Notes under the pieces: generated by a model | The model's database searches: none | Told to the model about the DNA's origin: nothing | The model's input: the letters and a program-made list of their open reading frames with translations, nothing else | Part shown: positions 1 to 44,042 of the stretch, in pieces | Position numbering within the stretch: position 1 is the first letter of the stretch | Layout of the letters: every line of letters begins with the position of its first letter | Assembly: GCA_004321885.1 (NCBI GenBank) | Contig: SCQK01000008.1 | Location: 1-44,042 of the forward strand | DNA: 44,042 nucleotides | Direction of reading: 5' to 3' | Source: Patescibacteria group bacterium | Lineage (GTDB): Bacteria > Patescibacteriota > Patescibacteriia > Magasanikbacterales > GWA2-37-8 | Translations under genes and position numbers: made by a program

Positions 1-1299
1 TACAGTTTTTTTAATCAAATCAACCAAATTTGGGTGATAGTGTTCATATTGATTTTTTCCTTCTTTATTTAAATATATTTTAAACCACTCTGGATGGGAA
101 CTGCGATAGTAATCGGCCATGCCAGCAATTGTTTTGAATCCGGTGTTCATTTCTTTGGCCAACCCGCCGTTAGTCATCCATCCTTCCGGCGCTATTTCAC
201 CTCTTTCATCCGCTTTCTGTTTAATCAAATTTATCAAGTCATGGTGATAATGTTCTGATGGTCTTGCTTTTTTATCTAAGTATATTTTAAACCACTCTGG
301 ATGATATCGGCGATGAATTTGGGCTAAGGATCGTACGAAATTCCAACTTACCCCCAATAAAACAGCCACCCCACCATTAGTCATCCATCCTTCCGGCGCT
401 AATTCACCCCTTTCTTCTATATTTCTTTTTATTAGATTAATTAAATCTGGATGAAAATGCTCGTTTGGTTTATGTGCCTTGTCTAAGTATATTTTAAACC
501 ACTCTGGATGGGAACTGCGATAGTGATCGGCCATGTCAGCAATTGTTTTGCATCCGGTGTTCATTTCTTTGGCCACCTCCCTATTAGTCATCCATCCTTC
601 CGGCGCCAACTCCCTTTCTTCTATATTTCTTTTTATTAGATTAATTAAATCTGGATGAAAATGCTCGCGGGCGCTTTTACTGGATTTTTCTAAATACATT
701 TGAAACCATTCAGGATGAGAATGGCGATGTGGTGCTGCAAGTAATTTTATACTTGAATTACTAATATCTAATATTTCAGCTAATCCATTATTGGTTTTCC
801 AATCATCTGGTGCTGTGGTTCCCCTGTTAGATAGTGTCAGTTTTATTAAGTCGATTAAATTTGGATGGTAATGTTCGGTTGGCTTATTTGATTTGTCTAG
901 GTATGTTTTAAACCATTCTGGGTGCGAATTGCGATAAGCGTTTGCTAAATTATTGATTATTTTTCTTCCGGCTTTAAGTTCTCTCTCTAAACCAAAATTT
1001 GTAAACCAGCCGTTAGGAGGCTGTGGTACCCTTTTGTTTAGGTACTCTCTTATTAGATTTATCAGATTCGGATGTAAATATTCGTGTTTATTCTGTCTAT
1101 TTCCTAGATATATCTTAAACCATTCTGGGTGAGAATCGCGATAAGAATTAGCCGTTGACTCTATGAGATAGGAACTAACATTAAAAGATTTCGCCACCCC
1201 GTTATTAGTCATCCATCCTTCCGGAGCCCTTTCGGCTTTCTCTGTTTTTTCAATTGTTTGTACTACCGGTGTTATACCTCCTTCTGGTTTTCTATTCAT
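1..1299 (-). CDS. Partial (3' end beyond the window) tandem-repeat protein. It has at least 6 copies of a roughly 80-aa repeat (…APEGWMTNxGxAKxxN…YRxSHPEWFKIYLDKxxKPxEHxHPxLIxLIK…). Each repeat contains an HTH-like W-x-T-x-x-x-A motif.
   Basis: A minus-strand ATG at 1299 (the plus strand reads 'cat' at 1297-1299). The frame stays open to position 1. The roughly 240-bp DNA repeats are near-identical, for example 70-190 versus 490-600. The ORF track omitted it because it runs off the window edge. Confidence 0.5.
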   Translation of the reverse strand, partial: MNRKPEGGITPVVQTIEKTEKAERAPEGWMTNNGVAKSFNVSSYLIESTANSYRDSHPEWFKIYLGNRQNKHEYLHPNLINLIREYLNKRVPQPPNGWFTNFGLERELKAGRKIINNLANAYRNSHPEWFKTYLDKSNKPTEHYHPNLIDLIKLTLSNRGTTAPDDWKTNNGLAEILDISNSSIKLLAAPHRHSHPEWFQMYLEKSSKSAREHFHPDLINLIKRNIEERELAPEGWMTNREVAKEMNTGCKTIADMADHYRSSHPEWFKIYLDKAHKPNEHFHPDLINLIKRNIEERGELAPEGWMTNGGVAVLLGVSWNFVRSLAQIHRRYHPEWFKIYLDKKARPSEHYHHDLINLIKQKADERGEIAPEGWMTNGGLAKEMNTGFKTIAGMADYYRSSHPEWFKIYLNKEGKNQYEHYHPNLVDLIKKTV

Positions 1300-1357
1300 A
1301 TCTTAGTGTTTATTATGGCTATATTTTACCTTTTTTATAGCACCGTGTCCATTAATG

Positions 1358-1392
1358 AAAACCCAGCGGTTTTATGCGCTGGGTTTTTGTGT
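1358..1392 (+). terminator. GC hairpin (aaaacccagcg…cgctgggtttt) followed by a T-tract. It looks like an intrinsic terminator and may be bidirectional.
   Basis: A perfect 11-bp inverted repeat with an 8-nt loop, followed by tttttgtgtttt. Confidence 0.4.
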
Positions 1393-1464
1393 TTTGTCAT
1401 AGGAACCACAGAAAATGTGTGAGAGGGGCAGCGCGACGTGAGTCGGCTGCCCCCCCTCTTTCTC

Positions 1465-1782
1465 CTAGTCTGGTATTTCAAGCGGATAAGCGCGCATGGG
1501 GCGTTCGATGCCCAGCGCCTGGCTGATGTCTTTGGGGCGGTTGAAGGTTTTGCCGTCAACTTCCACCTTGGTCAGACGGACCACACCGCCGTCAGTGGTG
1601 ATGTTGGGGATGCAGATTCCCCGGTACCCAACGGCTACGATCAAGCCCGGCTTGAAGGACAACACCTCCCTATATCGAGCGCTTACCTTGTTGTGTGGGT
1701 ATGGCTCGACTTCGAGTACACGGAACACCGTGTTGCCGATGCGGAGGGTTCTGCCGATAACCTCACGTCCAAAGAGCAGCAT
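1465..1782 (-). CDS. Hypothetical 105-aa protein. It may be a small beta-barrel of PUA/ASCH type, but that is unclear.
   Basis: Clean ORF. Every plus-strand ORF overlapping it looks like antisense shadow. Confidence 0.35.
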   Translation of the reverse strand: MLLFGREVIGRTLRIGNTVFRVLEVEPYPHNKVSARYREVLSFKPGLIVAVGYRGICIPNITTDGGVVRLTKVEVDGKTFNRPKDISQALGIERPMRAYPLEIPD

Positions 1783-1867
1783 GCCATGTCTCCTTGTTGG
1801 CGGTTTTAAGTCTGTCCGTTGTTTAAAACACTAATCTGAAAATACTGGCTTGTCAATATTATTGTAC

Positions 1868-1913
1868 AAAAAACCAGCCCTCCGAAGTTATATCGGAGGG
1901 CTGTTGTATTTTT
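1868..1913. terminator. Bidirectional intrinsic terminator (cagccctccga-agttatat-cggagggctg). It is T-rich on both sides.
   Basis: A perfect 10-11-bp stem. It sits downstream of the 3' end of the minus-strand SPFH gene. Confidence 0.55.
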
Positions 1914-1927
1914 GGACGATTGGCGAA

Positions 1928-1964
1928 AGGGATTCCTCCCCGCCCTGGGCGGGTCGGAATGACA
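1928..1964. repeat. P6-family element (gggattcYtccccgcccYgggcRggtcRgaatgaca).
   Basis: A near-identical copy at 3108-3143 and an inverted partial copy at 28543-28578. Confidence 0.6.
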
Positions 1965-1970
1965 AAACCT

Positions 1971-2005
1971 CACCCCCTGCCCCTCCCCTTATAGGGGAGG
2001 GTGCG
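1971..2005. repeat. P1 palindromic element (CCCTCCCC-TTATA-GGGGAGGG with one extended arm).
   Basis: One of about 16 copies of this family in the window. Confidence 0.7.
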
Positions 2006-2006
2006 A

Positions 2007-2777
2007 TTAAACCCTCGGCGGGAGGTTTTCTTTATTCAAGAATTTTTTGATGTCGTCTATCGTACTCATGAATTGCGCCGGGAAGATGATGGTGGAATTT
2101 TTTTCAATGCTGATTTCCGCCATGGTCTGCAAGTTGCGCAGTTGCAGGGCGATGGGGTGGGCCATCATCACGTCGGCGGTATCGGCCAGTTTTTGCGAGG
2201 CCAGGAATTCGCCCTCGGCCGCGATGATTTTGGCGCGCTTTTCCCGTTCGGCTTCGGCCTGTTTGGCCATGGCCCTTTGCATGCCCTCGGGCAGTTCAAT
2301 ATCTTTTATTTCCACCACGGCCACGACCACGCCCCAGGCCTCGGTGTGCGCGTCCAACACCTTGGCGATTTCTTTGTTGATGGTTTCGCGCTCGCTTAGT
2401 ATTTCGTCCAATTGAAATTTGCCCACGATGTTTCGCACCGAGGTTTGCGCGATTTGGTTGATGGCCGACATTACGTTTTCAATGGCCACGATGCTTTTGA
2501 TGGAGTCCACAATTTTATAATAAGCCACGGCCGACACGTCCACGGACACGTTGTCTTTGGTAATAATTTTCTGCGGCGGAATGGGCAGGGTAACGGTGCG
2601 AAAATCCACCTTGCGCATCTGTTCAATAATTGGAATAATCCAGCTTAAGCCGGGTTCTTTGACGCGCACGATTTTACCCAGGCGGAAAACCACGCCTTTT
2701 TGGTATTGCTGGACAATGCGCAGGCCCCAGAAAATGACGATGACCGCGATGACTATAATCCACCATGTTAGCGACAT
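2007..2777 (-). CDS. SPFH/band-7 (stomatin/HflC-like) membrane protein of about 256 aa.
   Basis: N-terminal TM (MSLTWWIIVIAVIVIFWGL), then a typical SPFH body and coiled-coil (…EREKRAKIIAAEGE…). The start is set at the internal ATG at 2775-2777. The upstream extension consists of repeat DNA. Confidence 0.8.
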   Translation of the reverse strand: MSLTWWIIVIAVIVIFWGLRIVQQYQKGVVFRLGKIVRVKEPGLSWIIPIIEQMRKVDFRTVTLPIPPQKIITKDNVSVDVSAVAYYKIVDSIKSIVAIENVMSAINQIAQTSVRNIVGKFQLDEILSERETINKEIAKVLDAHTEAWGVVVAVVEIKDIELPEGMQRAMAKQAEAEREKRAKIIAAEGEFLASQKLADTADVMMAHPIALQLRNLQTMAEISIEKNSTIIFPAQFMSTIDDIKKFLNKENLPPRV

Positions 2778-2802
2778 ATGGTTTTGATTAGTGAATGAGT
2801 AC

Positions 2803-2840
2803 CCCTCTCTATCTCTCCCCTTATCAAGGGGAGAGAAAAG
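2803..2840. repeat. P1 palindromic element, CTCTC variant (ctctcccc-ttatcaa-ggggagag).
   Basis: Inverted repeat in the SPFH 5' region. Confidence 0.6.
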
Positions 2841-2886
2841 TAAGTGTACAGTACAATACCTCTGTTTTTTTGTCCACAGGGGTGGC

Positions 2887-2914
2887 TTGCGTGAAAAAAA
2901 ATATCTGCTATAAT
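2887..2914 (+). promoter_or_regulatory. Sigma70-like promoter: TTGCGT, a 16-nt spacer, TATAAT.
   Basis: -35 element at 2887-2892 and a consensus -10 at 2909-2914. It would drive the DUF4430 / surface-protein operon. Confidence 0.45.
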
Positions 2915-3101
2915 GCACTGGCGACAATTCAAGTGTATTTGTGGAAGTGAGGTATCGGGCTTTTGGCCCTTAATTCCTCCACTGTGCCGCAACGGTAATG
3001 GTCGCCTTCGGCGACCGAGTCCGGTCTTCAAATATACTAAATCTCCCGAGCAGGAAATATTGTTTTCGCGTCAATTTCTGCTCGGCAGAAATTTTTTTGT
3101 T

Positions 3102-3716
3102 ATGAAAGGGATTCTTCCCCGCCCCGGGCAGGTCAGAATGACAATCGGGATGTTGATTTTGCTGATTTTAATCGCGATAGCGAGCGGGGTGTGGTTGTTG
3201 TTGGCAGAACAGAAAGATGCGAATACCCCTCTCTCTGTCTCTCCCCTAAAGGGGGAGAGAAGTTTGGATGCCTCTCCCCCTCCTGACATTCAGGCTCCAC
3301 AGCCCCGACGTAAAGTCGGGGACTATGGAGCCAGCCTCGTTACCCCTCCCCAACCCTCCTCCCGAAACAAGTTCGGGACAAGCTCTTATAAAGTGGAGGG
3401 TACGGCCACGAGCGCGCCGGTCGTTGGCGCGAAAATGCTCATCGGCGGGCAAGAGTTTATTTTTTCCGTCCCCGCGGGCGCCACGGTTTATGACGCCATG
3501 AAACAGCTGGCGGATGAGAAAAAAATATTTTTCAGCGGCAAAGAATACGCGGGCATGGGATTTTTTGCGGAAGAAATAAACGGCTTGCAAAACGGTGACG
3601 GCGGCAAGTATTGGATTTATTATGTCAACGGCCAGCAGGCAAAAGTAGGAGTCTCAAGTTATTTAATTAAATCAAGTGACATAATTTCTTGGGTGTATGA
3701 AAACGAAAAATTTTAG
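3102..3716 (+). CDS. DUF4430-like (transcobalamin-like C-terminal domain) membrane-anchored protein. The start is ambiguous among ATGs at 3102, 3138 and 3150.
   Basis: N-terminal TM (MLILLILIAIASGVWLLLA). The C-terminus (GKYWIYYVNGQQAKVGVSSYLIKSSDIISWVYE) matches the DUF4430 pattern. The linker contains two in-frame palindromic elements. The ATG at 3138 lies inside a P6 element. Confidence 0.55.
   Translation: MKGILPRPGQVRMTIGMLILLILIAIASGVWLLLAEQKDANTPLSVSPLKGERSLDASPPPDIQAPQPRRKVGDYGASLVTPPQPSSRNKFGTSSYKVEGTATSAPVVGAKMLIGGQEFIFSVPAGATVYDAMKQLADEKKIFFSGKEYAGMGFFAEEINGLQNGDGGKYWIYYVNGQQAKVGVSSYLIKSSDIISWVYENEKF
3108..3143. repeat. P6-family element; it overlaps the probable start codon.
   Basis: Compare the copy at 1928-1964. 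Confidence 0.6.
3226..3262. repeat. P1 palindromic element, in-frame inside the CDS (it encodes …PLSVSPLKGERS…).
   Basis: cccctctctctgtctctcccc-taaag-ggggagagaag. Confidence 0.65.
3295..3335. repeat. P2 hairpin element (gctccacagccccgac-gtaaa-gtcggggactatggagc), in-frame inside the CDS (it encodes …APQPRRKVGDYGAS…).
   Basis: A second copy lies at 40567-40606, intergenic. Confidence 0.65.
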
Positions 3717-5862
3717 AGGAGCAATTTTTGTCAACATCGTATTTTTTTTGGCAATAAGCGCGGCGGTTTTTTACGCGACGCCGGCGCAAGCGGATGAGGC
3801 GACCACTTCCACGCCCGCCTCCACCATTATCGTGCGCCATGAAAATCAAGTTGTGTTTAGCGGCTCTGCGCCCTTAGCCGCCACCATCTATCACGATGAC
3901 GTAAATAATATTGATTACACGTTGGCCACCGGCACGGTTTTTTCCGCCCTGGCGGCCGCGGACAATGCCAGCGCGGCCTTTGATATTACGGACGCGCAAT
4001 TTAATTCCGGCTTCAACAGTTTTTACGTGGCCTGCCTGGCCATCGCCAGCTCCACCAGCAGTACTGCGCCGCAAAATGCCTGCGCTAATTGGAACTATGT
4101 CGTGAACAATACTTACCCAAGCGTGGGCATGGATAAATATAATTTAAGCGGGGGCGAAACAGTATACGTGTATTTTTCCGATTCATGGAAAATTTCCGCT
4201 TCTACCAGCACCTTTCCGGCCAATACCACGACTACCCTGCAAACCTGGCGCTACCAATACGATAACACGGCCGAGCCCTGGGCGCCGGACGGCAATGACC
4301 TGATTGATATTTCCGTCAGCAATCCCTCGTCAACCGGCTGGTGGGACGCGACTATCACCGCTACCACCACACAAAGCAATGCCGGCGGCGCAGTTGATTT
4401 TAAGTTCGCGGCCACGGGCACATATTTCGCCAAAATCACATCGCTTGACTGGTCAAAATGGAGCAATCCCATCACCCTTTCCGTGTTGCCCGCTCTTGAA
4501 GTTGCGGCCGCAACCACCAGCGCCGAGCAAATCAACGCGGCAGTGGCGAAAGTTTTGAATTTTTTGAGAACAAAACAGGGCGCGGACGGCGCAATTGCGG
4601 ATTTGGGCACATCGGATTGGGCCGCCATGTCTTTTGCCGCGAGCAACACTTACGCGGCCGATGTCAAAAGCGCCGGCGCCTCGCTGGGAGAATTTTTAAG
4701 CGGCGCCGAAGCGACCACATCCACGGACCCGCTTAATATCTGCGCCGGCTATGCCCGGCACGCGCTGGGTTTGCTGGCCGCCGGAATTGATAAAAGCGAC
4801 GTCAAGATAGTTGAATTGAAAGACAAAATAAAAACCCGGTGTTATGCGGCCGGAATTGTGGGCAAAGCAGGCATCAACGATGATATTTTTATTTTGTTGG
4901 CCCTGCTGGCGGCCGATGAAAGCGTGGACAGCGAAATCGCGCAGGCCGCGCTAACGGCCGTCAAAACCGACCAGCAGGCAAGCGGCGCTTTTACCTGGAG
5001 CGGCTGGCCCGGCCAGGATGTAACCGGCGCGGCCATAAACGCGCTGAAATACGCGGCCGGCCGCGGCGCCGCAGTGGACGCGTCTGTGTTTGACAACGCG
5101 AAAAATTATTTGCGTTCCACCCAGTTGCCCGATGGCGGCTGGGGATTTGGCGCGGCCGACGCACTGACGACTGGCTGGGCGATGTATGGTCTAAACGCGC
5201 TGGGCGAAGGCCAAAGCCAATGGACAAACGCCCAGGGGAAAAATCCGTGGTCCGTGCTGGTCGGCACACTGGGCGCGGGCGGATATTATGAAACTGCCTG
5301 GAGCGCCGACGGCATTGATTGGTTTGCCACCAAGCACGCCGTGCCGGCCCTGCTGGGAAAATCATGGCCAGTTGTTTTGGCTCCGCGATATGTTGCCGCG
5401 CCTGCCTCGCCGGCAGTCGGCGGTTCTTCGCCGCCCGACGCGTCGCCTATAGACGCGCCGGTTTATTCCGTTCCGATTAGTTCATCTTTGCCCGGGATAG
5501 TTTCTTTCAGCGCCGTCACTGCCCCAAACAGCGCGGCCGCCGCGACTATTGTTGAAAGCGATAATGCCGCTATTTCGCCGCCAAACGCTCGCATCATCAA
5601 GTCGCTCAGGCAATTCGTCGCGTCTAAAAGCAAAGTGTTGCAAACCGCGGCCGGAATTAAAGCCGCCCCTGCCGGCGCCGCCAGCGAACAAAAAATCGCT
5701 TCACAAAAAATCGGTCGCCTAAGGCGACCGACTGCCATCGCGGAGGAAAAAAATCCCCGTGAAAATCCCCGCGCAAAAATTAAAGTTATATTTTACGCTT
5801 CGGCAATCGGCGTCGTGCTGGCCGGGCTATACCTGGGGCGTGGTCTGCTCGGGAAGGTTTGA
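3697..5862 (+). CDS. Secreted or surface protein of 721 aa with prenyltransferase/terpene-cyclase-type alpha-alpha toroid repeats and a C-terminal membrane anchor.
   Basis: Signal peptide (…ATPAQA). Repeated Q-x-x-DGGW / GWxxxGxxxAL motifs (QLPDGGWGFGAADALTTGWAMYGLNALG, QQASGAFTWSGWPG…). C-terminal TM (VIFYASAIGVVLAGLYL). It overlaps the DUF4430 gene by 20 nt, so the two form an operon. Confidence 0.7.
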   Translation: MKTKNFRGAIFVNIVFFLAISAAVFYATPAQADEATTSTPASTIIVRHENQVVFSGSAPLAATIYHDDVNNIDYTLATGTVFSALAAADNASAAFDITDAQFNSGFNSFYVACLAIASSTSSTAPQNACANWNYVVNNTYPSVGMDKYNLSGGETVYVYFSDSWKISASTSTFPANTTTTLQTWRYQYDNTAEPWAPDGNDLIDISVSNPSSTGWWDATITATTTQSNAGGAVDFKFAATGTYFAKITSLDWSKWSNPITLSVLPALEVAAATTSAEQINAAVAKVLNFLRTKQGADGAIADLGTSDWAAMSFAASNTYAADVKSAGASLGEFLSGAEATTSTDPLNICAGYARHALGLLAAGIDKSDVKIVELKDKIKTRCYAAGIVGKAGINDDIFILLALLAADESVDSEIAQAALTAVKTDQQASGAFTWSGWPGQDVTGAAINALKYAAGRGAAVDASVFDNAKNYLRSTQLPDGGWGFGAADALTTGWAMYGLNALGEGQSQWTNAQGKNPWSVLVGTLGAGGYYETAWSADGIDWFATKHAVPALLGKSWPVVLAPRYVAAPASPAVGGSSPPDASPIDAPVYSVPISSSLPGIVSFSAVTAPNSAAAATIVESDNAAISPPNARIIKSLRQFVASKSKVLQTAAGIKAAPAGAASEQKIASQKIGRLRRPTAIAEEKNPRENPRAKIKVIFYASAIGVVLAGLYLGRGLLGKV

Positions 5863-6594
5863 AACCGGATTGGCTTTGGCGCTCGCGTAAAGAGCAATCG
5901 CGGCCAGCGCCGAGAGCGGAGTGAAGATGGCGTTGATGGCCGAGCTGATAATACTTGTGGAAATTTCGCGCGTGAACTCGTCTTTGACCAGTAGGCCAAA
6001 CGGCGCGCTCAAAATCAGCGCAATAAGCGAAGACCCCAGGCCGATGACAACCGCTGGCGCGAGCAAGCGCCAAAGTATTCCCCACCAGCGGCCGGCCACC
6101 ATGGCCTTGCTTTCGCGCAAGGCGCTCATTCCGGTTTTGCCTTCCAAAGCCACGATATAGAAAACAAACGAATACCAGACCGAAAAAATAATACCCGGGA
6201 CAATGAGCAGGAAAGTGCCTCCTAAAATAATAATCCCCGCGAGCAGAGACGTGTACACGACCGGCCAAATTAAATTATTGCTTTGGCTGAAAGTTTCTTT
6301 CCAGTGCGGCAGTGGCTGGTCTTCCACCAATTTGAGCAGGGCGCGCGATAGGGCAATGGCGGCCCACAGCATAAATACCAGCCCGATGGCCACCAATCCA
6401 AAAAACAGCGCCAGCGCGCCGATCGCGGTCTTGGATGGGCCAAAAATTGAATAAAGGTAGGTGTTGGCGGTGTCAAGTATAAACAAAATTACGGTTGGCA
6501 AAAATATAAGCAACATGTAATTGCTTAGGTTTTTCCAGTTTTTTTTGTACAAATTCCAGCTTTTGCTTAAAATTTCTTCGGTGGAGATGAGCAT
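5827..6594 (-). CDS. Polytopic integral membrane protein of 255 aa with no assigned function.
   Basis: Several hydrophobic segments. It overlaps the tail of the convergent surface-protein gene. Confidence 0.55.
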   Translation of the reverse strand: MLISTEEILSKSWNLYKKNWKNLSNYMLLIFLPTVILFILDTANTYLYSIFGPSKTAIGALALFFGLVAIGLVFMLWAAIALSRALLKLVEDQPLPHWKETFSQSNNLIWPVVYTSLLAGIIILGGTFLLIVPGIIFSVWYSFVFYIVALEGKTGMSALRESKAMVAGRWWGILWRLLAPAVVIGLGSSLIALILSAPFGLLVKDEFTREISTSIISSAINAIFTPLSALAAIALYASAKANPVSNLPEQTTPQV

Positions 6595-6601
6595 AAGTGT
6601 A

Positions 6602-7300
6602 TTATAAAATAGTTTTTAATAAAGCCACGGCCTTTTGTTTTATTATATCAATTTTATCGGCAGTGGACAAGTAGTGAACGGCTGTGCCACGGTCGGTAAA
6701 GATTTTTTGGTACTCGGGATTTTTGAATTGCGCTTCGGCTTTTTTCAAAAATTCCAGTTTTTCAAAAACAGCATTATCTTTTTTATCGCCCCTTTCGTTC
6801 AGCCGCGCCAGGGCTTCTTCGGCCTGGAGGTCGCAGATAATCAGATGGTCGGGGCGATGTTCCAAAGCCAGAGCGTTGCCGGGAAGCGCGGCTATCCCGG
6901 CGAAGTTCATTTCGCCTCCAAATGTTTGGTAGGCCAGCGAAGTGCTAAACGAGCGGTCGGCGATAATACAACGGCCATCGGCCAGCAGTGGGATATACAT
7001 TTTTTTATATAAAATTAAGCGGTCAAGCGAATAGGCCTGGGCAATGGCGGCCATGGAATAATTATTGCCATTTTTTATCAGCTCTTCACGGATGACTTTA
7101 CCCACGCCTGTGTAGGTGGGCTCGGCGGAAAAAATAAAATCATACGGGCGCGTTTCCGTCAGGGACGGGTATTCACATGTTTCTTTAATATAATTTTTCA
7201 AATCAAAAATACCGTTGCCTTCGGCCGCCAACTCTTCTTTCCAAAAATTAATAATTGTTCCCTTGCCGCTACCGTCAATGCCGTCTATGACAATGAACAT
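6602..7300 (-). CDS. tmk: Thymidylate kinase.
   Basis: P-loop FIVIDGIDGSGKGT and the DRS…SLAYQ motif. Confidence 0.75.
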   Translation of the reverse strand: MFIVIDGIDGSGKGTIINFWKEELAAEGNGIFDLKNYIKETCEYPSLTETRPYDFIFSAEPTYTGVGKVIREELIKNGNNYSMAAIAQAYSLDRLILYKKMYIPLLADGRCIIADRSFSTSLAYQTFGGEMNFAGIAALPGNALALEHRPDHLIICDLQAEEALARLNERGDKKDNAVFEKLEFLKKAEAQFKNPEYQKIFTDRGTAVHYLSTADKIDIIKQKAVALLKTIL

Positions 7301-7339
7301 ATACCTAAATTTTCAATTCGCAAATTGATAAATTGAAAA

Positions 7340-7846
7340 TTATTTTACCCGATACTTTACCTGCACCACGTTTGTATCAAGTTGTTTGGTCTCCAAAAGT
7401 TCCAAATTCAAATCCACGTCCGCGCCTAAAAAAAGCGGCAGGCCTTTGCCAAAAAGTTTGGGCTCTATCGTGAGCCAGGTTTCATTTATCAGCCCCTCTG
7501 TCAAAAATATCCCGTTGATGGTGGCCCCGCCGCCGATGATGACCGAAGAAAAGCCGCGCTGTTCCAAGTCGGCCAAAAGTTCTTTTGGTTGCTTGTCAGT
7601 ATATTCTACCGAGCCGGCAATATTTTTGCTCGCGTCGGGTTTGCGGGTCATGACAACGATGAGCCGGCCAGGCAAGGGCTTGCCTACTGTGGCATAAGTG
7701 GCCTGGCCGAAAATAATGACACCGGCTTTTTTGGTTTCTTCCACGAACATTTTTTTGTCGGCCTTGCTGGTCCAGTCGGCCGTATGCTTGCTGTCCCGAC
7801 CGATGAGCCCGTCCGCCGTAACGGCCATTAGTAATATAGTTTTCAT
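7340..7846 (-). CDS. Dihydrofolate reductase family protein (DHFR / RibD-C fold).
   Basis: MKTILLMAVTADGLIGRD…GVIIFGQATYATVGKPLPGRLIVVMTR. It overlaps the thyA stop by 4 nt. Confidence 0.65.
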   Translation of the reverse strand: MKTILLMAVTADGLIGRDSKHTADWTSKADKKMFVEETKKAGVIIFGQATYATVGKPLPGRLIVVMTRKPDASKNIAGSVEYTDKQPKELLADLEQRGFSSVIIGGGATINGIFLTEGLINETWLTIEPKLFGKGLPLFLGADVDLNLELLETKQLDTNVVQVKYRVK

Positions 7847-8715
7847 ACAGCTATCTCAAAATTTATTTTCGGATAACTTTGGTAATTTAGAATTTTCGTG
7901 TCCTCGTACTTCCAGTCAAAAATGGAAGTGAAATTTTCGGTTTGGATTTGCGGCAGGGGGTAAGTGTTCGGGTCGCGGGTGAGTTGTTCTTTCATTCCCT
8001 CAACGTGGTTTAAGTATATGTGGGTGTCCGCCAAAAATCCCACGAGTTTTCCTTCTTGGTAGCCCGTTTCTTTTGCCAACAGATGAAGCAGGGTGGCGTA
8101 GCTGGCGATGTTAAACGGCAGGCCGAGCGCCGTGTCCACGGTTCGCTGGCTCCAAAGCAAATTTAGCCGACCAGACATCACGGTCACTTGAAAACCAAAA
8201 TGGCAGAAAGGCGGGTTTACTATGTCCCTGTCCATCGGGTTCCAAGCCAAAACCATCATTCGTCTGCTGTGGGGGATCGATTTTAGGTCGTCAACCGTTC
8301 TTTTTAATTGGTCAACTCCCTGGCCGGTGTAGTCCACATCATATCCGGCGTACTTGGCGCCGAAATGTCGCCACTGCCAGCCGTAGATGGGTCCAAGGTC
8401 GCGTTCCTCCAACATTTTCTTTTTTGATTCTTCGTCGTGGCTGTATGGCACTTTGGCCGGCGTGCACCACTCATCCCAGATGTGATTATTTCGGTCTTGC
8501 AGCCATTTTTTGTCGCTGATACCCTTGATGAAAAATTCCAGTTCCGAGGCCACCAGGCGATAGGGAATTTTTTTGGTGGTGAGCAAGGGAAAACCCTTGG
8601 ACATGTCGTGTTCAAACAAGGCCCCGGCAATGGCAATAGTGCCGGTGCCGGTACGGTCTTCCTTTTTTTCCCCTTTTTCCAAAATCGCGCGGACAATATC
8701 CAAGTATGCTCGCAT
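7843..8715 (-). CDS. thyA: Thymidylate synthase.
   Basis: DRTGTGT…, FPLLTTKK, and the catalytic region. Collinear with ThyA over its full length. Confidence 0.9.
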   Translation of the reverse strand: MRAYLDIVRAILEKGEKKEDRTGTGTIAIAGALFEHDMSKGFPLLTTKKIPYRLVASELEFFIKGISDKKWLQDRNNHIWDEWCTPAKVPYSHDEESKKKMLEERDLGPIYGWQWRHFGAKYAGYDVDYTGQGVDQLKRTVDDLKSIPHSRRMMVLAWNPMDRDIVNPPFCHFGFQVTVMSGRLNLLWSQRTVDTALGLPFNIASYATLLHLLAKETGYQEGKLVGFLADTHIYLNHVEGMKEQLTRDPNTYPLPQIQTENFTSIFDWKYEDTKILNYQSYPKINFEIAV

Positions 8716-8725
8716 AAAAATATTA

Positions 8726-9154
8726 TTATCCCGTGCTGCCGAAGCCGCCGCGGCTGTCGTCGCTCATTTTATCGGTTTCTTCCCACTCGGCCGTGTCCAC
8801 GCGCAGGAAAGAGGCTTGGGCCACCCGTTCGCCGCGCTCAATTTTGACTTCGGCATCGGTAAAATTGTAGGCCAAAAATTTTATTTCGTCTTCTTCGCCG
8901 TGATAATCCTGATCCACGATGCCGATGCCGTGCGGGGAGAGCAGGCCTTTTCTTTTGGGGGTGCTGGAGCGGGGAGTGACGGCCAGCATATAGCCCTTGG
9001 GGACTTCAATTATAAGATTGGTCGGTATCAGGGCGATGGTTTTGGGCGCGATGGTGATGTCTTCGCGCGAGTACAGGTCAAACGCCACCGAGCCCGGAGT
9101 TTTGTATTCAGGCAGGGGCATGGTTTTATCAATTCGTTTGATTTTTACTCGCAT
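8726..9154 (-). CDS. dut: dUTP diphosphatase.
   Basis: dUTPase motif GIGIVDQDYHGEEDEI. Confidence 0.85.
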   Translation of the reverse strand: MRVKIKRIDKTMPLPEYKTPGSVAFDLYSREDITIAPKTIALIPTNLIIEVPKGYMLAVTPRSSTPKRKGLLSPHGIGIVDQDYHGEEDEIKFLAYNFTDAEVKIERGERVAQASFLRVDTAEWEETDKMSDDSRGGFGSTG

Positions 9155-9734
9155 AGTCGTCCAGGGTTTTCAAAATATTCGTTTTAAATTCCTCCATCGC
9201 GCCCGTATTCAAAATCGTGTAGTCGGCCATAGCGATGGGCCCGCTTTTTTCAATATTTTCAATTTCCGCGTAATCGCGCGAGCGCGCTTCTTCTTTGGAA
9301 AAATTGCGGTTGCGCAAGTCGGTATCGCCCGCGCCCATTTGTCTTTTGGAAATTCTTTCGTGCCGCAAAGCCGGCGGCGCGTACACGGCCATCACCGTCA
9401 GCCGAGCGCCGTAGTAATCCTTCAAAATTTTATATTCGCTCCAGCTGTACAAGCCGTCGGCCGCCAGATTTTGTTTTTCCAAAATCGCGTCAAATTTGGG
9501 CAGGTTTAATTTGGCGAAAGCGCCCATGCCGTGCTCCTTGCGCACGGCTTCGCGCACGGCTTTTTCATTGGCCTCGTTGATTTTCATGCCGCGTTCTTTC
9601 AAAATATCCAGCGTGATTTGCCCCAAACGCACGTAACCCCAGCCGCGGCTAACCAGTTCATCGGACAGGGTGCTTTTGCCGGCTCCGCACATGCCTACGA
9701 TGGCTATGATTTTACTTGCCCCACTCGCACACAT
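9129..9734 (-). CDS. P-loop nucleotide or nucleoside(-monophosphate) kinase family protein.
   Basis: Walker A motif IIAIVGMCGAGKST. It sits inside the thymidylate operon. The exact specificity is not determinable. Confidence 0.5.
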   Translation of the reverse strand: MCASGASKIIAIVGMCGAGKSTLSDELVSRGWGYVRLGQITLDILKERGMKINEANEKAVREAVRKEHGMGAFAKLNLPKFDAILEKQNLAADGLYSWSEYKILKDYYGARLTVMAVYAPPALRHERISKRQMGAGDTDLRNRNFSKEEARSRDYAEIENIEKSGPIAMADYTILNTGAMEEFKTNILKTLDDYASKNQTN

Positions 9735-10206
9735 ATTGTCTGTATTTTATTCCGGCCGCGTCAAACAAACGGCGGGCGGCGGCGAAAGCGTCCACGTCGT
9801 GATATTTGTCGCTTTCAAATATCACTTCAATGATGCCGTTTTGAATCATTGTTTTAGCGCATTCGTTGCAGGGGAAAAGCGTACAGTAGGTTTTGCAGCC
9901 GCGGGTGTCGTTGTTGGCGTTGTAAACGGCGTTTTCCTCGGCATGGCAGACATAGGCGTATTTGGTGTCTAGAAATCCGCCCTCGCGTTCCCACGGCAAT
10001 TTGTCGCTGGCTATGCCGCGCGGGAAGCCGTTGTAGCCCATGCCGACCACCACGTTATTTTTGTCAACGACCACGGCTCCGGCCTGGGTGGAAGGGTCTT
10101 TACTGCGCTCGGCGATGACGTGCGCCATGCGCATAAAACATTCGTCCCAGGAGATGCAATTTTCGCGGGCTGAAGTAGTCATATCTAGGTATATAGTGTT
10201 GGGCAT
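9712..10206 (-). CDS. dCMP deaminase (CMP/dCMP deaminase zinc-binding).
   Basis: HAEENA and PCNECA zinc motifs. The start is set at the ATG at 10204-10206; the ORF-track start at 10260 lies inside the upstream terminator. Confidence 0.75.
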   Translation of the reverse strand: MPNTIYLDMTTSARENCISWDECFMRMAHVIAERSKDPSTQAGAVVVDKNNVVVGMGYNGFPRGIASDKLPWEREGGFLDTKYAYVCHAEENAVYNANNDTRGCKTYCTLFPCNECAKTMIQNGIIEVIFESDKYHDVDAFAAARRLFDAAGIKYRQYVCEWGK

Positions 10207-10211
10207 TTTAA

Positions 10212-10242
10212 CAAAAAAGCCGGCTTTACGCAAGCCGGCCCG
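10212..10242 (-). terminator. Intrinsic terminator (gccggcttgcgtaaagccggc followed by tttttt on the minus strand), directly after the PEP-domain gene.
   Basis: The plus strand reads aaaaaagccggctttacgcaagccggc. The stop codon is embedded in the stem. Confidence 0.5.
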
Positions 10243-11305
10243 TGTCCCCGTCAACGTCAATTATATCGCCGTCCCTTATCTTTTTCATGGCGTCTTTTAC
10301 CCTCACCACGCAGGGCTTTTTCAGTTCGCGCGCCACAATGGCCGCGTGCGAAAGCAGTCCGCCCTGTTCGCAAACAATCGCCGCCGCTTTTTTCATGAGC
10401 GGCACATAGTCAACCGTGGTCATTTCGCAAACCAGCACCTCGCCGTCGTTAAATTCCGCGCCTTCGGCCTTGGCGACCAGCCGCGCCGGTCCACGTGCTC
10501 GCCCAGGACTGGCGCCGATGCCGTCAATGTCGGCCTTTGTTTTTGGAAAAATAGATGAAAAATTGTTATTAAACATTTTGTAAAGCACGCGATTGTAGTC
10601 AATGAAGGAAATGCCATTGTCAGGCCAGACGACAAATTCAAAATATCCTTTTAAATATCCTTGCGAAGTGAATTCGGCCTGGAGTTTTTCGCGCAAAAGC
10701 GTGTGTTTGTCGGCGGACACAAGCAAAAACCTCAGCGCCTCCATGGTCAGTTTTTTTATTTCAGCGTTGTTTTTTGAGTAAAGCCAATTGGCGAAATCAA
10801 AATAAAAAATGGTCGGCGGTTCCTCGTAGAACCCCTGGGTCAATTGCCAGTGTGCTCCTTTGGCGATTTCTCCCCAGACGCCTGAATCGGTGACTATAAA
10901 AATGGCTGAAAATAGTGTGTCGTCGTTGTGCGGTATCGCCTCGGCTTTATAATCGTCAGGGTTGATATCAAGAGAATTAAACCAGAGCAGGTTTTCTTTT
11001 AGAGTTTTTCCGCGAACGCGAAGTTTGGGCAAGCCCGGCTGCAACGGCACCAATCGCAGGGCGCATTTCTGGTTGCCTTTTCTCTTTAAAATATCAAAAA
11101 AAACAGCCGTTCGGTCAACGATATCCCGGGCTGTCATTTTTTCCGGCTTGTCGTACTTTATGCCCAAAATTTTATTTAAGATTTCCAGCCGGTCTCTTTT
11201 ATTGTTGTCCTCGTCTCGGAAAACGGCAAGATTGGAAAAATCAATTTTTTCCATCCACTCAGTTATTGAGGGCATCTGTTGGTCCGCTATCTCTTTGATG
11301 TTCAT
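10226..11305 (-). CDS. Protein with a C-terminal PEP-utilizing-enzyme 'mobile' phosphohistidine domain. The N-terminal 270 aa are unassigned.
   Basis: C-terminus …GGLLSHAAIVARELKKPCVV…, the conserved GGxxSHAAIxAREL motif. Confidence 0.6.
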   Translation of the reverse strand: MNIKEIADQQMPSITEWMEKIDFSNLAVFRDEDNNKRDRLEILNKILGIKYDKPEKMTARDIVDRTAVFFDILKRKGNQKCALRLVPLQPGLPKLRVRGKTLKENLLWFNSLDINPDDYKAEAIPHNDDTLFSAIFIVTDSGVWGEIAKGAHWQLTQGFYEEPPTIFYFDFANWLYSKNNAEIKKLTMEALRFLLVSADKHTLLREKLQAEFTSQGYLKGYFEFVVWPDNGISFIDYNRVLYKMFNNNFSSIFPKTKADIDGIGASPGRARGPARLVAKAEGAEFNDGEVLVCEMTTVDYVPLMKKAAAIVCEQGGLLSHAAIVARELKKPCVVRVKDAMKKIRDGDIIDVDGDTGRLA

Positions 11306-12374
11306 ACTTCGCTCGATTTTTATTCCGGTAATTTTCCACCTCGGCGATTATTTTTCTGGCTATTGATATTGGGTACGCCGGTCTCATGCTTATGCCTGTT
11401 TCGTGGCAGAGCATTATGCCGTCAACGCCGTCTAACACCATGTTGGTCAAATCGGATAACTCGCATCGCTGGGGGATGTAATTATGAATAGTACTTTCTA
11501 AAATTTGTGTGGCGATAATCAGCGGTTTGTTATTTTTTTTGCACAACGCGATCAGGTATTTTTGGTAAAGGCCAATTTTTTCAAAAGGGGCGTGTATGCC
11601 CAAATTTCCGCGCTCCATGAGTATCATATCGCCGTAGTTTATGATTTCAGGAGCGTTTTTAACGCCTTCTTCACTTTCAATTTTTAAAATGATTTTCGGT
11701 TTTACGTTCCAGGACAATTTTTCAATCGCCGTTTTGTATTTTTCGGCGATAATTGCGCTGTCCACGAAGGGGCAAGCGATATAATTAGGGTCGAGCGAAA
11801 TCAGTTTGGGCAGAATTTTTTCTTCCAGCTGGCGTATGTGTTCCTCCATGTTGTAGGGATTGTCTTGCACGTTTATGCCTTTGTATCGCAAAATAGTTCC
11901 GGAGTTTAAAACGAGGCATTCCAAGGAGTCGCTGGAAAGGACGCTAATAATTTTGATAGCGACTTCTCCCTCGTCAATTACAATGGTTTGTTCCGGGAAG
12001 AGCTCGTTGCCCGCGTTCGGCAGCTGAACGGGCAAAAAGACGATAGGGTCGTCGCTGTAGGAGGCTGTTTTCAGTATTATCTTGTCGCCTTCCTGAACGG
12101 TAAAAGTTTTTTGCGGAAAATCTCCCAGCCGTATTTTCGGATTTGGCAAATCAATAAGAATTTTTGTACTGCTGTTCAGTTCGCTTATGACGTTTTGGGT
12201 AAGGCGGATTGATTCCATTTTTTCTTCGGCCGTGCCGTAAGAAAAATTGAAGCGCAGTACGTCACTGCCGGAAAGAATCATTTTTTTTAAAATGTTGAGG
12301 TTGGAAGACAGGTGAGAGGCCGTAGCTATAATAAGCATAGATTTTATTTTTGTCTGCGATGATGCGACTGCCAC
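11259..12374 (-). CDS. pyk: Pyruvate kinase, short form (barrel domain only, no C-terminal regulatory domain).
   Basis: …LRFNFSYGT…DLPNPKIRLGDF… and …DGIMLCHETGISMRPAYPI…. Confidence 0.75.
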   Translation of the reverse strand: MAVASSQTKIKSMLIIATASHLSSNLNILKKMILSGSDVLRFNFSYGTAEEKMESIRLTQNVISELNSSTKILIDLPNPKIRLGDFPQKTFTVQEGDKIILKTASYSDDPIVFLPVQLPNAGNELFPEQTIVIDEGEVAIKIISVLSSDSLECLVLNSGTILRYKGINVQDNPYNMEEHIRQLEEKILPKLISLDPNYIACPFVDSAIIAEKYKTAIEKLSWNVKPKIILKIESEEGVKNAPEIINYGDMILMERGNLGIHAPFEKIGLYQKYLIALCKKNNKPLIIATQILESTIHNYIPQRCELSDLTNMVLDGVDGIMLCHETGISMRPAYPISIARKIIAEVENYRNKNRAKYEHQRDSGPTDALNN

Positions 12375-12964
12375 TCTTTAATTGATTTTTTCATCAGGCT
12401 CCAAAAGGGGAATCTTTTCCAGTCAAATTTTTCTTTTATCAGCAATTCGTTGGCTATCAGGCGGCGCATGTATTGGCTGATTATCAGGGGCTGTTTCCAA
12501 AAATAAATTTTTTTGTTTTCCTCAAGTAATAAGTAAGAAGGATTGTCTTTGACTTGAAACCCGAGTTCTTTGTAGTTTTTTAATACTGTCGCTTTCCCCA
12601 GATGGGATTCTATTTTTTTGCGCAACGGGATGTTGAAAGGTAGTATGTGGAAGTGGGCGTGTTCAACGCAACATCCGCCTTTATCGTCATATGACGCCCC
12701 GTGTTCAAAGCAAATATAGTTGCGATAGTTTTTTTTCTTTATAAATTTTTCGGTCTCAGTTTTTATTTCTATAAATTGGTTGTATACTTTCGGTTCATTT
12801 AAAAAACTGCCGATCGCCCGTTGGTGAGCATGAGAAATTATTAGAAAATAATAAGGTAAAAAGGAACCCTTGGCCGGCGCAAGATAAAAATGGTTATTTT
12901 CAGTGATTTTTTCTTTGGTTAGTATTTTATGGTCGCAGAATGGACATTCCATAGAGCAAAACAC
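12344..12964 (-). CDS. HIT-superfamily protein, possibly of the GalT/Ap4A-phosphorylase branch.
   Basis: N-terminal CPFC zinc knuckle and the histidine triad HAHFHILP. Confidence 0.45.
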   Translation of the reverse strand: MFCSMECPFCDHKILTKEKITENNHFYLAPAKGSFLPYYFLIISHAHQRAIGSFLNEPKVYNQFIEIKTETEKFIKKKNYRNYICFEHGASYDDKGGCCVEHAHFHILPFNIPLRKKIESHLGKATVLKNYKELGFQVKDNPSYLLLEENKKIYFWKQPLIISQYMRRLIANELLIKEKFDWKRFPFWSLMKKSIKEWQSHHRRQK

Positions 12965-12990
12965 CCCCTTGCGGGGGTGCCTTGTTTTAA
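12965..12990 (-). terminator. Hairpin cacccccgcaagggggtg followed by ttttg (minus strand), after rplA.
   Basis: Inverted repeat immediately 3' of the rplA stop. Confidence 0.45.
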
Positions 12991-13664
12991 TTGCTTGAAA
13001 CTTTTATAGCCGGCCCCATCGCCGAGCAAATGATGAAGTTCTTAATGAACGCACCTTTGGCCGACGCCGGCTTGGCTTTTTTGAGAGCGTCCAGAAAGGC
13101 CGTGAGATTTTCGGCCAGCTGGGTTTCGCTGAAGCTGGCCTTGCCGATGAGTTGGTGCACGTTGCCGGTATCGTCGTTTTTGAAAGTTACCTTGCCTTTT
13201 TTCAATTCCTCTATCATTTTTTTCAGGTTTGGGCCCACGGTGTCGGTTTTAGGGTTCGGCATCAAACCCTTAGGGCCGAGTATTTTGGCGATTTGGGCCA
13301 GTTTGGGCATCAGGTCTGGAGTGGTTACCGCGACTTCAAATTCAATCTTGCCCGTGTCTTTTATTTTTTTAATTTCTTCTTCGCCGTAGACAAAGTCGGC
13401 TCCGGCTTCTTTGGCTTCTTTTTCTTTGTCCGGCGCCACGAAAGCGGCGATGGTTTTGGTTTTGCCGGTGCCGTGCGGCAAGACCACGGTAGCGCGCACC
13501 TGTTGCTCGCTTTTTTTGGTGTCAATGCCTAATTTGGCGTGCGCTTCCACCGAGGCGTCAAATTTAACATTGGCGGTTTCCTTTACCAATTTCACGGCTT
13601 CCTCCACGCCGTACTGCTTGTTTTTTTCCACTTTCGCCTTGAGGGCGGACATCCGTTTGGACAT
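12987..13664 (-). CDS. rplA: 50S ribosomal protein L1.
   Basis: Full-length L1 similarity (…VVLPHGTGK…GLMPNPK…). Confidence 0.9.
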   Translation of the reverse strand: MSKRMSALKAKVEKNKQYGVEEAVKLVKETANVKFDASVEAHAKLGIDTKKSEQQVRATVVLPHGTGKTKTIAAFVAPDKEKEAKEAGADFVYGEEEIKKIKDTGKIEFEVAVTTPDLMPKLAQIAKILGPKGLMPNPKTDTVGPNLKKMIEELKKGKVTFKNDDTGNVHQLIGKASFSETQLAENLTAFLDALKKAKPASAKGAFIKNFIICSAMGPAIKVSSN

Positions 13665-13831
13665 AAATATTGTTCTGGATTCCGGTCGCCTGCGGCGACT
13701 GGAATGACAGAGTAATGTGGTGCAAACTCCCGACTGAATCGGGATCCCACGTTGCCCCGATTATATAATAAAGAAGGTTGTTTTGTCAAGATGTTGCGAA
13801 AAAGCGCGTTTTAGGTTAGAATATTGAAAAT

Positions 13832-14575
13832 ATGCTCACGAATATCATATTAGCTAACGTGTTGATGGGGCTTGTCGGAGTTGTCGGGGCTTACGTCGCC
13901 GTCAGATTTTTGGCGAAAAATCATGACCGTCTGGTTTTTTTGGTAAGCTTTGCCGCCGGGTCGCTTATCGCCGTTTCGTTTTTTGACCTCTTGCCCGAAG
14001 CGGTAGAAGCCCACGGCGATTTGGGCGTTATTTTGCAGTTTGTGGTGGCCGGTATTTTAATTTTTTTGCTTATTGAAAAAGCCCTCCTTTATTATCATTG
14101 TCATGACGTGGATTGTCACGAGCATGGCACGACGGGGATGATAATTTTGGGCGACAGCTTTCACAATTTTTTGGATGGCGTGGCTATCGCCGGCAGTTTT
14201 TTGGCTGGCTGGCAGGTAGGCATTTTTACCACGTTGGCTATTATTATCCACGAAATACCGCAGGAAGTCGGCGATATGGGGGTGCTGATGCACGGCGGTT
14301 ACAGCCGCGCCAAAGCCCTGGCCTACAATTTTCTTTCCGCTCTGACCGCGATTTTGGGCGGTCTTATCGGTTATTATTTTCTGCGTCAGTTTGAGCAGTT
14401 TATTCCGTATATTTTGGCGTTGGTCGCCGGCGGCTTCATATATATAGCCGCGGCCGATTTATTGCCGAAGCTCAATCACGCCAACGATAGCCGGTGGAAA
14501 ATATTTTTGAACAGCTTGTGTGTGGTTTCGGGCGTGGCGGTTATCTGGCTGCTCGCGAAGTTCGTTGGAGAATAA
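13832..14575 (+). CDS. zupT: ZIP-family metal (zinc) transporter.
   Basis: HNFLDG and HEIPQEVGD motifs and several TM segments. Confidence 0.8.
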   Translation: MLTNIILANVLMGLVGVVGAYVAVRFLAKNHDRLVFLVSFAAGSLIAVSFFDLLPEAVEAHGDLGVILQFVVAGILIFLLIEKALLYYHCHDVDCHEHGTTGMIILGDSFHNFLDGVAIAGSFLAGWQVGIFTTLAIIIHEIPQEVGDMGVLMHGGYSRAKALAYNFLSALTAILGGLIGYYFLRQFEQFIPYILALVAGGFIYIAAADLLPKLNHANDSRWKIFLNSLCVVSGVAVIWLLAKFVGE

Positions 14576-14843
14576 TTTTTTCTTTGGAAAATTTAAGCCC
14601 TTCTTTTTTGAGCAAATTGATTTTTTCGGAGATGCCGCGGTTGAAGCCGCGCATTTTTTTATCCGAGCCGACCACGCGATGGCAGGGGATTCCGGGGTCA
14701 GAATTTTTATTGAGGATATTGCCAACGGCGCGGTAAGCGCGAGGACTGCCGGCGCGGACAGCGACTTGTTTGTACGTCAAAGTTTTCCCTTTCGGAATTT
14801 TAGCGACTATGGCCAAAACTTTTTGCTTAAAAGTTTTATTCAT
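14541..14843 (-). CDS. Methylated-DNA-protein-cysteine methyltransferase, DNA-binding/active-site domain only (MGMT-like, 100 aa).
   Basis: Active-site PCHRVV. Convergent 35-nt overlap with zupT. Confidence 0.7.
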   Translation of the reverse strand: MNKTFKQKVLAIVAKIPKGKTLTYKQVAVRAGSPRAYRAVGNILNKNSDPGIPCHRVVGSDKKMRGFNRGISEKINLLKKEGLKFSKEKIILQRTSRAAR

Positions 14844-14888
14844 ACAGATATTGTAACATTAAATAAAGCGTGATAAAATAATTGCCAT

Positions 14889-16142
14889 ATGCGCTACTCG
14901 CAACTTTTCGGGAAAACCAGTAAAACTGCGCCGGCCGACGCCGACAGCGTCAATGCCCAGCTCTTAACCAAGGGCGGGTTTATTGCCAAGCAGATGGCCG
15001 GTGTTTATAATTATCTGCCGTTGGGGCTTCGTGTTTTAACAAAAATTCAAAATATCATCCGTGAGGAGATGAACGCAATCGGCGGAAATGAAATACTGAT
15101 GCCCGCGTTGACGTTGGAAGAAAGTTATAAAGAAACCGGAAGAGACGTCGTCTTGGCCGATATACTTTTTAAGAGCGAAGGCCGTGATGGAAGCAAAATG
15201 GTTCTCAATCCAACCTGCGAAGAAGTAATTACGCCGCTGGTAAAAAAATTTGTCTTTTCCCATCGCGATTTGCCGCTGGCGGTCTACCAGATACAAAACA
15301 AGTTTCGCAACGAGCCGCGCGCCAAATCCGGTTTGCTTCGCGGGCGCGAATTCAACATGAAGGATTTGTATTCTTTTCATAAAGACGAAAATGATTTGAA
15401 TGAGTATTATGAAAAAGCCAAGCAAGCGTATTTTAATATCTACAATCGCGTGGGGTTGGGTGATATTACCGTCTTAACTTATGCTTCCGGCGGGGCTTTC
15501 AGCAAATACTCTCATGAGTTTCAAACTTTAACCGATATCGGCGAGGACACGATTTATTTGTGCGAGAAATGCAAAGTGGCCGTAAATAAAGAAATTATTG
15601 ACGAGCAAAAAGCCTGTCCTTCTTGCGGAAATAAAAAATTGATTGAACAAAAAGCTGTTGAAGTCGGTAATATCTTTAAATTGCGGACGAAGTTTTCCGA
15701 TGCTTTTTCATTTTATTATGCTGATGAAAACGGCAAGCAAAAAATAGTTGAAATGGGGACGTATGGTATTGGCCCGTCGCGACTGATGGGCGCGCTGGTG
15801 GAAGTTTTCCACGATGACAAGGGAATAATTTGGCCCGAAGCCGTGGCGCCGTATCAATATCATTTGCTCACTATCGGCAAAGAAGCTGAAGCGGCCAAAG
15901 CCGGCGAGAAGTTATACGCCGATTTGCTGAAAAAAGATACGGAAGTGTTGTATGACGACCGCGACGCTTCGCCCGGCGCCAAACTGGCAGACGCCGACCT
16001 GCTCGGCATCCCCACGCGTTTGGTAATATCAAAAAAGACATTAGAAAAAAATAGTGTGGAAGTGAAGAAAAGAAATGAGAAGGAAGCGAAATTGGTCGCG
16101 CTGTCTGTCATTGCGAGCGAAGCGAAGCAATCCCAAACTTAA
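14889..16142 (+). CDS. proS: Prolyl-tRNA synthetase, compact form of 417 aa with no editing insertion. It carries a Cys4 insert (CEKC…CPSC).
   Basis: N-terminus MRYSQLFGKT…, class II motifs. The last 14 codons are supplied by a P3 repeat element. Confidence 0.85.
   Translation: MRYSQLFGKTSKTAPADADSVNAQLLTKGGFIAKQMAGVYNYLPLGLRVLTKIQNIIREEMNAIGGNEILMPALTLEESYKETGRDVVLADILFKSEGRDGSKMVLNPTCEEVITPLVKKFVFSHRDLPLAVYQIQNKFRNEPRAKSGLLRGREFNMKDLYSFHKDENDLNEYYEKAKQAYFNIYNRVGLGDITVLTYASGGAFSKYSHEFQTLTDIGEDTIYLCEKCKVAVNKEIIDEQKACPSCGNKKLIEQKAVEVGNIFKLRTKFSDAFSFYYADENGKQKIVEMGTYGIGPSRLMGALVEVFHDDKGIIWPEAVAPYQYHLLTIGKEAEAAKAGEKLYADLLKKDTEVLYDDRDASPGAKLADADLLGIPTRLVISKKTLEKNSVEVKKRNEKEAKLVALSVIASEAKQSQT
16098..16137. 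repeat. P3-family half element (gtcattgcgagcgaagcgaagcaatccc) forming the 3' end of proS.
   Basis: It matches the left arms at 17556, 17650, 18522, 21402 and 40884. Confidence 0.65.
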
Positions 16143-16158
16143 TGTGTTAAACCCTCCT

Positions 16159-17553
16159 ATGTCCGAACTCAAACCACCCTCCACGGAAGAATTGGCAAAA
16201 ATGCAAGAATTGGCAGAAACGCTTAGAAAGACGGTTGAGGAAGAGCGGCAGAAACCCCCGCAAAGGTATAGAAAGTTCAGCCTGGCGGAAAAAAATGCTC
16301 AAAGCGAAGAGGACAAGAAAACGGGAGTCGAGGATTTTTTTAGCAATCCGGCTTTGAAGATATCGGAAACGTCGGATAACGATCCTGATGCCGACAAAAT
16401 TTTGTCCTCTCTATCTCTTCTCCCCGAGTCCTTCCAGGTGCTTTGGGACAAAATGGGCGGCTCGTCACCCGTCAACGCCGGTTCCAGCGAACGGAAGCAA
16501 ATAGAATTCTTGGAATTTATCGACGAAATCAAGGATTCCCACTTTTTATCCCTCTTCCAGCACTTTTTAGATAGTAACACCTGGTCTCTCCAGGAATACG
16601 CCCAAAAAATTACCTCGTTTTCTCAAAATCGAGCCATCACCCTCACAACCAAAGAAGCCGAGCAGGCCACGATTTTTCAAACCACCAATGAAGACCAAAC
16701 ATTTCAAACCAAATCCAAAAAAGAACAGCAAGAAATTATAGACCAGGCCAAAACCGAGGCCCAGGAAGCCGCGGAACTGGGCATGGAAATGCTCCTTATC
16801 GCCGCGGACAAAAAAGCCCAGGGGATGGTTGAAAAAGTCATCAGCAACCAAATCAATATTGACACCAAAGAAGGAAAAGAAGAATTTATCAAACAATGGC
16901 AAGAACAATGCCCCAACACCCCCATGCCGGCCGTGCCGGGCAAGAGCTGGGGTTGGAATTACTTGTCTTGGCTGAAAAACAATAAGGTTGTCAGCAACCT
17001 GGAACCGGAAGCAGATCAAGTAGACGAGCCTCAGCCAATCAAACCCCGATTCCATCGGCACCAAACACTCTGGGTGGACAAATGGCAAGAAGAAGATTAC
17101 AACGCGCCCCAAGCACAGGCCTCGCATACCTCCACTCTCGTCAAGCAATTCTTTCCGGAAAGAAACAGCGATAGAGTGGTTGAAATCAACAGAGAAGCAA
17201 TAGATCAAGCCCTGTGGGAAATTCCCATGCGTTGGGGAGGGCAACCCCCTCGCCGGATAAAATCCAAGGATCATGAAGAGTTTTTGCGTCAACATGGCTT
17301 CAACCCCGACGAATACGAACTGCGCCTCATAATCCACGACGAATACGCTCGCGGAGCCGGTGTCAAAAACTGGGGACAAAAAAATTTCTGGACCCATTTT
17401 GACCATTATTTTCTTGGGGACGACGGCGAGCGCGACGGTCTGAGTGGCGGGCGCCGCGACTCTGGCGGGCCTTCCCATGTGGACGCCTACTGGCGTGACG
17501 ATACGGATGGCTATCTCGGTGTCCGTCTGGTTCTCTCGCGCATACAAAAGTAA
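16159..17553 (+). CDS. Hypothetical protein of about 465 aa; acidic, with coiled-coil in the N-terminal half and no recognised domain.
   Basis: Long clean ORF; the 326-aa minus-strand ORF across it is shadow. The start is uncertain between ATGs at 16159 and 16201; there is no obvious SD. Confidence 0.45.
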   Translation: MSELKPPSTEELAKMQELAETLRKTVEEERQKPPQRYRKFSLAEKNAQSEEDKKTGVEDFFSNPALKISETSDNDPDADKILSSLSLLPESFQVLWDKMGGSSPVNAGSSERKQIEFLEFIDEIKDSHFLSLFQHFLDSNTWSLQEYAQKITSFSQNRAITLTTKEAEQATIFQTTNEDQTFQTKSKKEQQEIIDQAKTEAQEAAELGMEMLLIAADKKAQGMVEKVISNQINIDTKEGKEEFIKQWQEQCPNTPMPAVPGKSWGWNYLSWLKNNKVVSNLEPEADQVDEPQPIKPRFHRHQTLWVDKWQEEDYNAPQAQASHTSTLVKQFFPERNSDRVVEINREAIDQALWEIPMRWGGQPPRRIKSKDHEEFLRQHGFNPDEYELRLIIHDEYARGAGVKNWGQKNFWTHFDHYFLGDDGERDGLSGGRRDSGGPSHVDAYWRDDTDGYLGVRLVLSRIQK

Positions 17554-17555
17554 CT

Positions 17556-17642
17556 GTCATTGCGAGCGAGTCGCAGACGAGCGCGGCAATCCCATTCGTG
17601 TTTGGGGTTGCTTCACTCCACTTCGTTCCGTTCGCAATGACA
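17556..17642. repeat. Complete P3 MITE-like palindrome (gtcattgcgag…cgcggcaatccc / ggggttgcttc…cgcaatgac).
   Basis: Solo copy with both arms present. Confidence 0.65.
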
Positions 17643-17649
17643 ATCGTCT

Positions 17650-18056
17650 GTCATTGCGAGGTCGCCTGCGGCGACCGAAGCAATCCCATACAATCAAGTA
17701 TGCCGAAACGCAAGCAGTATTATGTTTACATAATGACCAACAAGAATAATACTGTTTTGTATACCGGTGTTACCAACAGTTTAGTCCGTAGAGCCTACGA
17801 ACACAAAAGCAAGTTCAGTTTTTATGAAAGTTTTACAAAAAAATACAATATCAATAAACTCGTCTATTACGAATGTTTTGATAATGTGAATAACGCGATT
17901 ACCAGAGAAAAACAGATAAAAGCCGGTTCGCGAAAAAAGAAAATAGATCTAATCAATAAAATGAATCCTATTTGGCGGGATTTGTATGGAGAACTTTACC
18001 CTGATTAGGGATGGGATTGCTTCGTCGGTCGCCTGCGGCGACCTCCTCGCAATGAC
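17650..18056 (+). mobile_element. GIY-YIG nuclease gene enclosed by P3-type terminal inverted repeats: IR-L 17650-17687, CDS 17700-18008, IR-R 18013-18056.
   Basis: IR-L is gtcattgcgag-gtcgcctgcggcgac-cgaagcaatccc. IR-R is gggattgcttcg…gtcgcctgcggcgacc…ctcgcaatgac, its near-exact reverse complement, including the shared core gtcgcctgcggcgac. Confidence 0.5.
17700..18008 (+). CDS. Small GIY-YIG nuclease-superfamily protein (YhbQ/UPF0213-like, about 102 aa).
   Basis: YYVYIMTNKNNTVLYTGVTNSLVRRAYEH, the GIY-YIG core. The ORF-track start at 17598 lies inside repeat DNA; the ATG at 17700 is taken as the start. Confidence 0.7.
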   Translation: MPKRKQYYVYIMTNKNNTVLYTGVTNSLVRRAYEHKSKFSFYESFTKKYNINKLVYYECFDNVNNAITREKQIKAGSRKKKIDLINKMNPIWRDLYGELYPD

Positions 18057-18061
18057 AGTAA

Positions 18062-18099
18062 AAAAATCCCCTCCGACGTAACGTCGGAGGGGATTTTGT
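18062..18099. terminator. Bidirectional terminator hairpin (aaatcccctccgacgtaacgtcggaggggattt), flanked by A7 and T4.
   Basis: It lies between the GIY-YIG gene (plus) and the small membrane-protein gene (minus). Confidence 0.5.
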
Positions 18100-18105
18100 T
18101 TATAG

Positions 18106-18510
18106 TTAAACCGTTTCTTTTTTGCGGATTATTCGCCAGTGAAAGGCGAAGAGCGGGATGCCGACGACAATCATTGATATGTCGCGCACCAGGTCGCGCT
18201 GGCGCTGGGCGGCGCGGTTTTCTTCAGCGTTCTTTTTTTCTTCATTTATTTGGGCGCATTCTTTTTCACCGGGTGAGCTGGTAACAATCTTTTTGATTTC
18301 GTCTTTGGGTGGGTTGCTTTCACAACCAGCCAAATGTGGCACATAGTAGTCAAATTTATCGGCTTTGGTGAAAACATACGTGCGCAGAAGCGTGTTTATA
18401 ATGTCGGCCGTGGAAAAAACCATCATCATCAGGGCGACGAAAGAAACCAGATAAAGATAAATATTTTTAATGACGTTGCCTTTACCCGGCGTTGTGTTTG
18501 GCGTGTCCAT
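18106..18510 (-). CDS. Small membrane protein of 134 aa with two TM segments.
   Basis: Hydrophobic N-terminal and C-terminal segments. It is flanked on both sides by P3 elements. Confidence 0.45.
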   Translation of the reverse strand: MDTPNTTPGKGNVIKNIYLYLVSFVALMMMVFSTADIINTLLRTYVFTKADKFDYYVPHLAGCESNPPKDEIKKIVTSSPGEKECAQINEEKKNAEENRAAQRQRDLVRDISMIVVGIPLFAFHWRIIRKKETV

Positions 18511-18521
18511 ATATCTTGTTT

Positions 18522-18608
18522 GTCATTGCGAGGAGGTCTGCAGACCGACGCGGCAATCCCAATGTTGAAAGGGATTGCTTCGGTCGCCACAGGCGACCTC
18601 GCAATGAC
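18522..18608. repeat. P3 MITE-like palindrome, an 'empty' copy with no cargo.
   Basis: It lies exactly between the trpS stop and the start of the 18106..18510 gene. Confidence 0.65.
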
Positions 18609-18611
18609 AGA

Positions 18612-19625
18612 TTAAAGTCCTATTAAATTTCTAACCCCTTCCATTGTTTTGTCCGCCACCTTTTGCGCTTTGGCCGCGCCGTCTCTCATTATCTTGTCCA
18701 GCTTGGCCGGATTTTTTAACAGCTCGGCGCGTTTGGCGCGGAAATCGGCGAAATAATTGGCAATCGCTTTGGCCAATTCGTCTTTCAGCTCACCGTATCT
18801 TATTGTGCCGTCCTTTTCCGCTTTGACAAATCTTTCGTAGCTGGATTCCCCCGTACTTAGTCGGGGGAATGACAGACCGGATTCGAACTTTTGCAGGAGC
18901 ATCAACAGGTTTATCACCCCGGGCGCTTGGCCGCCGCCTTCGGTGGCCGTCACGGCGCGTTTGATTTTTTGTTCTATCACGCCCGGCTCGTCAGCCATCT
19001 CAATCACGTGGTCGGCGCCCAAACTTTTGCTCATTTTTTTATTGGGTTCCAGCAAGCTCATTACTTTGGGCGTTTCGGTGAGCAGATGTTTTGTTTCCGG
19101 AAAATACGCCCCGTATTTTTTATTGAACCAGCGAGCAATGTCGCGGGTCAGCTCTACGTGTTGGATTTGGTCTTGGCCCACCGGCACCATTTCGCCTTTG
19201 TACATTAATATATCCGCCGCCTGCAAAATCGGATAGGTAAAAAGTCCGGCCGTGGACATTTTAAGTTGCGCTGTTTTGTCTTTATATTGAGTCATGCGCT
19301 CCAGTTCGCTCATCGGGGTGAGACAGTTCAAAATCCAGGCCAGCTCGGCGTGGCCGGCGATACGCGATTGAAAATAAAAAGTCGTTTTCTTCGGGTCAAT
19401 GCCGGCGGCCAAAAGTTCAGCGGCCGTTGTCCGCGTTTGCGCGCGCAGTTCGTCGGGTGTCATTTTTCCAGAAAGCGAATGCAGGTCGGCGATAAAAATA
19501 TACATTTCATACTTGCCCGAGTTTTGTAAATCCACCCAATTTTTTACCGCGCCCAAATAATTGCCGATATGCAGGTTGCCCGTGGGCTGAATGCCCGAGA
19601 CGATGATGTGTTTGTGATTGGACAT
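18612..19625 (-). CDS. trpS: Tryptophanyl-tRNA synthetase.
   Basis: HIGNYLG (HIGH-class) and KMSKS motifs. An in-frame P2-type hairpin at 18848-18871 encodes …SFPRLSTGES…. Confidence 0.9.
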   Translation of the reverse strand: MSNHKHIIVSGIQPTGNLHIGNYLGAVKNWVDLQNSGKYEMYIFIADLHSLSGKMTPDELRAQTRTTAAELLAAGIDPKKTTFYFQSRIAGHAELAWILNCLTPMSELERMTQYKDKTAQLKMSTAGLFTYPILQAADILMYKGEMVPVGQDQIQHVELTRDIARWFNKKYGAYFPETKHLLTETPKVMSLLEPNKKMSKSLGADHVIEMADEPGVIEQKIKRAVTATEGGGQAPGVINLLMLLQKFESGLSFPRLSTGESSYERFVKAEKDGTIRYGELKDELAKAIANYFADFRAKRAELLKNPAKLDKIMRDGAAKAQKVADKTMEGVRNLIGL

Positions 19626-19664
19626 ATTGGATATATTTTAGCTCATTAGCGGTCTTGGCGCAAC

Positions 19665-20135
19665 TTAGTAATGGTATTTACGTCCGCCGTTTATCATCAG
19701 CGCGCGGTAAATTTGCTCCAGCAAAAACACCCGGCACATTTGGTGCGTGAAAGTCAGGGGGGACAAAGAAAGCTCTAAATCGGCTTTTTGCCGGACGGAA
19801 GAATGTAGGCCGAGCGGTCCGCCGATAATAAAGGTGATATTTTTTCGCGTCTGTGTCTGGGAAAGCTGTTTTGCCAATTCGGTGGAAGAAAATTGTTTGC
19901 CGTGTTCGTCCAGGGCGATGATAAAATCATCCGTTTTCGGCAGGGCGTTTAAAATTTTGTCCGCTTCTTTTTGTTTTATCGTTTCCGGGCTGTCTTTTTC
20001 GCCAAAGGCCTCTTCTTTCAGTTCGCGGATTTCAATTTTCGTAAAAGGTTTCAACCGTTTTAAATATTCGGCTTCGGCCTCGCGCCAATACGATTCTTTC
20101 AGCTTGCCCAGGCAGATGATGTTAGTTTTTGGCAT
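19665..20135 (-). CDS. rlmH: 23S rRNA m3Psi1915 methyltransferase RlmH (SPOUT family).
   Basis: Collinear with RlmH (…IIGGPLGL…LTFTHQMCRVFLLEQIYRA…). Confidence 0.8.
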   Translation of the reverse strand: MPKTNIICLGKLKESYWREAEAEYLKRLKPFTKIEIRELKEEAFGEKDSPETIKQKEADKILNALPKTDDFIIALDEHGKQFSSTELAKQLSQTQTRKNITFIIGGPLGLHSSVRQKADLELSLSPLTFTHQMCRVFLLEQIYRALMINGGRKYHY

Positions 20136-21345
20136 ACGATTGCCATTCTTTTTTTAATTTCAAAAATTTGTCTTCGGCGATGGCCGCGCGGATTTGTTTC
20201 ATCAAATCCAAAAAGAAATGCAGATTGTGAATGGTGGCCAGGCGCATGGCCGAGAGCTCCCCGGCGTTAAAAAGATGGCGCAAGTAGGCGCGGGAATAAT
20301 GTTGGCAGGTGTGACAGGCGCAGTTTTTGTCTATCGGCTTGGCGTCGCTAGCGAACCGCGAGTTGGTGATGTTTATGCGATACCCCTCCCCAGCCCTCCC
20401 CTTATTAAGGGGAGGGAGAAAGAGCATGCCGTGGCGGGCCAAGCGGGTGGGGGCCACGCAGTCAAACATGTCTATGCCGCGTTCCACCACTTCAAAAATG
20501 TCCAAAGGCGACAGCCCCAGACCCATGCTGTAGTGGGGCTTGTCGGGCGGAAGCAGGGGGTAGACCCAATCCAAAATTTCTTTGGTCGCGGACATGTTGT
20601 AGCCGATAGATTCGCCGCCGACGGCGATGCCGTCAAAATCCATGGCGGAAATATGGCGCGCTGATTCTTCACGCAAGTCGCGGTGATTGGAGCCCTGGAC
20701 GATGCCGAAGAGATGTTGCCGATACCCCTCCCTCACCCTCCCCTTATAAAGGGGAGGGGATGATAGATGATATTCCAAACATCTTTTCGCCCATCTGTGC
20801 GTGCGTTCCATTGCTTCGCGCGCATACTTAGCATCAACATTGTCCGGCGCGCATTCGTCAAAGGCCATGATAATGTCCGCGTCCAGTTTGTGCTGGATTT
20901 TTATTGACGACTCGGGCGTGAAGCGATGCGTGGAGCCGTCTATGTGGCTTTTGAAGGTGACACCGTCCTTGTCTATTTTCGCCAAACGCTCTTTGCGAAA
21001 CTCCACCCCTTGTCCCTCCCCTAATAGGGGAGGAATTTGTTTGCCCAAACTGAAAACCTGGAATCCGCCGCTGTCGGTAAGCATTGGTCTGTCCCAATTC
21101 ATGAATTTGTGCAAGCCGCCCAGTTTGGCGACAATATCTTCGCCCGGGCGTAGATGCAAATGGTAAGTGTTTCCTAAAATTATTTGCGCGTTCAAATCGC
21201 GCAAATCAAAAGAATCCAGGGATTTTACGGTCGCTTGCGTGCCCACGGGCATGAAAGACGGTGTTTCAATGTCGCCGTGCTCGGTATGAATTACGCCCGT
21301 CCGCGCTCGGCTGTTTTTGTCTTGATGAAACGTTTCAAAAAACAT
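20122..21345 (-). CDS. tgt: Queuine tRNA-ribosyltransferase (tRNA-guanine transglycosylase). It carries three in-frame palindromic-element insertions.
   Basis: Full-length Tgt similarity including the zinc site CxCxxC…H (CACHTCQHYSRAYLRHL). The insertions encode [25 protein letters not shown] and PPLLGEGQG. Confidence 0.9.
   Translation of the reverse strand: MFFETFHQDKNSRARTGVIHTEHGDIETPSFMPVGTQATVKSLDSFDLRDLNAQIILGNTYHLHLRPGEDIVAKLGGLHKFMNWDRPMLTDSGGFQVFSLGKQIPPLLGEGQGVEFRKERLAKIDKDGVTFKSHIDGSTHRFTPESSIKIQHKLDADIIMAFDECAPDNVDAKYAREAMERTHRWAKRCLEYHLSSPPLYKGRVREGYRQHLFGIVQGSNHRDLREESARHISAMDFDGIAVGGESIGYNMSATKEILDWVYPLLPPDKPHYSMGLGLSPLDIFEVVERGIDMFDCVAPTRLARHGMLFLPPLNKGRAGEGYRINITNSRFASDAKPIDKNCACHTCQHYSRAYLRHLFNAGELSAMRLATIHNLHFFLDLMKQIRAAIAEDKFLKLKKEWQSYAKN
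20384..20421. repeat. P1 palindromic element, in-frame in tgt.
   Basis: cccctccccagccctcccc-ttattaa-ggggagggagaaag. Confidence 0.75.
20725..20770. repeat. P1 palindromic element, in-frame in tgt.
   Basis: cccctccctcaccctcccc-ttataaa-ggggagggga. Confidence 0.75.
21003..21034. repeat. P1 palindromic element, in-frame in tgt.
   Basis: ccctcccc-taata-ggggagg. Confidence 0.7.
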
Positions 21346-21401
21346 ACTTTAACTAAATGGTAAGGTATTTTGCAGGTTATGGCAAGACATGGTATGCTTT
21401 T

Positions 21402-21489
21402 GTCATTGCGAGGACCCGCCCGGGGCGGGGACGAAGCAATCCCATTCATAAGCGCGAGAGATTGCTTCGGCCTACGGCCTCGCAATGAC
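21402..21489. repeat. P3 MITE-like palindrome in the tgt/uvrD divergent intergenic region.
   Basis: gtcattgcgag…cgaagcaatccc … gattgcttcgg…ctcgcaatgac. Confidence 0.65.
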
Positions 21490-21494
21490 AACCT

Positions 21495-23711
21495 GTGTAT
21501 ATGATTGATTTTTCCAGCGACCTCAATGACGAACAATTAAATGTCGTTCTTAATGGCGACGGCCCGTGCTTGGTGTTGGCCGGAGCCGGCAGCGGCAAGA
21601 CGCGCGCCATTGTTTACCGTGCGGCTTATCTTTTGGAACAGGGCGTGAAGCCGGAAAATATTTTGCTCGTGACTTTTACCAACAAGGCGGCAGGGGAGAT
21701 GAAAGAAAGGGTGCGCGGACTCACCGGCAACGAGGGCTTGCCCTGGGCCGGTACTTTTCACAGCATCGGCAACAGAATACTGCGCCACCACGCCATGGCT
21801 TTGGGTTACATGTCCAATTTTACGATTTTGGATTCCGATGACAGCGAGTCATTGATAAAAATTTGCGCGAAAGACTCCCACCCCCCCTCAATCCCCCCCT
21901 CGGGCAGGGGGGGAGGATGGACCGGTGGTAAATTTCCCTCGGCCGGTAATTTGCAGGCGATAATCAGCTTTTCTCGCAACGCGGAAATGGCGCTTGCTGA
22001 AGTGTTGGAAACGCGCTGGCCCCAGTATGAGATGTGGGCCGACCCCCTGGCGGAAATCGCCAAGGAATACGAAAAAAGAAAATTACAGGCCAACGCCATG
22101 GATTTTGACGACTTGCTGGTGAACTTTTCGCGTTTGCTAAACGACCCGAAGATTTTGAAAAAATATTCCGGGCAGTTTCAATATATTCTGGTTGACGAGT
22201 ATCAGGATACGAATAAAATTCAGGCGTCCATCGTGAAAAAATTGGCCACCGAGCACGGAAATATTTTGGTCGTTGGCGACGACGCGCAAAGCATTTATTC
22301 TTTCCGCGCGGCCGACATAGAAAACATCTTGCGTTTTGAAAAAGATTTTCCCAAAGCGAAAATTTTCAAGCTGGAAACCAATTACCGCAGTAGCCAGGAA
22401 ATTTTGGACGTGGCCAACAACGTCATCGCCAACAATCCAAAACAGATAAAAAAGGAATTACATACCCCTCCCCAACCCTCCCCTTATAAAGGGGAGGGAG
22501 ATAGCGTTTCCTCCCCCTTTATAAGGGGGAGGTTAGGTGGGGGTGTCAAGCCCGAACTGCATCCGAAAATTGACCAAAGCGACGAGGCAAATTTCGTGGC
22601 CGAGAAAATCGCTTCGCTGATTCGCGGCGGAGTGGAACCGACCGAGCTGGCCGTGCTTTTCCGCGCGGCGCATCACAGCCAGCAATTGGAGCTTGAACTA
22701 ATGCGCATAGGCATTGATTACGATTATCGCGGCGGCCTGCGCTTTTTTGAACGCTCGCACGTGAAAGACGCCCTGGCCTACTTGCGCATACTGAACAATC
22801 TGGCCGACACGACCGCCTGGCTGCGCGTGCTTTTGTTTGAAGACGGCATCGGTCCGGTGGCGGCCGGCAAAATCGTGGATTATATAAGGAAGGTGGAAAA
22901 CGTGGAAGAAGTGGCCAAGGCCGGAGAGGTTTTGGGCGACAAAGCGCAGACGGGCTGGAATAATTTTTTACAAATTTGGAACAGCTTGCTGAATGTGGGG
23001 CCGGGCAGTCCGGCGCAACTGGTGGAGGCGATTTTGGCTTCGCCTTACCGCGATCGGCTGGAAGACGATTTTGGCAACGGCAACCAGCGGGCCGAAGATT
23101 TGAAACAGCTGGCGATTTTCGCGCGCAAATACGAAAAGCTGGATGACTTTTTATCCGAGGCGGCTTTGCAAGAGGCGTTTAGCATGCAGAGGAAAAAAGA
23201 AAGCGCCAGCAAAGCGCACGAGGGAAAAATTGTTCTTTCTACTATACATCAGGCCAAGGGGCTGGAGTGGTCCGGCGTGTTTGTGATTAATTTGCTGGAC
23301 GGGCAGTTTCCCAACGAACGCGCTTTGCGGGAAAACGGCGGGCTGGAAGAAGAGCGGCGCTTGTTTTATGTGGCGGTTACCCGCGCCAAAAAATATTTGT
23401 ATTTGTCGTATCCGCTGGCCGGCCCGGCCCGAGGCGGACAAAGCGGGGGCTGGGGAGACAGCGCGTCCGCGCCGAGCTCGTTTTTGGGTGAAATCAGTCC
23501 GGATTTGCTGGAAGATAGTTCGCTATTGCTTAAGCCGAGTTCGGTTTTTGATTTCTCTTCCCTTGCTAAGGGGAGAGATAGTGAGGGGTCGATCACATAC
23601 GTGGACGACCCGGATGCCGAGACCCGCCCCCACACCAAAGATTTTGGTGTGGGGGCCCGTCCCTTCCGCTTCAAACCCGGCAGTTTTTTGCGCGACGTGG
23701 GAGATTTATAA
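21495..23711 (+). CDS. uvrD: UvrD/PcrA/Rep-family ATP-dependent DNA helicase. It carries four in-frame palindromic-element insertions.
   Basis: Walker A GAGSGKT and helicase motifs across the length. The start is a GTG at 21495 or an ATG at 21501. Confidence 0.9.
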   Translation: MYMIDFSSDLNDEQLNVVLNGDGPCLVLAGAGSGKTRAIVYRAAYLLEQGVKPENILLVTFTNKAAGEMKERVRGLTGNEGLPWAGTFHSIGNRILRHHAMALGYMSNFTILDSDDSESLIKICAKDSHPPSIPPSGRGGGWTGGKFPSAGNLQAIISFSRNAEMALAEVLETRWPQYEMWADPLAEIAKEYEKRKLQANAMDFDDLLVNFSRLLNDPKILKKYSGQFQYILVDEYQDTNKIQASIVKKLATEHGNILVVGDDAQSIYSFRAADIENILRFEKDFPKAKIFKLETNYRSSQEILDVANNVIANNPKQIKKELHTPPQPSPYKGEGDSVSSPFIRGRLGGGVKPELHPKIDQSDEANFVAEKIASLIRGGVEPTELAVLFRAAHHSQQLELELMRIGIDYDYRGGLRFFERSHVKDALAYLRILNNLADTTAWLRVLLFEDGIGPVAAGKIVDYIRKVENVEEVAKAGEVLGDKAQTGWNNFLQIWNSLLNVGPGSPAQLVEAILASPYRDRLEDDFGNGNQRAEDLKQLAIFARKYEKLDDFLSEAALQEAFSMQRKKESASKAHEGKIVLSTIHQAKGLEWSGVFVINLLDGQFPNERALRENGGLEEERRLFYVAVTRAKKYLYLSYPLAGPARGGQSGGWGDSASAPSSFLGEISPDLLEDSSLLLKPSSVFDFSSLAKGRDSEGSITYVDDPDAETRPHTKDFGVGARPFRFKPGSFLRDVGDL
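21877..21920. repeat. P1-variant palindrome, in-frame in uvrD (it encodes SHPPSIPPSGRGGGW).
   Basis: cccaccccccctcaatcccccc-tcgggca-gggggggagg. Confidence 0.65.
22465..22545. repeat. Two tandem P1 elements in opposite orientation, in-frame in uvrD (they encode PSPYKGEGDSVSSPFIRGRLGGGV).
   Basis: Copy a at 22465-22502 and copy b at 22509-22545. Confidence 0.75.
23555..23590. repeat. P1 element (CTCTC variant), in-frame near the uvrD C-terminus (it encodes SLAKGRDSEGS).
   Basis: ctcttccc-ttgctaa-ggggagag…gagggg. Confidence 0.65.
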
Positions 23712-23726
23712 AAAAGCCGGTAAATC

Positions 23727-23758
23727 TTGACAGATTTTAATAGAGTTGTATTATATAT
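23727..23758 (+). promoter_or_regulatory. Sigma70-like promoter (TTGACA, 16-17-nt spacer, TATTAT/TATATA) upstream of the AAA+ gene.
   Basis: A consensus -35 at 23727-23732. Confidence 0.45.
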
Positions 23759-23782
23759 ACATAAGTAAACTATACTTTATTT

Positions 23783-25012
23783 ATGCCAGGTAAAAATAAA
23801 CAATTATTTAGATATTTGGAGCAACAGATAACCCGTTTGTTAGCCAAAAAATACTCCTGTCTGATTTTGGGTCCGCGCCAGGTCGGCAAAACGACGCTAA
23901 TAAACAAAGCGCTTTCGGGACTTAAGAATAAGGTGGAATATTTTTTGCAAAATCCGGCCGAGCGCCAAGAGCTTGAAGCCAATCCGGGCAGAATTATTAG
24001 GCGTATTGAAGCGGAGCCGCGTCCGCCCTACGTATTCGTGGATGAGGCGCAAAAGGTCCCTGAAATTTTTGACGCCGCTCAATATTTGATAGATAAGCGG
24101 GCCGCCCAATTCATTTTTACCGGCTCCTCGGCTCGCAAGTTAAGGCGAAGCGGCGTTAATCTTTTGCCGGGAAGAATAAAAAGATATTATCTTGATCCGC
24201 TTACTTGGGGCGAACTGGGTTTGCTTAGAGGCAGCACAATTCGCCAGCTTAATATTGACAATATTAATAAAAGCACGAGTTTTAGTTTTGAGGATTCTTT
24301 GGTTTTTGGTTCCTTACCCGGAATTGTCAGCTTGCCTGAAAAAGAAAGGCGGGATTTTTTGAGATCTTACGCGGAAATTTATCTCGAGGAAGAGATTAGG
24401 GCCGAAGCGTTGTCCAGAAAGGTCGGCGCCTTTTCCAGATTTTTGGAGCTCGCGGCAGTCGAATCGGGCGGAAACCCGAATTTTTCCAAGCTTTCCAATG
24501 AATCGGGCGCGAGCCAGCCGGCGATCAAGGATTTTTATAAGATTTTGGAAGATACATTGATCGTTGAAAGAGTGGACCCGCTACTCAAAAACGCGCGCAA
24601 AAGAATTTTATCCACGCCGCGCTACTATTTTTTTGATATTGGCGCGCGGAATTCATTGTCTCGTTTCCCCCTTTCGCCCGGGTTGGTGAACGCGCAAAAG
24701 GGAACGTTGTTTGAGCACGCCGTTATCTTGGAAATAATCAGAAGAATAAGGGCGCTAAACAAGAATTACAAAGTTTGCTATTGGCGCACGGCGGGCGGGG
24801 CGGAAGTGGATTGCGTTATTGACGCCGGCGACGAGTTTATCCCGATCGAAATCAAGGATTCTCCATACGCGACGCGGTCTGATTTATTGGGGCTGAAAAG
24901 CTTTTTGGTTGATTATAAGAAATTCGCGCGGCACGGATACGTGGTTACTTTGGGTGGAAAAAAAGAGAAGCTGGAAAAAAATATCACGGCTGTTCCTTGG
25001 TTTGAATTGTAA
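23783..25012 (+). CDS. AAA+ ATPase of the DUF4143/AAA_14 family.
   Basis: Walker A LGPRQVGKTTL. The C-terminal region is typical of DUF4143 (restriction-endonuclease-like fold). Confidence 0.75.
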   Translation: MPGKNKQLFRYLEQQITRLLAKKYSCLILGPRQVGKTTLINKALSGLKNKVEYFLQNPAERQELEANPGRIIRRIEAEPRPPYVFVDEAQKVPEIFDAAQYLIDKRAAQFIFTGSSARKLRRSGVNLLPGRIKRYYLDPLTWGELGLLRGSTIRQLNIDNINKSTSFSFEDSLVFGSLPGIVSLPEKERRDFLRSYAEIYLEEEIRAEALSRKVGAFSRFLELAAVESGGNPNFSKLSNESGASQPAIKDFYKILEDTLIVERVDPLLKNARKRILSTPRYYFFDIGARNSLSRFPLSPGLVNAQKGTLFEHAVILEIIRRIRALNKNYKVCYWRTAGGAEVDCVIDAGDEFIPIEIKDSPYATRSDLLGLKSFLVDYKKFARHGYVVTLGGKKEKLEKNITAVPWFEL

Positions 25013-25028
25013 TGATGCGTAATCATTA

Positions 25029-25046
25029 ACAATTTTGTTAATAATC
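25029..25046. promoter_or_regulatory. Perfect palindrome ATTAACAA-TT-TTGTTAAT.
   Basis: An 8+8-bp inverted repeat upstream of the 786-aa gene. The same half-sites occur at 36988-37001. Confidence 0.35.
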
Positions 25047-25135
25047 GCGCGCCATTCCTGGCTTGGCGGAGCAGCTTTTTGCGGGGCGTGGGGGATCTTT
25101 AACTTTTGCGAGCGGGGTGGTAAAATTAATGAGGT

Positions 25136-27496
25136 ATGCAAGAATCACGGCACTTAGAGTTTTTATTGGAAAGAGCTGGGATGCACGAAATGGAACGGCT
25201 TTTTGAAAAAGCCAAGCGGGATGTTTTGGATTTTTTGAATACGCCATATAAAGATTATGTTGAGAAATTGGACGATCAACAACCCGGCATACAATTTTTG
25301 CACAGCTCTGCTATTTTTGACGATTTTGAGAAAAAAATAAAAAATGTAATTGAAAAAGACCCGTCGCGTTTAAAAGTTGGCGCCATTAATTTTCTAAAAT
25401 TTTTATTGTTGAATGACAAAGCGGATGATTCACGAATTCCGCCAATTTTTGAAGATGTTTTCGTGAATTTTTATGACGATTCCGATACACCGACGCAAAA
25501 AACTTATCGGTCGTATCTTTACGAAAAAATAATAAAAGTTCTGATGAAGTTGAAAGGAAGCGATGCCGCTGTTGTAGAATGTCTGAAAGATATTGATTCA
25601 GTTGTATCCGTTAGCTTAATTGAGGATTTGCCACATGAGAAAGGCCGAGCGTACAAAATGTATAAGGGAAAATTTAATAAAGACATAAGCCCAGAGCAAT
25701 TTGACGTATTAAAACAAAGAAGACAAAAACAAATTGATGAAGGTGATATAGTGTATCGCGAGGATGCTTACGAAGAAACAGACATTGCGAATATAAATGA
25801 TGATAATTATAGAGTATATTATGATGAAGCATTTGAGGGGGAATTTTATGACGAAGAGGAGTATACATTTCCCAAAAAAACTGCTTTTAGGACGTGGAAC
25901 AAAAAGCAGGAAGTTGACCCGGTGGTCATTGACTATATAATTGAAAGCATTAGAACTGCTGAAACTGATTTTCGTGAAAATATTGATTTAATTTGTGAAA
26001 TTTTAAACAAAGACGCGGCGCGCGCCGGCAAAAAGTTGATGGAATTTGTCCAGCAAGAACAAAATCCGGTAAAAAAGTTAATCGCCACCAAGGTTTTATA
26101 TCGCCTGGAGTTCGGAAAAGTGGGAATGTCCGAAACAGGGTTGCGTTATTTGGACAAGCAGTTTGATTTGGGGGCGTACAACAATTCGGAAAATTTCGCG
26201 CATCGTCTTACGGGCGACGGCAAAGTGGGAATTTTTGACAAAAACAAACAAGCGCTCGGTTATTTCCAGTTGCACGGTCTGGATTCGCCGGAGCAAAAAT
26301 TAAAAGGTGATGTTTTGCGGTTCAGTTACGAGACATTGTTTCACCCCAAGCCGGGTGAAACGTCGAAAGAGCGCGCCGAGCGGGAGAAAATTTTGGAAGA
26401 ATTCAAGCAGAAATATTTTGACACTTATCTGCGGCAGGAAAAAGAAAAAGGAACCGGCAAGAGTTTTTATGAAGAAACCGGCGTGATGTTTAACAACTTA
26501 AGTTTTCCGGAACAGGGCTGGTTTTTGTGGTCTGTTTCGCATGCGAGCGAGGCGGATAAAAAACGCGCGATGGAGTTTATAAAAAAATATCGCGAGCCCG
26601 GGTTTAAGACGTTTTTATCGTTGGAACACGGGCAGGAAGGCGGGCGGGATATTTTGACTATCGGCGAAAATTTGGAACAGAAAACAGCCGAAGCGGTATT
26701 TCAAAAATATGGGCGGATAGTTGAAGCGACAAAGTCCATTGGCGGTTACATTGAGGCGCGGTTTGGCAAAGGGAAAAAATACAGCCAAGAGGACACGGAC
26801 AGAATTGTTGACAATCTGTTGAAAAGAGGGCAAAACTTACTTGCCGACACGGCCGATGAGATAGAAAAAGGCAAAGTAAAAGGCGAGATTATTTCCGAGA
26901 AATTGATGGAGAAGTTAAATTGTCTCCATGTGGATTTGCTGTTGTTCGCCAGCGCCTTCAAAGTATTTTCAAAAGATAAAAAAGAAATAAAATTTTCTGA
27001 AATAGAAGGAGTGGAACTGATTAGCAAGGACGCCAATGAGCTTGGAGAGCCGGAAAAAGAAGAAATGCGTAGAATTTTTATTGGCAACAGAAAAGAAGAG
27101 AAAGAGGAGTTTTCTGCGGAATATTTGGAAGAGCGGTCTAAACAATTTGATGAATCTGACCGCAAATATTATATCTTAAAAAAAGACGGCAAAGTCGTGT
27201 CATTTGCACGTTTCAACGAATTGCCGAACGGCAATTTGTATGTTTCTTTTATAAATACGGTTCCTGAAATAAAGGGCCATTCTATCGGTACCGCTTTTTT
27301 GAAGGTGGTTTTTGACCGAGAAACAACTAGTAGAGACGTAGAACTTAAAGTGCGCGTAGATAATCGCGTCGCCAAAAATTATCAAACAGATTTTGGTTTT
27401 AAAATAGTAGGTGAGCCGTTTGTTGATAAAAACGGGAAAAAGTATTTTAGGATGGTTCGGGAACCTTTGCGGGCGCGGCAGGAGAAGGCCGCATAG
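25136..27496 (+). CDS. Large hypothetical protein of 786 aa, AT-rich, with a C-terminal GNAT-like acetyltransferase fold.
   Basis: C-terminus …KVVSFARFNELPNGNLYVSFINTVPEIKGHSIGTAFLKVVF…VDNRVAKNYQTDFGFKIVGEPF…. By eye the GC content is lower than in neighbouring genes. Confidence 0.55.
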   Translation: MQESRHLEFLLERAGMHEMERLFEKAKRDVLDFLNTPYKDYVEKLDDQQPGIQFLHSSAIFDDFEKKIKNVIEKDPSRLKVGAINFLKFLLLNDKADDSRIPPIFEDVFVNFYDDSDTPTQKTYRSYLYEKIIKVLMKLKGSDAAVVECLKDIDSVVSVSLIEDLPHEKGRAYKMYKGKFNKDISPEQFDVLKQRRQKQIDEGDIVYREDAYEETDIANINDDNYRVYYDEAFEGEFYDEEEYTFPKKTAFRTWNKKQEVDPVVIDYIIESIRTAETDFRENIDLICEILNKDAARAGKKLMEFVQQEQNPVKKLIATKVLYRLEFGKVGMSETGLRYLDKQFDLGAYNNSENFAHRLTGDGKVGIFDKNKQALGYFQLHGLDSPEQKLKGDVLRFSYETLFHPKPGETSKERAEREKILEEFKQKYFDTYLRQEKEKGTGKSFYEETGVMFNNLSFPEQGWFLWSVSHASEADKKRAMEFIKKYREPGFKTFLSLEHGQEGGRDILTIGENLEQKTAEAVFQKYGRIVEATKSIGGYIEARFGKGKKYSQEDTDRIVDNLLKRGQNLLADTADEIEKGKVKGEIISEKLMEKLNCLHVDLLLFASAFKVFSKDKKEIKFSEIEGVELISKDANELGEPEKEEMRRIFIGNRKEEKEEFSAEYLEERSKQFDESDRKYYILKKDGKVVSFARFNELPNGNLYVSFINTVPEIKGHSIGTAFLKVVFDRETTSRDVELKVRVDNRVAKNYQTDFGFKIVGEPFVDKNGKKYFRMVREPLRARQEKAA

Positions 27497-28289
27497 GCGG
27501 CAAAGAATTCCAAATATATTCAAATAACGAGCGTTGCATCTGCGCTATATTTTTATCTTCAATGATGACTCCGATTTGTTGTTCCTCGGCAAGCGTGGAA
27601 TAACTGATGGTGTCGTTGTAAATTTGCATCCCAGTTTTGAAAGGATTTAACGCTTGCGGGATCAAACGCACTTCAAGCAAACGTGAACTCGGCGGCAAAT
27701 TTTTATATCTTTCCCTCGTAAATGGAGTATCAAGAGAGATTTGTTTTTTGTGAATTCCCAGTTCAATTCTTTTTTCAACATACTTTTTGTTCATTTCGCC
27801 TCCGTATTTAACCAAAGCTTCCATATCAATAAAAGTGTAAATTTCGCCTTTGGCTTTTAAAGAATCAAAAGTAACTTCTTTTATTCCTTCGGGACCTTCG
27901 TAAAATTTCACCCCGGGTTTGTGGTGGGCCAGGCGGTAGCTGGATTTAAGGTCGCCCAGCACGTCGCCGAGCATGGCTTTTTGGCGCTGGATTTCCTTTT
28001 CCTGGTCGGCCACAAAGTCCTCTAACTTTTCGGGCGGGGCGGCGTTGTACATGGTTTTCTTGCTTTTATCTCCTGCGCCGGGCTTTTTTTCGGTGGCCAA
28101 ATCAGACGCGATAAGGTTGTCCAGCACATAGTAGAGCATGGTGCGGGAAAAGTTGGTTTGCTGGCGCAGCTGGGGGATAGTGGCGTCGGGCGTTTTGAGC
28201 AAAACCTCATATAGCAAGGCCTCGTTTTCGCCCAGGCCCAGCTCTTTCAGGGTATTCTGGATAGTGGTATTTTGGTTAGCTTTCTGCAT
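27447..28289 (-). CDS. TrmB-family transcriptional regulator (N-terminal wHTH plus a C-terminal effector domain).
   Basis: …LGLGENEALLYEVLLKTPDATIPQLRQQTNFSRTMLYYVLDNL…. Convergent 50-nt overlap with the 786-aa gene. Confidence 0.6.
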   Translation of the reverse strand: MQKANQNTTIQNTLKELGLGENEALLYEVLLKTPDATIPQLRQQTNFSRTMLYYVLDNLIASDLATEKKPGAGDKSKKTMYNAAPPEKLEDFVADQEKEIQRQKAMLGDVLGDLKSSYRLAHHKPGVKFYEGPEGIKEVTFDSLKAKGEIYTFIDMEALVKYGGEMNKKYVEKRIELGIHKKQISLDTPFTRERYKNLPPSSRLLEVRLIPQALNPFKTGMQIYNDTISYSTLAEEQQIGVIIEDKNIAQMQRSLFEYIWNSLPPMRPSPAAPAKVPEPS

Positions 28290-28444
28290 ATTATTGACAT
28301 TTTTTTAGCTGTATAAAGCCATTATAGCACACTTTTAGATATTTGTCAAGAGCAGATTGACATATTTAGGCATTTAGAATAGAAATTGGCTTGGCTAAAA
28401 TTAGCCAAAAAAGAAAAAATAAGGCGGAAAGTGAGGCGTACCCC

Positions 28445-28473
28445 TTGACATATTTTAAGATATATGCTATAAT
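28445..28473 (+). promoter_or_regulatory. Near-consensus sigma70 promoter: TTGACA, a 17-nt spacer, TATAAT.
   Basis: TTGACA at 28445-28450 and TATAAT at 28468-28473. A weaker TTGACA-type promoter lies at 28357-28385. Confidence 0.6.
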
Positions 28474-28479
28474 GCTCTG

Positions 28480-28691
28480 TTAAGCTGGAAAATCTGAAAA
28501 AAGGGCTGAATAAGCACAAAGGGCTTAACAAACAGGGTGTCATTCTGAACGAAGTGAAGAATCCCTGTCGCACATTTCAATACAAATGGCGGATGACAGA
28601 ACCTGTGGAGGAGAGACCACGGGCGGACACAAAGCCAATTTTCTAAAAGCAATAGGGCCTCTCTCCAATTTGGATAGAGGCCCTTTTCGTT
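28480..28691 (+). ncRNA. Candidate small RNA of about 210 nt, bounded by the consensus promoter and an intrinsic terminator. Identity unknown.
   Basis: No ORF. It contains a P6-like internal hairpin (cagggtgtcattctgaacgaagtgaagaatccctg). Confidence 0.3.
28655..28691 (+). terminator. Intrinsic terminator gggcctctctcc-aatttg-gatagaggccc followed by ttttcgtt.
   Basis: An 11-12-bp stem with one mismatch, followed by a T-tract. Confidence 0.55.
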
Positions 28692-28734
28692 AGCGATGAG
28701 GCGAGCCGCTATAGCGGCAAGCCCATCCGGCTAA

Positions 28735-28752
28735 CGATCCGCCTTTGGCGGA
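28735..28752. repeat. P4 mini-hairpin (gATCCGCC-TTTGG-CGGAT).
   Basis: Further copies at 32303-32319 and 37217-37233. Confidence 0.5.
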
Positions 28753-29100
28753 TGTTGCTTACGCGGATGAGGGAGAGAACTTATTCATTTCCTCATCCGT
28801 TGAAGCAATGTGAACAACAAAGTTTCAACGCCACTTGTCGTGGATTGTACATTAAAATGCTCCTCCGCGAGTCCGGGCGACCGGTCCGCGGGTTGCGAAA
28901 AGCATCGTCTGGTTATTCGTATGAGTAGGAGAGAGTCCTACCGATAACAAGATGATTTCTCTGTTTGCTCCCGCCCAAGGCGGGAGACCGGGCGGAGAGT
29001 GTCCCACGATGCGGCGAAAGCCGAGTCCGGGCGCTCGCGGTCCGGCTATATGCCTACAGAGACATATAGTACCGAGTGCGCCCTAAATCCGATCACAACT

Positions 29101-29125
29101 GTCATCCTGAATTTATTTCAGGATC
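29101..29125. repeat. P5 hairpin (GTCATCCTGAA…TTCAGGATC).
   Basis: Second copy at 37111-37135. Confidence 0.5.
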
Positions 29126-29166
29126 TCCGTTCGGTCGGAGGCGGGGCAGACGATCCCATATCATTT

Positions 29167-29203
29167 CCTCCCCCTTAATAAGGGGGAGGTTAGGAGGGGG
29201 TAA
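29167..29203. repeat. P1 palindromic element.
   Basis: cctccccc-ttaataa-gggggaggttaggaggggg. Confidence 0.65.
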
Positions 29204-29320
29204 ATTGGATCGCCTGCCTCGCCGGAATCCTTGGAGAGAAAAGCGAGTCGGCGCTATTGAGAGAGTAGGCCTGGAGCACTTTGACAATTTATCCACTAAA
29301 GCTGGCAACTGTCGTTTTTT

Positions 29321-29354
29321 CTCCCCTCAATAAGGGGAGGACGAAGGAGGGGTG
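29321..29354. repeat. P1 palindromic element.
   Basis: ctcccctc-aataa-ggggaggacgaaggagggg. Confidence 0.65.
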
Positions 29355-29515
29355 TTGTCATTTTTAGTGGCGCCACCATGGTGGTGGCGAAAGAAAGGAG
29401 GTGCGCCATGAAGCGCACCTATCCGAGTGGGTTTCTTTAGATAAAAAAAAGAAACCCCGCGTTGTGGCTGGCATCCACTTTAATCACTGCCCGCGGCAGA
29501 CGCAGTTCTGTCGCG

Positions 29516-29575
29516 CCAACCAAACCTCGGCGGTTCACCAAGTAGCCGGGGAAGTCCTCGCGTCAGCGAGGGCGA
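29516..29575 (+). repeat. Direct repeat DR1 (…ttcaccaagtagccggggaagtcctcgcg-tcag-cgagggcga).
   Basis: Nearly identical to DR2 at 30041-30097; the two are about 520 bp apart. Confidence 0.6.
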
Positions 29576-30040
29576 GCGTGGCTCCGACGCCACTCGGACA
29601 ACGGTGCTGGCCGGAACAAACCAGCCGCGAGCCGCGATGCTAATATCTCCTATAAGTCGGCTGACATCCGACGAAGTGGAGAGAATGAGGCATCGCGAGG
29701 GGCGCGATAGACCCCGAAGGTGCCACACCATGGAGATGTGGTGTGGTGAGGAGACTCGTCTCCTCGGGTTCGCCCGAGGAGACGAGGAGGCCGTGCTTGT
29801 GGCGGCCCTGGCTGTCTTCGCGTTCGCGGAGGCGGCGGGGCTGCCGCGACCCAGCTTGAAGCTGGGTTGGATGGGGTGGAAGTATCTCACCCTGTCCAGC
29901 ACGCAGGAGGTGCAGCGACAGCTGCAGCTCCTGCGGGAGCACGGCCCCGCGGGTTACTGGGTGGCAGCCACCCGGTAGCCGGGCGGTTGGTGGACCGCTG
30001 TCAAAAACCACCCGTCTAAGCGCTCAATCGCTTAGACGCC

Positions 30041-30097
30041 CACCAAACCCCGGCAATTCACCAAGTAGCCGGGGAAGTCCTCGCGACGCGAGGGCGA
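30041..30097 (+). repeat. Direct repeat DR2.
   Basis: See DR1. Confidence 0.6.
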
Positions 30098-30238
30098 TAG
30101 TCCGGTCATCCGACCGGACAAGCGCTCGGAGGCGAACAAGCACATGTTCGCCTTTCCGATTACTCTTTTCACCGCAATAGTGCGGTGGAAGGAGTTGAGG
30201 AAAACAAAAAACAGCTTGCAAGCGCGAGCTGCCTTTAG

Positions 30239-30314
30239 TGGTGGACCCGACGGGAGTTGAACCCGTTCCTCTACTTGTCAATGGTAGCATGCTAACCGTT
30301 TACACCACGGGCCC
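30239..30314 (-). tRNA. tRNA of 76 nt with an encoded CCA. The anticodon loop is AUUGACA, so the apparent anticodon is UGA (nominally Ser), but it has a short type-I variable loop. The isotype is uncertain.
   Basis: Minus-strand cloverleaf. Acceptor GGGCCCG/CGGGTCC, D-arm GTGT-AAACGGTTA-GCAT, anticodon arm CTACC-ATTGACA-AGTAG, T-arm ACGGG-TTCAACT-CCCGT, discriminator A, then CCA. A TATAAT about 20 nt upstream of the 5' end. Confidence 0.7.
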
Positions 30315-30550
30315 CAGAGTCCACCGGGTCTAATTATAACACAAAAGTCCCTTCCTAAGAAGGGACTCATGTGTGACAAGTAGATGTAAACCCACGATGT
30401 ATAGGTTCATGCTACCAAAATTACATTATCAAGAAAGTAGTATTTTGTCAAGATTAAATTATCCACAGGCGATTTCCACTTCAAGCGTCACGCTTTATTG
30501 GCGTTATGCTTGAGGCGGGAATGGTTCCCGCCCTATGAAAGGAGGGCGCC

Positions 30551-31411
30551 ATGAAGAGCGCCCAGAAGAAGGGGCCGCCGAGCCCCTCGTCTCGGCACAA
30601 CGACCTCGCCTCCCAACACAGGGGGGTGAAGAGCGGAGGAGCCCTCCCCTCCGGCGACGCCAAGTCGCCGAAGAGGAGGCCCTCCAAGATCAACAGCCGC
30701 CAGTTGGAGGGAATGGAATTTCAGTATCTGCTCCTTGACGGGCTTTGGGTCAAATGCAAGCAGTTTGGCTTAAGCGAGCGCAACAATACGGTTCTGCTCT
30801 GCGCCCTGGGCATCACCAAAGAGGGCAAAAGAGAGATCGTTGGCTTTATGACGAGTGACGCCGAGGACGCCGAAAGCTGGGGGCAGATGCTCGCCAATTT
30901 GAAAGAGCGCGGATTGAATAAGGACAAACTCGAGCTGGTCATTGCCGACGACAACGCCGGACTGGTTTCAGCCGTAGGCCACTATCTGCCGGGGGTTAAA
31001 TTACAAAAGTCCGAATGAAGTTATTAAAGAAGTGGTGCTGTGAAAACTTGACTTTTTAGCCACAAAAAGCAAATTGCCGCCGATGTCAAAATTATCTATC
31101 AGTCCAACAGTAGAGAAGAGGCCACCGAGCGGATGAAACAATTCGCCAGGAAGTGGTACGTGGCCGAAGAGAAAGCCGTGAACAGTTTGCGCTTCAATTT
31201 TGAAAAAACATTGACCTACTTTGATTGGCCGCCCGACACCTGGAAAAAAATCAGGACCACCAACATTTTGGAAAGAGAGTTCCGGGAAGTCCGGCGTCGC
31301 ATCAAGGTGTTTGATAATTCGTTCAACGACCAAAACAGCTTACTCCGATACGGCAATTCCATTTTTGACAATCTTAATAATCATTACCCTGCAAAAAGTT
31401 ATACACACTAA
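30551..31411 (+). pseudogene. Degraded IS256-family (Mutator-like) transposase. The N-terminal third is missing and there is a frameshift or deletion between about 31018 and 31090.
   Basis: Fragment 1 is …FQYLLLDGLWVKCK…REIVGFMTSDAEDAESWGQMLANLKERGL…LVIADDNAGLVSAVGHYLPGVKLQ. Fragment 2, in a different frame, is …KQFARKWY…FDWPPDTWKKIRTTNILEREFREVRRRIKVF…. Confidence 0.65.
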
Positions 31412-31504
31412 AGGTTGACAGTACCCGCACAATCGCCGCACTTCCGTCATAGATTTTGATTTTTTGAAATTTGTGACGGGAGAATAAATTTTAACATCAA
31501 TTGT

Positions 31505-31831
31505 ATGGAAAAATTTAACCCAAACGAATTCGTAAAATACAACGATCAAACAGACAGCCAAGAGCCGCAATTCAAAAAATTTGATGATCTGCCGGCTAAG
31601 TATAAAGATCAATTTAAACCTGCACCTGGTGGAGGATTCGCCAGAATTGAAGCCGAAGAAAATATCAATAAAGCGCGAAATATGGCGATAGCTGAAAACA
31701 ATCGGCGAGAAGCGGCGCTGGCGTACCAGAAAAAAAGTGAGCGGCAGTTGGCGCGAATAATCGCCGAAGCGGAAGAGCAGGGAGAAATAGCGGGTGCGGC
31801 ATACGAAGAAGGAGCGGAAGAAAAAAAATAA
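31505..31831 (+). CDS. Hypothetical 108-aa protein, Lys/Glu-rich.
   Basis: ORF only. Confidence 0.35.
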   Translation: MEKFNPNEFVKYNDQTDSQEPQFKKFDDLPAKYKDQFKPAPGGGFARIEAEENINKARNMAIAENNRREAALAYQKKSERQLARIIAEAEEQGEIAGAAYEEGAEEKK

Positions 31832-31945
31832 GCCAAAGGCGAGCGGGCAAACCGGTCGCCTCTTCAATTTAATTTCAGAAATTTTGTTTGTAAAAAATTT
31901 AGGAATTGGATTGAGGAAATCAAATCCTCGAAAAGGAGAGCCAAG

Positions 31946-32245
31946 ATGTCGTCGATTTTGATCGAGAGGGTTGTGATATTCGCGGACTTGGTGAGGGCGT
32001 TGGTGACGATCAATGACGGTCAGTTGCTGTACGCGGGGGGCCGCCTTCGTGGCGGCTCTCGCGAGGCGGCGGGGGCGGCGGTCGCCTCCGCAAAGGAGAT
32101 CGTTCTTGTGCGGGGCGGCGTGGAGGTGATGCGAATTCCGGTTGACGCGTTTAGGCACGAGCGGGTTTGGTCCCGCGCGTGCGTTCAGGTTTGCGATGGG
32201 GTCGATCTGGCCCGCGTCGCCCGCATGTGGTACGGGGACTTGTAG
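31946..32245 (+). CDS. Hypothetical 99-aa protein, GC-rich, with a strong RBS (aaggagag-N7-ATG).
   Basis: A good SD. It sits at the head of the MoxR/vWA module. Confidence 0.45.
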   Translation: MSSILIERVVIFADLVRALVTINDGQLLYAGGRLRGGSREAAGAAVASAKEIVLVRGGVEVMRIPVDAFRHERVWSRACVQVCDGVDLARVARMWYGDL

Positions 32246-32255
32246 TACTCGGTTG

Positions 32256-32285
32256 GTGAACGTCGCGCATTCTTGACGTTCACCT
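32256..32285. promoter_or_regulatory. Perfect 10-bp inverted repeat ggtgaacgtc-N10-gacgttcacc overlapping a TTGACG -35-like hexamer. Candidate operator/promoter for the MoxR gene.
   Basis: Located 158 nt upstream of the MoxR ATG. A P4 mini-hairpin follows at 32303-32319. Confidence 0.4.
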
Positions 32286-32442
32286 GCCCATCATAATTTT
32301 TTATCCGCCTTGGGCGGATTGAAAATTGCGATGGGGACCCAAACCGCGGGGTTGTCCTGCGTGGAGGGAAAAGTGAGAGAGCTTTGCCCTCCCCAGGGCA
32401 AGCCCAATCCGAGCGCCAACAATAGGTGCGAGGAGGTTTGCG

Positions 32443-33528
32443 ATGTACCAGAAAATTCTCGTTATTCTTTCGACGATGTTCGTGTTCGTCGAGGAGATCG
32501 CCCGTCTCCTCGGTCTCGCATTCGAGAGCAAGAAGTTTGTGATCATCTTCGGTCCCGCTGGGCATGGGAAGTCAGAGATGGTCAAGGCGGTGGTGGAGGG
32601 GCTCGGCCTGGACGGCGAGACCTTCTACCAGTTTTTTGGGGAAGGCATGGATGAGAGTAGACTCTTCGGCGGGCTTAACTTTAAGAAGCTCGAAGAGGAG
32701 AAAATTCTCGAGTATTACCCCGAGAAGAGCTTTCTGGCTGCTCGGGTAGCAGTGTTCGAGGAGCTGTTCGACGCGCCAGCGTCGGTGCTCCTGGCGCTCA
32801 AGGACGTATTGACAGCACGTGAGCTTCGGAACGGCGCGCAACGTTTCAAGATGCGCACCGAGCTCATCATCTGCCTCACGAATAAGGAGCCGAGCGAGAT
32901 TTCTGATCTCGGTCCGGCGGCGCACGCACTGATCGAGCGCTTCCCGTTACAGCTCAATCTCAAGTGGCGTGATTATTCCGCCAAGTCGTATCTTGAGATG
33001 TTCGATAAGATCGCGGCGCGGTTGGGCGGCCCGGTGATGAACGGTTTCAAGGCCGTTCTCGCCGAGATTCTCGCCAACGCCTCGGCGAACGGAAATTTCG
33101 TGTCGCCGAGGACCGCGGTTCACGCGCTCCAGGTCTGTCAGGCCGCTGCTTCGATGCGTGGTTCCGACCACGTAGAGAAGCAGGATCTCACAGATCTGCG
33201 TTTCCTCCCAGGTCTGGAGGGTCTCGCTGAGACCATCCAGAAGGACCTCGAAGCGGCGATGGAGAGGGCGGCGGCGGAGGCCAAGGTGGTGGAGGCAGAG
33301 CGTAAGCTCGCCACCATCATCGCGTCGCTGGCTGAGGCGATGGCGGCGAAGAGCCCCATCAAGCTTCTCCAGTCGGCGAAGTGTCTCACGGCCTTCGGCG
33401 ACGAGGCCGCTGCGTTGAAGGTCACCGACGGTCTCACCGACCGTCGCAAGCGGCTCCGCGACGCGGCCTCGGAAAAGGCCGCCGAGGCCCAGAAGCTCGC
33501 GCTGGAGAACACGCGCGTCGCGGCGTAG
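32443..33528 (+). CDS. MoxR-like AAA+ ATPase.
   Basis: Walker A FGPAGHGKSE. The second region …ELFDAPASVLLALKDVLTAREL… is the kind of hydrophobic stretch where a Walker B could lie, but no acidic DE/DD pair is evident. The downstream partner is a vWA protein. SD gaggagg. Confidence 0.65.
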   Translation: MYQKILVILSTMFVFVEEIARLLGLAFESKKFVIIFGPAGHGKSEMVKAVVEGLGLDGETFYQFFGEGMDESRLFGGLNFKKLEEEKILEYYPEKSFLAARVAVFEELFDAPASVLLALKDVLTARELRNGAQRFKMRTELIICLTNKEPSEISDLGPAAHALIERFPLQLNLKWRDYSAKSYLEMFDKIAARLGGPVMNGFKAVLAEILANASANGNFVSPRTAVHALQVCQAAASMRGSDHVEKQDLTDLRFLPGLEGLAETIQKDLEAAMERAAAEAKVVEAERKLATIIASLAEAMAAKSPIKLLQSAKCLTAFGDEAAALKVTDGLTDRRKRLRDAASEKAAEAQKLALENTRVAA

Positions 33529-33754
33529 GTTCTCCCGAGGTCAGACTAAGACCTCGTAAAAATAAAAAAGAAAATTCCGTCGCCGGGCAACCTGCGGCGT
33601 TATATAGCCCAGTCATCTGACTGGGCAAGCACTCGAAGGCGGGCTCTGCTTGCACAAGCATCTCGCCCTTCGACTTTTGAAGCAAAAAATTTTTGAATCA
33701 GAAGTCGGAGCAATAGTGCTCCAAATTTCCCCCGCAGTGCGGGAGGAGGGCGTA

Positions 33755-35107
33755 ATGAGTCAGTTTACTTTTCGCACGACCCCTCCCGCTACCTACATCA
33801 GCCCCACGGCTGATGAGATGCGGGACGCGGCGAAAAAGGTCGGCCTCAAGTCGTTTTCGAAGGACCTGGTGGCTGACCTCTGCAACCTGGCGGCGGGCGG
33901 GCGCATCACGCCGCCGTCGGGATATCGTGGTGAGGTGATGCGTCGAGTCGAGGAGAGACTGCCGGCTCCCGACTCGAATGGATCGTGGTCCATTTCCGTT
34001 CGCAAGAACGGGGTGAAGACCTCGGTCAGAACGAAGAACCGGCAGGAGGCGATCCAGGCGAAGACGGACGAAGCCATGCGGTATCATGGCAATGTCTGCG
34101 ACTTCCTTGGGTCGCTTGAGCCCGCCTCCTTCGGCGAGACGCCGCTTGAGCAGGCAATGGCCTGCCTTAAGCTGCTATCAAAGAAAGAGGGCGGGCAGGG
34201 TGGCGGAGAGGCCGGCGAGCCTCTCCCCATCTTTTCGGAGGAGAACAGCAAGCCGGAGGGCATTGCCGAGGCCCTCCGGGACGCAATCGAAGTTCTCGAG
34301 AGCCTTTCCCCCGAGGAGAAGGCAATGCTCGACCCGGAAGAAAAGGGTCTGAGCAAGCTCGAGGTCGCCGAGGACATGCTCGGCGACAAGCGGCTGATGA
34401 TCGACATCAGCCGTCAGTTGGATCAACTCACCAAGCTGCAAGTTCGCCGCCAGCGCAAGCTGGAAGTGGACCCGGCCGGTGAGGAGGTGCGGACTCGCCC
34501 GATCCGCAACCTTGGAGAGCTTTCAAAGATCTCCAAAACCGCTTGGGGCATGAGGCAGGAGAACCCCACGTTCTTCCTGTACCAGGCGGTAACGGGGCAG
34601 CTTCCGGTGCGCGAAAGGGTGACGCGCATCGAGAAGAAGCAGAGCATCTTCATCCTCGTGGACGGGTCGGGGTCCATGAGTGGGCGGCGTCACTGGAAGG
34701 CGACTGGGGTGGTGATGAACCGCCTCAAGGCCGTTTTGGCCGGTGACGCCGAGGTGTTCCTCAGCGTATTTGACACTTCCATGGGGAATGTCAGCCACGC
34801 GGGGACGCCGGAGGAGGCCAAGGAGCTGATCAAAAAGTTCCAGGCCAATAATTTCTCCGGCGGCGGCACGGACATCGCTTCGGCGGTGCGTGCCGCGCAT
34901 AAGTACATCGAGGACCTCATCTCCAAGGGCGCGGCTTTGTACCGCCCCGAGATAGTGGTCCTGACCGACGACGACACGTCGGTCGCCTCCCTCAAGAAGT
35001 CGGAACTCGCGGGAACGCGGGTCCACGGCTTCGCGATGGAAGTCGCGAACAAGTCGCTTGTCGACCTCGCTCGTTCCACGGGCGGGGTTGGCATCGACAA
35101 GTTTTAA
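33755..35107 (+). CDS. vWA (von Willebrand factor A) domain protein with an unassigned N-terminal domain of about 300 aa.
   Basis: MIDAS motif DGSGSM, and a vWA fold through …TDIASAV…VVLTDD…. The start is taken at the ATG at 33755, after the SD gggaggagg. Confidence 0.7.
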   Translation: MSQFTFRTTPPATYISPTADEMRDAAKKVGLKSFSKDLVADLCNLAAGGRITPPSGYRGEVMRRVEERLPAPDSNGSWSISVRKNGVKTSVRTKNRQEAIQAKTDEAMRYHGNVCDFLGSLEPASFGETPLEQAMACLKLLSKKEGGQGGGEAGEPLPIFSEENSKPEGIAEALRDAIEVLESLSPEEKAMLDPEEKGLSKLEVAEDMLGDKRLMIDISRQLDQLTKLQVRRQRKLEVDPAGEEVRTRPIRNLGELSKISKTAWGMRQENPTFFLYQAVTGQLPVRERVTRIEKKQSIFILVDGSGSMSGRRHWKATGVVMNRLKAVLAGDAEVFLSVFDTSMGNVSHAGTPEEAKELIKKFQANNFSGGGTDIASAVRAAHKYIEDLISKGAALYRPEIVVLTDDDTSVASLKKSELAGTRVHGFAMEVANKSLVDLARSTGGVGIDKF

Positions 35108-35742
35108 TGTCCAACCGACAACAAGGAGGTGCGTCGTGACCTATCACGGCAGTTCGTAAGGCAGGGTTAAACTTGCAGGAGAAATGGCCGCGCTCCTTTA
35201 CTGAAGGTCGGCCCATGGTCTGCTGATAGCCATGTATCCCGTATGACCATGTGGGTCAAGGAAAGTCAGCTCGGGTCCTGGCGCGAAAGCGATAGTCCAG
35301 GAGCCTCACCAAACGAGGCAAACATTGCGAACAGGGAGTGATTGAGCCCCTCTCGTGATGATTGATCCGAAAGGATCAAGCCGTGAAAAACACGGCAATC
35401 AATCTCGGGTGCGCAGGCGCGGGCCAAACGCATCTTAAAGTTCGGTTCGACCACGGTGTCGAACAAAGTAAGGGCTGGCCAAATCATTGGGTGCCCAGAC
35501 CCGCGACCAAGGCGAAAGGAGGTGAAAACCGCGTGCGTTCCACACGCATTTGCCTTGGATCCGGCGATCCTACTCGAGGAGAAAAACGAAGACAGCGGCC
35601 GGAGCTGTCTACCAATGGGACAATGCGCTCGGGGAAAGGGTTCTTGATTGCACTACAGTCAAGAACCCACCCCATCCTTGCTGATAAAATTTTTTCAGCA
35701 GAGATGAGGTTTGAAATGGAATGCCAAGGAAAGGAGGAAACA

Positions 35743-36207
35743 ATGCCTTGGCTACTGAAGAATGGTGAAGTGGTCGTGAATCGTTACCAGAGTCACCTCC
35801 ACTCCGACGTCGAGCGCTTGCTCCCGGAAGCGCTCGGCCAGATTGACCCGGCCGGGAGAGGGTTTCTCGTCGAGGAGGTGGTCTTTGACCGCGTCGTCGG
35901 CGAGACCACCTGCGTCGCCACTGGGCCTGGTGACCAGGCCGTTTACGCGAAGCGGCCCAAGCGGTTCGGGCCGAGCCGGTTCGTGAAGAACCGTTCGCCC
36001 GAGCCGTGCAACAGCGTCGTCGTCATCCTGAAGGCGGGTGACGGCGAGTACGTTCTGGTCACTGCCTTCGTGGGTACACGGCCCGAGCCGGAGCCCTGGG
36101 ATCGGAACGCCACCGAGAAGTCGGTGGAGTTCTGGGCCTCGCACGCCCTGATTTGGGGCAGCGAGCCCGTGATCCCGGGCACCGAAACGGACAAGTGCCC
36201 GTGGTAG
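35743..36207 (+). CDS. Hypothetical 154-aa protein, GC-rich.
   Basis: Strong RBS (aaggaggaaaca-ATG). It is the last gene of the GC-rich island. Confidence 0.4.
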   Translation: MPWLLKNGEVVVNRYQSHLHSDVERLLPEALGQIDPAGRGFLVEEVVFDRVVGETTCVATGPGDQAVYAKRPKRFGPSRFVKNRSPEPCNSVVVILKAGDGEYVLVTAFVGTRPEPEPWDRNATEKSVEFWASHALIWGSEPVIPGTETDKCPW

Positions 36208-36340
36208 AATGGCGGTATGTCCGCCCGCGTTAGGCCGCAGTGGCGCGTAAGAAATATCTGCGACACACTCGGTGTTTGAGGAACGGCTTGCACAAGCGCT
36301 CCTCTTCACCCGCATAGCGACAAAGGAGATTTCTCGCTTA

Positions 36341-36390
36341 CCCCTCACCAACTCTCCCCTTATAAAGGGGAGAGAGAATGAGGGTAAAGG
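36341..36390. repeat. P1 palindromic element at the right edge of the GC-rich island.
   Basis: cccctcaccaactctcccc-ttataaa-ggggagagagaatgaggg. Confidence 0.6.
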
Positions 36391-36436
36391 AATCTCTCCT
36401 CCGCGCGAGGAATTAAATTTGTCGCTAGTCGGGTGA

Positions 36437-36470
36437 AAGAAAAAAGACGCTCTTATGAGACGTCTTTTTT
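36437..36470. terminator. Bidirectional terminator aaaaaagacgctc-ttatg-agacgtcttttttt.
   Basis: The stem is flanked by A6 and T7. Confidence 0.55.
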
Positions 36471-36698
36471 TATTTCCTCTAAATATTTTTTGATAAATTT
36501 TTCAACGTACTCTACTACTTCCTCGCGCGCTTCAGGCGGACTTTGCGCCACTTTTTGGAAGGGAGCGGCGATACAGCTTTCCAGCACGCGGGGGAAGCGA
36601 GTGTGAAACTCTGGAATAGGTTCGTTCCAGCCCATGGTATCTTGTGCCAAACGGTGGGCGGTATATTTTATCAGTTCTAAAGTGATTGGCTTGGACAT
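36453..36698 (-). CDS. Doc/Fic-family-like N-terminal fragment (81 aa) lacking the catalytic Fic motif. Probably a truncated toxin.
   Basis: ITLELIKYTAHRLAQDTMGWNEPIPEFHTRFPRVLESCIAAP resembles the Doc N-terminus. No HxFx(D/N)GNKR motif is present. Confidence 0.35.
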   Translation of the reverse strand: MSKPITLELIKYTAHRLAQDTMGWNEPIPEFHTRFPRVLESCIAAPFQKVAQSPPEAREEVVEYVEKFIKKYLEEIKKDVS

Positions 36699-36699
36699 A

Positions 36700-36951
36700 T
36701 TATTCTTGGCCCAGCATTTTTAACGTCTCGCCATATTCACGCACGACCTTTTTTACGCCCTTATCAATTTCTTTTTTTTGTCCGGCAGAAAGTTGACCGC
36801 CATTTATCTCTGGCAGGTCGTTTTTTTTGATGATATAAGTTTTACCGATTTTTTCGGCCTTAATTTCGCCTTTTTTGATTCTATTGAATATTGTCACCCT
36901 GCTTACCCCCAAAATTTCGGCCAATTGTTTGGTAGTAAGATAACCAGACAT
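36700..36951 (-). CDS. HTH DNA-binding protein of the excisionase / MerR-like HTH_17 family (83 aa).
   Basis: LTTKQLAEILGVSRVTIFNRIKKGEI. Confidence 0.6.
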   Translation of the reverse strand: MSGYLTTKQLAEILGVSRVTIFNRIKKGEIKAEKIGKTYIIKKNDLPEINGGQLSAGQKKEIDKGVKKVVREYGETLKMLGQE

Positions 36952-36987
36952 ATTAGTGTAGCTTATGTTAATAGATTAAATATATCT

Positions 36988-37001
36988 TAACATATGTTAA
37001 T
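36988..37001. promoter_or_regulatory. Perfect palindrome TTAACA-TA-TGTTAA, a candidate operator upstream of the HTH gene.
   Basis: The same half-sites as the palindrome at 25029-25046. Confidence 0.35.
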
Positions 37002-37245
37002 ATATTTGTCAATACTTAACAAAGATATAAACATGGCAGTTCTTGACACTTTTTCCCCCTTTCTATATACTATTGCCAAGAACGTTACCCCGAGTAATCG
37101 GGGCACCCGAGATCCTGAAACAAGTTCAGGATGACAGGGAACTCGTGGCTGAGCTTCATCGTTCAGCTTTTTGTTAACGACAGAAATTTAAGAATTAAAT
37201 TTCTTGTCAGTTAACAATCCGCCTTTGGCGGATATTCATTATTTA

Positions 37246-37280
37246 CCCCTCCCTGCCCTCCCCTTATTAAGGGGCGGGGA
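37246..37280. repeat. P1 palindromic element immediately upstream of rpsL. Its right arm may serve as the SD.
   Basis: cccctccctgccctcccc-ttattaa-ggggcgggg; the ATG follows 13 nt later. Confidence 0.65.
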
Positions 37281-37292
37281 AAATTAAGAATT

Positions 37293-37721
37293 ATGTCCAC
37301 AGTCAACCAACTGGTGCGCCGCGGGAGACATCCCAAAAAGCGCAAGACAAAAGTTCCGGCCCTGCAATTCACGCTGGACACTTTGCATCGCAAGAGAACG
37401 GATTTGCCGCATGGCGCGGCTTTTAAGCGCGGGGTTTGCACCAAGGTGTACACCACCACGCCCAAGAAACCAAACTCGGCCTTGCGCAAAGTCGCCAAGG
37501 TGCGACTCTCAAACGGCATGGAAGTTATCGCTTACATCCCGGGCGAGGGCCATAATTTGCAAGAGCACTCCATCGTGCTTTTGCGCGGCGGCCGCGTGAA
37601 GGATTTGCCGGGCGTGCGCTATCACATAGTGCGCGGTGTTTATGATACCCAAGGTATAGAAGCCCGCAGACGCGGACGAAGCGTTTACGGCGCTAAGCGA
37701 CCGAAAGCGGCCAAGAAATAA
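37293..37721 (+). CDS. rpsL: 30S ribosomal protein S12, with an insertion of about 15 aa between the PAL and RGVC motifs.
   Basis: …VPALQ[[20 protein letters not shown]][27 protein letters not shown]…. Confidence 0.9.
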
Positions 37722-37725
37722 TTTA

Positions 37726-37829
37726 CCCCTCCCTAACCCTCCCCTTATATGCGAAATGAGAGAGGAAACAAAAGCAATGCTTTTGTTTCCGAACGAATGA
37801 GCATATATCCAGGATATAAAGGGGGAGGG
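37726..37829. repeat. P1 element split by a 64-bp secondary insertion (37751-37814) that carries its own hairpin (ggaaacaaaagcaatgcttttgtttcc).
   Basis: The left arm is cccctccctaaccctcccc-ttata (ends 37750). The right arm is tataaa-gggggaggg (37815-37829). Confidence 0.55.
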
Positions 37830-37844
37830 ACTAACGAAACTATT

Positions 37845-38375
37845 ATGCGTGGAAGCAAAAAACAGGAAAAGCGGCCAATCGCGGCCGACCCAAAATATGG
37901 TTCGGTCCAACTGGCCAAGTTTATCAATTATGTGATGGAAAGGGGCAAGAAAACCGTGGCCCGAGCAATCGTTTACGGCGCTTTGGAAAACATCGCCGAA
38001 TCCGCCTCTGCCAAAGGAGTAGATGCGTCCTCTGGCGCCAAAGGCGGACAGGGCGGCAAAAAAGACGCGCTCAAAGTTTTTGAGGAAGCCGTGCGCAACG
38101 TGGCCCCCCAGGTAGAGGTGCGCTCGCGGCGCGTGGGCGGAGCCAACTATCAGGTGCCCATGCCTGTCAGCTCCTCGCGCCAGCACGCCCTTACTTTCCG
38201 CTGGATTATAGACGCGGCGCGCAATAAAAAAGGCCTGCCCATGGCCAAAAAGCTAGCCCAGGTTTTGCTTGACGCCAGCAACAACACCGGCGACGCCATG
38301 AAAAAGCGCGACGACGTGCATAGAATGGCCGAAGCCAACAAGGCCTTCGCGCACTTTGCCCGCTTTGCTAAATAA
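37845..38375 (+). CDS. rpsG: 30S ribosomal protein S7, with an insertion of about 14 aa (…[14 protein letters not shown]…).
   Basis: S7 similarity (…[16 protein letters not shown]…[15 protein letters not shown]). The start is at the ATG at 37845. Confidence 0.85.
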
Positions 38376-38381
38376 TTCTAT

Positions 38382-40457
38382 ATGCCCCGAGAATATACAT
38401 TGGATAAAACCAGAAACATCGGCATCATGGCCCACATTGACGCCGGCAAAACCACCACCACCGAGCGCGTGTTGTTTTACACGGGTAAGAAACACAAAAT
38501 CGGCGAGGTGCACGAGGGCGCGGCCGAGATGGACTGGATGGAGCAGGAAAAAGAGCGCGGCATTACGATTACTTCCGCCGCGACAACCTGTTTCTGGAAA
38601 GACCATCGTATAAATATAATTGACACCCCGGGCCACGTGGACTTTACCGTGGAAGTGGAGCGCAGTTTGCGCGTGCTTGACGGCGCCGTGGCCGTGTTTG
38701 ACGGCTCGCAAGGCGTGGAACCACAATCCGAAACCGTCTGGCATCAGGCCGACAAATACAACGTCCCGCGCGTCGCCTTTATAAACAAAATGGACAAGAT
38801 GGGCGCGGATTTTTACATGTCTTTGGATTCCATTCGCGAACGTTTATCCAAAGACGCTTATCCGGTTCAACTGCCCATCGGCAGCGAGGGAACTTTTTCC
38901 GCCTTGATTGATTTGATAGAAGAAAAAGCCTTTAGATACGAAGGCAAGAACGGCGAGAACATCGTGGAAATTCCCATTCCCGAAGACATGAAAGAAAAGG
39001 TGAAAAAATACCGCGCCGAGCTGGTGGAAAAAGCCGCCGAAGGCGATGACACACTCATGGAAAAATTTTTGGGCGGGCAGGCGCTTTCAAATGAAGAAAT
39101 CCGCCGCGGCATCCGCGCCCTGACTTTGCAAGGCAAAATGTATGCCGTGCTCTGCGGCGCCGCGCTGTCTAACATTGGCGTGCAAAATATGCTTGACGCC
39201 GTGGTTTGGTATTTGCCTTCGCCTTTGGACATGCCGCCGGTAAAAGGCGTTAACCCTGACACCGAAGCCGAAGAAACTCGCGACGCCGACGACAACAAAC
39301 CGTTCGCGGCTTTGGCCTTTAAGATTGCCACCGACCCGTTCGTGGGTAAATTGATTTTCTTCCGCGTGTATTCCGGACACGTCAGCGCCGGCAGTTATGT
39401 GTACAATTCTTCCAACGGCAACAAAGAACGTTTGGGAAGAATTTTGCGCATGCACGCCAATCACAAAGAAGACGTGACCGACGTCTACGCCGGTGAAATC
39501 GCCGCGGCCATCGGTCTCAAGTCAACTTTTACCGGCGATACTTTGTGTGATGAAAACCATCCGATCGTATTGGAAAAAATTGTTTTCCCGGAGCCGGTTA
39601 TCTCAGTGGCCATTGAGCCGAAAACCAAAGCCGACCAGGAAAAAATCGGCATGGCCATGCAAAAACTGATGGAAGAAGACCCGACGTTCAAGGTGCGCAC
39701 GGACGAAGAAACCTTGCAGACCATCATCTCGGGCATGGGCGAATTGCATTTGGATATTATTGTGGACCGCATGAAGCGCGAATTCAAAGTGGAAGCCAAT
39801 GTGGGCAAGCCCCAGGTGGCTTACAAAGAAACCATCCGTATTACTGCCGAAGCCGAAGGCAAGTACATCAAGCAATCGGGCGGCCGCGGCCAATACGGCC
39901 ACTGCTGGCTGCGCGTGGAGCCCGTGGAGCGCGGGGCCGGCTATGAATTTGTTGATGAAGTTAAAGGCGGCGTGATCCCCAAAGAATATTTGCCGGCCAT
40001 TGAAAAAGGCATCAAAGAAGCCATCACCCGCGGTATTCAGGCCGGCTATCCGGTGGTGGATTTGAAATGTTTCTGTTACGACGGTTCGTACCATGAAGTT
40101 GACTCTTCCGAGGCGGCCTTCAAGATGGCCGGCTCCATGGCTTTCCAGTCGGCCTGCCGCAAGGCCAGTCCGGTTATTTTGGAACCGATAATGAAGGTGG
40201 AAGCCGTTACTCCCGAACAATACATGGGCGATGTCATCGGCGACCTCAATTCCAAACGCGGACAAATTCAGGAAATGTTTGACCGCGGTCAGATGAAAGT
40301 GGTGAAGGCCATGGTGCCGCTCGCCACAATGTTCGGCTACGCCACCACCTTGCGCAGTATTTCCCAGGGCCGCGCCAGCTACACCATGGAGTTTGGCCAT
40401 TACGCCGAAGTGCCAAACAATGTGGCCGCGGAAATCATCGCCGGAAAACAGAAGTGA
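38382..40457 (+). CDS. fusA: Elongation factor G.
   Basis: [12 protein letters not shown] and DTPGHVDF motifs, full length of 691 aa. Confidence 0.95.
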
Positions 40458-40606
40458 CCCCGACGTTACGTCGGGGTCATCCTGACCCTGCACCGCTCTG
40501 GTGCAGGGGAAGGATTCCTTTCTCATTCGCTGGCTCCATACTTTGTGTGGAGCCAGTTTGCGTTATGGCTCCACAGCCCCGACTTGGTCGGGGACTATGG
40601 AGCCAG
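40457..40606. repeat. Cluster of P2-type hairpins after fusA: gaccccgacgttacgtcggggtc (40457-40479), ctgcaccgctctggtgcagg, ctggctccatactttgtgtggagccag, and gctccacagccccgac-ttg-gtcggggactatggagc (40567-40606).
   Basis: Four consecutive inverted repeats. Confidence 0.55.
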
Positions 40607-40667
40607 CGGAGATTCGCGCGGCCGTTTTTTTTATCCACAATTTTATGGTGAAACAACGATAAAATTA

Positions 40668-40676
40668 TGGTATAAT
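40668..40676 (+). promoter_or_regulatory. Extended -10 element (TGgTATAAT) for the large surface-protein gene.
   Basis: tggtataat at 40668-40676. No good -35 element. Confidence 0.35.
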
Positions 40677-40795
40677 ATATGTGTTAGATTTTCTGTTTTT
40701 ATGCTCGCAGGCGTAAAGGCGATATATTTGCGTTTGAAGCACAAATTATTTTGTGTATTTTTTAAGCACTCGTTAAGGCGGGCGTTCTCTTTGAA

Positions 40796-40835
40796 TCCCT
40801 CCCCTGTTAGGGGAGGGACAAAGGGTGGGGTATGT
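40796..40835. repeat. P1 palindromic element.
   Basis: tccctcccc-tgtta-ggggagggacaaagggtgggg. Confidence 0.6.
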
Positions 40836-40862
40836 CGCCATCGCCGCAGACGCGGCTTCGCT

Positions 40863-40979
40863 GTCATTCCGAAGACGCGTTTTGTCATTGCGAGCGAAGC
40901 GAAGCAATCCCATGCGTATTTAAGAAATGCCCTGCTTTTTTGCAAGGGATTGCTTCGTCGCTTCGCTCCTCGCAATGAC
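40863..40979. repeat. P3 MITE-like palindrome (with an extra partial left arm) in the 5' leader of the surface-protein gene. It ends 1 nt before the ATG.
   Basis: gtcattgcgagcgaagcgaagcaatccc…gggattgcttcgtcgcttcgctcctcgcaatgac. Confidence 0.65.
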
Positions 40980-43900
40980 ATGTTGCGCATGCTCCACTCC
41001 CGCCACTTTCGCGCGGCCATTGCCTCGCTGGTCATCATCACCGTCTTGCTCAACATTTTCAAACCCACGCCGCAGAATACGGCCCAAGCCGCCACCTATA
41101 CCTTCACCCAAACATCGTGGAGCGGCGGGGCGAGCACCACGGCCGTGGCCGCGCACGCCAGCGACCAGAGCGGGTGGAGTAAGTATGATTCCTCGTCAAA
41201 TGTTGCAGTTTCAGGCAACATAAGTCTTTCCTTAAATTCAAACCTTACTTTTATTGACAGTGGTTCACCAACAAGTACCGGCCTTGCCACTGGAGGCGGA
41301 TTTACGAATGGTGTTAATTCAAATACATTGGTTCAGGGTGGCGTGTCTACACAAGCTGATATAAAATTAGCCACTACATCAGAAACCCAGGTAAATGCCT
41401 GGTCTAATTTGTCCAATTTACCCTTTACATGCGGCCAAGGCGGATGTTCTGCTTTCAAGAGCGATGATTTTCCTGATTTTATCTATATTCATCGCGGCAC
41501 CAACACAGATTTTTCAAAATACAATATTTATGACAACACATGGACTTCTTTAAATGCCGCCCCAGTAACTTATTTGGTTGGAGCAATCACGTATCTAACA
41601 GGCGACTCCATCGCTGGCCAGAATTTCGTCAATGGAGATAATCTCTATTTTAGAGGTCAGAGTGGATATTCAAATCTTTGGTACAAGTATAATATTACGG
41701 GAAACGCATGGTCAGCATTACAAGCGCCTCCGGCCATACCAAATTGCGTTCAACAGTCAAAAAATTCAGATGTTATTCTTGCTTCAAATGGCACGACCGG
41801 ATTCTACAGCTATTCGGTTGCTCAAAATTCATGGTCAAATTTAACAGCCGTGCCTTCAACTTTAGGGGGCGGCTGCTGGATTTTTAGAGGCGGTTTAGAT
41901 AATAATGTTTTTGTGTTGGGAAGTAACGGAGCCCTTTTTCGGTACTCCATTGGTGGTAATTCTTGGGTTACCTTAAATACTGCCGGCGGAACAGTCAAAG
42001 GTGCTGTTAGGAATGATTCTGATGATGAAATATATGCTAGCACTTGGGTTGTTGATTTGAAAAAATATTCAATATCTTCTGGCCAATGGACTATTTTAGA
42101 TAATGGCACAGTTGCCGCCTATGATATTTGGCGTCACGGGAAAAGTGATAATGTGTATAGATTTGCTAGACACGTCACTAACGATCCGAATACAAAAAAG
42201 TATTCCCTAGCAAATAATTCATGGGCGAATCTTGGCACCGATAATATATGGAATCCGTTTATAAAAAATCATTCGGATTCCGAAATATATAGAATAAATG
42301 GCGGATATACTAGTAATGGATTTGGAAAATTTGTGTTAAGCAATCAGGCTTTTCAATCCTCTGGTAATTTTACTTCTGCCTCCATTGACGCCAAGGGCGC
42401 TACATATGATGGTTTTTTTTGGTCACCGACAAATACGCCGTCTCCGGCTGGCGCGGGCGCGCTTAAATTTCAAGTCGCGGCTAATAATGATAACTCCACT
42501 TGGAATTTCATTGGACCCGACGGCACTGGTTCAACTTATTTCACAGTTACTTCGTCCTCTTTGCCTGTGTCTGTAAATAATAATAGATATTTTAAATATA
42601 AAGCATATTTACAAACTGCCTCCACCACAGTTTCTCCGGCTTTGTATAATGTAACCTTAAATTATTCAACATATTCAACTTCGGGGAATGTTACCTCTTC
42701 TATTTACGACTCCGCTGACCCTACTAATGTAATAGCCAATATCAAATGGACCACCACCACCCAGCCCACGGGCACAGCCATCAAGTTTCAGCTCCGTTCA
42801 GCTTCCACCACAGCGCTTCTTTCTTCGGCCACTTTCGTTGGTCCGGACGGTACGGCCAATACATATTTTACCGACCCCACCGGCGCGGAAAACACCACCA
42901 CGACCATGCGCGACGGGGTGGGCGATAGATATTTTCAATATAAGGTCTTTCTTACTTCTGACGGTACCAACACCCCCACCCTTGACCGTGTCCAGGTTAC
43001 CTATGTGGTTAATGCCAGCCCAGAAGTGCAAAATGTGACGGCCGTGGCCAACTCCGACGGCACTGTTAGCATTTCATACCAAGTTCGCGATACTGACACG
43101 GATTCCGGCTCTCCGGCCAATCAATACAAAATCACGCCTTCGTTTCAGTACTGCCCGTCCGGCACCGGCTGTCAAAGTATCACCGCTCTCTCGGCCTCTT
43201 CCACAGAAATAAAGGCAGTAGCCACCTCAACCTGGAATACCTACTACGCCACCTGGACACCGGCCACGGACTTCCCAAGCACCTGGGACAGCAATGCTAT
43301 GGTAAAAGTTATTGCCAACGACGGCGAGGCCGCCAACAACACCGGTTCGGCTCTCTCGGCCGGCTTTACTTTGGATACCGGTAGTCCGTCATCAAACAGC
43401 GTCACAATTTACGCTTCTTCCACACCTGCCGCGCTCATTTTGAATTCATCAGACACGTCCACCCTTTATATGAAAATATCTCTTAATTCCGATCTGTCTG
43501 GCGCCAGTTGGCAGGCCTACACTTCCACCGCGACGATTTCTCTGGCCACCAATCCGGATACTGTCTACGTCCGTTTCAAAGATGCTTACAATAATCAGTC
43601 GTCAATTCTGTCCGTTGCCACCCCGGAATCGCCGGCCAGTTTTATGGTGCAGGATAACAGCAATATCCTAAACGGCGCCACTGACTACCGCCTGTTTTTG
43701 GCCTGGAAAAAAGTGTCTGCTCCAGACCCGGGATTCGCCAATTACAAACTTTATCGTTCCACTTCCACCGAGTCTTCCAGTTTTTCCCTACTAAGCACAA
43801 TTTACGACATCAACACCAATTATTATTTTGACACCAGCACACCTTACGATACCACGCTTTATTATAAAGTCCTCACGACCGACAACAGCGGCAATGTTTC

Positions 43901-44042
43901 ATATTTTTCATCTACTGTGAATGGCAAAGCCAACGGCACCCAAGACGCGGGCGAGGGCGGGGGCATCATACCGGCGGCCAACACCCCCACCATTTCCAAT
44001 GTCGCCACTTCCTCGCCCACACCCTCGTCAATCACCATTACC
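40980..44042 (+). CDS. Very large secreted/surface protein of more than 1020 aa; partial, continuing past the window end. It is Thr/Ser/Asn-rich with internal modules of about 110 aa (…F(I/V)GPDGT…YFT…RYF(K/Q)YK…L…) and a possible Fn3-like segment.
   Basis: The frame is open from the ATG at 40980 (or 40989) to 44042. N-terminal TM/signal (AAIASLVIITVLLNIF). The ORF track omitted it because it runs off the window edge. Confidence 0.7.
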   Translation, partial: MLRMLHSRHFRAAIASLVIITVLLNIFKPTPQNTAQAATYTFTQTSWSGGASTTAVAAHASDQSGWSKYDSSSNVAVSGNISLSLNSNLTFIDSGSPTSTGLATGGGFTNGVNSNTLVQGGVSTQADIKLATTSETQVNAWSNLSNLPFTCGQGGCSAFKSDDFPDFIYIHRGTNTDFSKYNIYDNTWTSLNAAPVTYLVGAITYLTGDSIAGQNFVNGDNLYFRGQSGYSNLWYKYNITGNAWSALQAPPAIPNCVQQSKNSDVILASNGTTGFYSYSVAQNSWSNLTAVPSTLGGGCWIFRGGLDNNVFVLGSNGALFRYSIGGNSWVTLNTAGGTVKGAVRNDSDDEIYASTWVVDLKKYSISSGQWTILDNGTVAAYDIWRHGKSDNVYRFARHVTNDPNTKKYSLANNSWANLGTDNIWNPFIKNHSDSEIYRINGGYTSNGFGKFVLSNQAFQSSGNFTSASIDAKGATYDGFFWSPTNTPSPAGAGALKFQVAANNDNSTWNFIGPDGTGSTYFTVTSSSLPVSVNNNRYFKYKAYLQTASTTVSPALYNVTLNYSTYSTSGNVTSSIYDSADPTNVIANIKWTTTTQPTGTAIKFQLRSASTTALLSSATFVGPDGTANTYFTDPTGAENTTTTMRDGVGDRYFQYKVFLTSDGTNTPTLDRVQVTYVVNASPEVQNVTAVANSDGTVSISYQVRDTDTDSGSPANQYKITPSFQYCPSGTGCQSITALSASSTEIKAVATSTWNTYYATWTPATDFPSTWDSNAMVKVIANDGEAANNTGSALSAGFTLDTGSPSSNSVTIYASSTPAALILNSSDTSTLYMKISLNSDLSGASWQAYTSTATISLATNPDTVYVRFKDAYNNQSSILSVATPESPASFMVQDNSNILNGATDYRLFLAWKKVSAPDPGFANYKLYRSTSTESSSFSLLSTIYDINTNYYFDTSTPYDTTLYYKVLTTDNSGNVSYFSSTVNGKANGTQDAGEGGGIIPAANTPTISNVATSSPTPSSITIT

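What the first reader, a model, noticed from the sequence alone, without database searches (positions are those of the whole stretch)
1..1299. Partial protein consisting of at least 6 near-identical repeats of about 80 aa with the invariant core SHPEWFK-YL-K…EH-HP-LI-LIK; the repeat DNA is highly identical
Each repeat begins with (A/P)P-(E/D/N)GW-TN-G(L/V)A--(L/M)------I---A, which resembles a 'winged' HTH of the excisionase/MerR type (compare the HTH_17 protein at 36700-36951, …TTKQLAEILGVSRVTIF…), followed by the strictly conserved HPEWF…EH(F/Y)HP(D/N)LI(N/D)LIK. Several 240-bp DNA repeats differ at only a few positions, so the array is recently expanded or homogenised and is probably length-variable between strains. 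I do not recognise the family. It could be a multivalent DNA-binding or adaptor protein.
Basis: seen in the sequence. Interest (0 to 1): 0.55.

Follow-up and report, generated by a model that had tools for sequence, protein, structure and literature searches.

The report
Tandem winged-helix DNA-binding repeat array
The left end of the window encodes the start of a protein made of at least six copies of a 69-residue winged-helix (excisionase/MerR-like) domain from an undescribed family seen here only in ultra-small CPR bacteria, where such arrays are fused to, or encoded just upstream of, a conserved Snf2-type DNA motor joined to a methyltransferase.

Summary
A minus-strand ORF (1299 to 1, cut by the contig end) encodes a 24-aa leader plus six tandem units of 69 aa (207 nt), not 80 aa/240 nt. 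The units are 43-71% identical in protein and 54-81% in DNA, so they are not near-identical. Only HPEWF and YL are invariant. One 56-nt exact tract and the R4/R6 similarity point to local gene conversion.

An AlphaFold model of one unit (pLDDT 92) is a beta-helix-turn-helix-wing-helix domain. Its best structural matches are pSK1 Par, RacA, MerR regulators and phage excisionases. No Pfam, NCBIfam, PADLOC, PHROG or PDB sequence match reaches threshold.

The unit occurs in about 1000 protein clusters, and every named source is CPR. It forms arrays of 1-15 copies in three settings:
- after a ~240-aa unknown domain
- after an SF2 helicase
- after a short leader, as here, ahead of a conserved Snf2 ATPase-methyltransferase, either fused or as the next gene

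Orthologous Snf2-methyltransferases carry HTH_17 or HNH_repeat arrays in the same position.

The best reading is a multivalent DNA-binding targeting array for that motor. The fold is well supported. DNA binding and the link to the motor in this genome are inferred.

The parts
1..1299 (-). Partial ORF (433 codons): 24-aa leader plus six winged-helix repeats; the C-terminus is lost at the contig end
   Evidence: Translation. In-frame stop two codons upstream of the ATG. Identical to NCBI 'hypothetical protein EPN28_02460, partial [Patescibacteria group bacterium]'.
1228..1299 (-). Short polar leader MNRKPEGGITPVVQTIEKTEKAER before the first repeat
   Evidence: Comparable 15-75-aa leaders precede the arrays of the Snf2-methyltransferase class and of stand-alone array genes.
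1021..1227 (-). Repeat R1 (residues 25-93)
   Evidence: Repeat HMM i-E 5e-29; unit boundaries.
814..1020 (-). Repeat R2 (residues 94-162)
   Evidence: Repeat HMM i-E 1e-28.
607..813 (-). Repeat R3 (residues 163-231)
   Evidence: Repeat HMM i-E 2e-26. Its tail shares an exact 56-nt tract with R4 (612-667 = 408-463).
400..606 (-). Repeat R4 (residues 232-300); the unit modelled with AlphaFold2
   Evidence: Repeat HMM i-E 1e-31. AF2 pLDDT 92, beta-H-H-beta-beta-H. 81% nt and 71% aa identical to R6.
193..399 (-). Repeat R5 (residues 301-369)
   Evidence: Repeat HMM i-E 8e-28.
1..192 (-). Repeat R6 (residues 370-433), cut after 64 of 69 residues by the contig end
   Evidence: Repeat HMM i-E 3e-29.
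1323..1351 (-). Sigma-70-like promoter match (TGGACA-17-TAAAAT), ending 24 nt upstream of the ATG
   Evidence: Consensus scan, 10 of 12 matches. This is a pattern match only; the count of such sites in the region does not exceed shuffles.
1355..1390 (.). 14-bp-stem hairpin in the spacer between this gene and the upstream minus-strand ORF (1465-1782)
   Evidence: The terminator-like scan flagged it on the + strand. A role in insulating the two minus-strand genes is inference.

Best explanation
The ORF encodes the N-terminal part of a multivalent DNA-binding array. Each 69-aa unit is an independent MerR/excisionase-type winged helix: strand, helix-turn-helix, a short HPEW turn, a beta-hairpin wing and a closing helix. 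Units are joined by linkers of about 5 residues.

In this protein family, an array that follows a short leader serves a CPR-specific, highly conserved machine made of a linker domain, a Snf2-family ATPase, a class I SAM methyltransferase and a C-terminal tail. The array is either fused to its N-terminus or encoded by one to three genes directly upstream.

I propose that the array binds DNA along many consecutive sites. The recognition helices and wings carry the conserved basic residues and most of the variable residues. In this way the array would anchor or target the Snf2 translocase-methyltransferase.

The gene is transcribed toward the contig's left end, so the rest of the array and the motor are expected just beyond it.

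Shown: the repeat anatomy, the fold prediction, the family distribution, and the fusions and neighbourhoods. Inferred: DNA binding, and the link to the motor in this particular genome. Unknown: the methyltransferase substrate and the biological process.
For: Fold:
- AF2 on a 100-sequence unit alignment gives pLDDT 92.
- Foldseek: RacA-DNA with probability 0.99.
- Pfam hits are sub-threshold only: HTH_29, HTH_28, HTH_17, MerR_1 and WHD_BrxR.
- hhalign against the window's HTH_17 protein gives 80% probability.

Association with DNA motors:
- Among 199 family proteins, 19 are leader + 5-12 repeats + ~990 aa of Snf2/Helicase_C/Methyltransf_11, and 36 are SF2 helicase + repeats.
- Of the 29 short-leader proteins that have any tail, 23 continue into the Snf2 linker.
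- The best homologue, P0002 (43% identity), ends in that linker.
- Split loci L001, L007, L011 and L012 have array genes directly upstream of the Snf2-methyltransferase gene.
- Of 120 Snf2-methyltransferase orthologues, 66 carry 1-10 copies of this unit at the N-terminus.
- Others carry 8 HTH_17 units (83 bits against a cutoff of 27) or about 10 HNH_repeat units in the same position.

Surface properties:
- K/R residues are enriched at recognition-helix positions 20, 23, 24, 28 and 30 and at wing positions 38, 41, 43 and 46.
- Mean unit charge is +1.3, and the pI of the fragment is 9.0.

Unit length is tightly fixed at 67-69 aa.
Against: - The contig ends inside repeat 6, so neither a fusion nor a neighbouring motor gene is observed here. 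The other 43 kb of the window holds no Snf2-methyltransferase, but that proves nothing.
- Sequence similarity does not separate the architecture classes: 35-43% identity to all of them.
- Six of the 29 informative short-leader proteins have other tails.
- Two of the six window units have net charge -2.
- No residue can be assigned to base contacts.
- Foldseek E-values are weak (none at or below 1e-3), and hhalign covers only the HTH part.
- There are no experimental data and no literature.
Confidence: 0.55

Rival explanations
1. A stand-alone architectural (nucleoid-associated-like) DNA-binding protein made only of leader plus repeats. It would act on its own by coating, bridging or bending DNA, with no functional tie to the Snf2-methyltransferase.
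For: - 34 of 63 short-leader family proteins end within the array.
- Complete stand-alone array genes exist, built as leader + n repeats + a half repeat (L007, L011).
- The nearest solved folds, pSK1 Par and RacA, are DNA-anchoring proteins.
Against: - Every stand-alone array gene whose surroundings I could read sits directly upstream of a Snf2-methyltransferase gene on the same strand (L001, L007, L011, L012).
- Many of the 'array-only' proteins are probably contig-end fragments, like this one.
Confidence: 0.2
2. A protein- or RNA-binding scaffold. The winged helices would serve as interaction modules that recruit partners, not as DNA readers.
For: - The most conserved residues are core or aromatic (HPEWF, EHY-P) and not obvious base-contacting residues.
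- Two window units are net acidic.
Against: - All three fusion partners with a recognisable function are DNA/RNA motors, and the Snf2 core is a dsDNA-translocase type.
- Orthologues substitute the array with HTH_17 or HNH_repeat arrays, which are DNA-binding modules by annotation.
- Basic residues are concentrated on the recognition helix and the wing.
Confidence: 0.12
3. An assembly artefact or decaying pseudogene. In that case the repeat array would be a collapsed or chimeric assembly product at a contig edge, and not a functional gene.
For: - The contig breaks inside the array.
- GC is 37% against 48-60% for the neighbouring genes.
- Several related loci are split into multiple ORFs.
Against: - 433 codons are open with no stop.
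- All six units score E<=1e-26 against a family HMM built largely from other assemblies.
- About 1000 clusters from independent assemblies share the architecture.
- The units differ enough (54-81% nt identity) that a collapse is unlikely.
- Split loci have regular gene structures with their own leaders.
Confidence: 0.04

Closest known systems
MerR / excisionase-type winged helix (Pfam HTH_17 PF12728; MerR PF00376 and PF13411)
   Same: - Same predicted topology: strand, helix-turn-helix, beta-hairpin wing and a following helix.
- The HTH segment aligns with the window's own HTH_17 protein.
   Different: - No Pfam model reaches its threshold.
- There is a conserved HPEW turn between the recognition helix and the wing, and an invariant W at the N-terminus.
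- No dimerisation coiled coil or effector domain is present.
- The unit occurs as 1-15 covalently linked copies, not as one per chain.
pSK1 Par and Bacillus RacA DNA-binding domains (PDB 8csh, 5i41/5i44)
   Same: - From my own knowledge, both use a MerR-like winged helix to hold on to repeated DNA sites, and both reach multivalency by oligomerisation.
   Different: - Sequence identity is 14-19%.
- Par and RacA have one winged helix plus a coiled coil. Here multivalency is built into one chain, and the partner is a Snf2 ATPase-methyltransferase, not a segregation apparatus.
Cooperative excisionase (Xis) filaments on tandem sites of phage attachment regions (own knowledge: lambda, L5 and Pukovnik Xis)
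   Same: Several winged-helix units of the same fold class are lined up head-to-tail along DNA. A covalent array would resemble a single-chain version of this.
   Different: - Xis units are separate monomers that act in recombination directionality.
- No integrase context exists here.
- The head-to-tail geometry of this array on DNA is untested.
Accessory DNA-binding modules of eukaryotic Snf2 remodellers (ISWI HAND-SANT-SLIDE, Chd1 SANT-SLIDE; own knowledge)
   Same: - The logic is the same: a Snf2 motor tethered to a separate DNA-binding module that anchors or positions it.
- The family's Snf2 core is most similar, among solved chains, to CHD4, ISW1 and Chd1.
   Different: - The DNA-binding fold is different.
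- It lies N-terminal as a long repeat array.
- The protein also carries a class I methyltransferase.
- The host is bacterial (CPR) and has no nucleosomes.
HTH_17 arrays and HNH_repeat (PF18780) arrays at the N-terminus of orthologous CPR Snf2-methyltransferases
   Same: - Same position, same unit size of ~70-74 aa, and similar copy number of 8-10 (P0303, P0209, P0250).
- The alignment of W plus the HTH to this unit is weak but in register (hhalign 50%).
   Different: - The sequence families are different.
- HNH_repeat is a different fold class by annotation.
- I did not model these units.
Modular DNA-binding repeat proteins (TALE, C2H2 zinc-finger arrays, UBF HMG-box arrays; own knowledge)
   Same: They consist of many small DNA-binding modules in tandem in one chain, and copy number varies between relatives.
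   Different: - The fold and unit length are different.
- No recognition code is evident.
- Repeats within a protein are diverged (typically ~42% to the nearest within-protein unit), unlike the near-identical TALE units.

Membership tests
MerR/excisionase-type winged-helix fold | Topology: beta1, helix, turn, recognition helix, beta-hairpin wing, C-terminal helix | tested here: met
   AF2 model of R4 with a 100-unit alignment: E6-7, H8-15, H19-30, E37-41, E47-51, H53-67; mean pLDDT 92.
MerR/excisionase-type winged-helix fold | Structural similarity to solved members | tested here: met
   [not shown]
Pfam HTH_17 / MerR families (sequence membership) | Score above the family's gathering threshold | tested here: not met
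   There is no HTH_17 or MerR hit on the window protein or on single units at E<=10. Homologues give only sub-threshold HTH_29, HTH_28, HTH_17 and MerR_1 hits. hhalign to the window's HTH_17 protein gives 80% probability on 25 columns only.
MerR/excisionase-type winged-helix fold | Binds DNA through the recognition helix and the wing | not testable with these tools
   Only indirect support: basic residues are enriched on helix 2 and the wing, and the family is fused to DNA motors.
CPR Snf2 ATPase-methyltransferase with N-terminal repeat array | The array starts directly after a short leader at the true N-terminus, with no ~240-aa domain or helicase before it | tested here: met
   A 24-aa leader, an in-frame stop two codons upstream of the ATG, and a promoter-like site. 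The other two architecture classes always have at least 215 aa before the first repeat.
CPR Snf2 ATPase-methyltransferase with N-terminal repeat array | The array continues into the conserved linker (DILYKxRPEY...YLGDFL), Snf2 ATPase, Helicase_C and a class I methyltransferase, or such a gene follows directly | not testable with these tools
   The contig ends in repeat 6. No linker or Snf2-methyltransferase core is found elsewhere in the window. No closer relative exists in the databases; the next hit is 43% identical. Family statistics: 23 of 29 informative short-leader proteins continue into the linker.
   Pfam, NCBIfam, PADLOC and PHROGs give nothing above threshold. PDB sequence and profile searches find nothing significant.
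Known anti-phage defence systems with Snf2-like helicases (DISARM DrmD, Zorya ZorD, BREX BrxH, Dpd DpdE) | A full-length match to the system's helicase model, plus the system's partner genes nearby | tested here: not met
   Full-length family members hit these models only over the generic Snf2 core, far below the NCBIfam cutoffs (49 bits against cutoffs of 500-1100). The neighbourhoods are housekeeping genes with no partner genes.

The most novel reading that the evidence does not exclude
The arrays are modular, sequence-reading DNA-recognition devices. Each winged helix would read a few base pairs through the hypervariable residues of its recognition helix and wing. Unit order and number would then program where a lineage-wide Snf2 translocase-methyltransferase acts on the tiny CPR chromosome. 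The wholesale swapping of array types (this unit, HTH_17, HNH_repeat) and of copy number (1-15 per protein, up to 28 across three adjacent genes) between orthologues would reflect rapid retargeting. That would make it a bacterial, TALE-like targeting system for a chromatin-type motor.
Probability: 0.1. Interest if true: 0.85.

Novelty: new variant of a known kind. Interest (0 to 1): 0.58.

Why it matters
The domain fold is familiar, but its deployment is not.

- A winged-helix family with no curated model is present in roughly a thousand 50%-identity clusters, and every named source is a CPR bacterium.
- It is strung into arrays of up to 15 units.
- It is coupled to a Snf2 ATPase-methyltransferase that is 45-73% identical across CPR lineages and sits among housekeeping genes on contigs up to 1.1 Mb.

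Proteins this conserved in organisms with ~1-Mb genomes usually do something central, and neither the motor nor its arrays appear in the literature I could search.

If the arrays bind DNA as proposed, they give an experimentally tractable entry point, since single soluble 69-aa domains can be made. They could show how CPR bacteria organise, remodel or mark their chromosomes. They would also be a natural example of covalently chained excisionase-like domains.

For genome annotation, the result explains why such genes sit at contig ends, because repeats break assemblies. It also explains why they are labelled hypothetical.

Tried and rejected
- Curated family searches on the window protein and on single units (Pfam, NCBIfam, PADLOC, PHROGs) gave only sub-threshold or repeat-summed noise, such as DUF4838, Zeta_toxin and a TIR-TM model.
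- PDB sequence search with the protein and with a 100-unit profile found nothing significant.
- The AlphaFold-database fold search (afdb50) was not available.
With the protein as query it returned one locus each from the genome and metagenome collections, neither a close relative, and nothing from viral contigs. The downstream part of this gene therefore could not be recovered.
- Assigning the window protein to an architecture class by sequence similarity failed, because all classes are 35-43% identical to it.
- The idea that the array belongs to a known defence system was rejected. Only generic Snf2-core similarity is seen, and the neighbourhoods are housekeeping genes.
- The methyltransferase and the C-terminal tail of full-length family members gave no informative PDB relatives, so the substrate is unknown.
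- Three literature searches found nothing specific.
- A secreted or surface repeat protein was considered and set aside. The leader is polar with no hydrophobic stretch, and all fusion partners are cytoplasmic nucleic-acid enzymes.

Full report
WHAT IS THERE

The feature lies on the minus strand. An ORF starts at the ATG at 1299 and runs to base 1 without a stop, giving 433 codons. An in-frame stop lies two codons upstream of the ATG, so the N-terminus is real and short. A sigma-70-like match (TGGACA-17-TAAAAT, 1351-1323) and a 14-bp-stem hairpin (1355-1390) occupy the 165-nt spacer to the upstream minus-strand ORF. These are pattern matches only.

The protein is a 24-aa polar leader followed by six tandem units:
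- R1 1227-1021
- R2 1020-814
- R3 813-607
- R4 606-400
- R5 399-193
- R6 192-1, cut after 64 residues by the contig end

The sequence is identical to an NCBI record named 'hypothetical protein EPN28_02460, partial [Patescibacteria group bacterium]' on a 44,042-bp contig. That contig is the window itself.

CHECK OF THE OBSERVATION

Six copies are confirmed by direct-repeat spacing of 207 nt, by TRF (period 207, score 621, detected only over 65-667) and by a repeat HMM (each unit at E 1e-26 to 1e-31).

The unit is 69 aa / 207 nt, not ~80 aa / 240 nt. The units are not near-identical:
- Protein identity is 43-71%.
- Codon-aligned DNA identity is 54-66%, except 81% for R4/R6.
- At sites with identical amino acids, codon sharing equals the expectation from the gene's codon usage for most pairs. 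These pairs are therefore old.
- Codon sharing is in excess for R4/R6 (31 against 20), R5/R6 (23 against 14), R4/R5 and R3/R4.
- An exact 56-nt tract is shared by the tails of R3 and R4 (612-667 = 408-463).

This mosaic pattern indicates local gene conversion or duplication in the distal half of the array. It does not indicate a recently homogenised array. Each window unit's closest relative is another unit of the same protein, in 5 of 6 cases with one tie.

WHAT THE UNIT IS

No curated family matches. Pfam, NCBIfam, PADLOC and PHROGs give nothing above threshold. PDB sequence searches with the protein or with a 100-unit profile are empty. Homologues collect many sub-threshold HTH hits at the start of each unit (HTH_29, HTH_28, HTH_23, HTH_17, MerR_1) and a faint WHD_BrxR hit.

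I extracted 359 units from 86 homologues and aligned 100 diverse ones (A1). AlphaFold2 models unit R4 with mean pLDDT 92. The elements are strand 6-7, helix 8-15, helix 19-30, a short turn at HPEW, strands 37-41 and 47-51, and helix 53-67.

- ParA N-domains
- many MerR-family regulators
- GlnR/TnrA
- mycobacteriophage Pukovnik Xis
- TorI

Foldseek agrees on RacA-DNA (probability 0.99, TM 0.56) and a putative excisionase, although no E-value reaches 1e-3. The repeat profile aligns to the window's own HTH_17 protein (36700-36951) with 80% hhalign probability over the strand plus HTH. That ORF is also the only other place in the window that the repeat HMM touches.

Sequence-level membership in HTH_17 or MerR was tested and not met.

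THE FAMILY AND ITS ARCHITECTURES

A full scan of 1.84 billion representative proteins with the unit profile finds 986 clusters at E<=1e-3 and 640 at E<=1e-10, with up to 15 units per protein. Every hit that carries an organism name is CPR: Patescibacteria, Peregrinibacteria, Moranbacteria, Magasanikbacteria, Doudnabacteria, Colwellbacteria and Uhrbacteria. Nothing was found in viral contigs.

Among the 199 proteins in hand:
- 83 have a ~240-aa unknown N-domain followed by units.
- 36 have a ~460-530-aa SF2 helicase (ResIII/DEAD/Helicase_C) followed by units.
- 19 have a 15-75-aa leader, 5-12 units, and then ~990 aa containing SNF2-rel_dom, Helicase_C and Methyltransf_11.
- 9 more have a short leader and a shorter tail after the array.
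- 33 are leader plus units only, many of them probably fragments.

Because the window protein has a true 24-aa leader, it cannot belong to the first two classes.

Of the 29 short-leader proteins with any tail beyond the array, 23 continue into the conserved linker that precedes the Snf2 domain (DILYKxRPEY...VKG..A.YLGDFL). This group includes the best homologue of the window protein, P0002, at 43% identity.

THE PARTNER MACHINE

The linker-Snf2-methyltransferase core (977 aa of P0177) retrieves at least 187 clusters at E<=1e-20 with 45-73% identity. All named ones are CPR (Patescibacteria, Levybacteria, Saccharimonadia). They lie on contigs up to 1.1 Mb, amid housekeeping genes.

Among solved chains, its ATPase is closest to CHD4, ISWI, Chd1 and the Sulfolobus Snf2 core. 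The methyltransferase is a class I SAM enzyme (Methyltransf_11, with weak Methyltransf_8 hits) of unknown substrate. It does not reach any NCBIfam or PADLOC defence-system model beyond generic Snf2-core similarity.

Of 120 orthologues, 66 carry 1-10 copies of the window's unit at the N-terminus. Several orthologues that lack it have other ~70-74-aa tandem modules in the same position:
- P0303 has eight HTH_17 units (Pfam 83 bits against a cutoff of 27) plus a MerR hit.
- P0209 has about nine Xis-like units.
- P0250 has about ten HNH_repeat units.

The W-plus-HTH segment of the P0303 and P0209 units aligns in register with this unit, though weakly (hhalign 50%).

Array-less orthologues are preceded on the same strand by array genes:
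- L007 has 7 + 7 + 4 units in three genes, and the motor gene begins with a repeat tail and the linker.
- L001 has 1 + 7 units and then an overlapping motor gene.
- L011 has 12 + 9 + 7 divergent units in three genes. Each gene consists of a leader, full units and a closing half unit.
- L012 has 5 + 3 units behind another N-domain.
- L013 has different periodic modules.

The association between array and motor is thus seen both by fusion and by conserved adjacency. The array position accepts several kinds of DNA-binding repeat.

HOW IT MOST LIKELY WORKS

Shown:
- a chain of independently folding winged helices with ~5-residue linkers and a tightly fixed unit length of 67-69 aa
- basic residues concentrated on the recognition helix (positions 20, 23, 24, 28, 30) and the wing (38, 41, 43, 46)
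- the highest variability at neighbouring surface positions (8-10, 19-20, 39, 43-48)
- a mean unit charge of +1.3 and a pI of 9.0 for the window fragment

Inferred: the array lies along DNA and contacts many consecutive sites, like a covalent version of Par/RacA oligomers or Xis filaments. In doing so it anchors or targets the Snf2 translocase-methyltransferase. This parallels the way SANT-SLIDE modules serve ISWI and Chd1 (comparison from my own knowledge).

For this window, the motor is predicted to lie beyond the left contig end, either fused or as the next gene. Nothing resembling it occurs in the remaining 43 kb.

My confidence in each step:
- about 0.9 for the fold
- about 0.65 for DNA binding
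- about 0.75 for the functional tie to the Snf2-methyltransferase in this genome
- about 0.55 for the whole statement

WEAKNESSES

- The contig ends in the array.
- No close orthologue exists in the databases I could search.
- Two window units are net acidic.
- Winged helices can bind proteins or RNA.
- The fold evidence rests on a prediction for a 69-residue domain.
- The process served (remodelling, repair, transcription, defence, or marking) is unknown.

NOVELTY

The domain is a new sequence family of a well-known fold. What is unusual is the long covalent arrays and their coupling to a lineage-wide Snf2-methyltransferase, with interchangeable array types. I found no description of either in the searchable literature. 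I rate it a new variant of a known kind, of moderate to good interest.

Noticed in passing
L011:96-5951 (681-kb CPR contig), upstream of the Snf2-methyltransferase gene at 6001-9138: Three tightly packed genes encode 12, 9 and 7 divergent copies of the unit (28 winged helices). Each gene has the same build: an 'M.EKF...' leader, full units and a closing half unit. The same pattern is seen in L007 (7 + 7 + 4 units). This looks like duplicated 'leader + array' cassettes, not random frameshifts.
   Followed up: partly
Orthologous Snf2-methyltransferases P0303, P0209 and P0250 (N-terminal 640-740 aa); L013:559-5994: The N-terminal array position is filled by different ~63-74-aa tandem modules in different lineages. 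These are HTH_17 units, another Xis-like unit (W..KFGIS...GR....LYN), HNH_repeat units, and a 72-aa 'HPEWQGRS..EM..DKES..AFY' unit.
   Followed up: partly
Leaders of family proteins P0087, P0098, P0114, P0115, P0118 (also P0085, P0086): Some leaders ahead of the array carry a CxHGN(x5-6)CxxC motif, possibly a small zinc knuckle. The window's leader lacks it.
   Followed up: no
window 1-1227, every repeat (consensus positions 33, 50, 52: S-H-PEW ... E-H-x-H-P): The window's units each carry 3-5 histidines at conserved positions flanking the wing. In the family these positions are H 70%, H 56% and H 42%. A metal site or a pH-sensitive contact is conceivable. I could not inspect the model's geometry.
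   Followed up: no
[not shown]
   Followed up: partly
window 1-44042 (per-kb composition): GC content swings between 36% and 62% per kb. The repeat gene is 37% GC, next to neighbours at 48-59%. Other low-GC patches lie at about 12-13 kb and 25-28 kb. This could reflect islands of foreign DNA or amino-acid bias.
   Followed up: no
window 36453-36951 (-): A genuine HTH_17 (excisionase-type) ORF of 83 aa (Pfam E 4e-11) abuts an 81-aa ORF just downstream on the same strand. The ribosomal protein S12/S7 genes follow at 37293-38375 (+). In one relative (L001) the array and Snf2-methyltransferase locus sits directly upstream of S12/S7/EF-G, but here they are 36 kb apart.
   Followed up: partly
window 1465-6594: The neighbours of the repeat gene are unrelated to it by annotation: a 105-aa ORF with no family, an SPFH/Band 7 protein (2007-2927, -), two DUF4430 proteins (2913-3716; 3697-5862, the latter with weak terpene-cyclase-like repeats) and a membrane protein (5827-6594, -).
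   Followed up: partly
Homologue P0002 (precomputed annotation): This closest homologue carries a precomputed hit to Pfam PF27471.1, an accession absent from the Pfam copy I could search. I could not establish whether a very recent Pfam family already covers this unit.
   Followed up: no

What the first reader, a model, noticed from the sequence alone, without database searches (positions are those of the whole stretch)
1971..40835. A dispersed family of at least 16 short asymmetric palindromes (P1) plus several further hairpin families (P2-P6) saturate this genome segment
I located P1 copies at 1971, 2803, 3226, 20384, 20725, 21003, 21877, 22465, 22509, 23555, 29167, 29321, 36341, 37246, 37726 and 40796. 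Each has one long arm containing an internal duplication (ccctcccc-NN-ccctcccc) and one short arm, so its orientation can be scored. Other families are present:
- P2: gctccaYagccccgac…gtcggggactatggagc.
- P3: gtcattgcgag…cgaagcaatccc, a palindrome of about 90 bp.
- P4: atccgcctttggcggat.
- P5: gtcatcctgaa…ttcaggatgac.
- P6: gggattcYtccccgccc…gaatgaca.
This is about one element per 1.5 kb, found in intergenic regions, 5' leaders and coding sequence alike. Such density of MITE-like DNA is unusual for a small, compact genome. It suggests an active or recently active mobilisation mechanism.
Basis: seen in the sequence. Interest (0 to 1): 0.7.

Follow-up and report, generated by a model that had tools for sequence, protein, structure and literature searches.

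The report
Nuclease-linked mini-repeats invade CPR genes
This 44-kb contig from a tiny-genome Patescibacteria bacterium carries about 43 copies of two already-described kinds of short self-folding DNA repeats, many of them read in frame inside essential genes. Tracing one kind through other genomes points to a partner enzyme, a DUF559 endonuclease, that I found no report of.

Summary
All 16 listed P1 copies exist, plus one chimera, and 14 pass an objective three-arm scan (15 hits against 0.03 in shuffles).

P1's "internal duplication" is really a mirror repeat. Pyrimidine arm, mirrored pyrimidine arm and complementary purine arm make an intrastrand-triplex motif of the known BoxC/PIT/TM kind. 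Its core occurs almost verbatim in Nostocales, Aliivibrio, many CPR lineages, Nitrospira and others.

P3, P5 and P6 are one superfamily: TGTC-tagged REP hairpins, also known as Ssn-related motifs. Their partner nuclease gene lies in the window (17701-18008), bracketed by inverted P3 units. P2 and P4 are three-copy local hairpins.

Nine P1 copies lie in frame inside Tgt, UvrD and a DUF4430 protein. They fall in loops or linkers where related CPR Tgt genes carry independent insertions.

The calls "MITE-like" and "recently active" are only partly supported. I found no TIR/TSD. Copies are diverged. No close relative exists to test polymorphism.

New lead: DUF559 (Vsr-like) endonuclease genes are flanked by inverted triplex motifs in 7/7 protein-selected loci, and E. 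coli ycjD sits beside a BoxC. BoxC-like copy number tracks the ycjD locus (median 15.5 against 3).

The parts
1968..2003 (+). P1 triplex motif (variant), 4 nt downstream of the SPFH gene stop
2801..2838 (+). P1 triplex motif (arms CCCCTCTC/CTCTCCCC/GGGGAGAG), 18 nt upstream of the SPFH start codon (5' leader)
3225..3260 (+). P1 triplex motif, in frame in the linker of the DUF4430 protein (TPLSVSPLKGER)
3342..3378 (+). P1 chimera: P1 arms 1 and 2 joined to a P5-like hairpin, in frame in the DUF4430 linker (TPPQPSSRNKFG)
20382..20418 (+). P1 triplex motif inside tgt, read in frame as [12 protein letters not shown] (Tgt residues 309-322)
20724..20760 (+). P1 triplex motif inside tgt, read in frame as [12 protein letters not shown] (residues 195-208)
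21001..21036 (+). P1 variant (weak first arm) inside tgt, read in frame as IPPLLGEGQGVE (residues 103-116)
21878..21916 (+). P1 triplex motif (C7 arms) inside uvrD/pcrA, read in frame as HPPSIPPSGRGG
22464..22500 (+). P1 triplex motif inside uvrD, in frame (TPPQPSPYKGEG); first half of an inverted doublet
   Evidence: (I11)
22508..22545 (-). P1 triplex motif inside uvrD, in frame (SSPFIRGRLGGG); second half of the inverted doublet
   Evidence: (I11)
23553..23589 (-). P1 triplex motif inside uvrD near the C-terminus, in frame (FSSLAKGRDSEG)
29165..29202 (-). P1 triplex motif (arms CCCCCTCC/CCTCCCCC), intergenic
29317..29353 (-). P1 triplex motif (arms CCCCTCCT/TCCTCCCC), intergenic
36340..36376 (+). 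P1 triplex motif, intergenic; a partial fourth arm follows
37245..37280 (+). P1 triplex motif, 13 nt upstream of the rpsL start codon
37725..37748 (+). Truncated P1 (arms 1 and 2 only) between rpsL and rpsG
40795..40831 (-). P1 variant, downstream of fusA (inside a doubtful ORF)
17701..18008 (+). ssn-like gene: 102-aa single-domain GIY-YIG nuclease, bracketed by inverted P3 units
   Evidence: Pfam GIY-YIG 1.3e-13; 42.9% identity, E 9e-17 to the gonococcal ssnA ortholog; flank statistics
1929..1964 (-). SRM/TGTC-REP unit (P6 type; outer stem ATTCC/GGAAT, inner hairpin CCCGCCC..GGGCGGG)
3108..3143 (-). SRM unit (P6 type; ATTCT/AGAAT) at the 5' end of the DUF4430 gene; encodes KGILPRPGQVRMT if the first ATG is used
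13678..13711 (-). SRM unit (ATTCC/GGAAT, inner hairpin GTCGCC..GGCGAC) upstream of rplA
16106..16135 (+). SRM unit (short P3) forming the C-terminal extension of the class II aaRS (…SVIASEAKQSQT*)
17555..17595 (+). SRM unit (P3), left half of a 90-bp dimer
17603..17642 (-). SRM unit (P3), right half of the 90-bp dimer
17649..17689 (+). SRM unit (P3) 12 nt upstream of the ssn-like gene, tail facing the gene
18012..18057 (-). SRM unit (P3) 4 nt downstream of the ssn-like gene, in inverted orientation
18521..18561 (+). SRM unit (P3), left half of a dimer
18569..18609 (-). SRM unit (P3), right half of the dimer
   Evidence: (I1)
18841..18874 (-). SRM unit inside the class Ib aaRS gene; the only unit that matches the published SRM search string
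21401..21447 (+). SRM unit (P3 with inner CCCGCCC hairpin), left half of a dimer between tgt and uvrD
21455..21490 (-). SRM unit (P3), right half of the dimer, 5 nt before the uvrD start
28538..28565 (+). SRM unit (ATTCT/AGAAT, short)
29100..29127 (+). SRM unit (P5 type: TGTC-ATCCTGAA-loop-TTCAGGAT-CTC)
   Evidence: (I18)
37109..37136 (-). SRM unit (P5 type)
   Evidence: (I18)
40475..40517 (+). SRM-like unit with a GGTC tag (ATCCT/AGGAT, inner hairpin CCCTGCACC..GGTGCAGGG) just after fusA
40862..40880 (+). SRM fragment (5' half only)
40883..40913 (+). SRM unit (P3), left half of a dimer
40944..40980 (-). SRM unit (P3), right half of the dimer
3294..3331 (.). P2 palindrome, in frame in the DUF4430 linker (APQPRRKVGDYGA)
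40533..40553 (.). P2 outer stem without the inner hairpin
40568..40603 (.). P2 palindrome
28737..28753 (.). P4 hairpin ATCCGCCTTTGGCGGAT
32303..32319 (.). P4 hairpin
37217..37233 (.). P4 hairpin, 11 nt before the P1 copy upstream of rpsL
20122..21345 (-). Host gene tgt carrying three in-frame P1 copies
   Evidence: Pfam TGT 4e-146 with 390 residues aligned to 351 profile positions
21495..23711 (+). Host gene uvrD/pcrA carrying four in-frame P1 copies
   Evidence: Pfam UvrD-helicase 2e-81 and UvrD_C 1.7e-56
3103..3716 (+). Host gene for a DUF4430 protein. Its 5' end overlaps an SRM unit, and its linker holds P1, P2 and the P1 chimera in frame.

Best explanation
The window is a contig of a Patescibacteria (CPR) genome close to Magasanikbacteria. 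It is colonised by two widespread superfamilies of small repeats that fold as single strands, plus two minor local hairpins (P2, P4).

(1) P1
- P1 is a 34-38-nt intrastrand-triplex motif. Its parts are a leading A, a pyrimidine arm (CCCCTCNN), a 2-3-nt spacer, the mirror-image pyrimidine arm (NNCTCCCC), an AT-rich loop (TTATNAA) and the complementary purine arm (GGGGAGNN).
- One strand can form a hairpin with the first arm laid in its groove (C+.G-C and T.A-T triplets). The complementary strand has the Py-Pu-Pu layout that was shown by NMR to form a triplex in the E. coli BoxC/TM-ECO repeats.

(2) P3, P5 and P6
- These are TGTC-tagged REP hairpins, also called Ssn-related motifs. Each has an unpaired TGTC tag, a stem that starts with AT, a swappable inner hairpin, and a C-rich tail.
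- Their partner is the small GIY-YIG nuclease at 17701-18008, which sits between two inverted units.
- By homology to Neisseria SsnA, it should bind the hairpin on single-stranded DNA and cut a few bases 5' of the tag.

How they behave
- Both kinds behave as selfish or domesticated DNA that multiplies within genomes and moves between phyla.
- In this gene-dense genome (85% coding) copies persist where they are tolerated: intergenic DNA, 5' leaders, gene ends, and in frame in surface loops and linkers of proteins.

Inferred partner for P1
- P1's partner is probably a DUF559 (Vsr-like PD-(D/E)xK) endonuclease encoded elsewhere in the genome.
- In other genomes this gene is bracketed by inverted triplex motifs, with the ACCCC end facing the gene.

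Shown: repeat anatomy, distribution, in-frame positions, and the gene-repeat associations.
Inferred: triplex folding of P1 itself, the nuclease activities, and the copying mechanism.
For: P1 anatomy
- The three-arm scan gives 15 hits against 0.03 expected.
- Mirror plus complement is kept across arm classes (92, 14, 4 and 1 copies in mirror-consistent classes, about 6 exceptions).
- Further arm classes appear at DUF559 flanks.
- The hairpin is stable: -11.5 kcal/mol, z -3.9 to -5.0.

Known kind
- PMC4666352 reports Py-loop-Pu-loop-Pu repeats with triplex formation shown by CD and NMR, abundant in Enterobacteria and Cyanobacteria.

Cross-phylum spread
- The exact 33-nt pattern occurs in more than 109 stretches. 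They come from Nostocales, Aliivibrio, Cellvibrio, many CPR lineages, Nitrospira, Ignavibacteria, Anaerolineae and Eisenbacteria.

In-frame copies
- Insert-free orthologues are shown.
- 26, 17 and 14 of 120 Tgt homologues carry inserts at the same three loops.
- DNA of two relatives shows three triplex motifs, or one SRM, inside tgt.
- In the AlphaFold model the three segments are low-confidence coil.

SRM and Ssn
- The arrangement in the window is shown.
- In 80 metagenome loci a forward unit lies upstream in 57/75, a reverse unit downstream in 57/76, and both in 39/71. Background is 0.76 units per kb.
- The same layout occurs with a variant repeat in L087.
- The window protein is homologous to the gonococcal ssnA ortholog, which is flanked by NTS repeats.
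- The published biochemistry is in PMC11893778. The CGTC-REP description is in PMC3733652.

DUF559
- 7/7 protein-selected loci have flanking triplex motifs and 6/7 have them on both sides. All 6 have TM(-) upstream and all 7 have TM(+) downstream; three loci carry an additional motif in the other orientation. The control density is 0.081 per kb.
- Among viral-contig relatives 8/16 have one, with the same polarity.
- E. coli ycjD has the only TM-ECO in 30 kb, 168 nt downstream.
- BoxC-like places per E. coli genome have a median of 15.5 with the ycjD locus against 3 without it.
Against: - No DUF559 gene or remnant is in the window, so the link to these particular P1 copies is by analogy.
- Four of the first DUF559 loci were found in DNA already selected for P1, so they are ascertainment-biased.
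- Half of the distant viral DUF559 genes lack triplex motifs.
- The E. coli copy-number contrast is not corrected for phylogeny.
- Triplex folding of P1 is untested, and C+.G-C triplets need protonation.
- The exact TM-ECO consensus has 0 matches in the window, and the published SRM search string matches only 1 of 20 units.
- P1 copies are diverged (median 68% identity). No close relative exists, so no insertion event is dated or directly shown in this genome.
- In Neisseria, Ssn was shown to modulate transformation, not to copy repeats.
Confidence: 0.7

Rival explanations
1. The hairpins are ordinary host regulatory structures, such as intrinsic terminators, mRNA stabilisers or protein-binding sites. 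They would have arisen or been kept locally and would not be mobile or nuclease-linked.
For: - Several copies sit right after stop codons or in 5' leaders.
- The hairpins are stable.
- In DUF559 loci the distal purine arm doubles as a Shine-Dalgarno sequence.
Against: - Only 1 of 17 P1 copies has a T-run after the hairpin.
- Nine P1 copies and several SRM units lie inside coding sequence.
- The same 33-nt sequence occurs in unrelated phyla.
- The repeats bracket nuclease genes in inverted pairs.
- Rfam has no match.
Confidence: 0.1
2. The elements are classical MITEs, moved in trans by a DDE transposase such as the IS256/Mutator family member whose fragment lies at 30551-31018.
For: - A transposase fragment is present in the window.
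- P3 dimers look like paired terminal inverted repeats of about 90 bp.
Against: - I saw no target-site duplication at P1 copies or at the four P3 dimers (read from the sequences).
- P1 has no terminal inverted repeats.
- The gene found between inverted P3 units is a GIY-YIG nuclease, not a transposase, in the window and in 80 other loci.
- The transposase fragment has no P1 or P3 ends.
Confidence: 0.04
3. The DUF559 association runs the other way. DUF559 genes would be homing-type selfish genes that insert preferentially next to pre-existing triplex motifs, or the motifs would be that gene's own expression signals. P1 copies would then spread by another route, such as recombination, template switching or an unknown enzyme.
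For: - The upstream motif supplies the ribosome-binding site and the downstream one overlaps the stop codon.
- The left and right motifs of one cassette are different subtypes.
- Free P1 doublets in the window are (+)(-), whereas cassettes are (-)gene(+). Orphans are therefore not simple internal-deletion derivatives.
Against: - The polarity is constant across at least five phyla.
- BoxC-like copy number in E. coli falls about five-fold where the ycjD locus is absent. That is expected if the enzyme maintains the repeats.
- The parallel with Ssn-SRM and RAYT-REP also favours the main reading.
Confidence: 0.2
4. P1 is kept because its G-rich strand forms a G-quadruplex (GGGGAGGGTTGGGGAGGGG), or because it works as an anti-Shine-Dalgarno/Shine-Dalgarno switch. 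The triplex geometry would be incidental.
For: - The commonest variant has four G-tracts separated by 1-, 2- and 1-nt loops.
- The purine arm resembles a strong Shine-Dalgarno sequence (read from the sequences).
Against: - Variants with A-interrupted arms (GGGGAGAG..GAGAGGGG at 2801, 3225, 36340) cannot form a three-tetrad quadruplex, yet they keep the mirror-plus-complement relation.
- For the E. coli relative, NMR showed a triplex and not a quadruplex.
Confidence: 0.08

Closest known systems
BoxC / PIT elements / TM-ECO intrastrand triplex motifs (Hoyne, Maher and co-workers 2000, as cited in PMC4666352; Holder et al. 2015, PMC4666352)
   Same: - Three consecutive blocks on one strand (Py-loop-Pu-loop-Pu, or its complement).
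- G/C-rich 8-10-nt arms.
- Dozens of dispersed copies.
- Abundant in Cyanobacteria and Enterobacteria.
- No transposase nearby.
   Different: - The consensus differs: CCCTCCCC-TTATNAA-GGGGAGGG-NN-GGGGAGGGGT. The TM-ECO pattern has 0 matches in the window.
- The host is a CPR bacterium.
- Half of the copies lie in frame inside genes, whereas TM-ECO is described relative to intergenic space.
- The association with DUF559 genes was not reported. Holder et al. state that they found no mobility functions.
Ssn-related motifs (NTS/SRM) with the SsnA GIY-YIG ssDNA nuclease (Chenal et al. 2025, PMC11893778)
   Same: - A small single-domain GIY-YIG gene flanked by hairpin repeats that carry an (H)GTC tag and a C after the palindrome.
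- Many orphan copies.
- Protein homology of 43% identity, E 9e-17, to the gonococcal ortholog.
   Different: - The outer stem is ATTGC/GCAAT with a variable inner hairpin, so only 1 of 20 units fits the published SRM string.
- The host is a CPR bacterium.
- Units lie inside coding sequence.
- Orthologues at 66-78% identity occur across very distant phyla.
CGTC-tagged REPs (Di Nocera et al. 2013, PMC3733652), including Neisseria dRS3 and Rickettsia RPE-4 and RPE-6
   Same: - The tag is CGTC or TGTC.
- Stems begin with AT.
- There is an unpaired C-rich tail.
- Units are mostly inverted dimers. P5 fits with an 8-bp stem and a 5-6-nt loop.
   Different: - P3 and P6 have compound stems (5-bp outer stem, internal loop, then an inner hairpin) rather than 8-9-bp simple stems.
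- The 2013 paper found no dedicated enzyme.
Rickettsia palindromic elements (Ogata et al. 2000, as cited in PMC3184786 and from my own knowledge)
   Same: Palindromic selfish repeats inserted in frame into protein-coding genes of a reduced genome, tolerated at surface positions.
   Different: - RPEs are about 100-150 nt long, whereas P1 is 34-38 nt.
- P1 has three-arm triplex geometry.
- P1 is not restricted to one genus.
REP/REPIN-RAYT systems (Bertels and Rainey 2011, PMC3116915)
   Same: Short hairpin repeats, often as inverted doublets, whose partner enzyme gene is flanked by the repeats and is present in about one copy.
   Different: - The enzyme here is a GIY-YIG nuclease, and possibly a DUF559 nuclease, not an IS200-like tyrosine (HUH) transposase.
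- The tag is TGTC, not GTAG.
Cyanobacterial small dispersed repeats (Elhai et al. 2008; paper not held, cited from memory and from PMC3116915)
   Same: Very small (21-27 nt) hairpin repeats in Nostoc that nest within each other and within larger repeats.
   Different: I could not compare the sequences because the paper was not readable here. P1 in Nostoc may or may not be one of them.

Membership tests
Intrastrand triplex motif (BoxC/PIT/TM) | Three consecutive blocks on one strand: a pyrimidine stem, a mirror-related or complementary second stem, and a third stem that allows Watson-Crick plus Hoogsteen pairing. Stems are 6-15 nt with short loops. | tested here: met
   My own scan (8-nt arms, up to 2 mismatches, spacer 1-4, loop 3-8) gives 15 hits against 0.03 in shuffles. 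14 of the 16 listed P1 copies pass.
Intrastrand triplex motif (BoxC/PIT/TM) | Match to the TM-ECO consensus CCCTCNCCC-N3-6-GGGNGAGGG-N3-GGGNGAGGG | tested here: not met
   0 matches in the window and 1 in the E. coli ycjD locus. P1 is a different sequence variant of the same architecture.
Intrastrand triplex motif (BoxC/PIT/TM) | The arms co-vary so that the triplex-compatible relation is kept | tested here: met
   At least four arm classes keep the mirror-plus-complement relation. Further classes appear at DUF559 flanks. The copies are not independent events.
Intrastrand triplex motif (BoxC/PIT/TM) | Forms a triplex in vitro (CD, NMR) | not testable with these tools
   Shown only for the E. 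coli TM-ECO oligonucleotides.
Ssn nuclease / SRM repeats | Single-domain GIY-YIG protein of about 95-150 aa that is homologous to SsnA (the authors' criterion is E < 1e-10) | tested here: met
   The protein is 102 aa with GIY-YIG as its only Pfam domain. tblastn against the N. gonorrhoeae ssnA ortholog gives 42.9% identity and E 9e-17. That gene is 94 aa and flanked by NTS repeats.
Ssn nuclease / SRM repeats | The gene is flanked on both sides by its hairpin repeats | tested here: met
   The window has units at 17649-17689 (+) and 18012-18057 (-). In 80 homologous loci, 76% have one upstream, 75% downstream and 55% both.
Ssn nuclease / SRM repeats | The repeat fits the published degenerate SRM string HGTCWY..RNCYNB | tested here: not met
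   Only 1 of 20 units fits (18841-18874), against 0.15 expected by chance. The tag, the AT start of the stem and the C after the palindrome are present in 19 of 20 units.
Ssn nuclease / SRM repeats | CDD family cd10448; site-specific cleavage of single-stranded DNA only | not testable with these tools
   No CDD search or biochemistry was available. NCBIfam gave no hit. The best PDB match is a UPF0213 protein at E 0.005.
CGTC-tagged REP | An unpaired CGTC or TGTC tag, a stem starting with AT, an unpaired C-rich tail, and mostly inverted dimers | tested here: met
   19 of 20 units start TGTCAT. Tails are CCC(A) or CTC. There are four tail-to-tail dimers.
CGTC-tagged REP | A simple stem of 8-9 bp and a loop of 4-5 nt | tested here: inconclusive
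   Met by the P5 units (8 bp, loop 5-6). P3 and P6 have a 5-bp outer stem plus an inner hairpin.
Rickettsia-type in-frame palindromic elements | The repeat is inserted inside an ORF without breaking the frame, at a position tolerated by the fold | tested here: met
   Nine P1 copies lie in Tgt, UvrD and the DUF4430 protein. Insert-free orthologues exist. The segments are low-pLDDT coil in the model.
Rickettsia-type in-frame palindromic elements | Sequence relationship to the RPE families, which are about 100-150 nt long | not tested
   No RPE sequences were at hand. The literature equates RPE-4 and RPE-6 with CGTC REPs. P1 is far shorter.
MITE | Terminal inverted repeats, a target-site duplication, and a cognate transposase-encoding IS | tested here: not met
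   I saw no duplication at P1 copies or at P3 dimers in the flanks printed. P1 lacks terminal inverted repeats. The only transposase fragment (30551-31018) is unrelated to the repeats.
REPIN-RAYT | GTAG-tagged REP doublets plus an IS200-like tyrosine transposase flanked by them | tested here: not met
   There is no GTAG tag, and no Y1/HUH transposase appeared in any Pfam scan of the window. The layout is analogous only.
Proposed DUF559-triplex-motif system | A DUF559 (PF04480) gene bracketed by inverted triplex motifs | tested here: met
   Outside the window: 7/7 protein-selected loci, 8/16 viral-contig loci and E. coli ycjD.
Proposed DUF559-triplex-motif system | The partner gene is present together with the window's P1 copies | tested here: not met
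   tblastn and a profile search of the six-frame translation found no DUF559 gene or remnant in the 44 kb. The rest of the genome was not available.

The most novel reading that the evidence does not exclude
Triplex-motif repeats of the BoxC/P1 kind may be the cognate repeats of DUF559 (Vsr-like) endonucleases. That would make a third nuclease-repeat partnership in bacteria, alongside RAYT-REP and Ssn-SRM, found from E. coli (ycjD-BoxC) to Cyanobacteria and CPR. On this reading the 17 P1 copies in this window, including those inside Tgt and UvrD, are orphan copies made or maintained by such an enzyme encoded elsewhere in the genome.
Probability: 0.5. Interest if true: 0.8.

Novelty: new member of a known kind. 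Interest (0 to 1): 0.6.

Why it matters
1. Two repeat systems known mainly from Proteobacteria and Cyanobacteria also saturate a CPR genome of about a megabase. There they are written into the sequence of essential enzymes, so part of the unusual loop content of CPR proteins is repeat-derived. Gene callers and aligners need to take this into account.

2. The window's GIY-YIG gene and its composite repeats extend the Ssn family beyond the published search motif. They offer new single-strand cleavage specificities.

3. BoxC and related triplex motifs have been orphan repeats since the 1990s. The DUF559 association gives a concrete and cheap experiment: test YcjD against BoxC in E. coli. It also gives a possible function for a very large family of uncharacterised small nucleases.

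Tried and rejected
- Rfam at gathering thresholds found only the tRNA.
- Literature searches for the repeat sequences as text strings returned nothing relevant.
- The Elhai 2008 paper on cyanobacterial small dispersed repeats is not held. Identity of P1 with an SDR family stays open.
- I rejected the direct-duplication model of the P1 long arm. It fails for every arm that is not itself symmetric.
- I rejected the G-quadruplex as the conserved feature, because A-interrupted variants keep the element.
- I rejected intrinsic terminators, because only 1 of 17 P1 copies has a T-run.
- The exact TM-ECO pattern gave 0 hits in the window. The published SRM string gave 1 hit.
- I looked by eye for target-site duplications and for a target motif around P1 copies and P3 dimers and found none. 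The 'ataccc' context is the element's own first base.
- A search for a gene family recurring next to P1 across phyla gave DUF559 as the only cross-phylum cluster. The other clusters were housekeeping genes.
- A single-protein DUF559 query of viral contigs found nothing. The alignment query worked.
- NCBIfam did not name the GIY-YIG protein.
- P2 and P4 were not found in any of 217 fetched loci. Their nature is unresolved.

Full report
**What the window is**

The Tgt protein encoded at 20122-21345 is identical to a database entry from a 'Patescibacteria group bacterium' whose longest contig is 44,042 bp. The next-best Tgt proteins are at most 69% identical, and the named ones are Candidatus Magasanikbacteria. 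Pfam scans give a dense set of housekeeping genes. They include a nucleotide-metabolism operon, rplA, two aaRS genes, rlmH, tgt, uvrD and rpsL-rpsG-fusA. There is also a CPR-typical DUF5671 protein. About 85% of the window is coding.

**Checking the observation**

All 16 P1 coordinates hold a copy of one family. I found one more, a chimera at 3342-3378. The repeat finder groups them (families D2, D5, D6, D9). Hairpins in general are in excess, 136 against about 29 in shuffles.

The other families are also real, but need regrouping. P3, P5 and P6 all read (T)GTCAT...AT(C)CC. P2 and P4 have three copies each. Counting P1, P3/P5/P6, P2 and P4, there are about 43 elements, which make up 3.6% of the window.

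**Anatomy of P1**

The long arm is not a direct duplication. Across the window and 109 loci from other genomes, the first arm is the mirror image of the second, and the third is the reverse complement of the second. Examples:
- CCCCTCCC / CCCTCCCC / GGGGAGGG
- CCCCTCCT / TCCTCCCC / GGGGAGGA
- CCCCTCTC / CTCTCCCC / GGGGAGAG
- CCCCTCTT / TTCTCCCC / GGGGAGAA

These classes hold 92, 14, 4 and 1 copies, with about six exceptions. A direct-repeat model fails for every asymmetric arm.

A pyrimidine arm, its mirror image and the complementary purine arm on one strand are the textbook layout of an intrastrand triple helix. A scan written for exactly that layout finds 15 sites in the window against 0.03 in dinucleotide shuffles, and 14 of them are P1. 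The Watson-Crick hairpin alone is stable: -11.5 kcal/mol, z -3.9 to -5.0.

**P1 is a known kind**

A literature search on this geometry led to Holder et al. 2015 (PMC4666352). The E. coli BoxC or 'PIT' repeats, renamed TM-ECO, have the pattern CCCTCNCCC-N3-6-GGGNGAGGG-N3-GGGNGAGGG. They form a triplex in vitro by CD and NMR. They occur 3,610 times in 262 proteobacterial genomes. G/C-rich motifs of this sort are abundant in Microcystis, Anabaena and Nostoc.

P1 has the same architecture but a different consensus. The TM-ECO pattern has no match in the window. The authors noted that they never found mobility functions near the motifs.

**P1 is almost identical across phyla**

The hosts include:
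- many Nostocales and other Cyanobacteria
- Aliivibrio, Cellvibrio and uncultured Gammaproteobacteria
- Magasanik-, Nomura-, Zambryski- and Paceibacteria, and Saccharibacteria
- Nitrospira, Ignavibacteria, Anaerolineae and Eisenbacteria

The hits include finished genomes of isolates, so this is not an assembly artefact.

**P1 inside genes**
- Three copies lie in tgt and read [24 protein letters not shown] and PPLLGEGQGVEF.
- Four lie in uvrD/pcrA.
- Two more, together with P2, make up most of the linker between the membrane anchor and the DUF4430 domain of the protein at 3103-3716.
- All nine keep the reading frame, and Pfam domains continue on both sides.

Insert-free Tgt orthologues lack these segments. 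Among 120 Tgt homologues, lengths run from 379 to 449 aa. Inserts cluster at the same three loops, in 26, 17 and 14 proteins respectively. They read like translated repeats of several kinds, for example SPLQGEGQGVR, PLTKREREG, CEERGTSDEAIQ and VILSETKDPS.

DNA fetched for two of these relatives shows three triplex motifs inside tgt in one, and a P3-type unit inside tgt in the other. An AlphaFold model of the window's Tgt (mean pLDDT 85) puts all three P1-encoded segments in coil with low confidence.

This is the behaviour described for Rickettsia palindromic elements. It amounts to insertion polymorphism at the family level. No close relative exists with which to date events in this genome.

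**P3, P5 and P6 are TGTC-tagged REPs, also called Ssn-related motifs**

Each unit has an unpaired TGTC, a stem that starts with AT, usually an internal loop and a swappable inner hairpin, and a C-rich tail. The stem comes in four compensatory versions. The inner hairpin can be GTCGCC-NNN-GGCGAC, CCCGCCC-NGG-GGCGGG or CGAAGCG.

This matches the 'CGTC-tagged REPs' of Di Nocera et al. 2013. That paper describes a tag often changed to TGTC, stems starting with AT, a CCA tail, and mostly inverted dimers. It also includes Neisseria dRS3 and Rickettsia RPE-4 and RPE-6, and it could find no dedicated enzyme.

The window encodes a 102-aa GIY-YIG protein (17701-18008) that lies between two inverted P3 units. 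Its homologues are 66-78% identical in Patescibacteria, Bacteroidota, WOR-3, Rivularia, Calothrix, Ignavibacteriales and Methylacidiphilales. That is far more conserved across phyla than Tgt is within its own class.

I examined 80 metagenome loci for this protein:
- a forward P3 lies within 150 nt upstream in 57/75
- a reverse P3 lies downstream in 57/76, at a median of 10 nt
- both are present in 39/71
- the background is 0.76 units per kb

A 47%-identical paralogue in a Magasanikbacteria genome is bracketed by a variant hairpin.

This is the Ssn system published in 2025 (PMC11893778). SsnA is a small GIY-YIG nuclease that binds its hairpin repeat (NTS/SRM) only as single-stranded DNA and cuts a few bases 5' of the GTC tag. 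In Neisseria it modulates natural transformation.

The window's protein is 43% identical (E 9e-17) to the gonococcal ortholog, which I confirmed is flanked by NTS repeats. The published degenerate SRM string matches only one of the 20 units here. These are therefore new repeat variants within the family.

**A partner for P1**

I clustered ORFs lying within 1.5 kb of P1 in the 109 loci. The only cluster spanning CPR, Gammaproteobacteria and Cyanobacteria was a small DUF559 (PF04480, Vsr-like) endonuclease.

In these loci the gene is bracketed by P1. A reverse copy ends 3-10 nt before the ATG and a forward copy starts at or just after the stop codon. Because these loci had been selected for P1, I fetched DUF559 homologues by protein similarity alone. 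About 40-50 of 120 homologues have C-terminal tails that read as translated P1, for example [22 protein letters not shown] and KPPCSPPLSKGGR.

I then scanned the flanks for triplex motifs, allowing a nested hairpin in the spacer:
- All 7 independent loci have motifs, and 6 have them on both sides. All 6 have a reverse-oriented motif upstream and all 7 a forward-oriented one downstream. Three loci carry an additional motif in the other orientation.
- Control DNA has 0.081 motifs per kb.
- Of 16 more distant relatives in viral contigs, 8 have a motif, with the same polarity.

In E. coli K-12 the DUF559 gene ycjD runs into a degraded BoxC at its stop codon. The only exact TM-ECO in the surrounding 30 kb lies 168 nt downstream, preceded by a duplicate of the gene's 3' end.

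The ycjD gene is present in 3,378 of 5,426 complete E. coli genomes. In an evenly spaced sample, genomes with the ycjD-adjacent locus have a median of 15.5 BoxC-like places (n=34). Genomes without it have a median of 3 (n=22). The Mann-Whitney P is 4e-9, not corrected for phylogeny.

No paper in the searchable library links DUF559 or YcjD with BoxC or triplex motifs. The window itself holds no DUF559 gene or remnant.

**How it most likely works**

Shown:
- the anatomy of both repeat families
- their distribution
- their in-frame positions
- their association with two small nuclease families

Inferred from the Ssn biochemistry and from the REP-RAYT parallel:
- The nucleases recognise the folded single strand, at replication forks, on transforming DNA or in extruded structures, and nick beside it.
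- Repair or strand transfer then copies or maintains the repeats.
- In a genome that is 85% coding, surviving copies are those in intergenic DNA, at gene ends, and in loops and linkers. Only stop-free frames can persist there, and four of the six frames of P1 are stop-free.

Whether the repeats are purely selfish is open. They could instead serve the host, for example by limiting recombination of incoming DNA as in Neisseria.

**Verdict**

The two main families are new members of known kinds.

The in-frame colonisation of essential CPR genes is of moderate interest. The DUF559 association is outside the window and needs confirmation, but it could resolve what makes BoxC-type repeats.

Noticed in passing
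window 1-1340 (minus strand): An ORF running off the window start is built of at least six tandem 69-aa (207-nt) repeats. The recurring motif is ...APEGWMTN.G.A...HPEWFKIYLDK...EH.HP.LI.LIK.
   Followed up: no
window about 29,400-36,300: This segment has a G+C content of 0.54-0.60, against 0.42-0.52 elsewhere. It starts next to tRNA-Ser (30239-30314). It holds an IS256/Mutator transposase fragment (30551-31018) and a MoxR-VWA gene pair. It looks like an acquired island. A 49-nt direct repeat lies at 29514-29562 and 30037-30085 (92% identical).
   Followed up: no
L063 1770-1815; L206 and L201 upstream flanks: In DUF559 cassettes the distal purine arm of the upstream triplex motif doubles as the gene's Shine-Dalgarno sequence, for example TTAAGGAGGGGTAGTATG. 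The downstream motif overlaps the stop codon.
   Followed up: partly
L193 (E. coli K-12 1,351,200-1,351,760) and the E. coli genome collection: ycjD is polymorphic, present in 3,378 of 5,426 complete genomes. The BoxC downstream of it is preceded by a ~50-nt duplicate of the ycjD 3' end. BoxC-like copy number is about five-fold higher in genomes with this locus.
   Followed up: partly
window 3000-3018, 5713-5731, 18060-18100, 40455-40479: The inner hairpins of the composite repeats (GTCGCC-NNN-GGCGAC; CCGACG-NNN-CGTCGG) also occur on their own. The families therefore look modular or nested, and the P1 chimera at 3342-3378 carries a P5-like loop.
   Followed up: no
L002, L033, L039 (Nostoc); L024, L034, L107 (Aliivibrio): In Nostoc and Aliivibrio the P1 core sits inside longer palindromic repeats, for example aatccttgaatc-P1-ggcaagatttcaag and atcgcaatg-P1-aactgtattgcg. 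This suggests nested insertion into other repeat families.
   Followed up: no
window 16106-16160: A P3 unit supplies the last 12 codons and the stop of the class II aaRS gene (...SVIASEAKQSQT*). It also gives a spurious N-terminal extension (MRRKRNWSRCLSLRAKRSNP...) to the next ORF.
   Followed up: partly
proteins P0122-P0240 and P0242-P0360: Many homologues of both small nucleases sit on contigs of only 0.5-2 kb. That is expected if their repeat-rich surroundings break metagenome assemblies.
   Followed up: no
window about 41,100-44,042 (plus strand): A very large ORF of more than 980 aa runs off the window end. I did not characterise it.
   Followed up: no

What the first reader, a model, noticed from the sequence alone, without database searches (positions are those of the whole stretch)
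3102..3716. The DUF4430-like gene has its start codon inside one repeat (P6) and two other repeats (P1, P2) translated in its linker
The P6 copy at 3108-3143 ends in …gaATGaca, giving the most plausible start (MTIGMLILL…, the TM anchor). The other P6 copy at 1928-1964 carries the same ATG. The linker between the TM anchor and the DUF4430 domain (PLSVSPLKGERS…APQPRRKVGDYGAS) is encoded by a P1 and a P2 element in-frame. The repeats therefore provide both translation-start context and spacer peptide.
Basis: seen in the sequence. Interest (0 to 1): 0.5.

Follow-up and report, generated by a model that had tools for sequence, protein, structure and literature searches.

The report
Hairpin repeats translated inside a B12-binder gene
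A small membrane-anchored vitamin-B12-binder-like gene of an uncultured Patescibacteria bacterium carries four copies of the genome's selfish hairpin repeats inside its reading frame, a known kind of event, and its start codon is most likely just upstream of the first repeat, not inside it.

Summary
The repeats are real. P6 (3108-3143) has a second copy at 1929-1964. P1 (3223-3262) belongs to a family of about 17 copies. P2 (3293-3335) has a twin at 40567-40607. All four lie in frame in one ORF.

The start-codon reading is not supported. A cobalamin riboswitch (2916-3086) and a terminator end at 3099. The ATG at 3102 follows at once, as in about 30 orthologues. This genome uses AT-rich leaders without Shine-Dalgarno sites, and 95 of 96 orthologue N-tails carry at least two Lys/Arg. 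Only a start at 3102 fits all this. P6 would then be translated as residues 3-14.

P6 is a TGTC-tagged palindromic repeat (REP) of the SRM type, the motif linked to the single-stranded-DNA nuclease SsnA. Its ATG is the complement of that tag. A single-domain GIY-YIG nuclease gene flanked by such repeats lies at 17700-18008.

The three linker elements encode a stretch predicted to be disordered, between the membrane anchor and a domain folded like the beta domain of transcobalamin. In the same window, hairpin repeats also sit in frame in tgt, uvrD, trpS and proS.

Verdict: a new member of a known kind, comparable to the Rickettsia palindromic elements (RPE).

The parts
2906..2914 (+). Extended -10-like promoter box, TGcTATAAT. 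It overlaps the ATG at 2913 that NCBI uses as the start of its 267-aa CDS.
   Evidence: Read directly from the sequence. The 267-aa annotation is P0001. Promoter function is inferred only.
2916..3086 (+). Cobalamin (AdoCbl-type) riboswitch in the 5' leader of the gene.
   Evidence: Rfam RF01482, 38.6 bits, E = 1.5e-5, below the gathering score of 50. Orthologous loci have cobalamin riboswitches above the gathering score at the same place: L001 and 7 of 13 other loci.
3073..3099 (+). Terminator hairpin AATTTCTGC-TCG-GCAGAAATT followed by a T-run. An alternative longer pairing joins 3042-3056 with 3075-3089.
   Evidence: The same ATTCTGC..GCAGAAT hairpin plus T-run precedes the ATG in many orthologues.
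3102..3716 (+). CDS as proposed here, 204 aa: N-tail, membrane anchor, repeat-built linker and DUF4430 domain.
   Evidence: ORF. Pfam DUF4430, E = 1.8e-14. Start choice rests.
3108..3143 (-). P6, a TGTC-tagged REP of the SRM type; the tagged strand is the minus strand. It is read on the plus strand as residues 3-14, GILPRPGQVRMT, and contains the alternative ATG at 3138.
   Evidence: Family description in PMC3733652 and PMC11893778.
3144..3206 (+). Membrane anchor, I15-A35 (IGMLILLILIAIASGVWLLLA). It contains the alternative ATG at 3150.
   Evidence: Sequence. AlphaFold2 helix spans residues 8-39. All orthologues have an equivalent helix.
3207..3410 (+). Linker, residues 36-103, predicted disordered.
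   Evidence: pLDDT below 50 for residues 31-103 and no secondary structure for residues 40-103 apart from isolated bridges. Orthologue linkers are 2-95 residues, median 32.
3223..3262 (+). P1 element, encoding NTPLSVSPLKGERS, with a 9-bp perfect stem at 3238-3260.
3293..3335 (+). P2 element, encoding APQPRRKVGDYGAS. Its arms of 14 nt surround a 7-bp core stem.
3341..3383 (+). Third, composite element: the 5' half of P1 (TACCCCTCCCCAACCCTCC) plus a TCCCGAAACAAGTTCGGGA hairpin. It encodes VTPPQPSSRNKFGTS.
   Evidence: (family D2).
3420..3713 (+). DUF4430 domain with a transcobalamin beta-domain-like fold.
   Evidence: Pfam match to residues 126-200. AlphaFold2 pLDDT 88-92. Foldseek matches to transcobalamin, E = 3.5e-7, and to the human beta domain 5no0, target TM-score 0.82.
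1929..2007 (.). The second P6 copy (1929-1964), directly abutted by an intergenic P1 copy (1965-2007).
40567..40607 (.). The second full P2 copy, intergenic, downstream of fusA.
17700..18008 (+). Single-domain GIY-YIG nuclease gene (102 aa), flanked by three SRM-type repeats upstream (17555-17687) and one downstream (18013-18057). It is the candidate partner of the P6 family.
   Evidence: Pfam PF01541, E = 7e-14. Flanking repeats. More than 8000 homologues at 66-78% identity across phyla.
3697..5862 (+). Downstream operon partner (721 aa; weak matches to DUF4430 and to the squalene-hopene cyclase C-terminal fold). It also carries an in-frame hairpin, TCGGTCGCCTAAGGCGACCGA at 5711-5731 (IGRLRRPT), just before its C-terminal membrane helix.
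   Evidence: The same gene pair occurs in L001.

Best explanation
**What the locus is.** The locus encodes a small surface protein controlled by a cobalamin riboswitch. It has a short cytoplasmic tail, one membrane helix, a flexible linker and a domain folded like the cobalamin-binding beta domain of transcobalamin.

**What happened to it.** Four copies of the genome's short hairpin repeats sit in the two parts of the gene that tolerate extra residues.
- P6 lies directly after codon 2.
- P1, P2 and a composite P1-like element lie in the linker.
- They persist because each is in frame and free of stop codons there.

**Where translation starts.** Translation most likely starts at ATG 3102, the first ATG after the terminator. 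P6 is then translated as residues 3-14, and its two arginines help give the tail the positive charge typical of the family. The linker elements are translated into a Pro/Gly/Ser/Lys-rich disordered spacer.

**What the repeats are.** They are passengers, not devices built to supply a start site or a spacer. P6 belongs to the TGTC/CGTC-tagged REP class, now called Ssn-related motifs (SRM). A single-domain GIY-YIG gene of the kind that pairs with such motifs, flanked by them, lies 14 kb away.

**Shown:** the repeats, their families, their frame, the riboswitch and terminator, the orthologue architecture, the predicted disorder and the domain fold.

**Inferred:** the start at 3102, insertion as the origin of the elements, and their neutrality.
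For: **Repeats and families**

**5' region**
- Riboswitch and terminator.

**Start at 3102**
- The orthologue ATG follows the T-run by 0 bases in 19 of 96 cases, and by at most about 20 bases in most of those that have a T-run.
- 37 of 96 orthologues begin with MK.
- 95 of 96 orthologue N-tails have at least 2 Lys/Arg.
- Genes of this window have no Shine-Dalgarno site and have AT-rich leaders. The 20 bases before 3102 are 70% AT, against 20% before 3138.
- 3102 is unpaired in the predicted fold, while the U and G of the AUG at 3138 are paired.

**P6 family and its partner gene**
- The ATG in P6 is the complement of the TGTCAT tag and is present in all 18 copies.
- Family properties are described in PMC3733652 and PMC11893778.
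- The GIY-YIG gene is flanked by these repeats on both sides.

**In-frame repeats are common in this window**
- 9 of 17 P1 copies and 3 of 18 SRM copies are intragenic.
- Three P1 copies in Tgt align to gaps against solved Tgt structures.
- Insertions in UvrD align to gaps against PcrA.
- The C-terminal 11 residues of ProRS come from an SRM copy.

**Linker and domain**
- The linker is predicted disordered.
- The domain fold matches the transcobalamin beta domain.
- The nearest orthologue, P0002 (127 aa), has the same MK start, membrane helix and domain with only about a 10-residue linker.
Against: - No relative closer than 56% identity was found, so no empty site shows the insertions directly.
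- Three repeat copies (1925, 3104, 18567) share GAAA just before GGGATT. The G of ATG 3102 and the AAA codon could therefore themselves be element-derived. The pre-insertion start would then have been 3150.
- With a start at 3102 the N-tail is 14 residues, against 3-12 in almost all of the 96 orthologues.
- The stems of the in-gene copies are intact. An orthologue subclade keeps a linker hairpin through compensatory changes. Both facts also fit selection on the hairpins themselves.
- The first five codons of the linker P1 copy (NTPLS) also occur in the orthologue P0002, whose 12-kb locus has no P1-like hairpins.
- There are no expression data of any kind.
Confidence: 0.62

Rival explanations
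1. Translation starts at ATG 3138 inside P6, so the repeat donates the start codon and its context, and the protein begins MTIGMLILL.
For: - The ATG at 3138 is in frame and directly precedes the membrane helix.
- An AGG lies 5-8 bases upstream.
- The resulting 2-residue tail (MT) is closer in length to orthologue tails than the 14-residue tail from 3102.
Against: - The tail would have no Lys/Arg, against at least 2 in 95 of 96 orthologues.
- Its upstream 20 bases are 20% AT in a genome whose genes have AT-rich leaders without Shine-Dalgarno sites.
- The U and G of this AUG are paired in the predicted local structure.
- An accessible in-frame ATG lies 36 bases upstream, at the position conserved among orthologues.
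- The ATG is a built-in feature of every copy of the family. At 40946-40980 it is out of frame with the adjacent gene.
Confidence: 0.15
2. Translation starts at ATG 3150. P6 is then an ordinary extragenic REP that landed in the short leader between the terminator and the start. ATG 3102 would be an accidental junction codon: AT from the host plus GAAA from the element.
For: - GAAA precedes GGGATT in 3 of 18 copies, including the closest relative of this copy.
- Removing 3104-3143 leaves GTTAT|ATCGGGATG, with the ATG 10 bases after the T-run. That is within the orthologue range.
- PMC3733652 notes that many REPs apparently at ORF N-termini are probably extragenic.
Against: - The protein would start directly with the hydrophobic helix and have no charged tail. 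Only 1 of 96 orthologues lacks Lys/Arg.
- An accessible in-frame ATG at 3102 now exists upstream.
- ATG AAA (MK) is the commonest start in the family, 37 of 96.
Confidence: 0.12
3. The hairpins in the linker are kept because they act as nucleic-acid structures. They might slow ribosomes just after the signal-anchor has been made, protect the mRNA downstream of the riboswitch, or serve as sites for the GIY-YIG nuclease or for recombination. The peptide would be a by-product.
For: - Stems of the in-gene copies are intact.
- Hairpins with stems of at least 9 bp occur at 0.82 per kb in orthologue linkers, against 0.07 per kb in the domain and 0.24 per kb in the rest of the loci.
- In a subclade the linker hairpin CAGATAG..CTATCTG keeps pairing through double changes. 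The covariation score is 0.232 against 0.070 in shuffles, and 0 of 500 shuffles reach it.
Against: - The same elements sit in cytoplasmic enzymes (Tgt, UvrD, TrpRS, ProRS) and in intergenic DNA, so no linker-specific role is needed.
- Most orthologues have no linker hairpin.
- Palindromes can be kept perfect by template-switch correction or by conversion from other copies.
- The covariation test rests on 9 related sequences.
Confidence: 0.12
4. The resemblances are chance, arising from low-complexity Pro/Gly-rich coding sequence, and no repeats are involved.
For: The linker is compositionally biased, and short GC-rich palindromes can arise by chance.
Against: - P2 matches its twin exactly over 38 non-loop bases.
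- P6 shares 32 of 36 bases with its copy, including a compensatory pair.
- 0 of 100 shuffles give the P2 match.
- The window has about four times more hairpins than the controls.
Confidence: 0.01

Closest known systems
CGTC/TGTC-tagged REPs (Di Nocera et al. 2013, PMC3733652), also called NTS or Ssn-related motifs (SRM) and paired with the GIY-YIG single-stranded-DNA nuclease SsnA (Chenal et al. 2025, PMC11893778)
   Same: - P6 read on the minus strand is TGTCATTC..stem-loop..GAATCCC. It has the TGTC variant of the tag, a stem that starts with AT, and a short unpaired CCC tail.
- It is multi-copy and oriented.
- Copies flank a single-domain GIY-YIG gene of about 100 aa on both sides, the NTS-ssnA-NTS layout.
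- Copies inside genes and at ORF ends are described for this class.
   Different: - The cores here are longer and modular (28-45 nt elements with interchangeable inner hairpins such as GGTCGCCTGCGGCGACC). Only 1 of about 18 copies fits the published SRM search pattern, and P6 does not.
- The host is a Patescibacteria bacterium, a group not mentioned in either paper.
- Membership of the nuclease in family cd10448 and cleavage of these repeats were not tested.
Rickettsia palindromic elements (RPE), palindromic repeats inserted in frame into protein-coding genes
   Same: - Short palindromic repeats are translated within otherwise conserved proteins, at positions that align to gaps in homologues. 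Here that is seen in Tgt and UvrD and in the DUF4430 linker.
- Some RPE families are CGTC-tagged REPs according to PMC3733652.
   Different: - The elements here are shorter, 36-43 nt against about 100-150 nt for the classic RPE-1 (the latter figure is from my own knowledge).
- No sequence similarity to RPEs was tested.
- Several unrelated families (P1, P2, SRM) co-occupy one small gene.
- The host is not an intracellular alphaproteobacterium.
Classical GTAG-tagged REP/BIME elements mobilised by RAYT (REP-associated tyrosine transposase) enzymes
   Same: Small GC-rich stem-loops, high copy number, clusters in intergenic DNA close to gene ends, and compensatory changes in the stems.
   Different: - P1, P2 and P6 have no GTAG tag.
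- No RAYT or IS200-like gene was seen in the window, though only Pfam scans of selected ORFs were made.
- Half of the P1 copies are intragenic, whereas classical REPs are mostly extragenic.
Bacterial MITEs (Correia, ERIC, Nezha and similar)
   Same: Non-autonomous short repeats that can be co-transcribed and occasionally extend or fuse with ORFs.
   Different: No terminal inverted repeats separate from the hairpin itself, no target-site duplication at the P6 or P2 borders (read from the sequence), and a much smaller size.
DUF4430 and the beta domain of transcobalamin, intrinsic factor and haptocorrin; genes under cobalamin riboswitches
   Same: The host gene's domain matches Pfam DUF4430 and the transcobalamin beta-domain fold. 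The gene sits behind a cobalamin riboswitch, as in its orthologues.
   Different: The protein is a bacterial single-pass membrane-anchored form with no alpha domain. Binding of a corrinoid is inferred, not shown.

Membership tests
CGTC/TGTC-tagged REP, also called SRM (Ssn-related motif) | A (C/T)GTC tag at one end, followed by a stem whose first pairs are A-T | tested here: met
   The minus strand of 3108-3143 reads TGTCATTCTGACC...GGAAGAATCCC. All 18 family copies in the window share TGTCAT(T/C)(C/G) ... (G/C)(A/G)ATC(C/T)C, with small variations.
CGTC/TGTC-tagged REP, also called SRM (Ssn-related motif) | A short stem-loop (8-9 bp stem, 4-5 nt loop) and a short unpaired tail (consensus CCA) | tested here: inconclusive
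   A CCC tail is present. The arms here are 14 nt with an internal 2-nt mismatch and a 1-nt loop, longer than in the published families.
CGTC/TGTC-tagged REP, also called SRM (Ssn-related motif) | A match to the published degenerate SRM search pattern HGTCWYN(0-2)YYVSBRHN(0-5)WNVSBRGN(0-2)RNCYNB | tested here: not met
   Only 18841-18874 matches in the whole window. P6 does not, because its core is too long.
CGTC/TGTC-tagged REP, also called SRM (Ssn-related motif) | Many copies in the genome, with copies flanking a single-domain GIY-YIG (ssnA-like) gene on both sides | tested here: met
   There are 18 copies in 44 kb. The 102-aa GIY-YIG gene at 17700-18008 has three copies upstream and one downstream.
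CGTC/TGTC-tagged REP, also called SRM (Ssn-related motif) | The nuclease belongs to family cd10448 and cleaves the tagged strand as single-stranded DNA | not testable with these tools
   No CDD search or SsnA reference sequence was available. The best match among solved structures is a UPF0213 GIY-YIG protein, E = 0.005.
Intragenic palindromic elements (RPE-like) | The repeat lies inside a CDS in frame, without a stop codon, and the host protein remains otherwise intact | tested here: met
   The ORF 3102-3716 is continuous. The DUF4430 domain matches full length, Pfam positions 1-71 of 72. The domain model is confident.
Intragenic palindromic elements (RPE-like) | The repeat-encoded residues are an insertion relative to homologues that lack the element | tested here: inconclusive
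   Met for Tgt and UvrD in the same window. For the DUF4430 gene, only distant orthologues (at most 56% identity) with linkers of variable length are available.
Intragenic palindromic elements (RPE-like) | Sequence homology to the Rickettsia RPE families | not tested
   No RPE reference sequences were compared.
Cobalamin riboswitch (Rfam clan CL00101) | Covariance-model score at or above the family's gathering score | tested here: not met
   In the window: RF01482, 38.6 bits against a gathering score of 50, E = 1.5e-5, and nothing found at the gathering threshold. Orthologous loci pass: L001 RF01689, 40.2 bits against 36.5, and 7 of 13 other loci. The element is called a riboswitch here on synteny plus this sub-threshold match.
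DUF4430 (PF14478) | Pfam score above the gathering threshold, and a transcobalamin beta-domain-like fold | tested here: met
   54.4 bits against 23.8. Foldseek E = 3.5e-7 to transcobalamin, and target TM-score 0.82 to the isolated beta domain 5no0.
MITE | Terminal inverted repeats and a target-site duplication | tested here: not met
   No direct repeat at the borders of P6 (ATGAAA|...|ATCGGG) or P2 (ACATTCA|...|CTCGTT), read from the sequence.

The most novel reading that the evidence does not exclude
The stretch between the membrane anchor and the corrinoid-binding domain in this Patescibacteria protein family may be a recurrent landing site for hairpin repeats that is then maintained at the nucleic-acid level.

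- Different lineages carry different hairpin families at the same place.
- At least one subclade keeps its stem through compensatory changes.

This would mean one of two things. Either the hairpins have a role in expression, for example a translational pause after the signal anchor emerges. Or, more broadly, REP-like elements are a regular source of new linker and tail peptides in the small, gene-dense genomes of Patescibacteria.
Probability: 0.15. Interest if true: 0.6.

Novelty: new member of a known kind. Interest (0 to 1): 0.38.

Why it matters
**Practical consequences**
- The deposited annotation of this gene (267 aa, starting at 2913) reads through a promoter box and a riboswitch, so it is too long.
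- Gene callers will often misplace starts and ends in genomes full of such repeats. The repeat-encoded peptides will also seed spurious similarities between unrelated proteins.

**Biological point**
- An ultra-small, gene-dense genome still carries several families of selfish hairpin repeats, one of them with its likely GIY-YIG partner.
- About half of one family sits inside genes, including essential ones.
- This extends the Rickettsia-type phenomenon to Patescibacteria. It also offers a simple source of disordered linkers and tails.

**Limit**
- None of this changes what is known in principle about intragenic REPs.

Tried and rejected
- The Rfam scan of the whole window at gathering thresholds found only a tRNA. 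The riboswitch appeared only in a local E-value scan and through orthologues.
- The protein word-index search with the whole protein gave only itself and one orthologue. With the domain alone it gave no candidates.
- Scans of the genome and metagenome collections gave 53 and 80 loci, none above 56% identity.
- The published SRM pattern matched only one repeat copy.
- NCBIfam had no model for the DUF4430 or the GIY-YIG protein.
- A sequence search of solved structures with the domain found nothing meaningful. Only the fold search did.
- I looked for a second case of a start codon inside a repeat:
  - The long ORF of rpsG starts at an ATG inside a truncated P1 copy (37749), but the conserved S7 sequence starts 32 codons later.
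  - The ATG of the SRM copy at 40946-40980 is out of frame with the gene that follows.
- A MITE reading was rejected for lack of a target-site duplication.
- The simple promoter scan did not report the TGcTATAAT box because the -35 match is poor.
- The literature search found no paper describing such repeats in Patescibacteria. This is absence in the searched library only.
Full report
**Source and locus.**
The window is a contig of an uncultured Patescibacteria bacterium. The database holds the exact protein, annotated as a 267-aa DUF4430 protein starting at 2913. The ORF 2913-3716 contains in-frame ATGs at 3102, 3138 and 3150. Residues 126-200, counted from 3102, match Pfam DUF4430 (E = 1.8e-14). 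The next gene (3697-5862) has weak DUF4430 and squalene-hopene-cyclase-like matches. The nearest orthologue locus, L001, has the same gene pair.

**The repeats are real.**
- *P6.* It lies at 3108-3143, with a second copy at 1929-1964. The two share 32 of 36 bases, including a compensatory stem change.
- *The P6 family.* P6 is one of 18 elements in the window of the form GGGATT(G/C)C-hairpin-G(C/G)AATGACA. Their inner hairpins vary and are partly interchangeable.
- *P1.* The copy at 3223-3262 belongs to a family of about 17 copies with the consensus TACCCCTCCC..CCCTCCCCTTATAAAGGGGAGGG.
- *P2.* The copy at 3293-3335 has a twin at 40567-40607 that is identical apart from the loop.
It has the 5' half of P1, 19 bases identical to the copy in uvrD. 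This is followed by a hairpin related to the one at 37109-37136 by a C:G to T:A compensatory change.
- *Statistics.* The window has 99 perfect hairpins with stems of at least 7 bp, against 18-28 in Markov controls. The linker RNA folds into three hairpins, z = -4.05.

**What lies upstream.**
- A local Rfam scan finds an AdoCbl riboswitch at 2916-3086 (38.6 bits, E = 1.5e-5, below the gathering score).
- L001 has an AdoCbl-II riboswitch above the gathering score at the same place. So do 7 of 13 further orthologous loci, with cobalamin-clan riboswitches.
- A terminator hairpin and T-run end at 3099.
- A TGcTATAAT box lies at 2906-2914 and overlaps the annotated ATG at 2913.
- The annotated 267-aa start is therefore an over-extension through the promoter and leader.

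**Where translation starts.**
- In the roughly 30 orthologues examined by eye and the 96 distinct N-termini analysed, the ATG follows the terminator T-run closely (0 bases in 19 cases). After it come a Lys/Asn-rich tail and then the membrane helix.
- 37 of 96 orthologues start with MK, and 95 of 96 tails hold at least 2 Lys/Arg.
- In the window the sequence is ...AAATTTTTTTGTT ATG AAA, then P6, then ATC GGG ATG TTG...
- A start at 3102 gives MKGILPRPGQVRMTIG plus the helix, with three positive charges. Starts at 3138 or 3150 give none.
- Confidently identified genes of the window (tmk, folA, thyA, rplA, proS, trpS, tgt, rpsL, fusA) have AT-rich leaders and no Shine-Dalgarno motif. The leader of 3102 fits this pattern. 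Those of 3138 and 3150 are GC-rich.
- In the predicted RNA fold 3102 is unpaired and 3138 is partly paired.
- I therefore place the start at 3102 and read P6 as residues 3-14.
- Caveats:
  - GAAA precedes GGGATT in three copies, including this one and its nearest relative. The G of ATG 3102 and the AAA codon may therefore belong to the element.
  - The tail would be longer than in nearly all orthologues.
  - There are no expression data.

**What P6 is.**
- Read on the minus strand it is TGTCATTC-stem-loop-GAATCCC.
- This is the architecture of the CGTC/TGTC-tagged REPs of Di Nocera et al. (PMC3733652). That paper also reports such repeats within genes and at ORF N-termini, and cautions that the latter may be extragenic.
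- It is also the architecture of the NTS/SRM motifs of Chenal et al. (PMC11893778). Those motifs flank genes for the single-domain GIY-YIG nuclease SsnA, which cuts single-stranded DNA.
- The window has such a gene at 17700-18008 (Pfam GIY-YIG, E = 7e-14), with three repeats upstream and one downstream. It belongs to a very large family of about 95-aa proteins that are 66-78% identical across phyla.
- The published SRM search pattern fits only one copy in the window and not P6, because the cores here are longer.
- The ATG in P6 is the complement of the TGTCAT tag, so it is a property of the family, not of this gene.

**The linker.**
- AlphaFold2, run on a two-sequence alignment, gives the following picture:

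| Part of the protein | Residues | Prediction |
|---|---|---|
| Domain | 107-201 | pLDDT 88-92 |
| N-terminal helix | 8-39 | helix (DSSP) |
| Linker region | 31-103 | pLDDT below 50; no regular structure from residue 40 |

- The three elements encode residues 41-54, 65-78 and 80-94, all within the low-confidence stretch.
- The domain model matches transcobalamin (Foldseek E = 3.5e-7) and the isolated human beta domain (target TM-score 0.82), and also intrinsic factor and haptocorrin. Together with the riboswitch this suggests a surface corrinoid binder.
- Orthologue linkers range from 2 to 95 residues (median 32) without sequence conservation. The nearest orthologue has about 10 residues.
- The anchor and the domain can only be joined by translating through the elements.

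**Context in the same window.**
- In-frame repeats are common: 9 of 17 P1 copies and 3 of 18 SRM copies are intragenic.
- Three P1 copies in Tgt fall in gaps against solved Tgt structures.
- UvrD carries at least four hairpin elements. Two regions fall in gaps against PcrA.
- TrpRS carries an SRM copy, encoding LSFPRLSTGESS.
- ProRS ends with an SRM-encoded tail, SVIASEAKQSQT.
- The operon partner of the DUF4430 gene carries a GGTCGCC hairpin before its C-terminal helix.
- The same P1 frame gives TPPQPS in both UvrD and the DUF4430 linker.
- The DUF4430 gene is thus one, rather heavily loaded, example of a genome-wide habit. About 160 of its 612 coding bases are repeat-derived.

**Relatives.**
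- Several orthologues from other lineages carry their own, different hairpins in the same linker. One is a P1-like CCTCCCCCTTATTAAGGGGGAGG in L065.
- Hairpins with stems of at least 9 bp occur at 0.82 per kb in linkers, 0.07 per kb in the domain and 0.24 per kb elsewhere in the loci.
- In one subclade a CAGATAG..CTATCTG hairpin is kept through compensatory changes. Three pairs change on both sides, and the covariation score of 0.232 is reached by 0 of 500 shuffles. The set is only nine related sequences.
- This fits a permissive landing zone. It leaves open a role for the hairpins themselves.

**Verdict.**
The repeats do encode the spacer. The start codon is most likely upstream of P6, not inside it, and there is no sign that the repeats were recruited to provide start context.
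- The phenomenon is a known kind: intragenic REPs, Rickettsia palindromic elements and SRM repeats. Here it is seen in Patescibacteria.

Noticed in passing
window 17555-18057: A 102-aa single-domain GIY-YIG nuclease gene (17700-18008) is flanked by three TGTCATTGCGAG...GCAATCCC hairpin repeats upstream and one downstream. This is the NTS-ssnA-NTS layout described for SsnA. Homologues are 66-78% identical across Patescibacteria, Bacteroidota, cyanobacteria and other phyla, which suggests horizontal spread.
   Followed up: partly
window 20122-21345 (tgt, minus strand); 21495-23711 (uvrD); 18612-19625 (trpS); 14889-16142 (proS): Housekeeping genes carry hairpin repeats in frame. Tgt has three P1 copies ([35 protein letters not shown]) at gaps against solved structures. 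UvrD has at least four. TrpRS has one SRM copy. The last 11 residues of ProRS come from an SRM copy.
   Followed up: partly
window 2913-3101: The deposited annotation starts this CDS at 2913 (267 aa). That stretch holds a TGcTATAAT promoter-like box, a cobalamin riboswitch and a terminator, so the annotated N-terminal 63 residues are almost certainly not translated.
   Followed up: yes
window 3000-3016; L001 5878-5899: The peripheral hairpin of the riboswitch aptamer (GGTCGCCTTCGGCGACC) has the same sequence as the inner core of several SRM repeats in the window (13684, 17660, 18027, 18582). In L001 the equivalent riboswitch hairpin (TCCGACGTTAAGTCGGA) resembles the core of P2. Hairpin modules seem to be shared between repeats and a functional RNA.
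   Followed up: no
window 3222-3236 and L001 6079-6093: The first five codons of the linker P1 copy (NTPLS, AATACCCCTCTCTCT) also occur right after the membrane helix of the orthologue P0002 (NTPLS, AATACCCCCCTATCA). The 12-kb locus of that orthologue has no P1-like hairpins. This could be chance, or an ancestral motif that resembles the P1 flank.
   Followed up: partly
loci L029, L032, L035, L104, L105, L106, L126 (linker of the DUF4430 orthologue); also L058, L059, L075, L098; L065; L081: Other Patescibacteria lineages carry their own hairpins (stems of 10-17 bp) in the same linker between anchor and domain. One subclade keeps CAGATAG..CTATCTG through compensatory inner-stem changes, and L106 has three such hairpins in a row.
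   Followed up: partly
window 1929-2007: The other P6 copy is directly abutted by a P1 copy. In the DUF4430 gene the same two families lie in the same order but are separated by the 79 bases that encode the membrane helix.
   Followed up: no
window 65-1250: An AT-rich tandem array with a 207-nt period. Tandem Repeats Finder reports 2.9 copies at 71% match over 65-667. More diverged copies reach to about 1250. Its nature is unknown.
   Followed up: no
window 28290-30240 and 30550-36200: About 1.9 kb holds no long ORF but is dense in hairpins. It has a 49-nt direct repeat (29514 and 30037, 92% identical) and lies next to tRNA-Ser (30239-30314). It is followed by about 6 kb at 54-62% GC, against roughly 45-50% in most of the rest of the window, with many perfect hairpins inside ORFs. 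This may be an integrated foreign element or an unrecognised structured RNA region.
   Followed up: no
window 37723-37765 and 37749-37844: A truncated P1 copy between rpsL and rpsG supplies an upstream in-frame ATG. It lengthens the rpsG ORF by 32 codons, while the conserved S7 sequence starts at [11 protein letters not shown]. This is another likely trap for start-codon calling.
   Followed up: yes
window 40455-40607: A cluster of four different hairpins follows directly after the fusA stop codon, including the second P2 copy. The arrangement resembles the REP clusters known as BIMEs (bacterial interspersed mosaic elements).
   Followed up: no

What the first reader, a model, noticed from the sequence alone, without database searches (positions are those of the whole stretch)
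16098..16142. The last 14 codons and the stop of prolyl-tRNA synthetase are supplied by a repeat element
The ProS ORF runs into the P3 half-element ctgtcattgcgagcgaagcgaagcaatcccaaacttaa, giving the tail …LSVIASEAKQSQT*. The same DNA is used as repeat arms elsewhere. This is a case of a mobile repeat remodelling the C-terminus of an essential enzyme.
Basis: seen in the sequence. Interest (0 to 1): 0.5.

Follow-up and report, generated by a model that had tools for sequence, protein, structure and literature searches.

The report
Hairpin repeat forms ProRS tail
One 30-base copy of a widespread hairpin repeat (the kind recognised by Ssn GIY-YIG single-strand nucleases) sits in frame at the very end of the prolyl-tRNA synthetase gene of a Patescibacteria genome and encodes about ten of its last eleven residues, replacing only a short, poorly conserved tail, so it is a tidy but fairly ordinary case of selfish DNA inside a gene.

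Summary
proS (14889..16142, +, 417 aa) runs through a repeat unit at 16106-16135. That unit is 30/30 identical to 40883-40912 and belongs to a family with at least 12 units in the window. Only 9-10 codons (V407-Q416) lie in the repeat. A404-L405-S406 align with orthologues and look native. T417 and the TAA lie in non-repeated DNA.

None of 119 homologous proteins or 80 related loci carrying the proS 3' end has this tail or a repeat there. Their tails are 2-19 variable residues after the equivalent position.

The repeat is an NTS/SRM-like hairpin (GTCATT...AATCC), the motif class cut by Ssn GIY-YIG ssDNA nucleases (Chenal 2025). A 102-aa GIY-YIG gene at 17700..18008 is flanked by inverted copies. 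In an unrelated metagenome contig the identical 27-mer flanks a GIY-YIG homologue.

The catalytic and anticodon-binding domains are intact. The C-terminal Tyr check applies to archaeal-type ProRS, not this bacterial type.

The same genome has an in-frame SRM inside trpS, and a second repeat family in frame in tgt and uvrD.

Verdict: a lineage-specific, probably neutral capture of a repeat; a new member of a known kind (RPE/MITE-like in-frame insertions). Whether it was a simple 30-nt insertion or the edge of a 2.5-kb rearrangement is unresolved.

The parts
14889..16142 (+). proS CDS, 417 aa: bacterial-type ProRS without an editing (INS) domain, carrying a CxxC...CxxC insert
   Evidence: 100% identical to an NCBI protein annotated as prolyl-tRNA synthetase, Patescibacteria group bacterium
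16098..16105 (+). Native codons A404-L405 and the first two bases of S406. They align with the orthologue motif LV.L[S] and are not part of the repeat.
   Evidence: no conservation upstream of position -1 of the repeat
16106..16135 (+). Solo SRM/NTS-like repeat unit TGTCATTGCGAGCGAAGCGAAGCAATCCCA (30 nt, in frame). It encodes V407-Q416 (VIASEAKQSQ). The outer stem is ATTGC/GCAAT and the inner stem is degenerate.
16136..16142 (+). Last base of the Q416 codon, then T417 and the TAA stop, in non-repeated DNA. The stop is not supplied by the repeat.
   Evidence: flanks after ...AATCCCA differ between copies
40883..40912 (+). Identical twin of the proS unit. It is intergenic and is the left arm of an inverted doublet with 40946-40979(-).
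17700..18008 (+). 102-aa single-domain GIY-YIG nuclease gene (Ssn-like), AT-richer than its surroundings
17650..17687 (+). SRM unit 12 nt upstream of the GIY-YIG start codon
18013..18056 (-). SRM unit in inverted orientation, 4 nt downstream of the GIY-YIG stop codon
17554..17643 (.). Inverted SRM doublet that starts immediately after the stop of the 464-aa ORF
   Evidence: (I8)
18520..18611 (.). Inverted SRM doublet abutting the trpS stop codon (18612-18614 on the - strand)
16159..17553 (+). 464-aa ORF with no family match. It lies between proS and the repeat cluster and is absent from 81 related proS loci.
18612..19625 (-). trpS CDS. It is adjacent to proS in three relatives (tail to tail in L001 and L081, same strand in L030). 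Here it lies 2.47 kb away.
18841..18874 (-). Canonical SRM (matches the published search pattern), in frame inside trpS. It encodes LSFPRLSTGESS and coincides with an insertion of about 10 aa.

Best explanation
A single unit of an NTS/SRM-like hairpin repeat was acquired at the extreme 3' end of proS in this Patescibacteria lineage. This is the repeat class that flanks, and is cut as ssDNA by, Ssn-family GIY-YIG nucleases. Five of the six reading frames of the unit are open. Translation therefore runs through it and ends at the first stop in the flanking DNA. The result is ...ALS + VIASEAKQSQ + T*, in place of the ordinary short, variable tail (...LS[DE]hLKKh*).

The repeat-encoded peptide occupies the position of the small terminal helix after the last strand of the anticodon-binding domain. 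That region tolerates any length from 2 to 19 residues in orthologues. The change is therefore most likely neutral, a by-product of repeat spread in a genome with almost no intergenic space.

Shown: the identity and copy number of the repeat, its absence from all orthologues, an intact enzyme upstream, and the association of the same 27-mer with GIY-YIG genes.

Inferred: that it arrived by insertion, most simply a 30-nt in-frame insertion between S406 and a native T-stop, and that the local Ssn-like nuclease is involved in its spread.
For: - Exact 27/30-nt identity with a second copy, with zero matches in shuffles.
- A family of about 15 units sharing the GTCATT...AATCC frame.
- At least 120 metagenome stretches carry the identical 27-mer, with conservation ending at -1/+1.
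- The published NTS is CGTCATTCCCGCGMAVGCGGGAATCYRG, and the published architecture is SRM-ssnA-SRM.
- The window's GIY-YIG gene is flanked by inverted units 12 nt before its start codon and 4 nt after its stop codon.
- In L150 a GIY-YIG homologue (50% identity) is flanked by the identical 27-mer in inverted orientation.
- None of 119 homologues or 80 related loci has the tail or the repeat.
- Domain matches and PDB alignments reach about residue 405.
- The AF2 model shows a strand at 401-404, a helix at 405-411, and pLDDT below 50 at 413-417.
- The window protein keeps every column that is invariant in the 61-sequence alignment it heads.
- There are precedents in the same genome: an in-frame SRM in trpS and in-frame copies of a second repeat family in tgt and uvrD.
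- Two other real genes end inside the same 27-mer, L088 and L099.
Against: - No empty-site relative exists. The closest ProRS is 79% identical, so insertion is inferred from phylogenetic absence only.
- The proS unit fails the published strict SRM search pattern.
- Its hairpin is weak: -2.7 kcal/mol, no better than shuffles.
- Precise excision of the 30 nt would leave ...ALST*, one residue shorter than any of the 199 orthologue tails examined.
- Membership of the GIY-YIG protein in cd10448 could not be tested.
- The mechanism of SRM spread is unknown, even in the literature.
- The contig is a single MAG assembly with no independent copy.
Confidence: 0.78

Rival explanations
1. The proS unit is not a simple insertion. 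It is the left boundary of a 2.47-kb block (16106-18609) that was inserted or rearranged between an ancestrally adjacent, tail-to-tail proS and trpS. The block is bounded by inverted SRM units. It carries the 464-aa ORF, the GIY-YIG gene and a DUF5671 gene. On this reading the native proS tail was displaced to the far side.
For: - In L001 and L081 proS and trpS are convergent neighbours; in L001 their stops overlap.
- In the window the outermost units are 16106-16135(+) and 18571-18608(-), in inverted orientation.
- Joining the flanks at symmetric boundaries (16105|18610) gives ...ALSIKVLLNF*, 413 aa. Its length and pattern resemble orthologue tails such as EELLNKF* and DEIFKLF* (my reading of the sequence).
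- The 464-aa ORF is next to proS in none of 81 related loci.
- The DUF5671 gene lies upstream of proS in L001, so this neighbourhood has been rearranged.
Against: - Only 3 of 81 related loci have trpS next to proS, and all are at most 79% identical.
- The block contains internal SRM units and a gene native to the neighbourhood, so it is not a clean cargo element.
- Its GC content matches the surroundings, except for the GIY-YIG gene.
- Any of the three frames to the right of 18609 gives a short tail, so the IKVLLNF* match is weak evidence.
- Simple in-frame insertions of single units demonstrably occur in this genome (trpS, tgt, uvrD).
Confidence: 0.22
2. The repeat copies in and beside essential genes have been co-opted. 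For example, they could act as Ssn cleavage sites on incoming ssDNA that limit replacement of these genes by transformation, as proposed for NTS-gene-NTS in Neisseria. The proS tail would then be maintained by selection.
For: - Chenal et al. show that NTS/Ssn modulates transformation and that NTS copies cluster around particular genes.
- Here SRM units sit in or at the ends of proS and trpS, with a dense cluster between them.
Against:
- The proS unit has a degenerate hairpin.
- In Neisseria only 2% of NTS copies lie inside genes.
- A second, unrelated repeat family is also in frame in other genes, which points to general tolerance rather than a specific function.
Confidence: 0.07
3. Assembly artefact: the MAG contig was misjoined at the short repeat, so the tail does not exist in the organism.
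For: There is only one contig on record for this protein, and repeats are classic misassembly points.
Against: - The shared stretch is only 30 nt, shorter than the usual final assembler k-mers.
- Gene order on a larger scale is as expected, with trpS 2.5 kb downstream as in relatives.
- The join leaves an intact ORF, and the next gene starts 16 nt after the stop.
Confidence: 0.04

Closest known systems
NTS / Ssn-related motifs (SRM) and the Ssn GIY-YIG ssDNA nuclease family (Chenal et al., Nat Commun 2025, PMC11893778)
   Same: - An oriented hairpin repeat with a 5' GTCATT and a 3' AATCC frame around a palindrome.
- Tens of copies per 44 kb.
- A small single-domain GIY-YIG gene flanked on both sides by inverted units, in the window and in L150.
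- One unit in the window (18841-18874) matches the published search pattern exactly.
   Different: - The proS-type units use ATTGCGAG...CGAAGCAAT instead of ATTCC...GGAAT and fail the published degenerate pattern.
- The host is Patescibacteria, which the text of the paper does not mention.
- Units here are often inverted doublets, and some lie inside coding sequence. In N. meningitidis only 2% do.
- Nuclease activity and cd10448 membership were not tested.
Rickettsia palindromic elements (RPE) and other intragenic MITEs (reviewed in PMC10969869)
   Same: Palindromic repeats inserted in frame into housekeeping genes add peptide segments at positions that the fold tolerates. Several genes in one reduced genome are affected (proS, trpS, tgt, uvrD here).
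   Different: - RPEs are about 100-150 bp and encode conserved peptides of 30-50 aa. This unit is 30 nt and encodes 10 aa.
- There is no sequence similarity.
- No TIR/TSD structure was found.
- The associated enzyme here is a GIY-YIG nuclease.
REP/REPIN-RAYT systems (Nunvar 2010; Bertels & Rainey 2011)
   Same: Short hairpin units occur singly or as inverted doublets. They usually lie just after stop codons, and a single enzyme gene is flanked by inverted units.
   Different: The flanked gene is a GIY-YIG nuclease, not a Y1 (HUH) transposase. There is no GTAG/CGTC head. REPs are by definition extragenic.

Membership tests
SRM/NTS repeats (Chenal 2025) | Matches the degenerate search sequence HGTCWYN(0-2)YYVSBRHN(0-5)WNVSBRGN(0-2)RNCYNB | tested here: not met
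   the proS unit and all GTCATTGCGAG-type units fail. Only 18841-18874(-) inside trpS matches (1 hit, against 0.15 expected).
SRM/NTS repeats (Chenal 2025) | A 20-50 nt imperfect palindrome able to form a hairpin, with an oriented non-palindromic 5' flank | tested here: inconclusive
   Sister units fold strongly (-11.2 kcal/mol, z -3.3; -10.8, z -5.4). The proS unit keeps only the 5-bp outer stem (-2.7 kcal/mol, z 0). The GTCATT 5' flank is present in all units.
SRM/NTS repeats (Chenal 2025) | Units flank a small GIY-YIG (ssnA-like) gene on both sides | tested here: met
   Window: 17650-17687(+) and 18013-18056(-) flank ORF 17700..18008. L150: the identical 27-mer at 635-661(+) and 976-1002(-) flanks a homologue with 50% identity.
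SRM/NTS repeats (Chenal 2025) | Strong over-representation compared with shuffled sequence | tested here: met
   10 copies of GTCATTGCGAG; 24 matches to the loose pattern against 5.5 in simulations; the exact 27-mer occurs twice against 0.
SRM/NTS repeats (Chenal 2025) | Bound and cleaved as ssDNA by the cognate Ssn nuclease | not testable with these tools
   This needs a biochemical assay.
Ssn nuclease family (cd10448) | Single-domain GIY-YIG protein shorter than 150 aa | tested here: met
   PF01541 scores 7e-14 over residues 6-81 of 102 aa, with no other domain.
Ssn nuclease family (cd10448) | Top CDD hit is cd10448, or blastp to N. meningitidis SsnA gives E<1e-10 | not testable with these tools
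   Neither CDD nor the SsnA sequence is available here. There is no NCBIfam hit. The closest PDB entries are UPF0213 proteins at E 0.005.
Bacterial-type ProRS | Class II core plus a C-terminal HGTP anticodon-binding domain; equivalog model score above its cut-off | tested here: met
   PF00587 scores 4e-30, PF03129 scores 2e-16 (residues 327-411), and TIGR00409 scores 425.6 against a cut-off of 306.7.
Archaeal/eukaryote-type ProRS (C-terminal Zn domain ending in a conserved Tyr) | TIGR00408 score above its cut-off; extra C-terminal domain after the anticodon-binding domain | tested here: not met
TIGR00408 scores 159.7 against a cut-off of 437. The protein ends 12 residues after the anticodon-binding domain. 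That the Tyr feature belongs to this type is my own knowledge of the structural literature.
MITE / RPE | Terminal inverted repeats with a target-site duplication; length about 50-500 bp | tested here: not met
   The unit is 30 nt, and no duplication flanks it. It behaves like an in-frame RPE but is not one.
REP/REPIN-RAYT | Associated Y1 (HUH) transposase gene flanked by REPs | tested here: not met
   The flanked gene is GIY-YIG. The rest of the window was not searched exhaustively for a Y1 transposase.

The most novel reading that the evidence does not exclude
In Patescibacteria, Ssn-type hairpin repeats (SRMs), and a second palindromic family, behave like Rickettsia RPEs. They colonise coding sequences of essential genes in frame (proS tail, a trpS loop, tgt, uvrD). 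Ssn/SRM systems would then be an unrecognised source of peptide insertions in ultra-compact genomes. In addition, the 2.47-kb segment between proS and trpS, bounded by inverted SRMs, may have been moved as a unit, which would be the first hint that SRM pairs can mobilise cargo.
Probability: 0.15. Interest if true: 0.55.

Novelty: new member of a known kind. Interest (0 to 1): 0.3.

Why it matters
The event itself probably changes nothing important in ProRS. Its value is as a clean, datable example of three things.

(i) NTS/SRM-like repeats and their GIY-YIG partner occur in Patescibacteria, in a sequence variant that the published search pattern misses.

(ii) In genomes with almost no intergenic DNA, such repeats end up inside genes. 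They are tolerated at termini and surface loops, as shown long ago for Rickettsia RPEs.

(iii) For annotators, tails such as VIASEAKQS, SLRAKRSNP or GLLRFARND on otherwise conserved proteins are repeat read-through, not biology of the protein family.

Tried and rejected
- Rfam scan of the whole window: only a tRNA was found.
- Literature search for the box sequence: only unrelated primers.
- The strict SRM regex does not match the proS unit.
- I looked for an empty site or a closer relative. The protein database tops out at 79% identity. The genome scan gave at most 69% (plus L066 at 72% over residues 1-247 only). No second contig carries the exact protein.
- I tried to recover the ancestral tail. 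Three candidates (ALST*, ALSNLMC*, ALSIKVLLNF*) all look acceptable, so none is claimed.
- Terminator scan: nothing at the proS 3' end, so the unit is not an obvious terminator.
- GC profile: the block downstream of proS is not compositionally foreign, except for the GIY-YIG gene.
- Long ORFs ending in the 27-mer in GC-rich metagenome contigs were mostly spurious Arg-rich frames. Only L088 and L099 were accepted, after a Pfam check.
- My first tblastn of the downstream ORF used a wrong frame. It was repeated correctly.
- The supplements of the Ssn paper are not held, so I could not compare with the SsnA sequence.

Full report
**What is there.** The window is a 44,042-bp MAG contig of a 'Patescibacteria group bacterium'. 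Its ProRS is 100% identical to an NCBI protein of 417 aa whose longest recorded contig is 44,042 nt. The ORF 14889..16142 (+) ends ...KKRNEKEAKLVALSVIASEAKQSQT*. It is a bacterial-type ProRS. PF00587 covers residues 94-306 and PF03129 covers 327-411. TIGR00409 scores 425.6 against a cut-off of 306.7, while the archaeal-type model TIGR00408 scores only 159.7 against 437. Alignments to solved bacterial ProRS structures run to about residue 405.

**The repeat.** GTCATTGCGAGCGAAGCGAAGCAATCC at 16107-16133 recurs exactly at 40884-40910, against none in 100 shuffles. With flanks, the identity is 30/30 for 16106-16135 versus 40883-40912. The box GTCATTGCGAG occurs ten times in the window. About 15 units share the frame yGTCATT[GC][CT]GA - variable stem-loop - [GCA]AATCC(C)(A). 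Most units form inverted doublets with a spacer of 8-36 nt, at 17554-17643, 18520-18611, 21400-21491 and 40883-40980. Several doublets begin immediately after a stop codon. The proS unit is solo.

**Repeat boundaries.** In 92 copies, conservation ends one base upstream (C 85%) and one base downstream (A 96%). The repeat in proS therefore spans 16106/7 to 16133/5. It encodes V407 to S415/Q416, which is 9-10 codons and not 14. A404-L405-S406 are native, and T417 and the TAA lie in unshared DNA.

**What kind of repeat.** A literature search led to Chenal et al. 2025 (PMC11893778). The Neisseria NTS is CGTCATTCCCGCGMAVGCGGGAATCYRG. It belongs to a broad class of 'Ssn-related motifs' (SRM): 20-50-nt hairpins that flank small single-domain GIY-YIG genes (ssnA), whose products cleave the motif as ssDNA. 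The authors themselves compare the architecture to IS elements and to REP/RAYT.

The window fits this description. A 102-aa GIY-YIG ORF at 17700..18008 (PF01541, 7e-14) has inverted units 12 nt before its start codon and 4 nt after its stop codon. In the unrelated contig L150, a homologue with 50% identity is flanked by the identical proS-type 27-mer in inverted orientation.

There are caveats. The published degenerate pattern matches only one site in the window, 18841-18874(-). It does not match the GTCATTGCGAG-type units. The proS unit has lost the inner stem, so its hairpin is no better than shuffles (-2.7 kcal/mol), whereas sister units fold at -9 to -11 kcal/mol. I therefore call it an SRM-like variant, not a demonstrated SRM. 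I could not test whether the nuclease belongs to cd10448.

**Comparison with orthologues.** The 119 best homologues are 67-79% identical and mostly 406-415 aa long. They end ...EAKLV.L[SDE] followed by 2-13 variable residues, typically [DE]hLKKh. The 80 related loci that carry the proS 3' end (79 species-representative genome loci plus the locus of the closest relative, L081) give the same picture, with tails of 3-19 residues after the S406-equivalent position. None has a repeat box near the proS stop, and boxes are rare in those loci overall. The tail is thus specific to this lineage.

**State of the enzyme.** The window protein keeps every column that is invariant in the 61-sequence alignment it heads. 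An AlphaFold model built from that alignment has a mean pLDDT of 73.6, with values in the 80s across the C-terminal domain. It places the last beta-strand at 401-404 and a short helix at 405-411, and confidence drops below 50 for 413-417. The repeat-encoded peptide therefore substitutes for the small, non-conserved terminal helix. The enzyme proper is untouched.

**How it got there.** Two scenarios remain open.

(A) A simple in-frame 30-nt insertion between S406 and a native T-stop. Excision leaves ...ALST*, 407 aa. Removing 29 or 32 nt instead gives ...ALSNLMC*.

(B) The unit is the edge of a larger event. In relatives L001 and L081, proS and trpS are convergent neighbours, and in L001 their stops overlap. 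In the window they are separated by 2.47 kb. That segment holds an unknown 464-aa ORF, SRM units, the GIY-YIG gene and a DUF5671 gene that lies upstream of proS in L001. It is bounded by inverted units. Joining its outer flanks gives ...ALSIKVLLNF*, 413 aa, which resembles orthologue tails.

Neither scenario can be excluded. No relative is closer than 79% identity. GC content does not mark the block as foreign. I favour A because single-unit in-frame insertions are demonstrably frequent in this genome, as described next. Misassembly is unlikely: the shared stretch is only 30 nt and the larger-scale synteny with trpS is preserved.

**The phenomenon is general.** In trpS (18612..19625, -) the canonical SRM at 18841-18874 is in frame. 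It encodes LSFPRLSTGESS and coincides with an insertion of about 10 aa relative to three orthologues. Relative to solved TrpRS structures the window protein is about 12 aa longer there.

A second palindromic family (...CTCCCCTTATAAAGGGGAG...) lies in frame at three sites in tgt and two sites in a UvrD/PcrA helicase. Each site coincides with a gap in the alignment to solved structures.

Elsewhere, a CN-hydrolase (L099) and a P-loop kinase-like protein (L088) end ...SSLRAKRSNP* inside the same 27-mer, read in another frame.

In-frame fusion of intragenic MITEs and RPEs with host ORFs is an established phenomenon (PMC10969869).

**Verdict.** This is a lineage-specific and probably neutral capture of an SRM-like repeat as the last ten or so residues of ProRS, and it is a new member of a known kind. 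Interest is modest at 0.3. The main added value is the link to the Ssn/SRM system in Patescibacteria and the evidence that such repeats colonise coding sequence in this genome.

Noticed in passing
window 18841-18874 (-), inside trpS 18612..19625: A canonical SRM (TGTCATTCCCCCGACTAAGTACGGGGGAATCCAG; strong hairpin, z -5.4) lies in frame in TrpRS. It encodes LSFPRLSTGESS and coincides with an insertion of about 10 aa relative to orthologues.
   Followed up: partly
window 20380-20422, 20722-20764, 21000-21037 (tgt, 20122..21345 -); 21878-21920, 22462-22544 (uvrD/pcrA-like, 21495..23711 +): A second palindromic repeat family (ACCCCTCCCC..CTCCCCTTATAAAGGGGAGGG, at least 11 copies in the window) sits in frame inside tRNA-guanine transglycosylase and a UvrD-type helicase. 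Each copy coincides with a gap in the alignment to solved structures.
   Followed up: partly
window 17700-18008 (+) with 17650-17687 and 18013-18056: A 102-aa GIY-YIG nuclease gene (GC about 0.38-0.41, against 0.47-0.55 in the windows on either side) is flanked by inverted SRM-like units. This is an SRM-ssn-SRM cassette in a Patescibacteria genome.
   Followed up: partly
L150 635-1002 (Ga0209006_10167177): A GIY-YIG homologue (50% identity) is flanked by the exact proS-type 27-mer in inverted orientation, 24 nt upstream of the ATG and 1 nt after the TGA.
   Followed up: yes
L088 219-776 and L099 1-822: A P-loop kinase-like protein (AAA_33) and a carbon-nitrogen hydrolase from unrelated metagenomes both end ...SSLRAKRSNP* inside the same 27-mer, read in a different frame.
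   Followed up: partly
L095 3909-4903 (Ga0207055_1035): Eight copies of the 27-mer, seven of them at a strict 121-nt period: a tandem array of SRM doublets with nearly identical spacers.
   Followed up: no
window 16075-17553 (+): The mechanical ORF that contains the 464-aa downstream gene starts at ATG 16075. It reads the proS repeat in a second frame (..SLRAKRSNP..) with no stop before the likely start at 16159. A gene caller could therefore annotate a 68-nt overlap with proS. The 464-aa protein has no Pfam or NCBIfam match and no homologue in the related proS loci or metagenome loci held.
   Followed up: partly
window 1-1340: A tandem repeat with a 207-nt period (4-5 copies, 62-100% identity to the reference copies) at the start of the contig. 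It may encode a repeated 69-aa protein module.
   Followed up: no
window 18063-18097: A perfect 16-bp palindromic hairpin with T-runs on both strands (a bidirectional terminator-like site) lies between the GIY-YIG cassette and the DUF5671 gene.
   Followed up: no
window 1929-1963(-), 3108-3142(-), 28539-28565(+), 29101-29127(+), 37109-37137(-), 40476-40518(+): Further sub-families of the same repeat frame (GTCATTCCGA.., GTCATTCTGA.., GTCATCCTGA..) have different inner stems. Several SRM 'dialects' therefore coexist in one genome.
   Followed up: no

What the first reader, a model, noticed from the sequence alone, without database searches (positions are those of the whole stretch)
17556..18099. 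A GIY-YIG nuclease gene sits exactly between the two arms of a P3-type inverted repeat, a candidate autonomous partner for the P3 MITEs
IR-L (17650-17687, gtcattgcgag-gtcgcctgcggcgac-cgaagcaatccc) ends 12 nt before the ATG of a 102-aa YhbQ-like GIY-YIG protein. IR-R (18013-18056) begins 4 nt after its stop and is the reverse complement of IR-L, including the internal palindrome gtcgcctgcggcgac. Cargo-free copies with the same arms occur at 17556-17642 (directly adjacent), 18522-18608, 21402-21489 and 40863-40979. A half copy at 16098-16137 forms the proS C-terminus. A nuclease gene inside TIRs, accompanied by empty copies elsewhere, is the classic autonomous / non-autonomous MITE relationship. 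A GIY-YIG protein as the putative mobilising enzyme would be unusual.
Basis: partly seen in the sequence, partly recalled or inferred. Interest (0 to 1): 0.75.

Follow-up and report, generated by a model that had tools for sequence, protein, structure and literature searches.

The report
Ssn hairpin nuclease with its repeats
This is a small GIY-YIG nuclease gene bracketed by the hairpin-forming DNA repeats it most likely recognises, a member of the Ssn nuclease / hairpin-repeat system published in 2025, so the pairing is real but not new, and whether the nuclease actually moves the repeats is still unproven.

Summary
A 102-aa GIY-YIG ORF (17700-18008) lies between inverted arms at 17650-17687 and 18013-18056. 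The arm box GTCATTGCGAG occurs 11 times in the window against 0.72 expected.

The pairing is not a chance insertion. In 80 homologous loci from many phyla, 75 have a same-type arm within 200 nt of the gene and 54 have arms on both sides.

The system is already described: Chenal et al. 2025 (PMC11893778), the Ssn family. These are single-domain GIY-YIG enzymes that bind a hairpin repeat (NTS/SRM) in single-stranded DNA and cut a few nt 5' of it. Their genes are flanked by these repeats, which occur in many copies per genome.

The window protein is 43% identical to the gonococcal SsnA ortholog and keeps the catalytic Tyr, Tyr and Glu. The arms keep the determinants GTC + AT-stem + C, but they are a composite subtype that the published SRM search pattern misses.

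The transposase/MITE reading stays a hypothesis, and that paper already raised it. Supporting hints: the gene sits at different sites in relatives, a 30-nt hairpin is inserted in-frame in trpS, and arms differ between near-identical strains. Against it: no target-site duplications, and the only demonstrated Ssn activity is hydrolytic cleavage.

Verdict: new member of a known kind, moderate-to-low interest.

The parts
17700..18008 (+). ssn gene: 102-aa single-domain GIY-YIG nuclease of the Ssn family
   Evidence: Pfam PF01541 E=7e-14, residues 6-81. 43% identity and E=1e-26 to the 94-aa N. gonorrhoeae SsnA ortholog. Y10, Y21 and E70 align with the Nm catalytic residues Y6, Y17 and E64 (PMC11893778).
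17650..17687 (+). IR-L: forward hairpin arm (P3-type SRM) ending 12 nt before the ATG
   Evidence: As DNA it folds to -11.2 kcal/mol, z=-3.6: a 5-bp ATTGC/GCAAT outer stem, an internal loop and a 7-bp inner stem.
18013..18056 (-). IR-R: reverse hairpin arm starting 4 nt after the stop codon
   Evidence: Folds to -10.1 kcal/mol, z=-2.6.
18063..18097 (.). Bidirectional intrinsic-terminator-like hairpin just outside IR-R, between ssn and the convergent 134-aa membrane-protein gene
   Evidence: 16-bp stem with T runs on both strands.
17556..17641 (.). Gene-free doublet (forward arm 17556-17593, degenerate reverse arm 17603-17641), directly after the stop of the 492-aa ORF and 8 nt before IR-L
   Evidence: (I8). 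The right arm is decayed (GTCATTGCGAA...GCAACCCC) and does not fold.
18522..18608 (.). Gene-free doublet between the 134-aa gene start and the trpS stop. Its reverse arm (18571-18608) is 94% identical to IR-L over 47 nt.
   Evidence: (I1).
21402..21489 (.). Gene-free doublet in the tgt|uvrD spacer, the same spacer that holds the ssn unit in the relative L082
40884..40979 (.). Gene-free doublet with a 34-nt spacer
16107..16134 (+). Single short arm (identical to 40884-40911) that forms the last codons of proS
   Evidence: (D11).
18844..18873 (-). Canonical NTS-like hairpin (TGTCATTCCCCCGACTAAGTACGGGGGAATCC) inserted in-frame in trpS. It is the only site in the window that matches the published SRM search pattern.
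   Evidence: regex. A 10-aa insertion GLSFPRLSTG is absent from 5 relatives. Folds to -9.6 kcal/mol, z=-4.2.
13678..13708 (-). Related hairpin of the GTCATTCC...GGAATCC subtype. Its inner palindrome GTCGCCGCAGGCGAC is the one found in IR-R.
1925..1965 (-). Related hairpin of the GTCATTCCGA...GGAATCCC subtype, with a second copy at 3104-3144
   Evidence: D16.
29101..29125 (+). Related hairpin of the GTCATCCTGAA...TTCAGGATC subtype, with a second copy at 37111-37135 on the minus strand
   Evidence: (I17).

Best explanation
The locus is an Ssn-SRM module. The 102-aa protein is a member of the Ssn family of single-domain GIY-YIG endonucleases. The arms (consensus T-GTCATTGCGAG-[variable GC-rich stem-loop]-CGAAGCAATC-[T/C]C) are its cognate hairpin repeats.

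Inferred mechanism, by homology to the characterised Neisseria and Wolbachia enzymes: when DNA is single-stranded (replication, repair, DNA uptake), each arm folds into a hairpin. Ssn binds the hairpin in one orientation, reading the 5' GTC, the AT-initiated stem and the C after the stem. It then hydrolyses the strand a few nucleotides 5' of the hairpin.

In the layout here (forward arm, gene, reverse arm) the predicted cut sites lie just outside the unit, one on each strand. The dispersed singlets and alternating doublets are further substrates.

Shown here: family membership by sequence, conserved catalytic residues, hairpin potential of the arms, enrichment of the arms, and a cross-phylum gene-repeat linkage.

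Inferred, not shown: cleavage specificity, the biological role in this Patescibacteria genome (control of ssDNA recombination or uptake, or repeat propagation), and whether Ssn spreads the repeats.
For: - Protein: Pfam GIY-YIG E=7e-14. tblastn to a N. gonorrhoeae chromosome gives E=9e-17 at 89% coverage. That ORF is 94 aa and sits among NTS repeats CGTCATTCCCGC..GCGGGAATC. Pairwise identity is 43%, E=1e-26. Y10 and E70 are invariant and Y21 nearly invariant in 12 sequences including the gonococcal one. They correspond to the Y6A/Y17A/E64A mutants that abolish cleavage (PMC11893778).
- Repeats in the window: 11 arms against 0.72 expected. Most arms fold with the same architecture.
- Repeats around homologs: 80 loci carry 421 arms against 7-14 in shuffles. 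75 of 80 have an arm within 200 nt of the gene and 54 of 80 have arms on both sides.
- Conserved arm positions: GTC at 98-100% and the closing ..GCAATC at 96-100%. These coincide with the positions that mutagenesis in the paper found critical: the three nt upstream of the palindrome for cutting and the C after it for binding.
- Variable inner segment: 321 distinct sequences among 407, yet they fold better than shuffles, p=2.6e-16. This fits the paper's finding that the loop can be replaced or extended.
- The paper describes the same gene architecture and many copies per genome.
Against: - The published degenerate SRM pattern matches none of the 11 P3 arms. Cognate recognition of this subtype is therefore extrapolated, not demonstrated.
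- The CDD assignment (cd10448) could not be run.
- The comparison used the gonococcal ortholog, not the exact Nm protein CAX49033.1.
- In Neisseria the gene-proximal arms face the opposite way (GTCAT ends towards the gene), so the geometry differs.
- Several other hairpin subtypes share the window. No experiment tells which of them this enzyme cuts.
Confidence: 0.85

Rival explanations
1. Autonomous/non-autonomous transposon pair. The arm-ssn-arm unit is a mobile element. Ssn acts as its mobilising enzyme on single-stranded hairpin ends. Gene-free singlets and doublets are non-autonomous copies mobilised in trans.
For: - The predicted cut sites lie outside both arms in the commonest geometry: forward arm, gene, reverse arm is the nearest-arm pattern in 37 of 62 two-sided loci, against 25% expected.
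- ssn sits at different spacers of an otherwise conserved uvrD|tgt-rlmH-trpS block in the window and in L082. The spacer filled in L082 holds an empty doublet in the window.
- The relatives with 74% TrpS identity have neither the gene nor a single P3 arm in 20 kb each.
- Ssn is 74% identical between the window and L082, whereas their TrpS proteins are only 45% identical. Ssn is 65-72% identical across phyla, which suggests horizontal spread.
- A 30-nt hairpin is inserted in-frame in trpS, with empty sites in five relatives.
- Two 96%-identical WOR-3 genomes differ by an extra arm and a swapped inner segment.
- Two paralogous copies in one Bacteroidetes MAG share homology only over about 455 nt that contain the gene and its upstream arm.
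- Chenal et al. raise the same idea in their Discussion.
Against: - There are no target-site duplications and no conserved target beyond T(-1) and [T/C]C(+1,+2).
- I know of no GIY-YIG enzyme that forms a covalent intermediate or catalyses strand transfer, and only cleavage has been shown for Ssn.
- Each strand of a unit carries only one cleavable hairpin orientation, so one enzyme cut per strand cannot excise it.
- The two arms of a doublet usually carry unrelated inner segments, and 36 of 37 gene-flanking pairs differ. Doublets are therefore not simple deletion derivatives of one unit.
- The gene is single-copy in the window and syntenic across Nostoc species, so inheritance is mostly vertical at short range.
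- No phage copies, and few plasmid copies.
Confidence: 0.27
2. Homing-type selfish gene. Gene-free doublets are empty target sites. Ssn nicks at the hairpins, and recombinational repair from an ssn-filled copy then copies the gene between two arms, in the manner of GIY-YIG homing endonucleases.
For: - GIY-YIG enzymes include classical homing endonucleases (established knowledge; listed).
- Filled and empty states of the same tgt|uvrD spacer are seen in L082 and in the window.
- In most loci the gene lies between arms or next to one.
Against: - Ssn does not cut dsDNA.
- The arms are short (about 30-45 nt) with hypervariable centres, which makes them poor homology for repair.
- The gene is single-copy here, while arms are about ten-fold more numerous. 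Homing would tend to fill them.
- L082 and the window are too distant (TrpS 45%) to count as alleles.
Confidence: 0.08
3. The arms are mainly host regulatory or structural elements (REP-like: mRNA 3'-end stabilisers, terminators, nucleoid-protein sites). The nuclease gene is merely regulated by them or keeps their number in check.
For: - Arms sit at gene ends and in short intergenic spacers.
- No promoter-like site lies between the upstream gene and ssn, so the arms would be transcribed as 5' and 3' hairpins of the ssn message.
- Chenal et al. began from a regulatory hypothesis.
Against: - The arms lack T-tracts, and a separate canonical terminator follows IR-R.
- SsnA does not bind RNA.
- No Rfam family matches the arms.
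- Arms also sit inside coding sequence (proS end, trpS), where a regulatory role is implausible.
Confidence: 0.1
4. Chance juxtaposition: a MITE happened to insert around a resident GIY-YIG gene.
For: None beyond the single locus.
Against: The same juxtaposition occurs in 75 of 80 homologous loci from many phyla, and arms there are about 40-fold enriched over shuffles. The published survey gives the same result.
Confidence: 0.01

Closest known systems
Ssn nucleases with NTS/SRM hairpin repeats (SsnA of Neisseria meningitidis; Chenal et al., Nat Commun 2025, PMC11893778)
   Same: - A single-domain GIY-YIG protein of about 95-100 aa, 43% identical to the gonococcal ortholog, with the catalytic Y/Y/E conserved.
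- The gene is bracketed by oriented hairpin repeats that share a 5' (C/T)GTCAT, a stem starting ATT.., and a closing ..AATC(C/T).
- The repeats are dispersed in many copies, mostly intergenic.
- The loop region tolerates replacement.
   Different: - The stem is ATTGC/GCAAT plus a conserved GAG/CGAA internal loop and a second, hypervariable GC-rich stem-loop, rather than the simple ATTCCCGC/GCGGGAAT hairpin.
- The published SRM search pattern does not detect these arms (0 of 11).
- The gene-proximal arms point outward-cutting (forward arm, gene, reverse arm), whereas at the gonococcal locus they are reversed.
- The host is a non-competent-looking, reduced-genome Patescibacteria MAG, so the transformation-control role shown in Neisseria may not apply.
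REP/BIME repeats with RAYT (REP-associated tyrosine transposases) and REPIN doublets
   Same: - A single-copy nuclease gene flanked by inverted hairpin repeats.
- The same repeats are scattered as singlets, inverted doublets and alternating arrays (171 alternating against 43 tandem neighbours).
- Inheritance is vertical within a genus, and there are no target-site duplications.
   Different: - The enzyme is a GIY-YIG hydrolase, not an HUH/Y1 transposase, so it lacks the covalent 5'-phosphotyrosine chemistry that explains cut-and-rejoin.
- The two arms of a doublet usually differ in their centres, so doublets are not near-perfect long hairpins like REPINs.
IS200/IS605 single-strand transposons
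   Same: Subterminal hairpins are recognised in ssDNA, and cleavage occurs at a short distance from the hairpin.
   Different: - IS200/IS605 hairpins at both ends lie on the same strand, whereas here they lie on opposite strands.
- The catalytic family is different, and no transposition has been demonstrated.
GIY-YIG homing endonucleases (I-TevI type) and UPF0213/YhbQ proteins
   Same: The GIY-YIG catalytic core.
   Different: - There is no separate DNA-binding domain, and there is no intron or intein context.
- Homing endonucleases cut dsDNA.
- UPF0213 structures (1ZG2, 1YWL) match only at E=0.005-0.11. The UPF0213-like gene in relative L083 has no arms.

Membership tests
Ssn nuclease family (Chenal et al. 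2025) | Single-domain GIY-YIG protein of about 90-150 aa with no accessory domain | tested here: met
   The protein is 102 aa. PF01541 covers residues 6-81 and no other Pfam or NCBIfam family hits it.
Ssn nuclease family (Chenal et al. 2025) | BLAST match to Neisseria SsnA at E<1e-10 with >=75% coverage | tested here: met
   tblastn to a N. gonorrhoeae chromosome: E=9e-17, 89% coverage. Pairwise: 43% identity, E=1e-26 over 94 aligned positions. Caveat: the gonococcal 94-aa ORF flanked by NTS was used as a proxy for Nm CAX49033.1.
Ssn nuclease family (Chenal et al. 2025) | Catalytic residues equivalent to Nm Y6, Y17 and E64 | tested here: met
   Y10, Y21 and E70 align with them. R31, Y33 and H35 are also invariant in 12 sequences.
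Ssn nuclease family (Chenal et al. 2025) | Top CDD assignment cd10448 (GIY-YIG_unchar_3) | not testable with these tools
   No CDD/rpsblast tool is available. NCBIfam gave no hit.
Ssn nuclease family (Chenal et al. 2025) | Gene flanked on both sides by SRM repeats as defined by the published pattern HGTCWYN(0-2)YYVSBRHN(0-5)WNVSBRGN(0-2)RNCYNB | tested here: not met
   The pattern matches 0 of 11 P3 arms. Its only hit in the window is 18841-18874 inside trpS.
Ssn nuclease family (Chenal et al. 2025) | Gene flanked by oriented 20-50 nt hairpin repeats that carry the functional determinants (three nt GTC 5' of the stem, a palindromic stem, C immediately 3' of the stem) | tested here: met
   IR-L and IR-R are 38 and 44 nt and read GTC-ATTGC...GCAAT-C. 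Hairpin folds have z=-3.6 and -2.6. The determinants are 96-100% conserved in 129 gene-flanking arms. The determinants themselves come from the mutagenesis.
Ssn nuclease family (Chenal et al. 2025) | The repeat is over-represented in the host genome | tested here: met
   11 arms in 44 kb against 0.72 expected. Only the window could be examined, not the whole genome.
Ssn nuclease family (Chenal et al. 2025) | Site-specific cleavage of ssDNA only, 5' of the hairpin | not testable with these tools
   This needs purified protein and oligonucleotides.
MITE with autonomous IS partner | Terminal inverted repeats shared by the gene-carrying copy and the gene-free copies | tested here: met
   The arm 18571-18608 is 94% identical to IR-L.
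MITE with autonomous IS partner | Target-site duplications or a defined target sequence at the element ends | tested here: not met
   The flanks of the five window elements share no direct repeat. Flank positions beyond -1 and +2 are unconserved in 430 arms. One possible exception is GAATCC on both sides of the trpS insertion, which is ambiguous.
MITE with autonomous IS partner | The encoded protein belongs to a class with demonstrated transposase (strand-transfer) activity | tested here: not met
   The protein is a GIY-YIG hydrolase. Only cleavage is reported for the family. No paper in the library reports Ssn-dependent transposition.
MITE with autonomous IS partner | Empty sites in relatives that demonstrate insertion | tested here: inconclusive
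   A clear empty site exists for the 30-nt hairpin in trpS (5 relatives). There is arm-number polymorphism between the 96%-identical genomes L059 and L062. No species-level relative of the window genome exists in the databases to test the P3 doublets themselves (the best TrpS match is 73%).
REP-RAYT / REPIN system | The associated gene is an HUH Y1 (IS200-like) transposase | tested here: not met
   The gene is GIY-YIG.
REP-RAYT / REPIN system | Hairpin repeats flank the gene in inverted orientation and form alternating clusters elsewhere | tested here: met
UPF0213 / YhbQ-type GIY-YIG | Close sequence match to characterised UPF0213 members | tested here: not met
   1ZG2 matches at E=0.005 and 1YWL at E=0.11. 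The UPF0213-like gene in L083 is only 39% identical and has no arms.

The most novel reading that the evidence does not exclude
The arm-ssn-arm unit is a genuine autonomous single-strand DNA transposon. Its mobilising enzyme would be a roughly 100-aa GIY-YIG hydrolase working with host ligation or replication functions. The singlets, the doublets and even the in-frame 30-nt gene insertions would be its non-autonomous offspring. That would make it a transposition chemistry distinct from the DDE, HUH, serine and tyrosine classes. The outward-cutting geometry of this P3 subtype would be the ancestral, still-mobile form of the system that is domesticated in Neisseria.
Probability: 0.25. Interest if true: 0.8.

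Novelty: new member of a known kind. Interest (0 to 1): 0.35.

Why it matters
This locus shows that the recently described Ssn nuclease / hairpin-repeat partnership extends into Patescibacteria (CPR).

It also shows that a very widespread repeat subtype, GTCATTGCGAG...GAAGCAATC, escapes the published search pattern. That subtype is shared by Cyanobacteria, Chloroflexi, Bacteroidota, WOR-3 and others. Published counts of Ssn-associated repeats are therefore probably underestimates.

These repeats write recurrent peptide tails and insertions into annotated proteins, for example ..VIASEAKQSQ at the proS end and GLSFPRLSTG inside TrpS. Recognising them improves annotation of CPR genomes.

The comparative hints of mobility collected here (relocated gene, in-frame insertion with empty sites, strain-level arm turnover) sharpen the one open question about the system: how the repeats spread. 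They also point to the outward-cutting P3 units as the best substrates for a transposition assay.

Tried and rejected
1. Literature search for the literal arm sequence returned only unrelated primers.
2. Searches combining GIY-YIG with MITE or with REPIN/RAYT found nothing linking them. The relevant paper surfaced only with 'GIY-YIG + flanked by / transposase / hairpin'. Its supplementary tables are not held, so I could not check whether P3-type arms appear in its curated SRM list.
3. My first generic hairpin finders, which needed a 6-7 bp perfect outer stem, missed the P3 arms because the outer stem is only 5 bp. I replaced them with a two-box pattern.
4. Exact look-up of the window TrpS in the contig index failed. 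Relatives were reached through a homology search instead.
5. No species-level relative exists (best TrpS 73%), so empty-site tests for the P3 doublets themselves were impossible.
6. I considered whether the doublet at tgt|uvrD is a deletion remnant of the ssn unit seen in L082. The spacer resemblance (about 15 of 21 nt by eye) is too weak and the genomes too distant, so I did not rely on it.
7. Rfam has no family for the arms.
8. Phage records hold no homolog. DNA-level search of plasmids found only the coding region of a Planktothrix homolog.
9. The idea that the two gene-flanking arms are kept identical was rejected: only 1 of 37 pairs share their inner segment. The matching inner palindrome in the window is an exception.
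Full report
**1. The observation**

An ORF at 17700-18008 (+) encodes 102 aa with a GIY-YIG domain (Pfam PF01541, E=7e-14, residues 6-81). NCBIfam gives no hit.

Twelve nt upstream of the ATG ends an arm at 17650-17687, GTCATTGCGAG-GTCGCCTGCGGCGAC-CGAAGCAATCCC. Four nt after the stop begins its inverted copy at 18013-18056.

The 5' box GTCATTGCGAG (<=1 mismatch) occurs 11 times in the window against 0.72 expected, and no shuffle reaches 11. The 3' box GCAATCCC occurs 11 times against 2.8 expected.

Gene-free inverted doublets lie at 17556-17641, 18522-18608, 21402-21489 and 40884-40979. One single arm at 16107-16134 supplies the last codons of proS.

Small corrections: the 40863 start includes a fragment of a different hairpin subtype, and the proS copy is a whole short arm rather than half an arm.

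**2. Anatomy of an arm**

All eleven arms share T-GTCATTGCGAG at the 5' end and CGAAGCAATC-CC at the 3' end. Between these lies a segment that differs from arm to arm, and in most arms it is a GC-rich palindrome.

Folded as single-stranded DNA, most arms adopt one architecture:
- a 5-bp outer stem ATTGC/GCAAT;
- a small internal loop formed by the conserved GAG and CGAA;
- a variable inner stem-loop.

IR-L folds to -11.2 kcal/mol (z=-3.6) and IR-R to -10.1 (z=-2.6). Arms whose centre is GCGAAGC fold weakly by the nearest-neighbour model. From my own knowledge, d(GCGAAGC) is a well-known unusually stable DNA mini-hairpin that such models do not capture.

A canonical bidirectional terminator at 18063-18097 lies just outside IR-R. 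No promoter-like site lies between the upstream gene and ssn. Rfam has nothing for the arms.

**3. Is the gene-repeat pairing chance?**

No. The protein has thousands of homologs and is 65-78% identical to proteins from unrelated phyla.

I fetched 80 homologous loci from species-representative genomes. They come from Cyanobacteria, Chloroflexi, Patescibacteria, Bacteroidota, Ignavibacteria, WOR-3, Elusimicrobia, Planctomycetes, Deltaproteobacteria and others. By eye, and then by pattern, nearly all carry the same arms next to the gene:
- 75 of 80 have an arm within 200 nt of the gene.
- 54 of 80 have a forward arm upstream and a reverse arm downstream.
- The median distance is 22 nt to the start and 19 nt from the stop. 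Often the stop codon is part of the arm.

These loci hold 421 arms, against 7-14 in shuffled versions.

The conserved positions are GTCATTGCGA (88-100%) and GCAATC (96-100%). The centre is hypervariable, with 321 distinct sequences among 407. It nevertheless folds better than shuffled controls (p=2.6e-16), and 115 of 433 arms contain GCGAAGC. That pattern fits selection for a hairpin rather than for a particular sequence.

**4. What it is: the Ssn/SRM system**

A literature search led to Chenal et al., Nat Commun 2025 (PMC11893778). They describe Ssn, a family of single-domain GIY-YIG proteins (cd10448; SsnA of N. meningitidis is 94 aa). Their main findings are:
- Ssn binds an oriented hairpin repeat, but only in single-stranded DNA. 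The repeat is NTS = CGTCATTCCCGCGMAVGCGGGAATCYRG, generalised as 'SRM'.
- It cuts a few nt upstream of the hairpin.
- The three nt 5' of the palindrome govern cutting. The C just 3' of it is most critical for binding. The loop can be replaced or extended.
- Y6A, Y17A and E64A abolish cleavage.
- 71% of homolog genes have an SRM nearby and 42% have one on both sides.
- 81% of genomes with more than 200 SRMs have the gene.
- In Neisseria the system lowers transformation by DNA that carries NTS.

Their Discussion notes that NTS-ssnA-NTS looks like an insertion sequence and draws the IS200/RAYT-REP parallel, without testing mobility.

**5. Membership tests**

*Protein.* A tblastn search of PLSDB hit two N. 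gonorrhoeae chromosomes deposited as plasmids (E=9e-17, 89% coverage). The ORF there is 94 aa and sits among canonical NTS repeats. Pairwise, the window protein is 43% identical to it (E=1e-26). Y10, Y21 and E70 align with the catalytic Y6, Y17 and E64. R31, Y33 and H35 are also invariant in a 12-sequence alignment that includes the gonococcal protein. Solved UPF0213/YhbQ-type structures match only at E=0.005-0.11, so 'YhbQ-like' is not the right label.

*Repeats.* The arms keep the functional determinants GTC + AT-stem + C. The published degenerate SRM pattern, however, matches none of them. Its single hit in the window is a canonical NTS-like hairpin inside trpS.

The P3 arms are therefore a composite subtype that the published search rule does not capture: a shorter outer stem, a conserved internal loop, and a variable second stem. 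The window also holds other subtypes (GTCATTCC..GGAATCC, GTCATCCTGAA..TTCAGGATC). Across subtypes the two halves of the stem change together (TTGC/GCAA, TTCC/GGAA, TCCTGAA/TTCAGGA), which again points to a hairpin.

The CDD assignment and the enzymology could not be tested.

**6. A difference in geometry**

In the window, and in 37 of the 62 loci with arms on both sides, the nearest arms are forward upstream and reverse downstream. Taking the published cut position, cleavage would fall just outside the unit on each strand.

At the gonococcal locus the nearest arms face the other way, so the cuts would fall between arm and gene.

Elsewhere, neighbouring arms mostly alternate in orientation (171 alternating against 43 tandem pairs within 100 nt), like REPs in BIMEs. 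Flanks are unconserved beyond T(-1) and [T/C]C(+1,+2), and I saw no target-site duplications.

**7. Is it mobile?**

Evidence for movement over evolutionary time:
- **Gene position.** The block uvrD|tgt-rlmH-trpS-membrane protein is conserved in Magasanikbacteria-like relatives. L082 has its ssn unit, with P3 arms, in the tgt|uvrD spacer. The window has only an empty doublet in that spacer and carries ssn beyond trpS and the adjacent membrane-protein gene.
- **Co-absence.** Four relatives with 74% TrpS identity have neither an Ssn-type gene nor a single P3 arm in 20 kb each. One of them has a UPF0213-type GIY-YIG gene without arms.
- **Unequal conservation.** Ssn of the window and of L082 are 74% identical and share a private 2-aa insertion, while their TrpS proteins are only 45% identical.
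- **Insertion in trpS.** The window TrpS carries a 10-aa in-frame insertion, GLSFPRLSTG. It is exactly the canonical hairpin at 18844-18873 and is absent from five relatives.
- **Strain-level turnover.** Two WOR-3 genomes that are 96% identical differ only in the downstream arm region, by one extra arm and a different centre. One of them has a premature stop in ssn.
- **Paralogs.** Two copies in one Bacteroidetes MAG share about 455 nt, limited to the gene and its upstream arm.

Evidence against a simple transposon:
- There are no target-site duplications.
- The enzyme class is hydrolytic.
- Each strand of a unit carries one cleavable hairpin orientation only.
- The two arms of a doublet, and 36 of 37 gene-flanking pairs, carry unrelated centres.
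- The gene is single-copy in the window and syntenic across Nostoc species.
- There are no phage copies and few plasmid copies.

**8. Verdict**

The inference that gene and repeats are partners is correct. The specific claim of a novel GIY-YIG-driven MITE system is not new as an idea and not demonstrated as a mechanism.

The locus is a new member of the published Ssn-SRM system. It comes from a Patescibacteria MAG (100% match to a deposited protein on a 44,042-bp contig) and uses a repeat subtype the published pattern misses.

The best-supported mechanism is hairpin-guided single-strand cleavage. The biological role here, and the way the repeats spread, remain open. I put about 0.25 on the reading that the unit is a true autonomous ssDNA transposon.

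Noticed in passing
window 18844-18873 (- strand), inside trpS 18612-19625: A 30-nt NTS-like hairpin is inserted in-frame in the essential tryptophanyl-tRNA synthetase gene. It adds GLSFPRLSTG, which five relatives lack. GAATCC occurs on both sides of the insert, which could be a target-site duplication or microhomology.
   Followed up: partly
window 20380-20422, 20722-20764, 21000-21037, 22462-22544, 23552-23589, 29158-29201, 29305-29353, 36338-36380, 37242-37284, 40794-40831 and others: A second abundant palindromic repeat family (ACCCCTCCCC..CTCCCCTTATAAAGGGGAGGG) is unrelated to the P3 arms. Several copies lie inside ORFs, where they encode motifs such as [11 protein letters not shown] and PSPYKGEGD in tgt and uvrD. 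They look like in-frame insertions into housekeeping genes.
   Followed up: no
window 1-1340: Diverged tandem repeats with a period of about 207 nt (69 codons) lie at the start of the window. They are probably a repetitive protein-coding gene on the minus strand.
   Followed up: no
window 16075-17553: The 492-aa ORF as listed starts inside the proS-end arm (MRRKRNWSRCLSLRAKRSNPK...). The real start is more likely the downstream M of MSELKPP. The arm creates spurious N-terminal and C-terminal peptide tails in automatic annotation.
   Followed up: no
window 13678-13708 (- strand): A hairpin of the GTCATTCC..GGAATCC subtype carries the same inner palindrome (GTCGCCGCAGGCGAC) as IR-R of the ssn unit. 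Inner stem-loops may be exchanged between subtypes.
   Followed up: no
L059 around position 245 compared with L062 (two WOR-3 MAGs, 96% identical): The ssn homolog in L059 has an in-frame TGA where L062 has GGC, so it is apparently a recent pseudogene. Its downstream arm region also differs from L062.
   Followed up: partly
L011 about 3030-3065, compared with L004 (Anabaena): A roughly 30-nt segment (TATCCCTGACGGGAGGCGTTAGCCATATGT) is inserted inside the downstream arm in one Anabaena genome and is absent from the otherwise 90%-identical arm in the other. It may be a nested small mobile repeat.
   Followed up: no
L058 1901-3462 and 2940-4501 (Gammaproteobacteria MAG): The ssn gene with its flanking arms is tandemly duplicated (96.5% identity, 1039-nt period) within a highly repetitive array.
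   Followed up: no
PLSDB records NZ_CP119140.1 and NZ_CP119142.1: Two 2.17-Mb Neisseria gonorrhoeae chromosomes are filed as plasmids in the plasmid collection. This was useful here because they gave access to the SsnA ortholog.
   Followed up: yes
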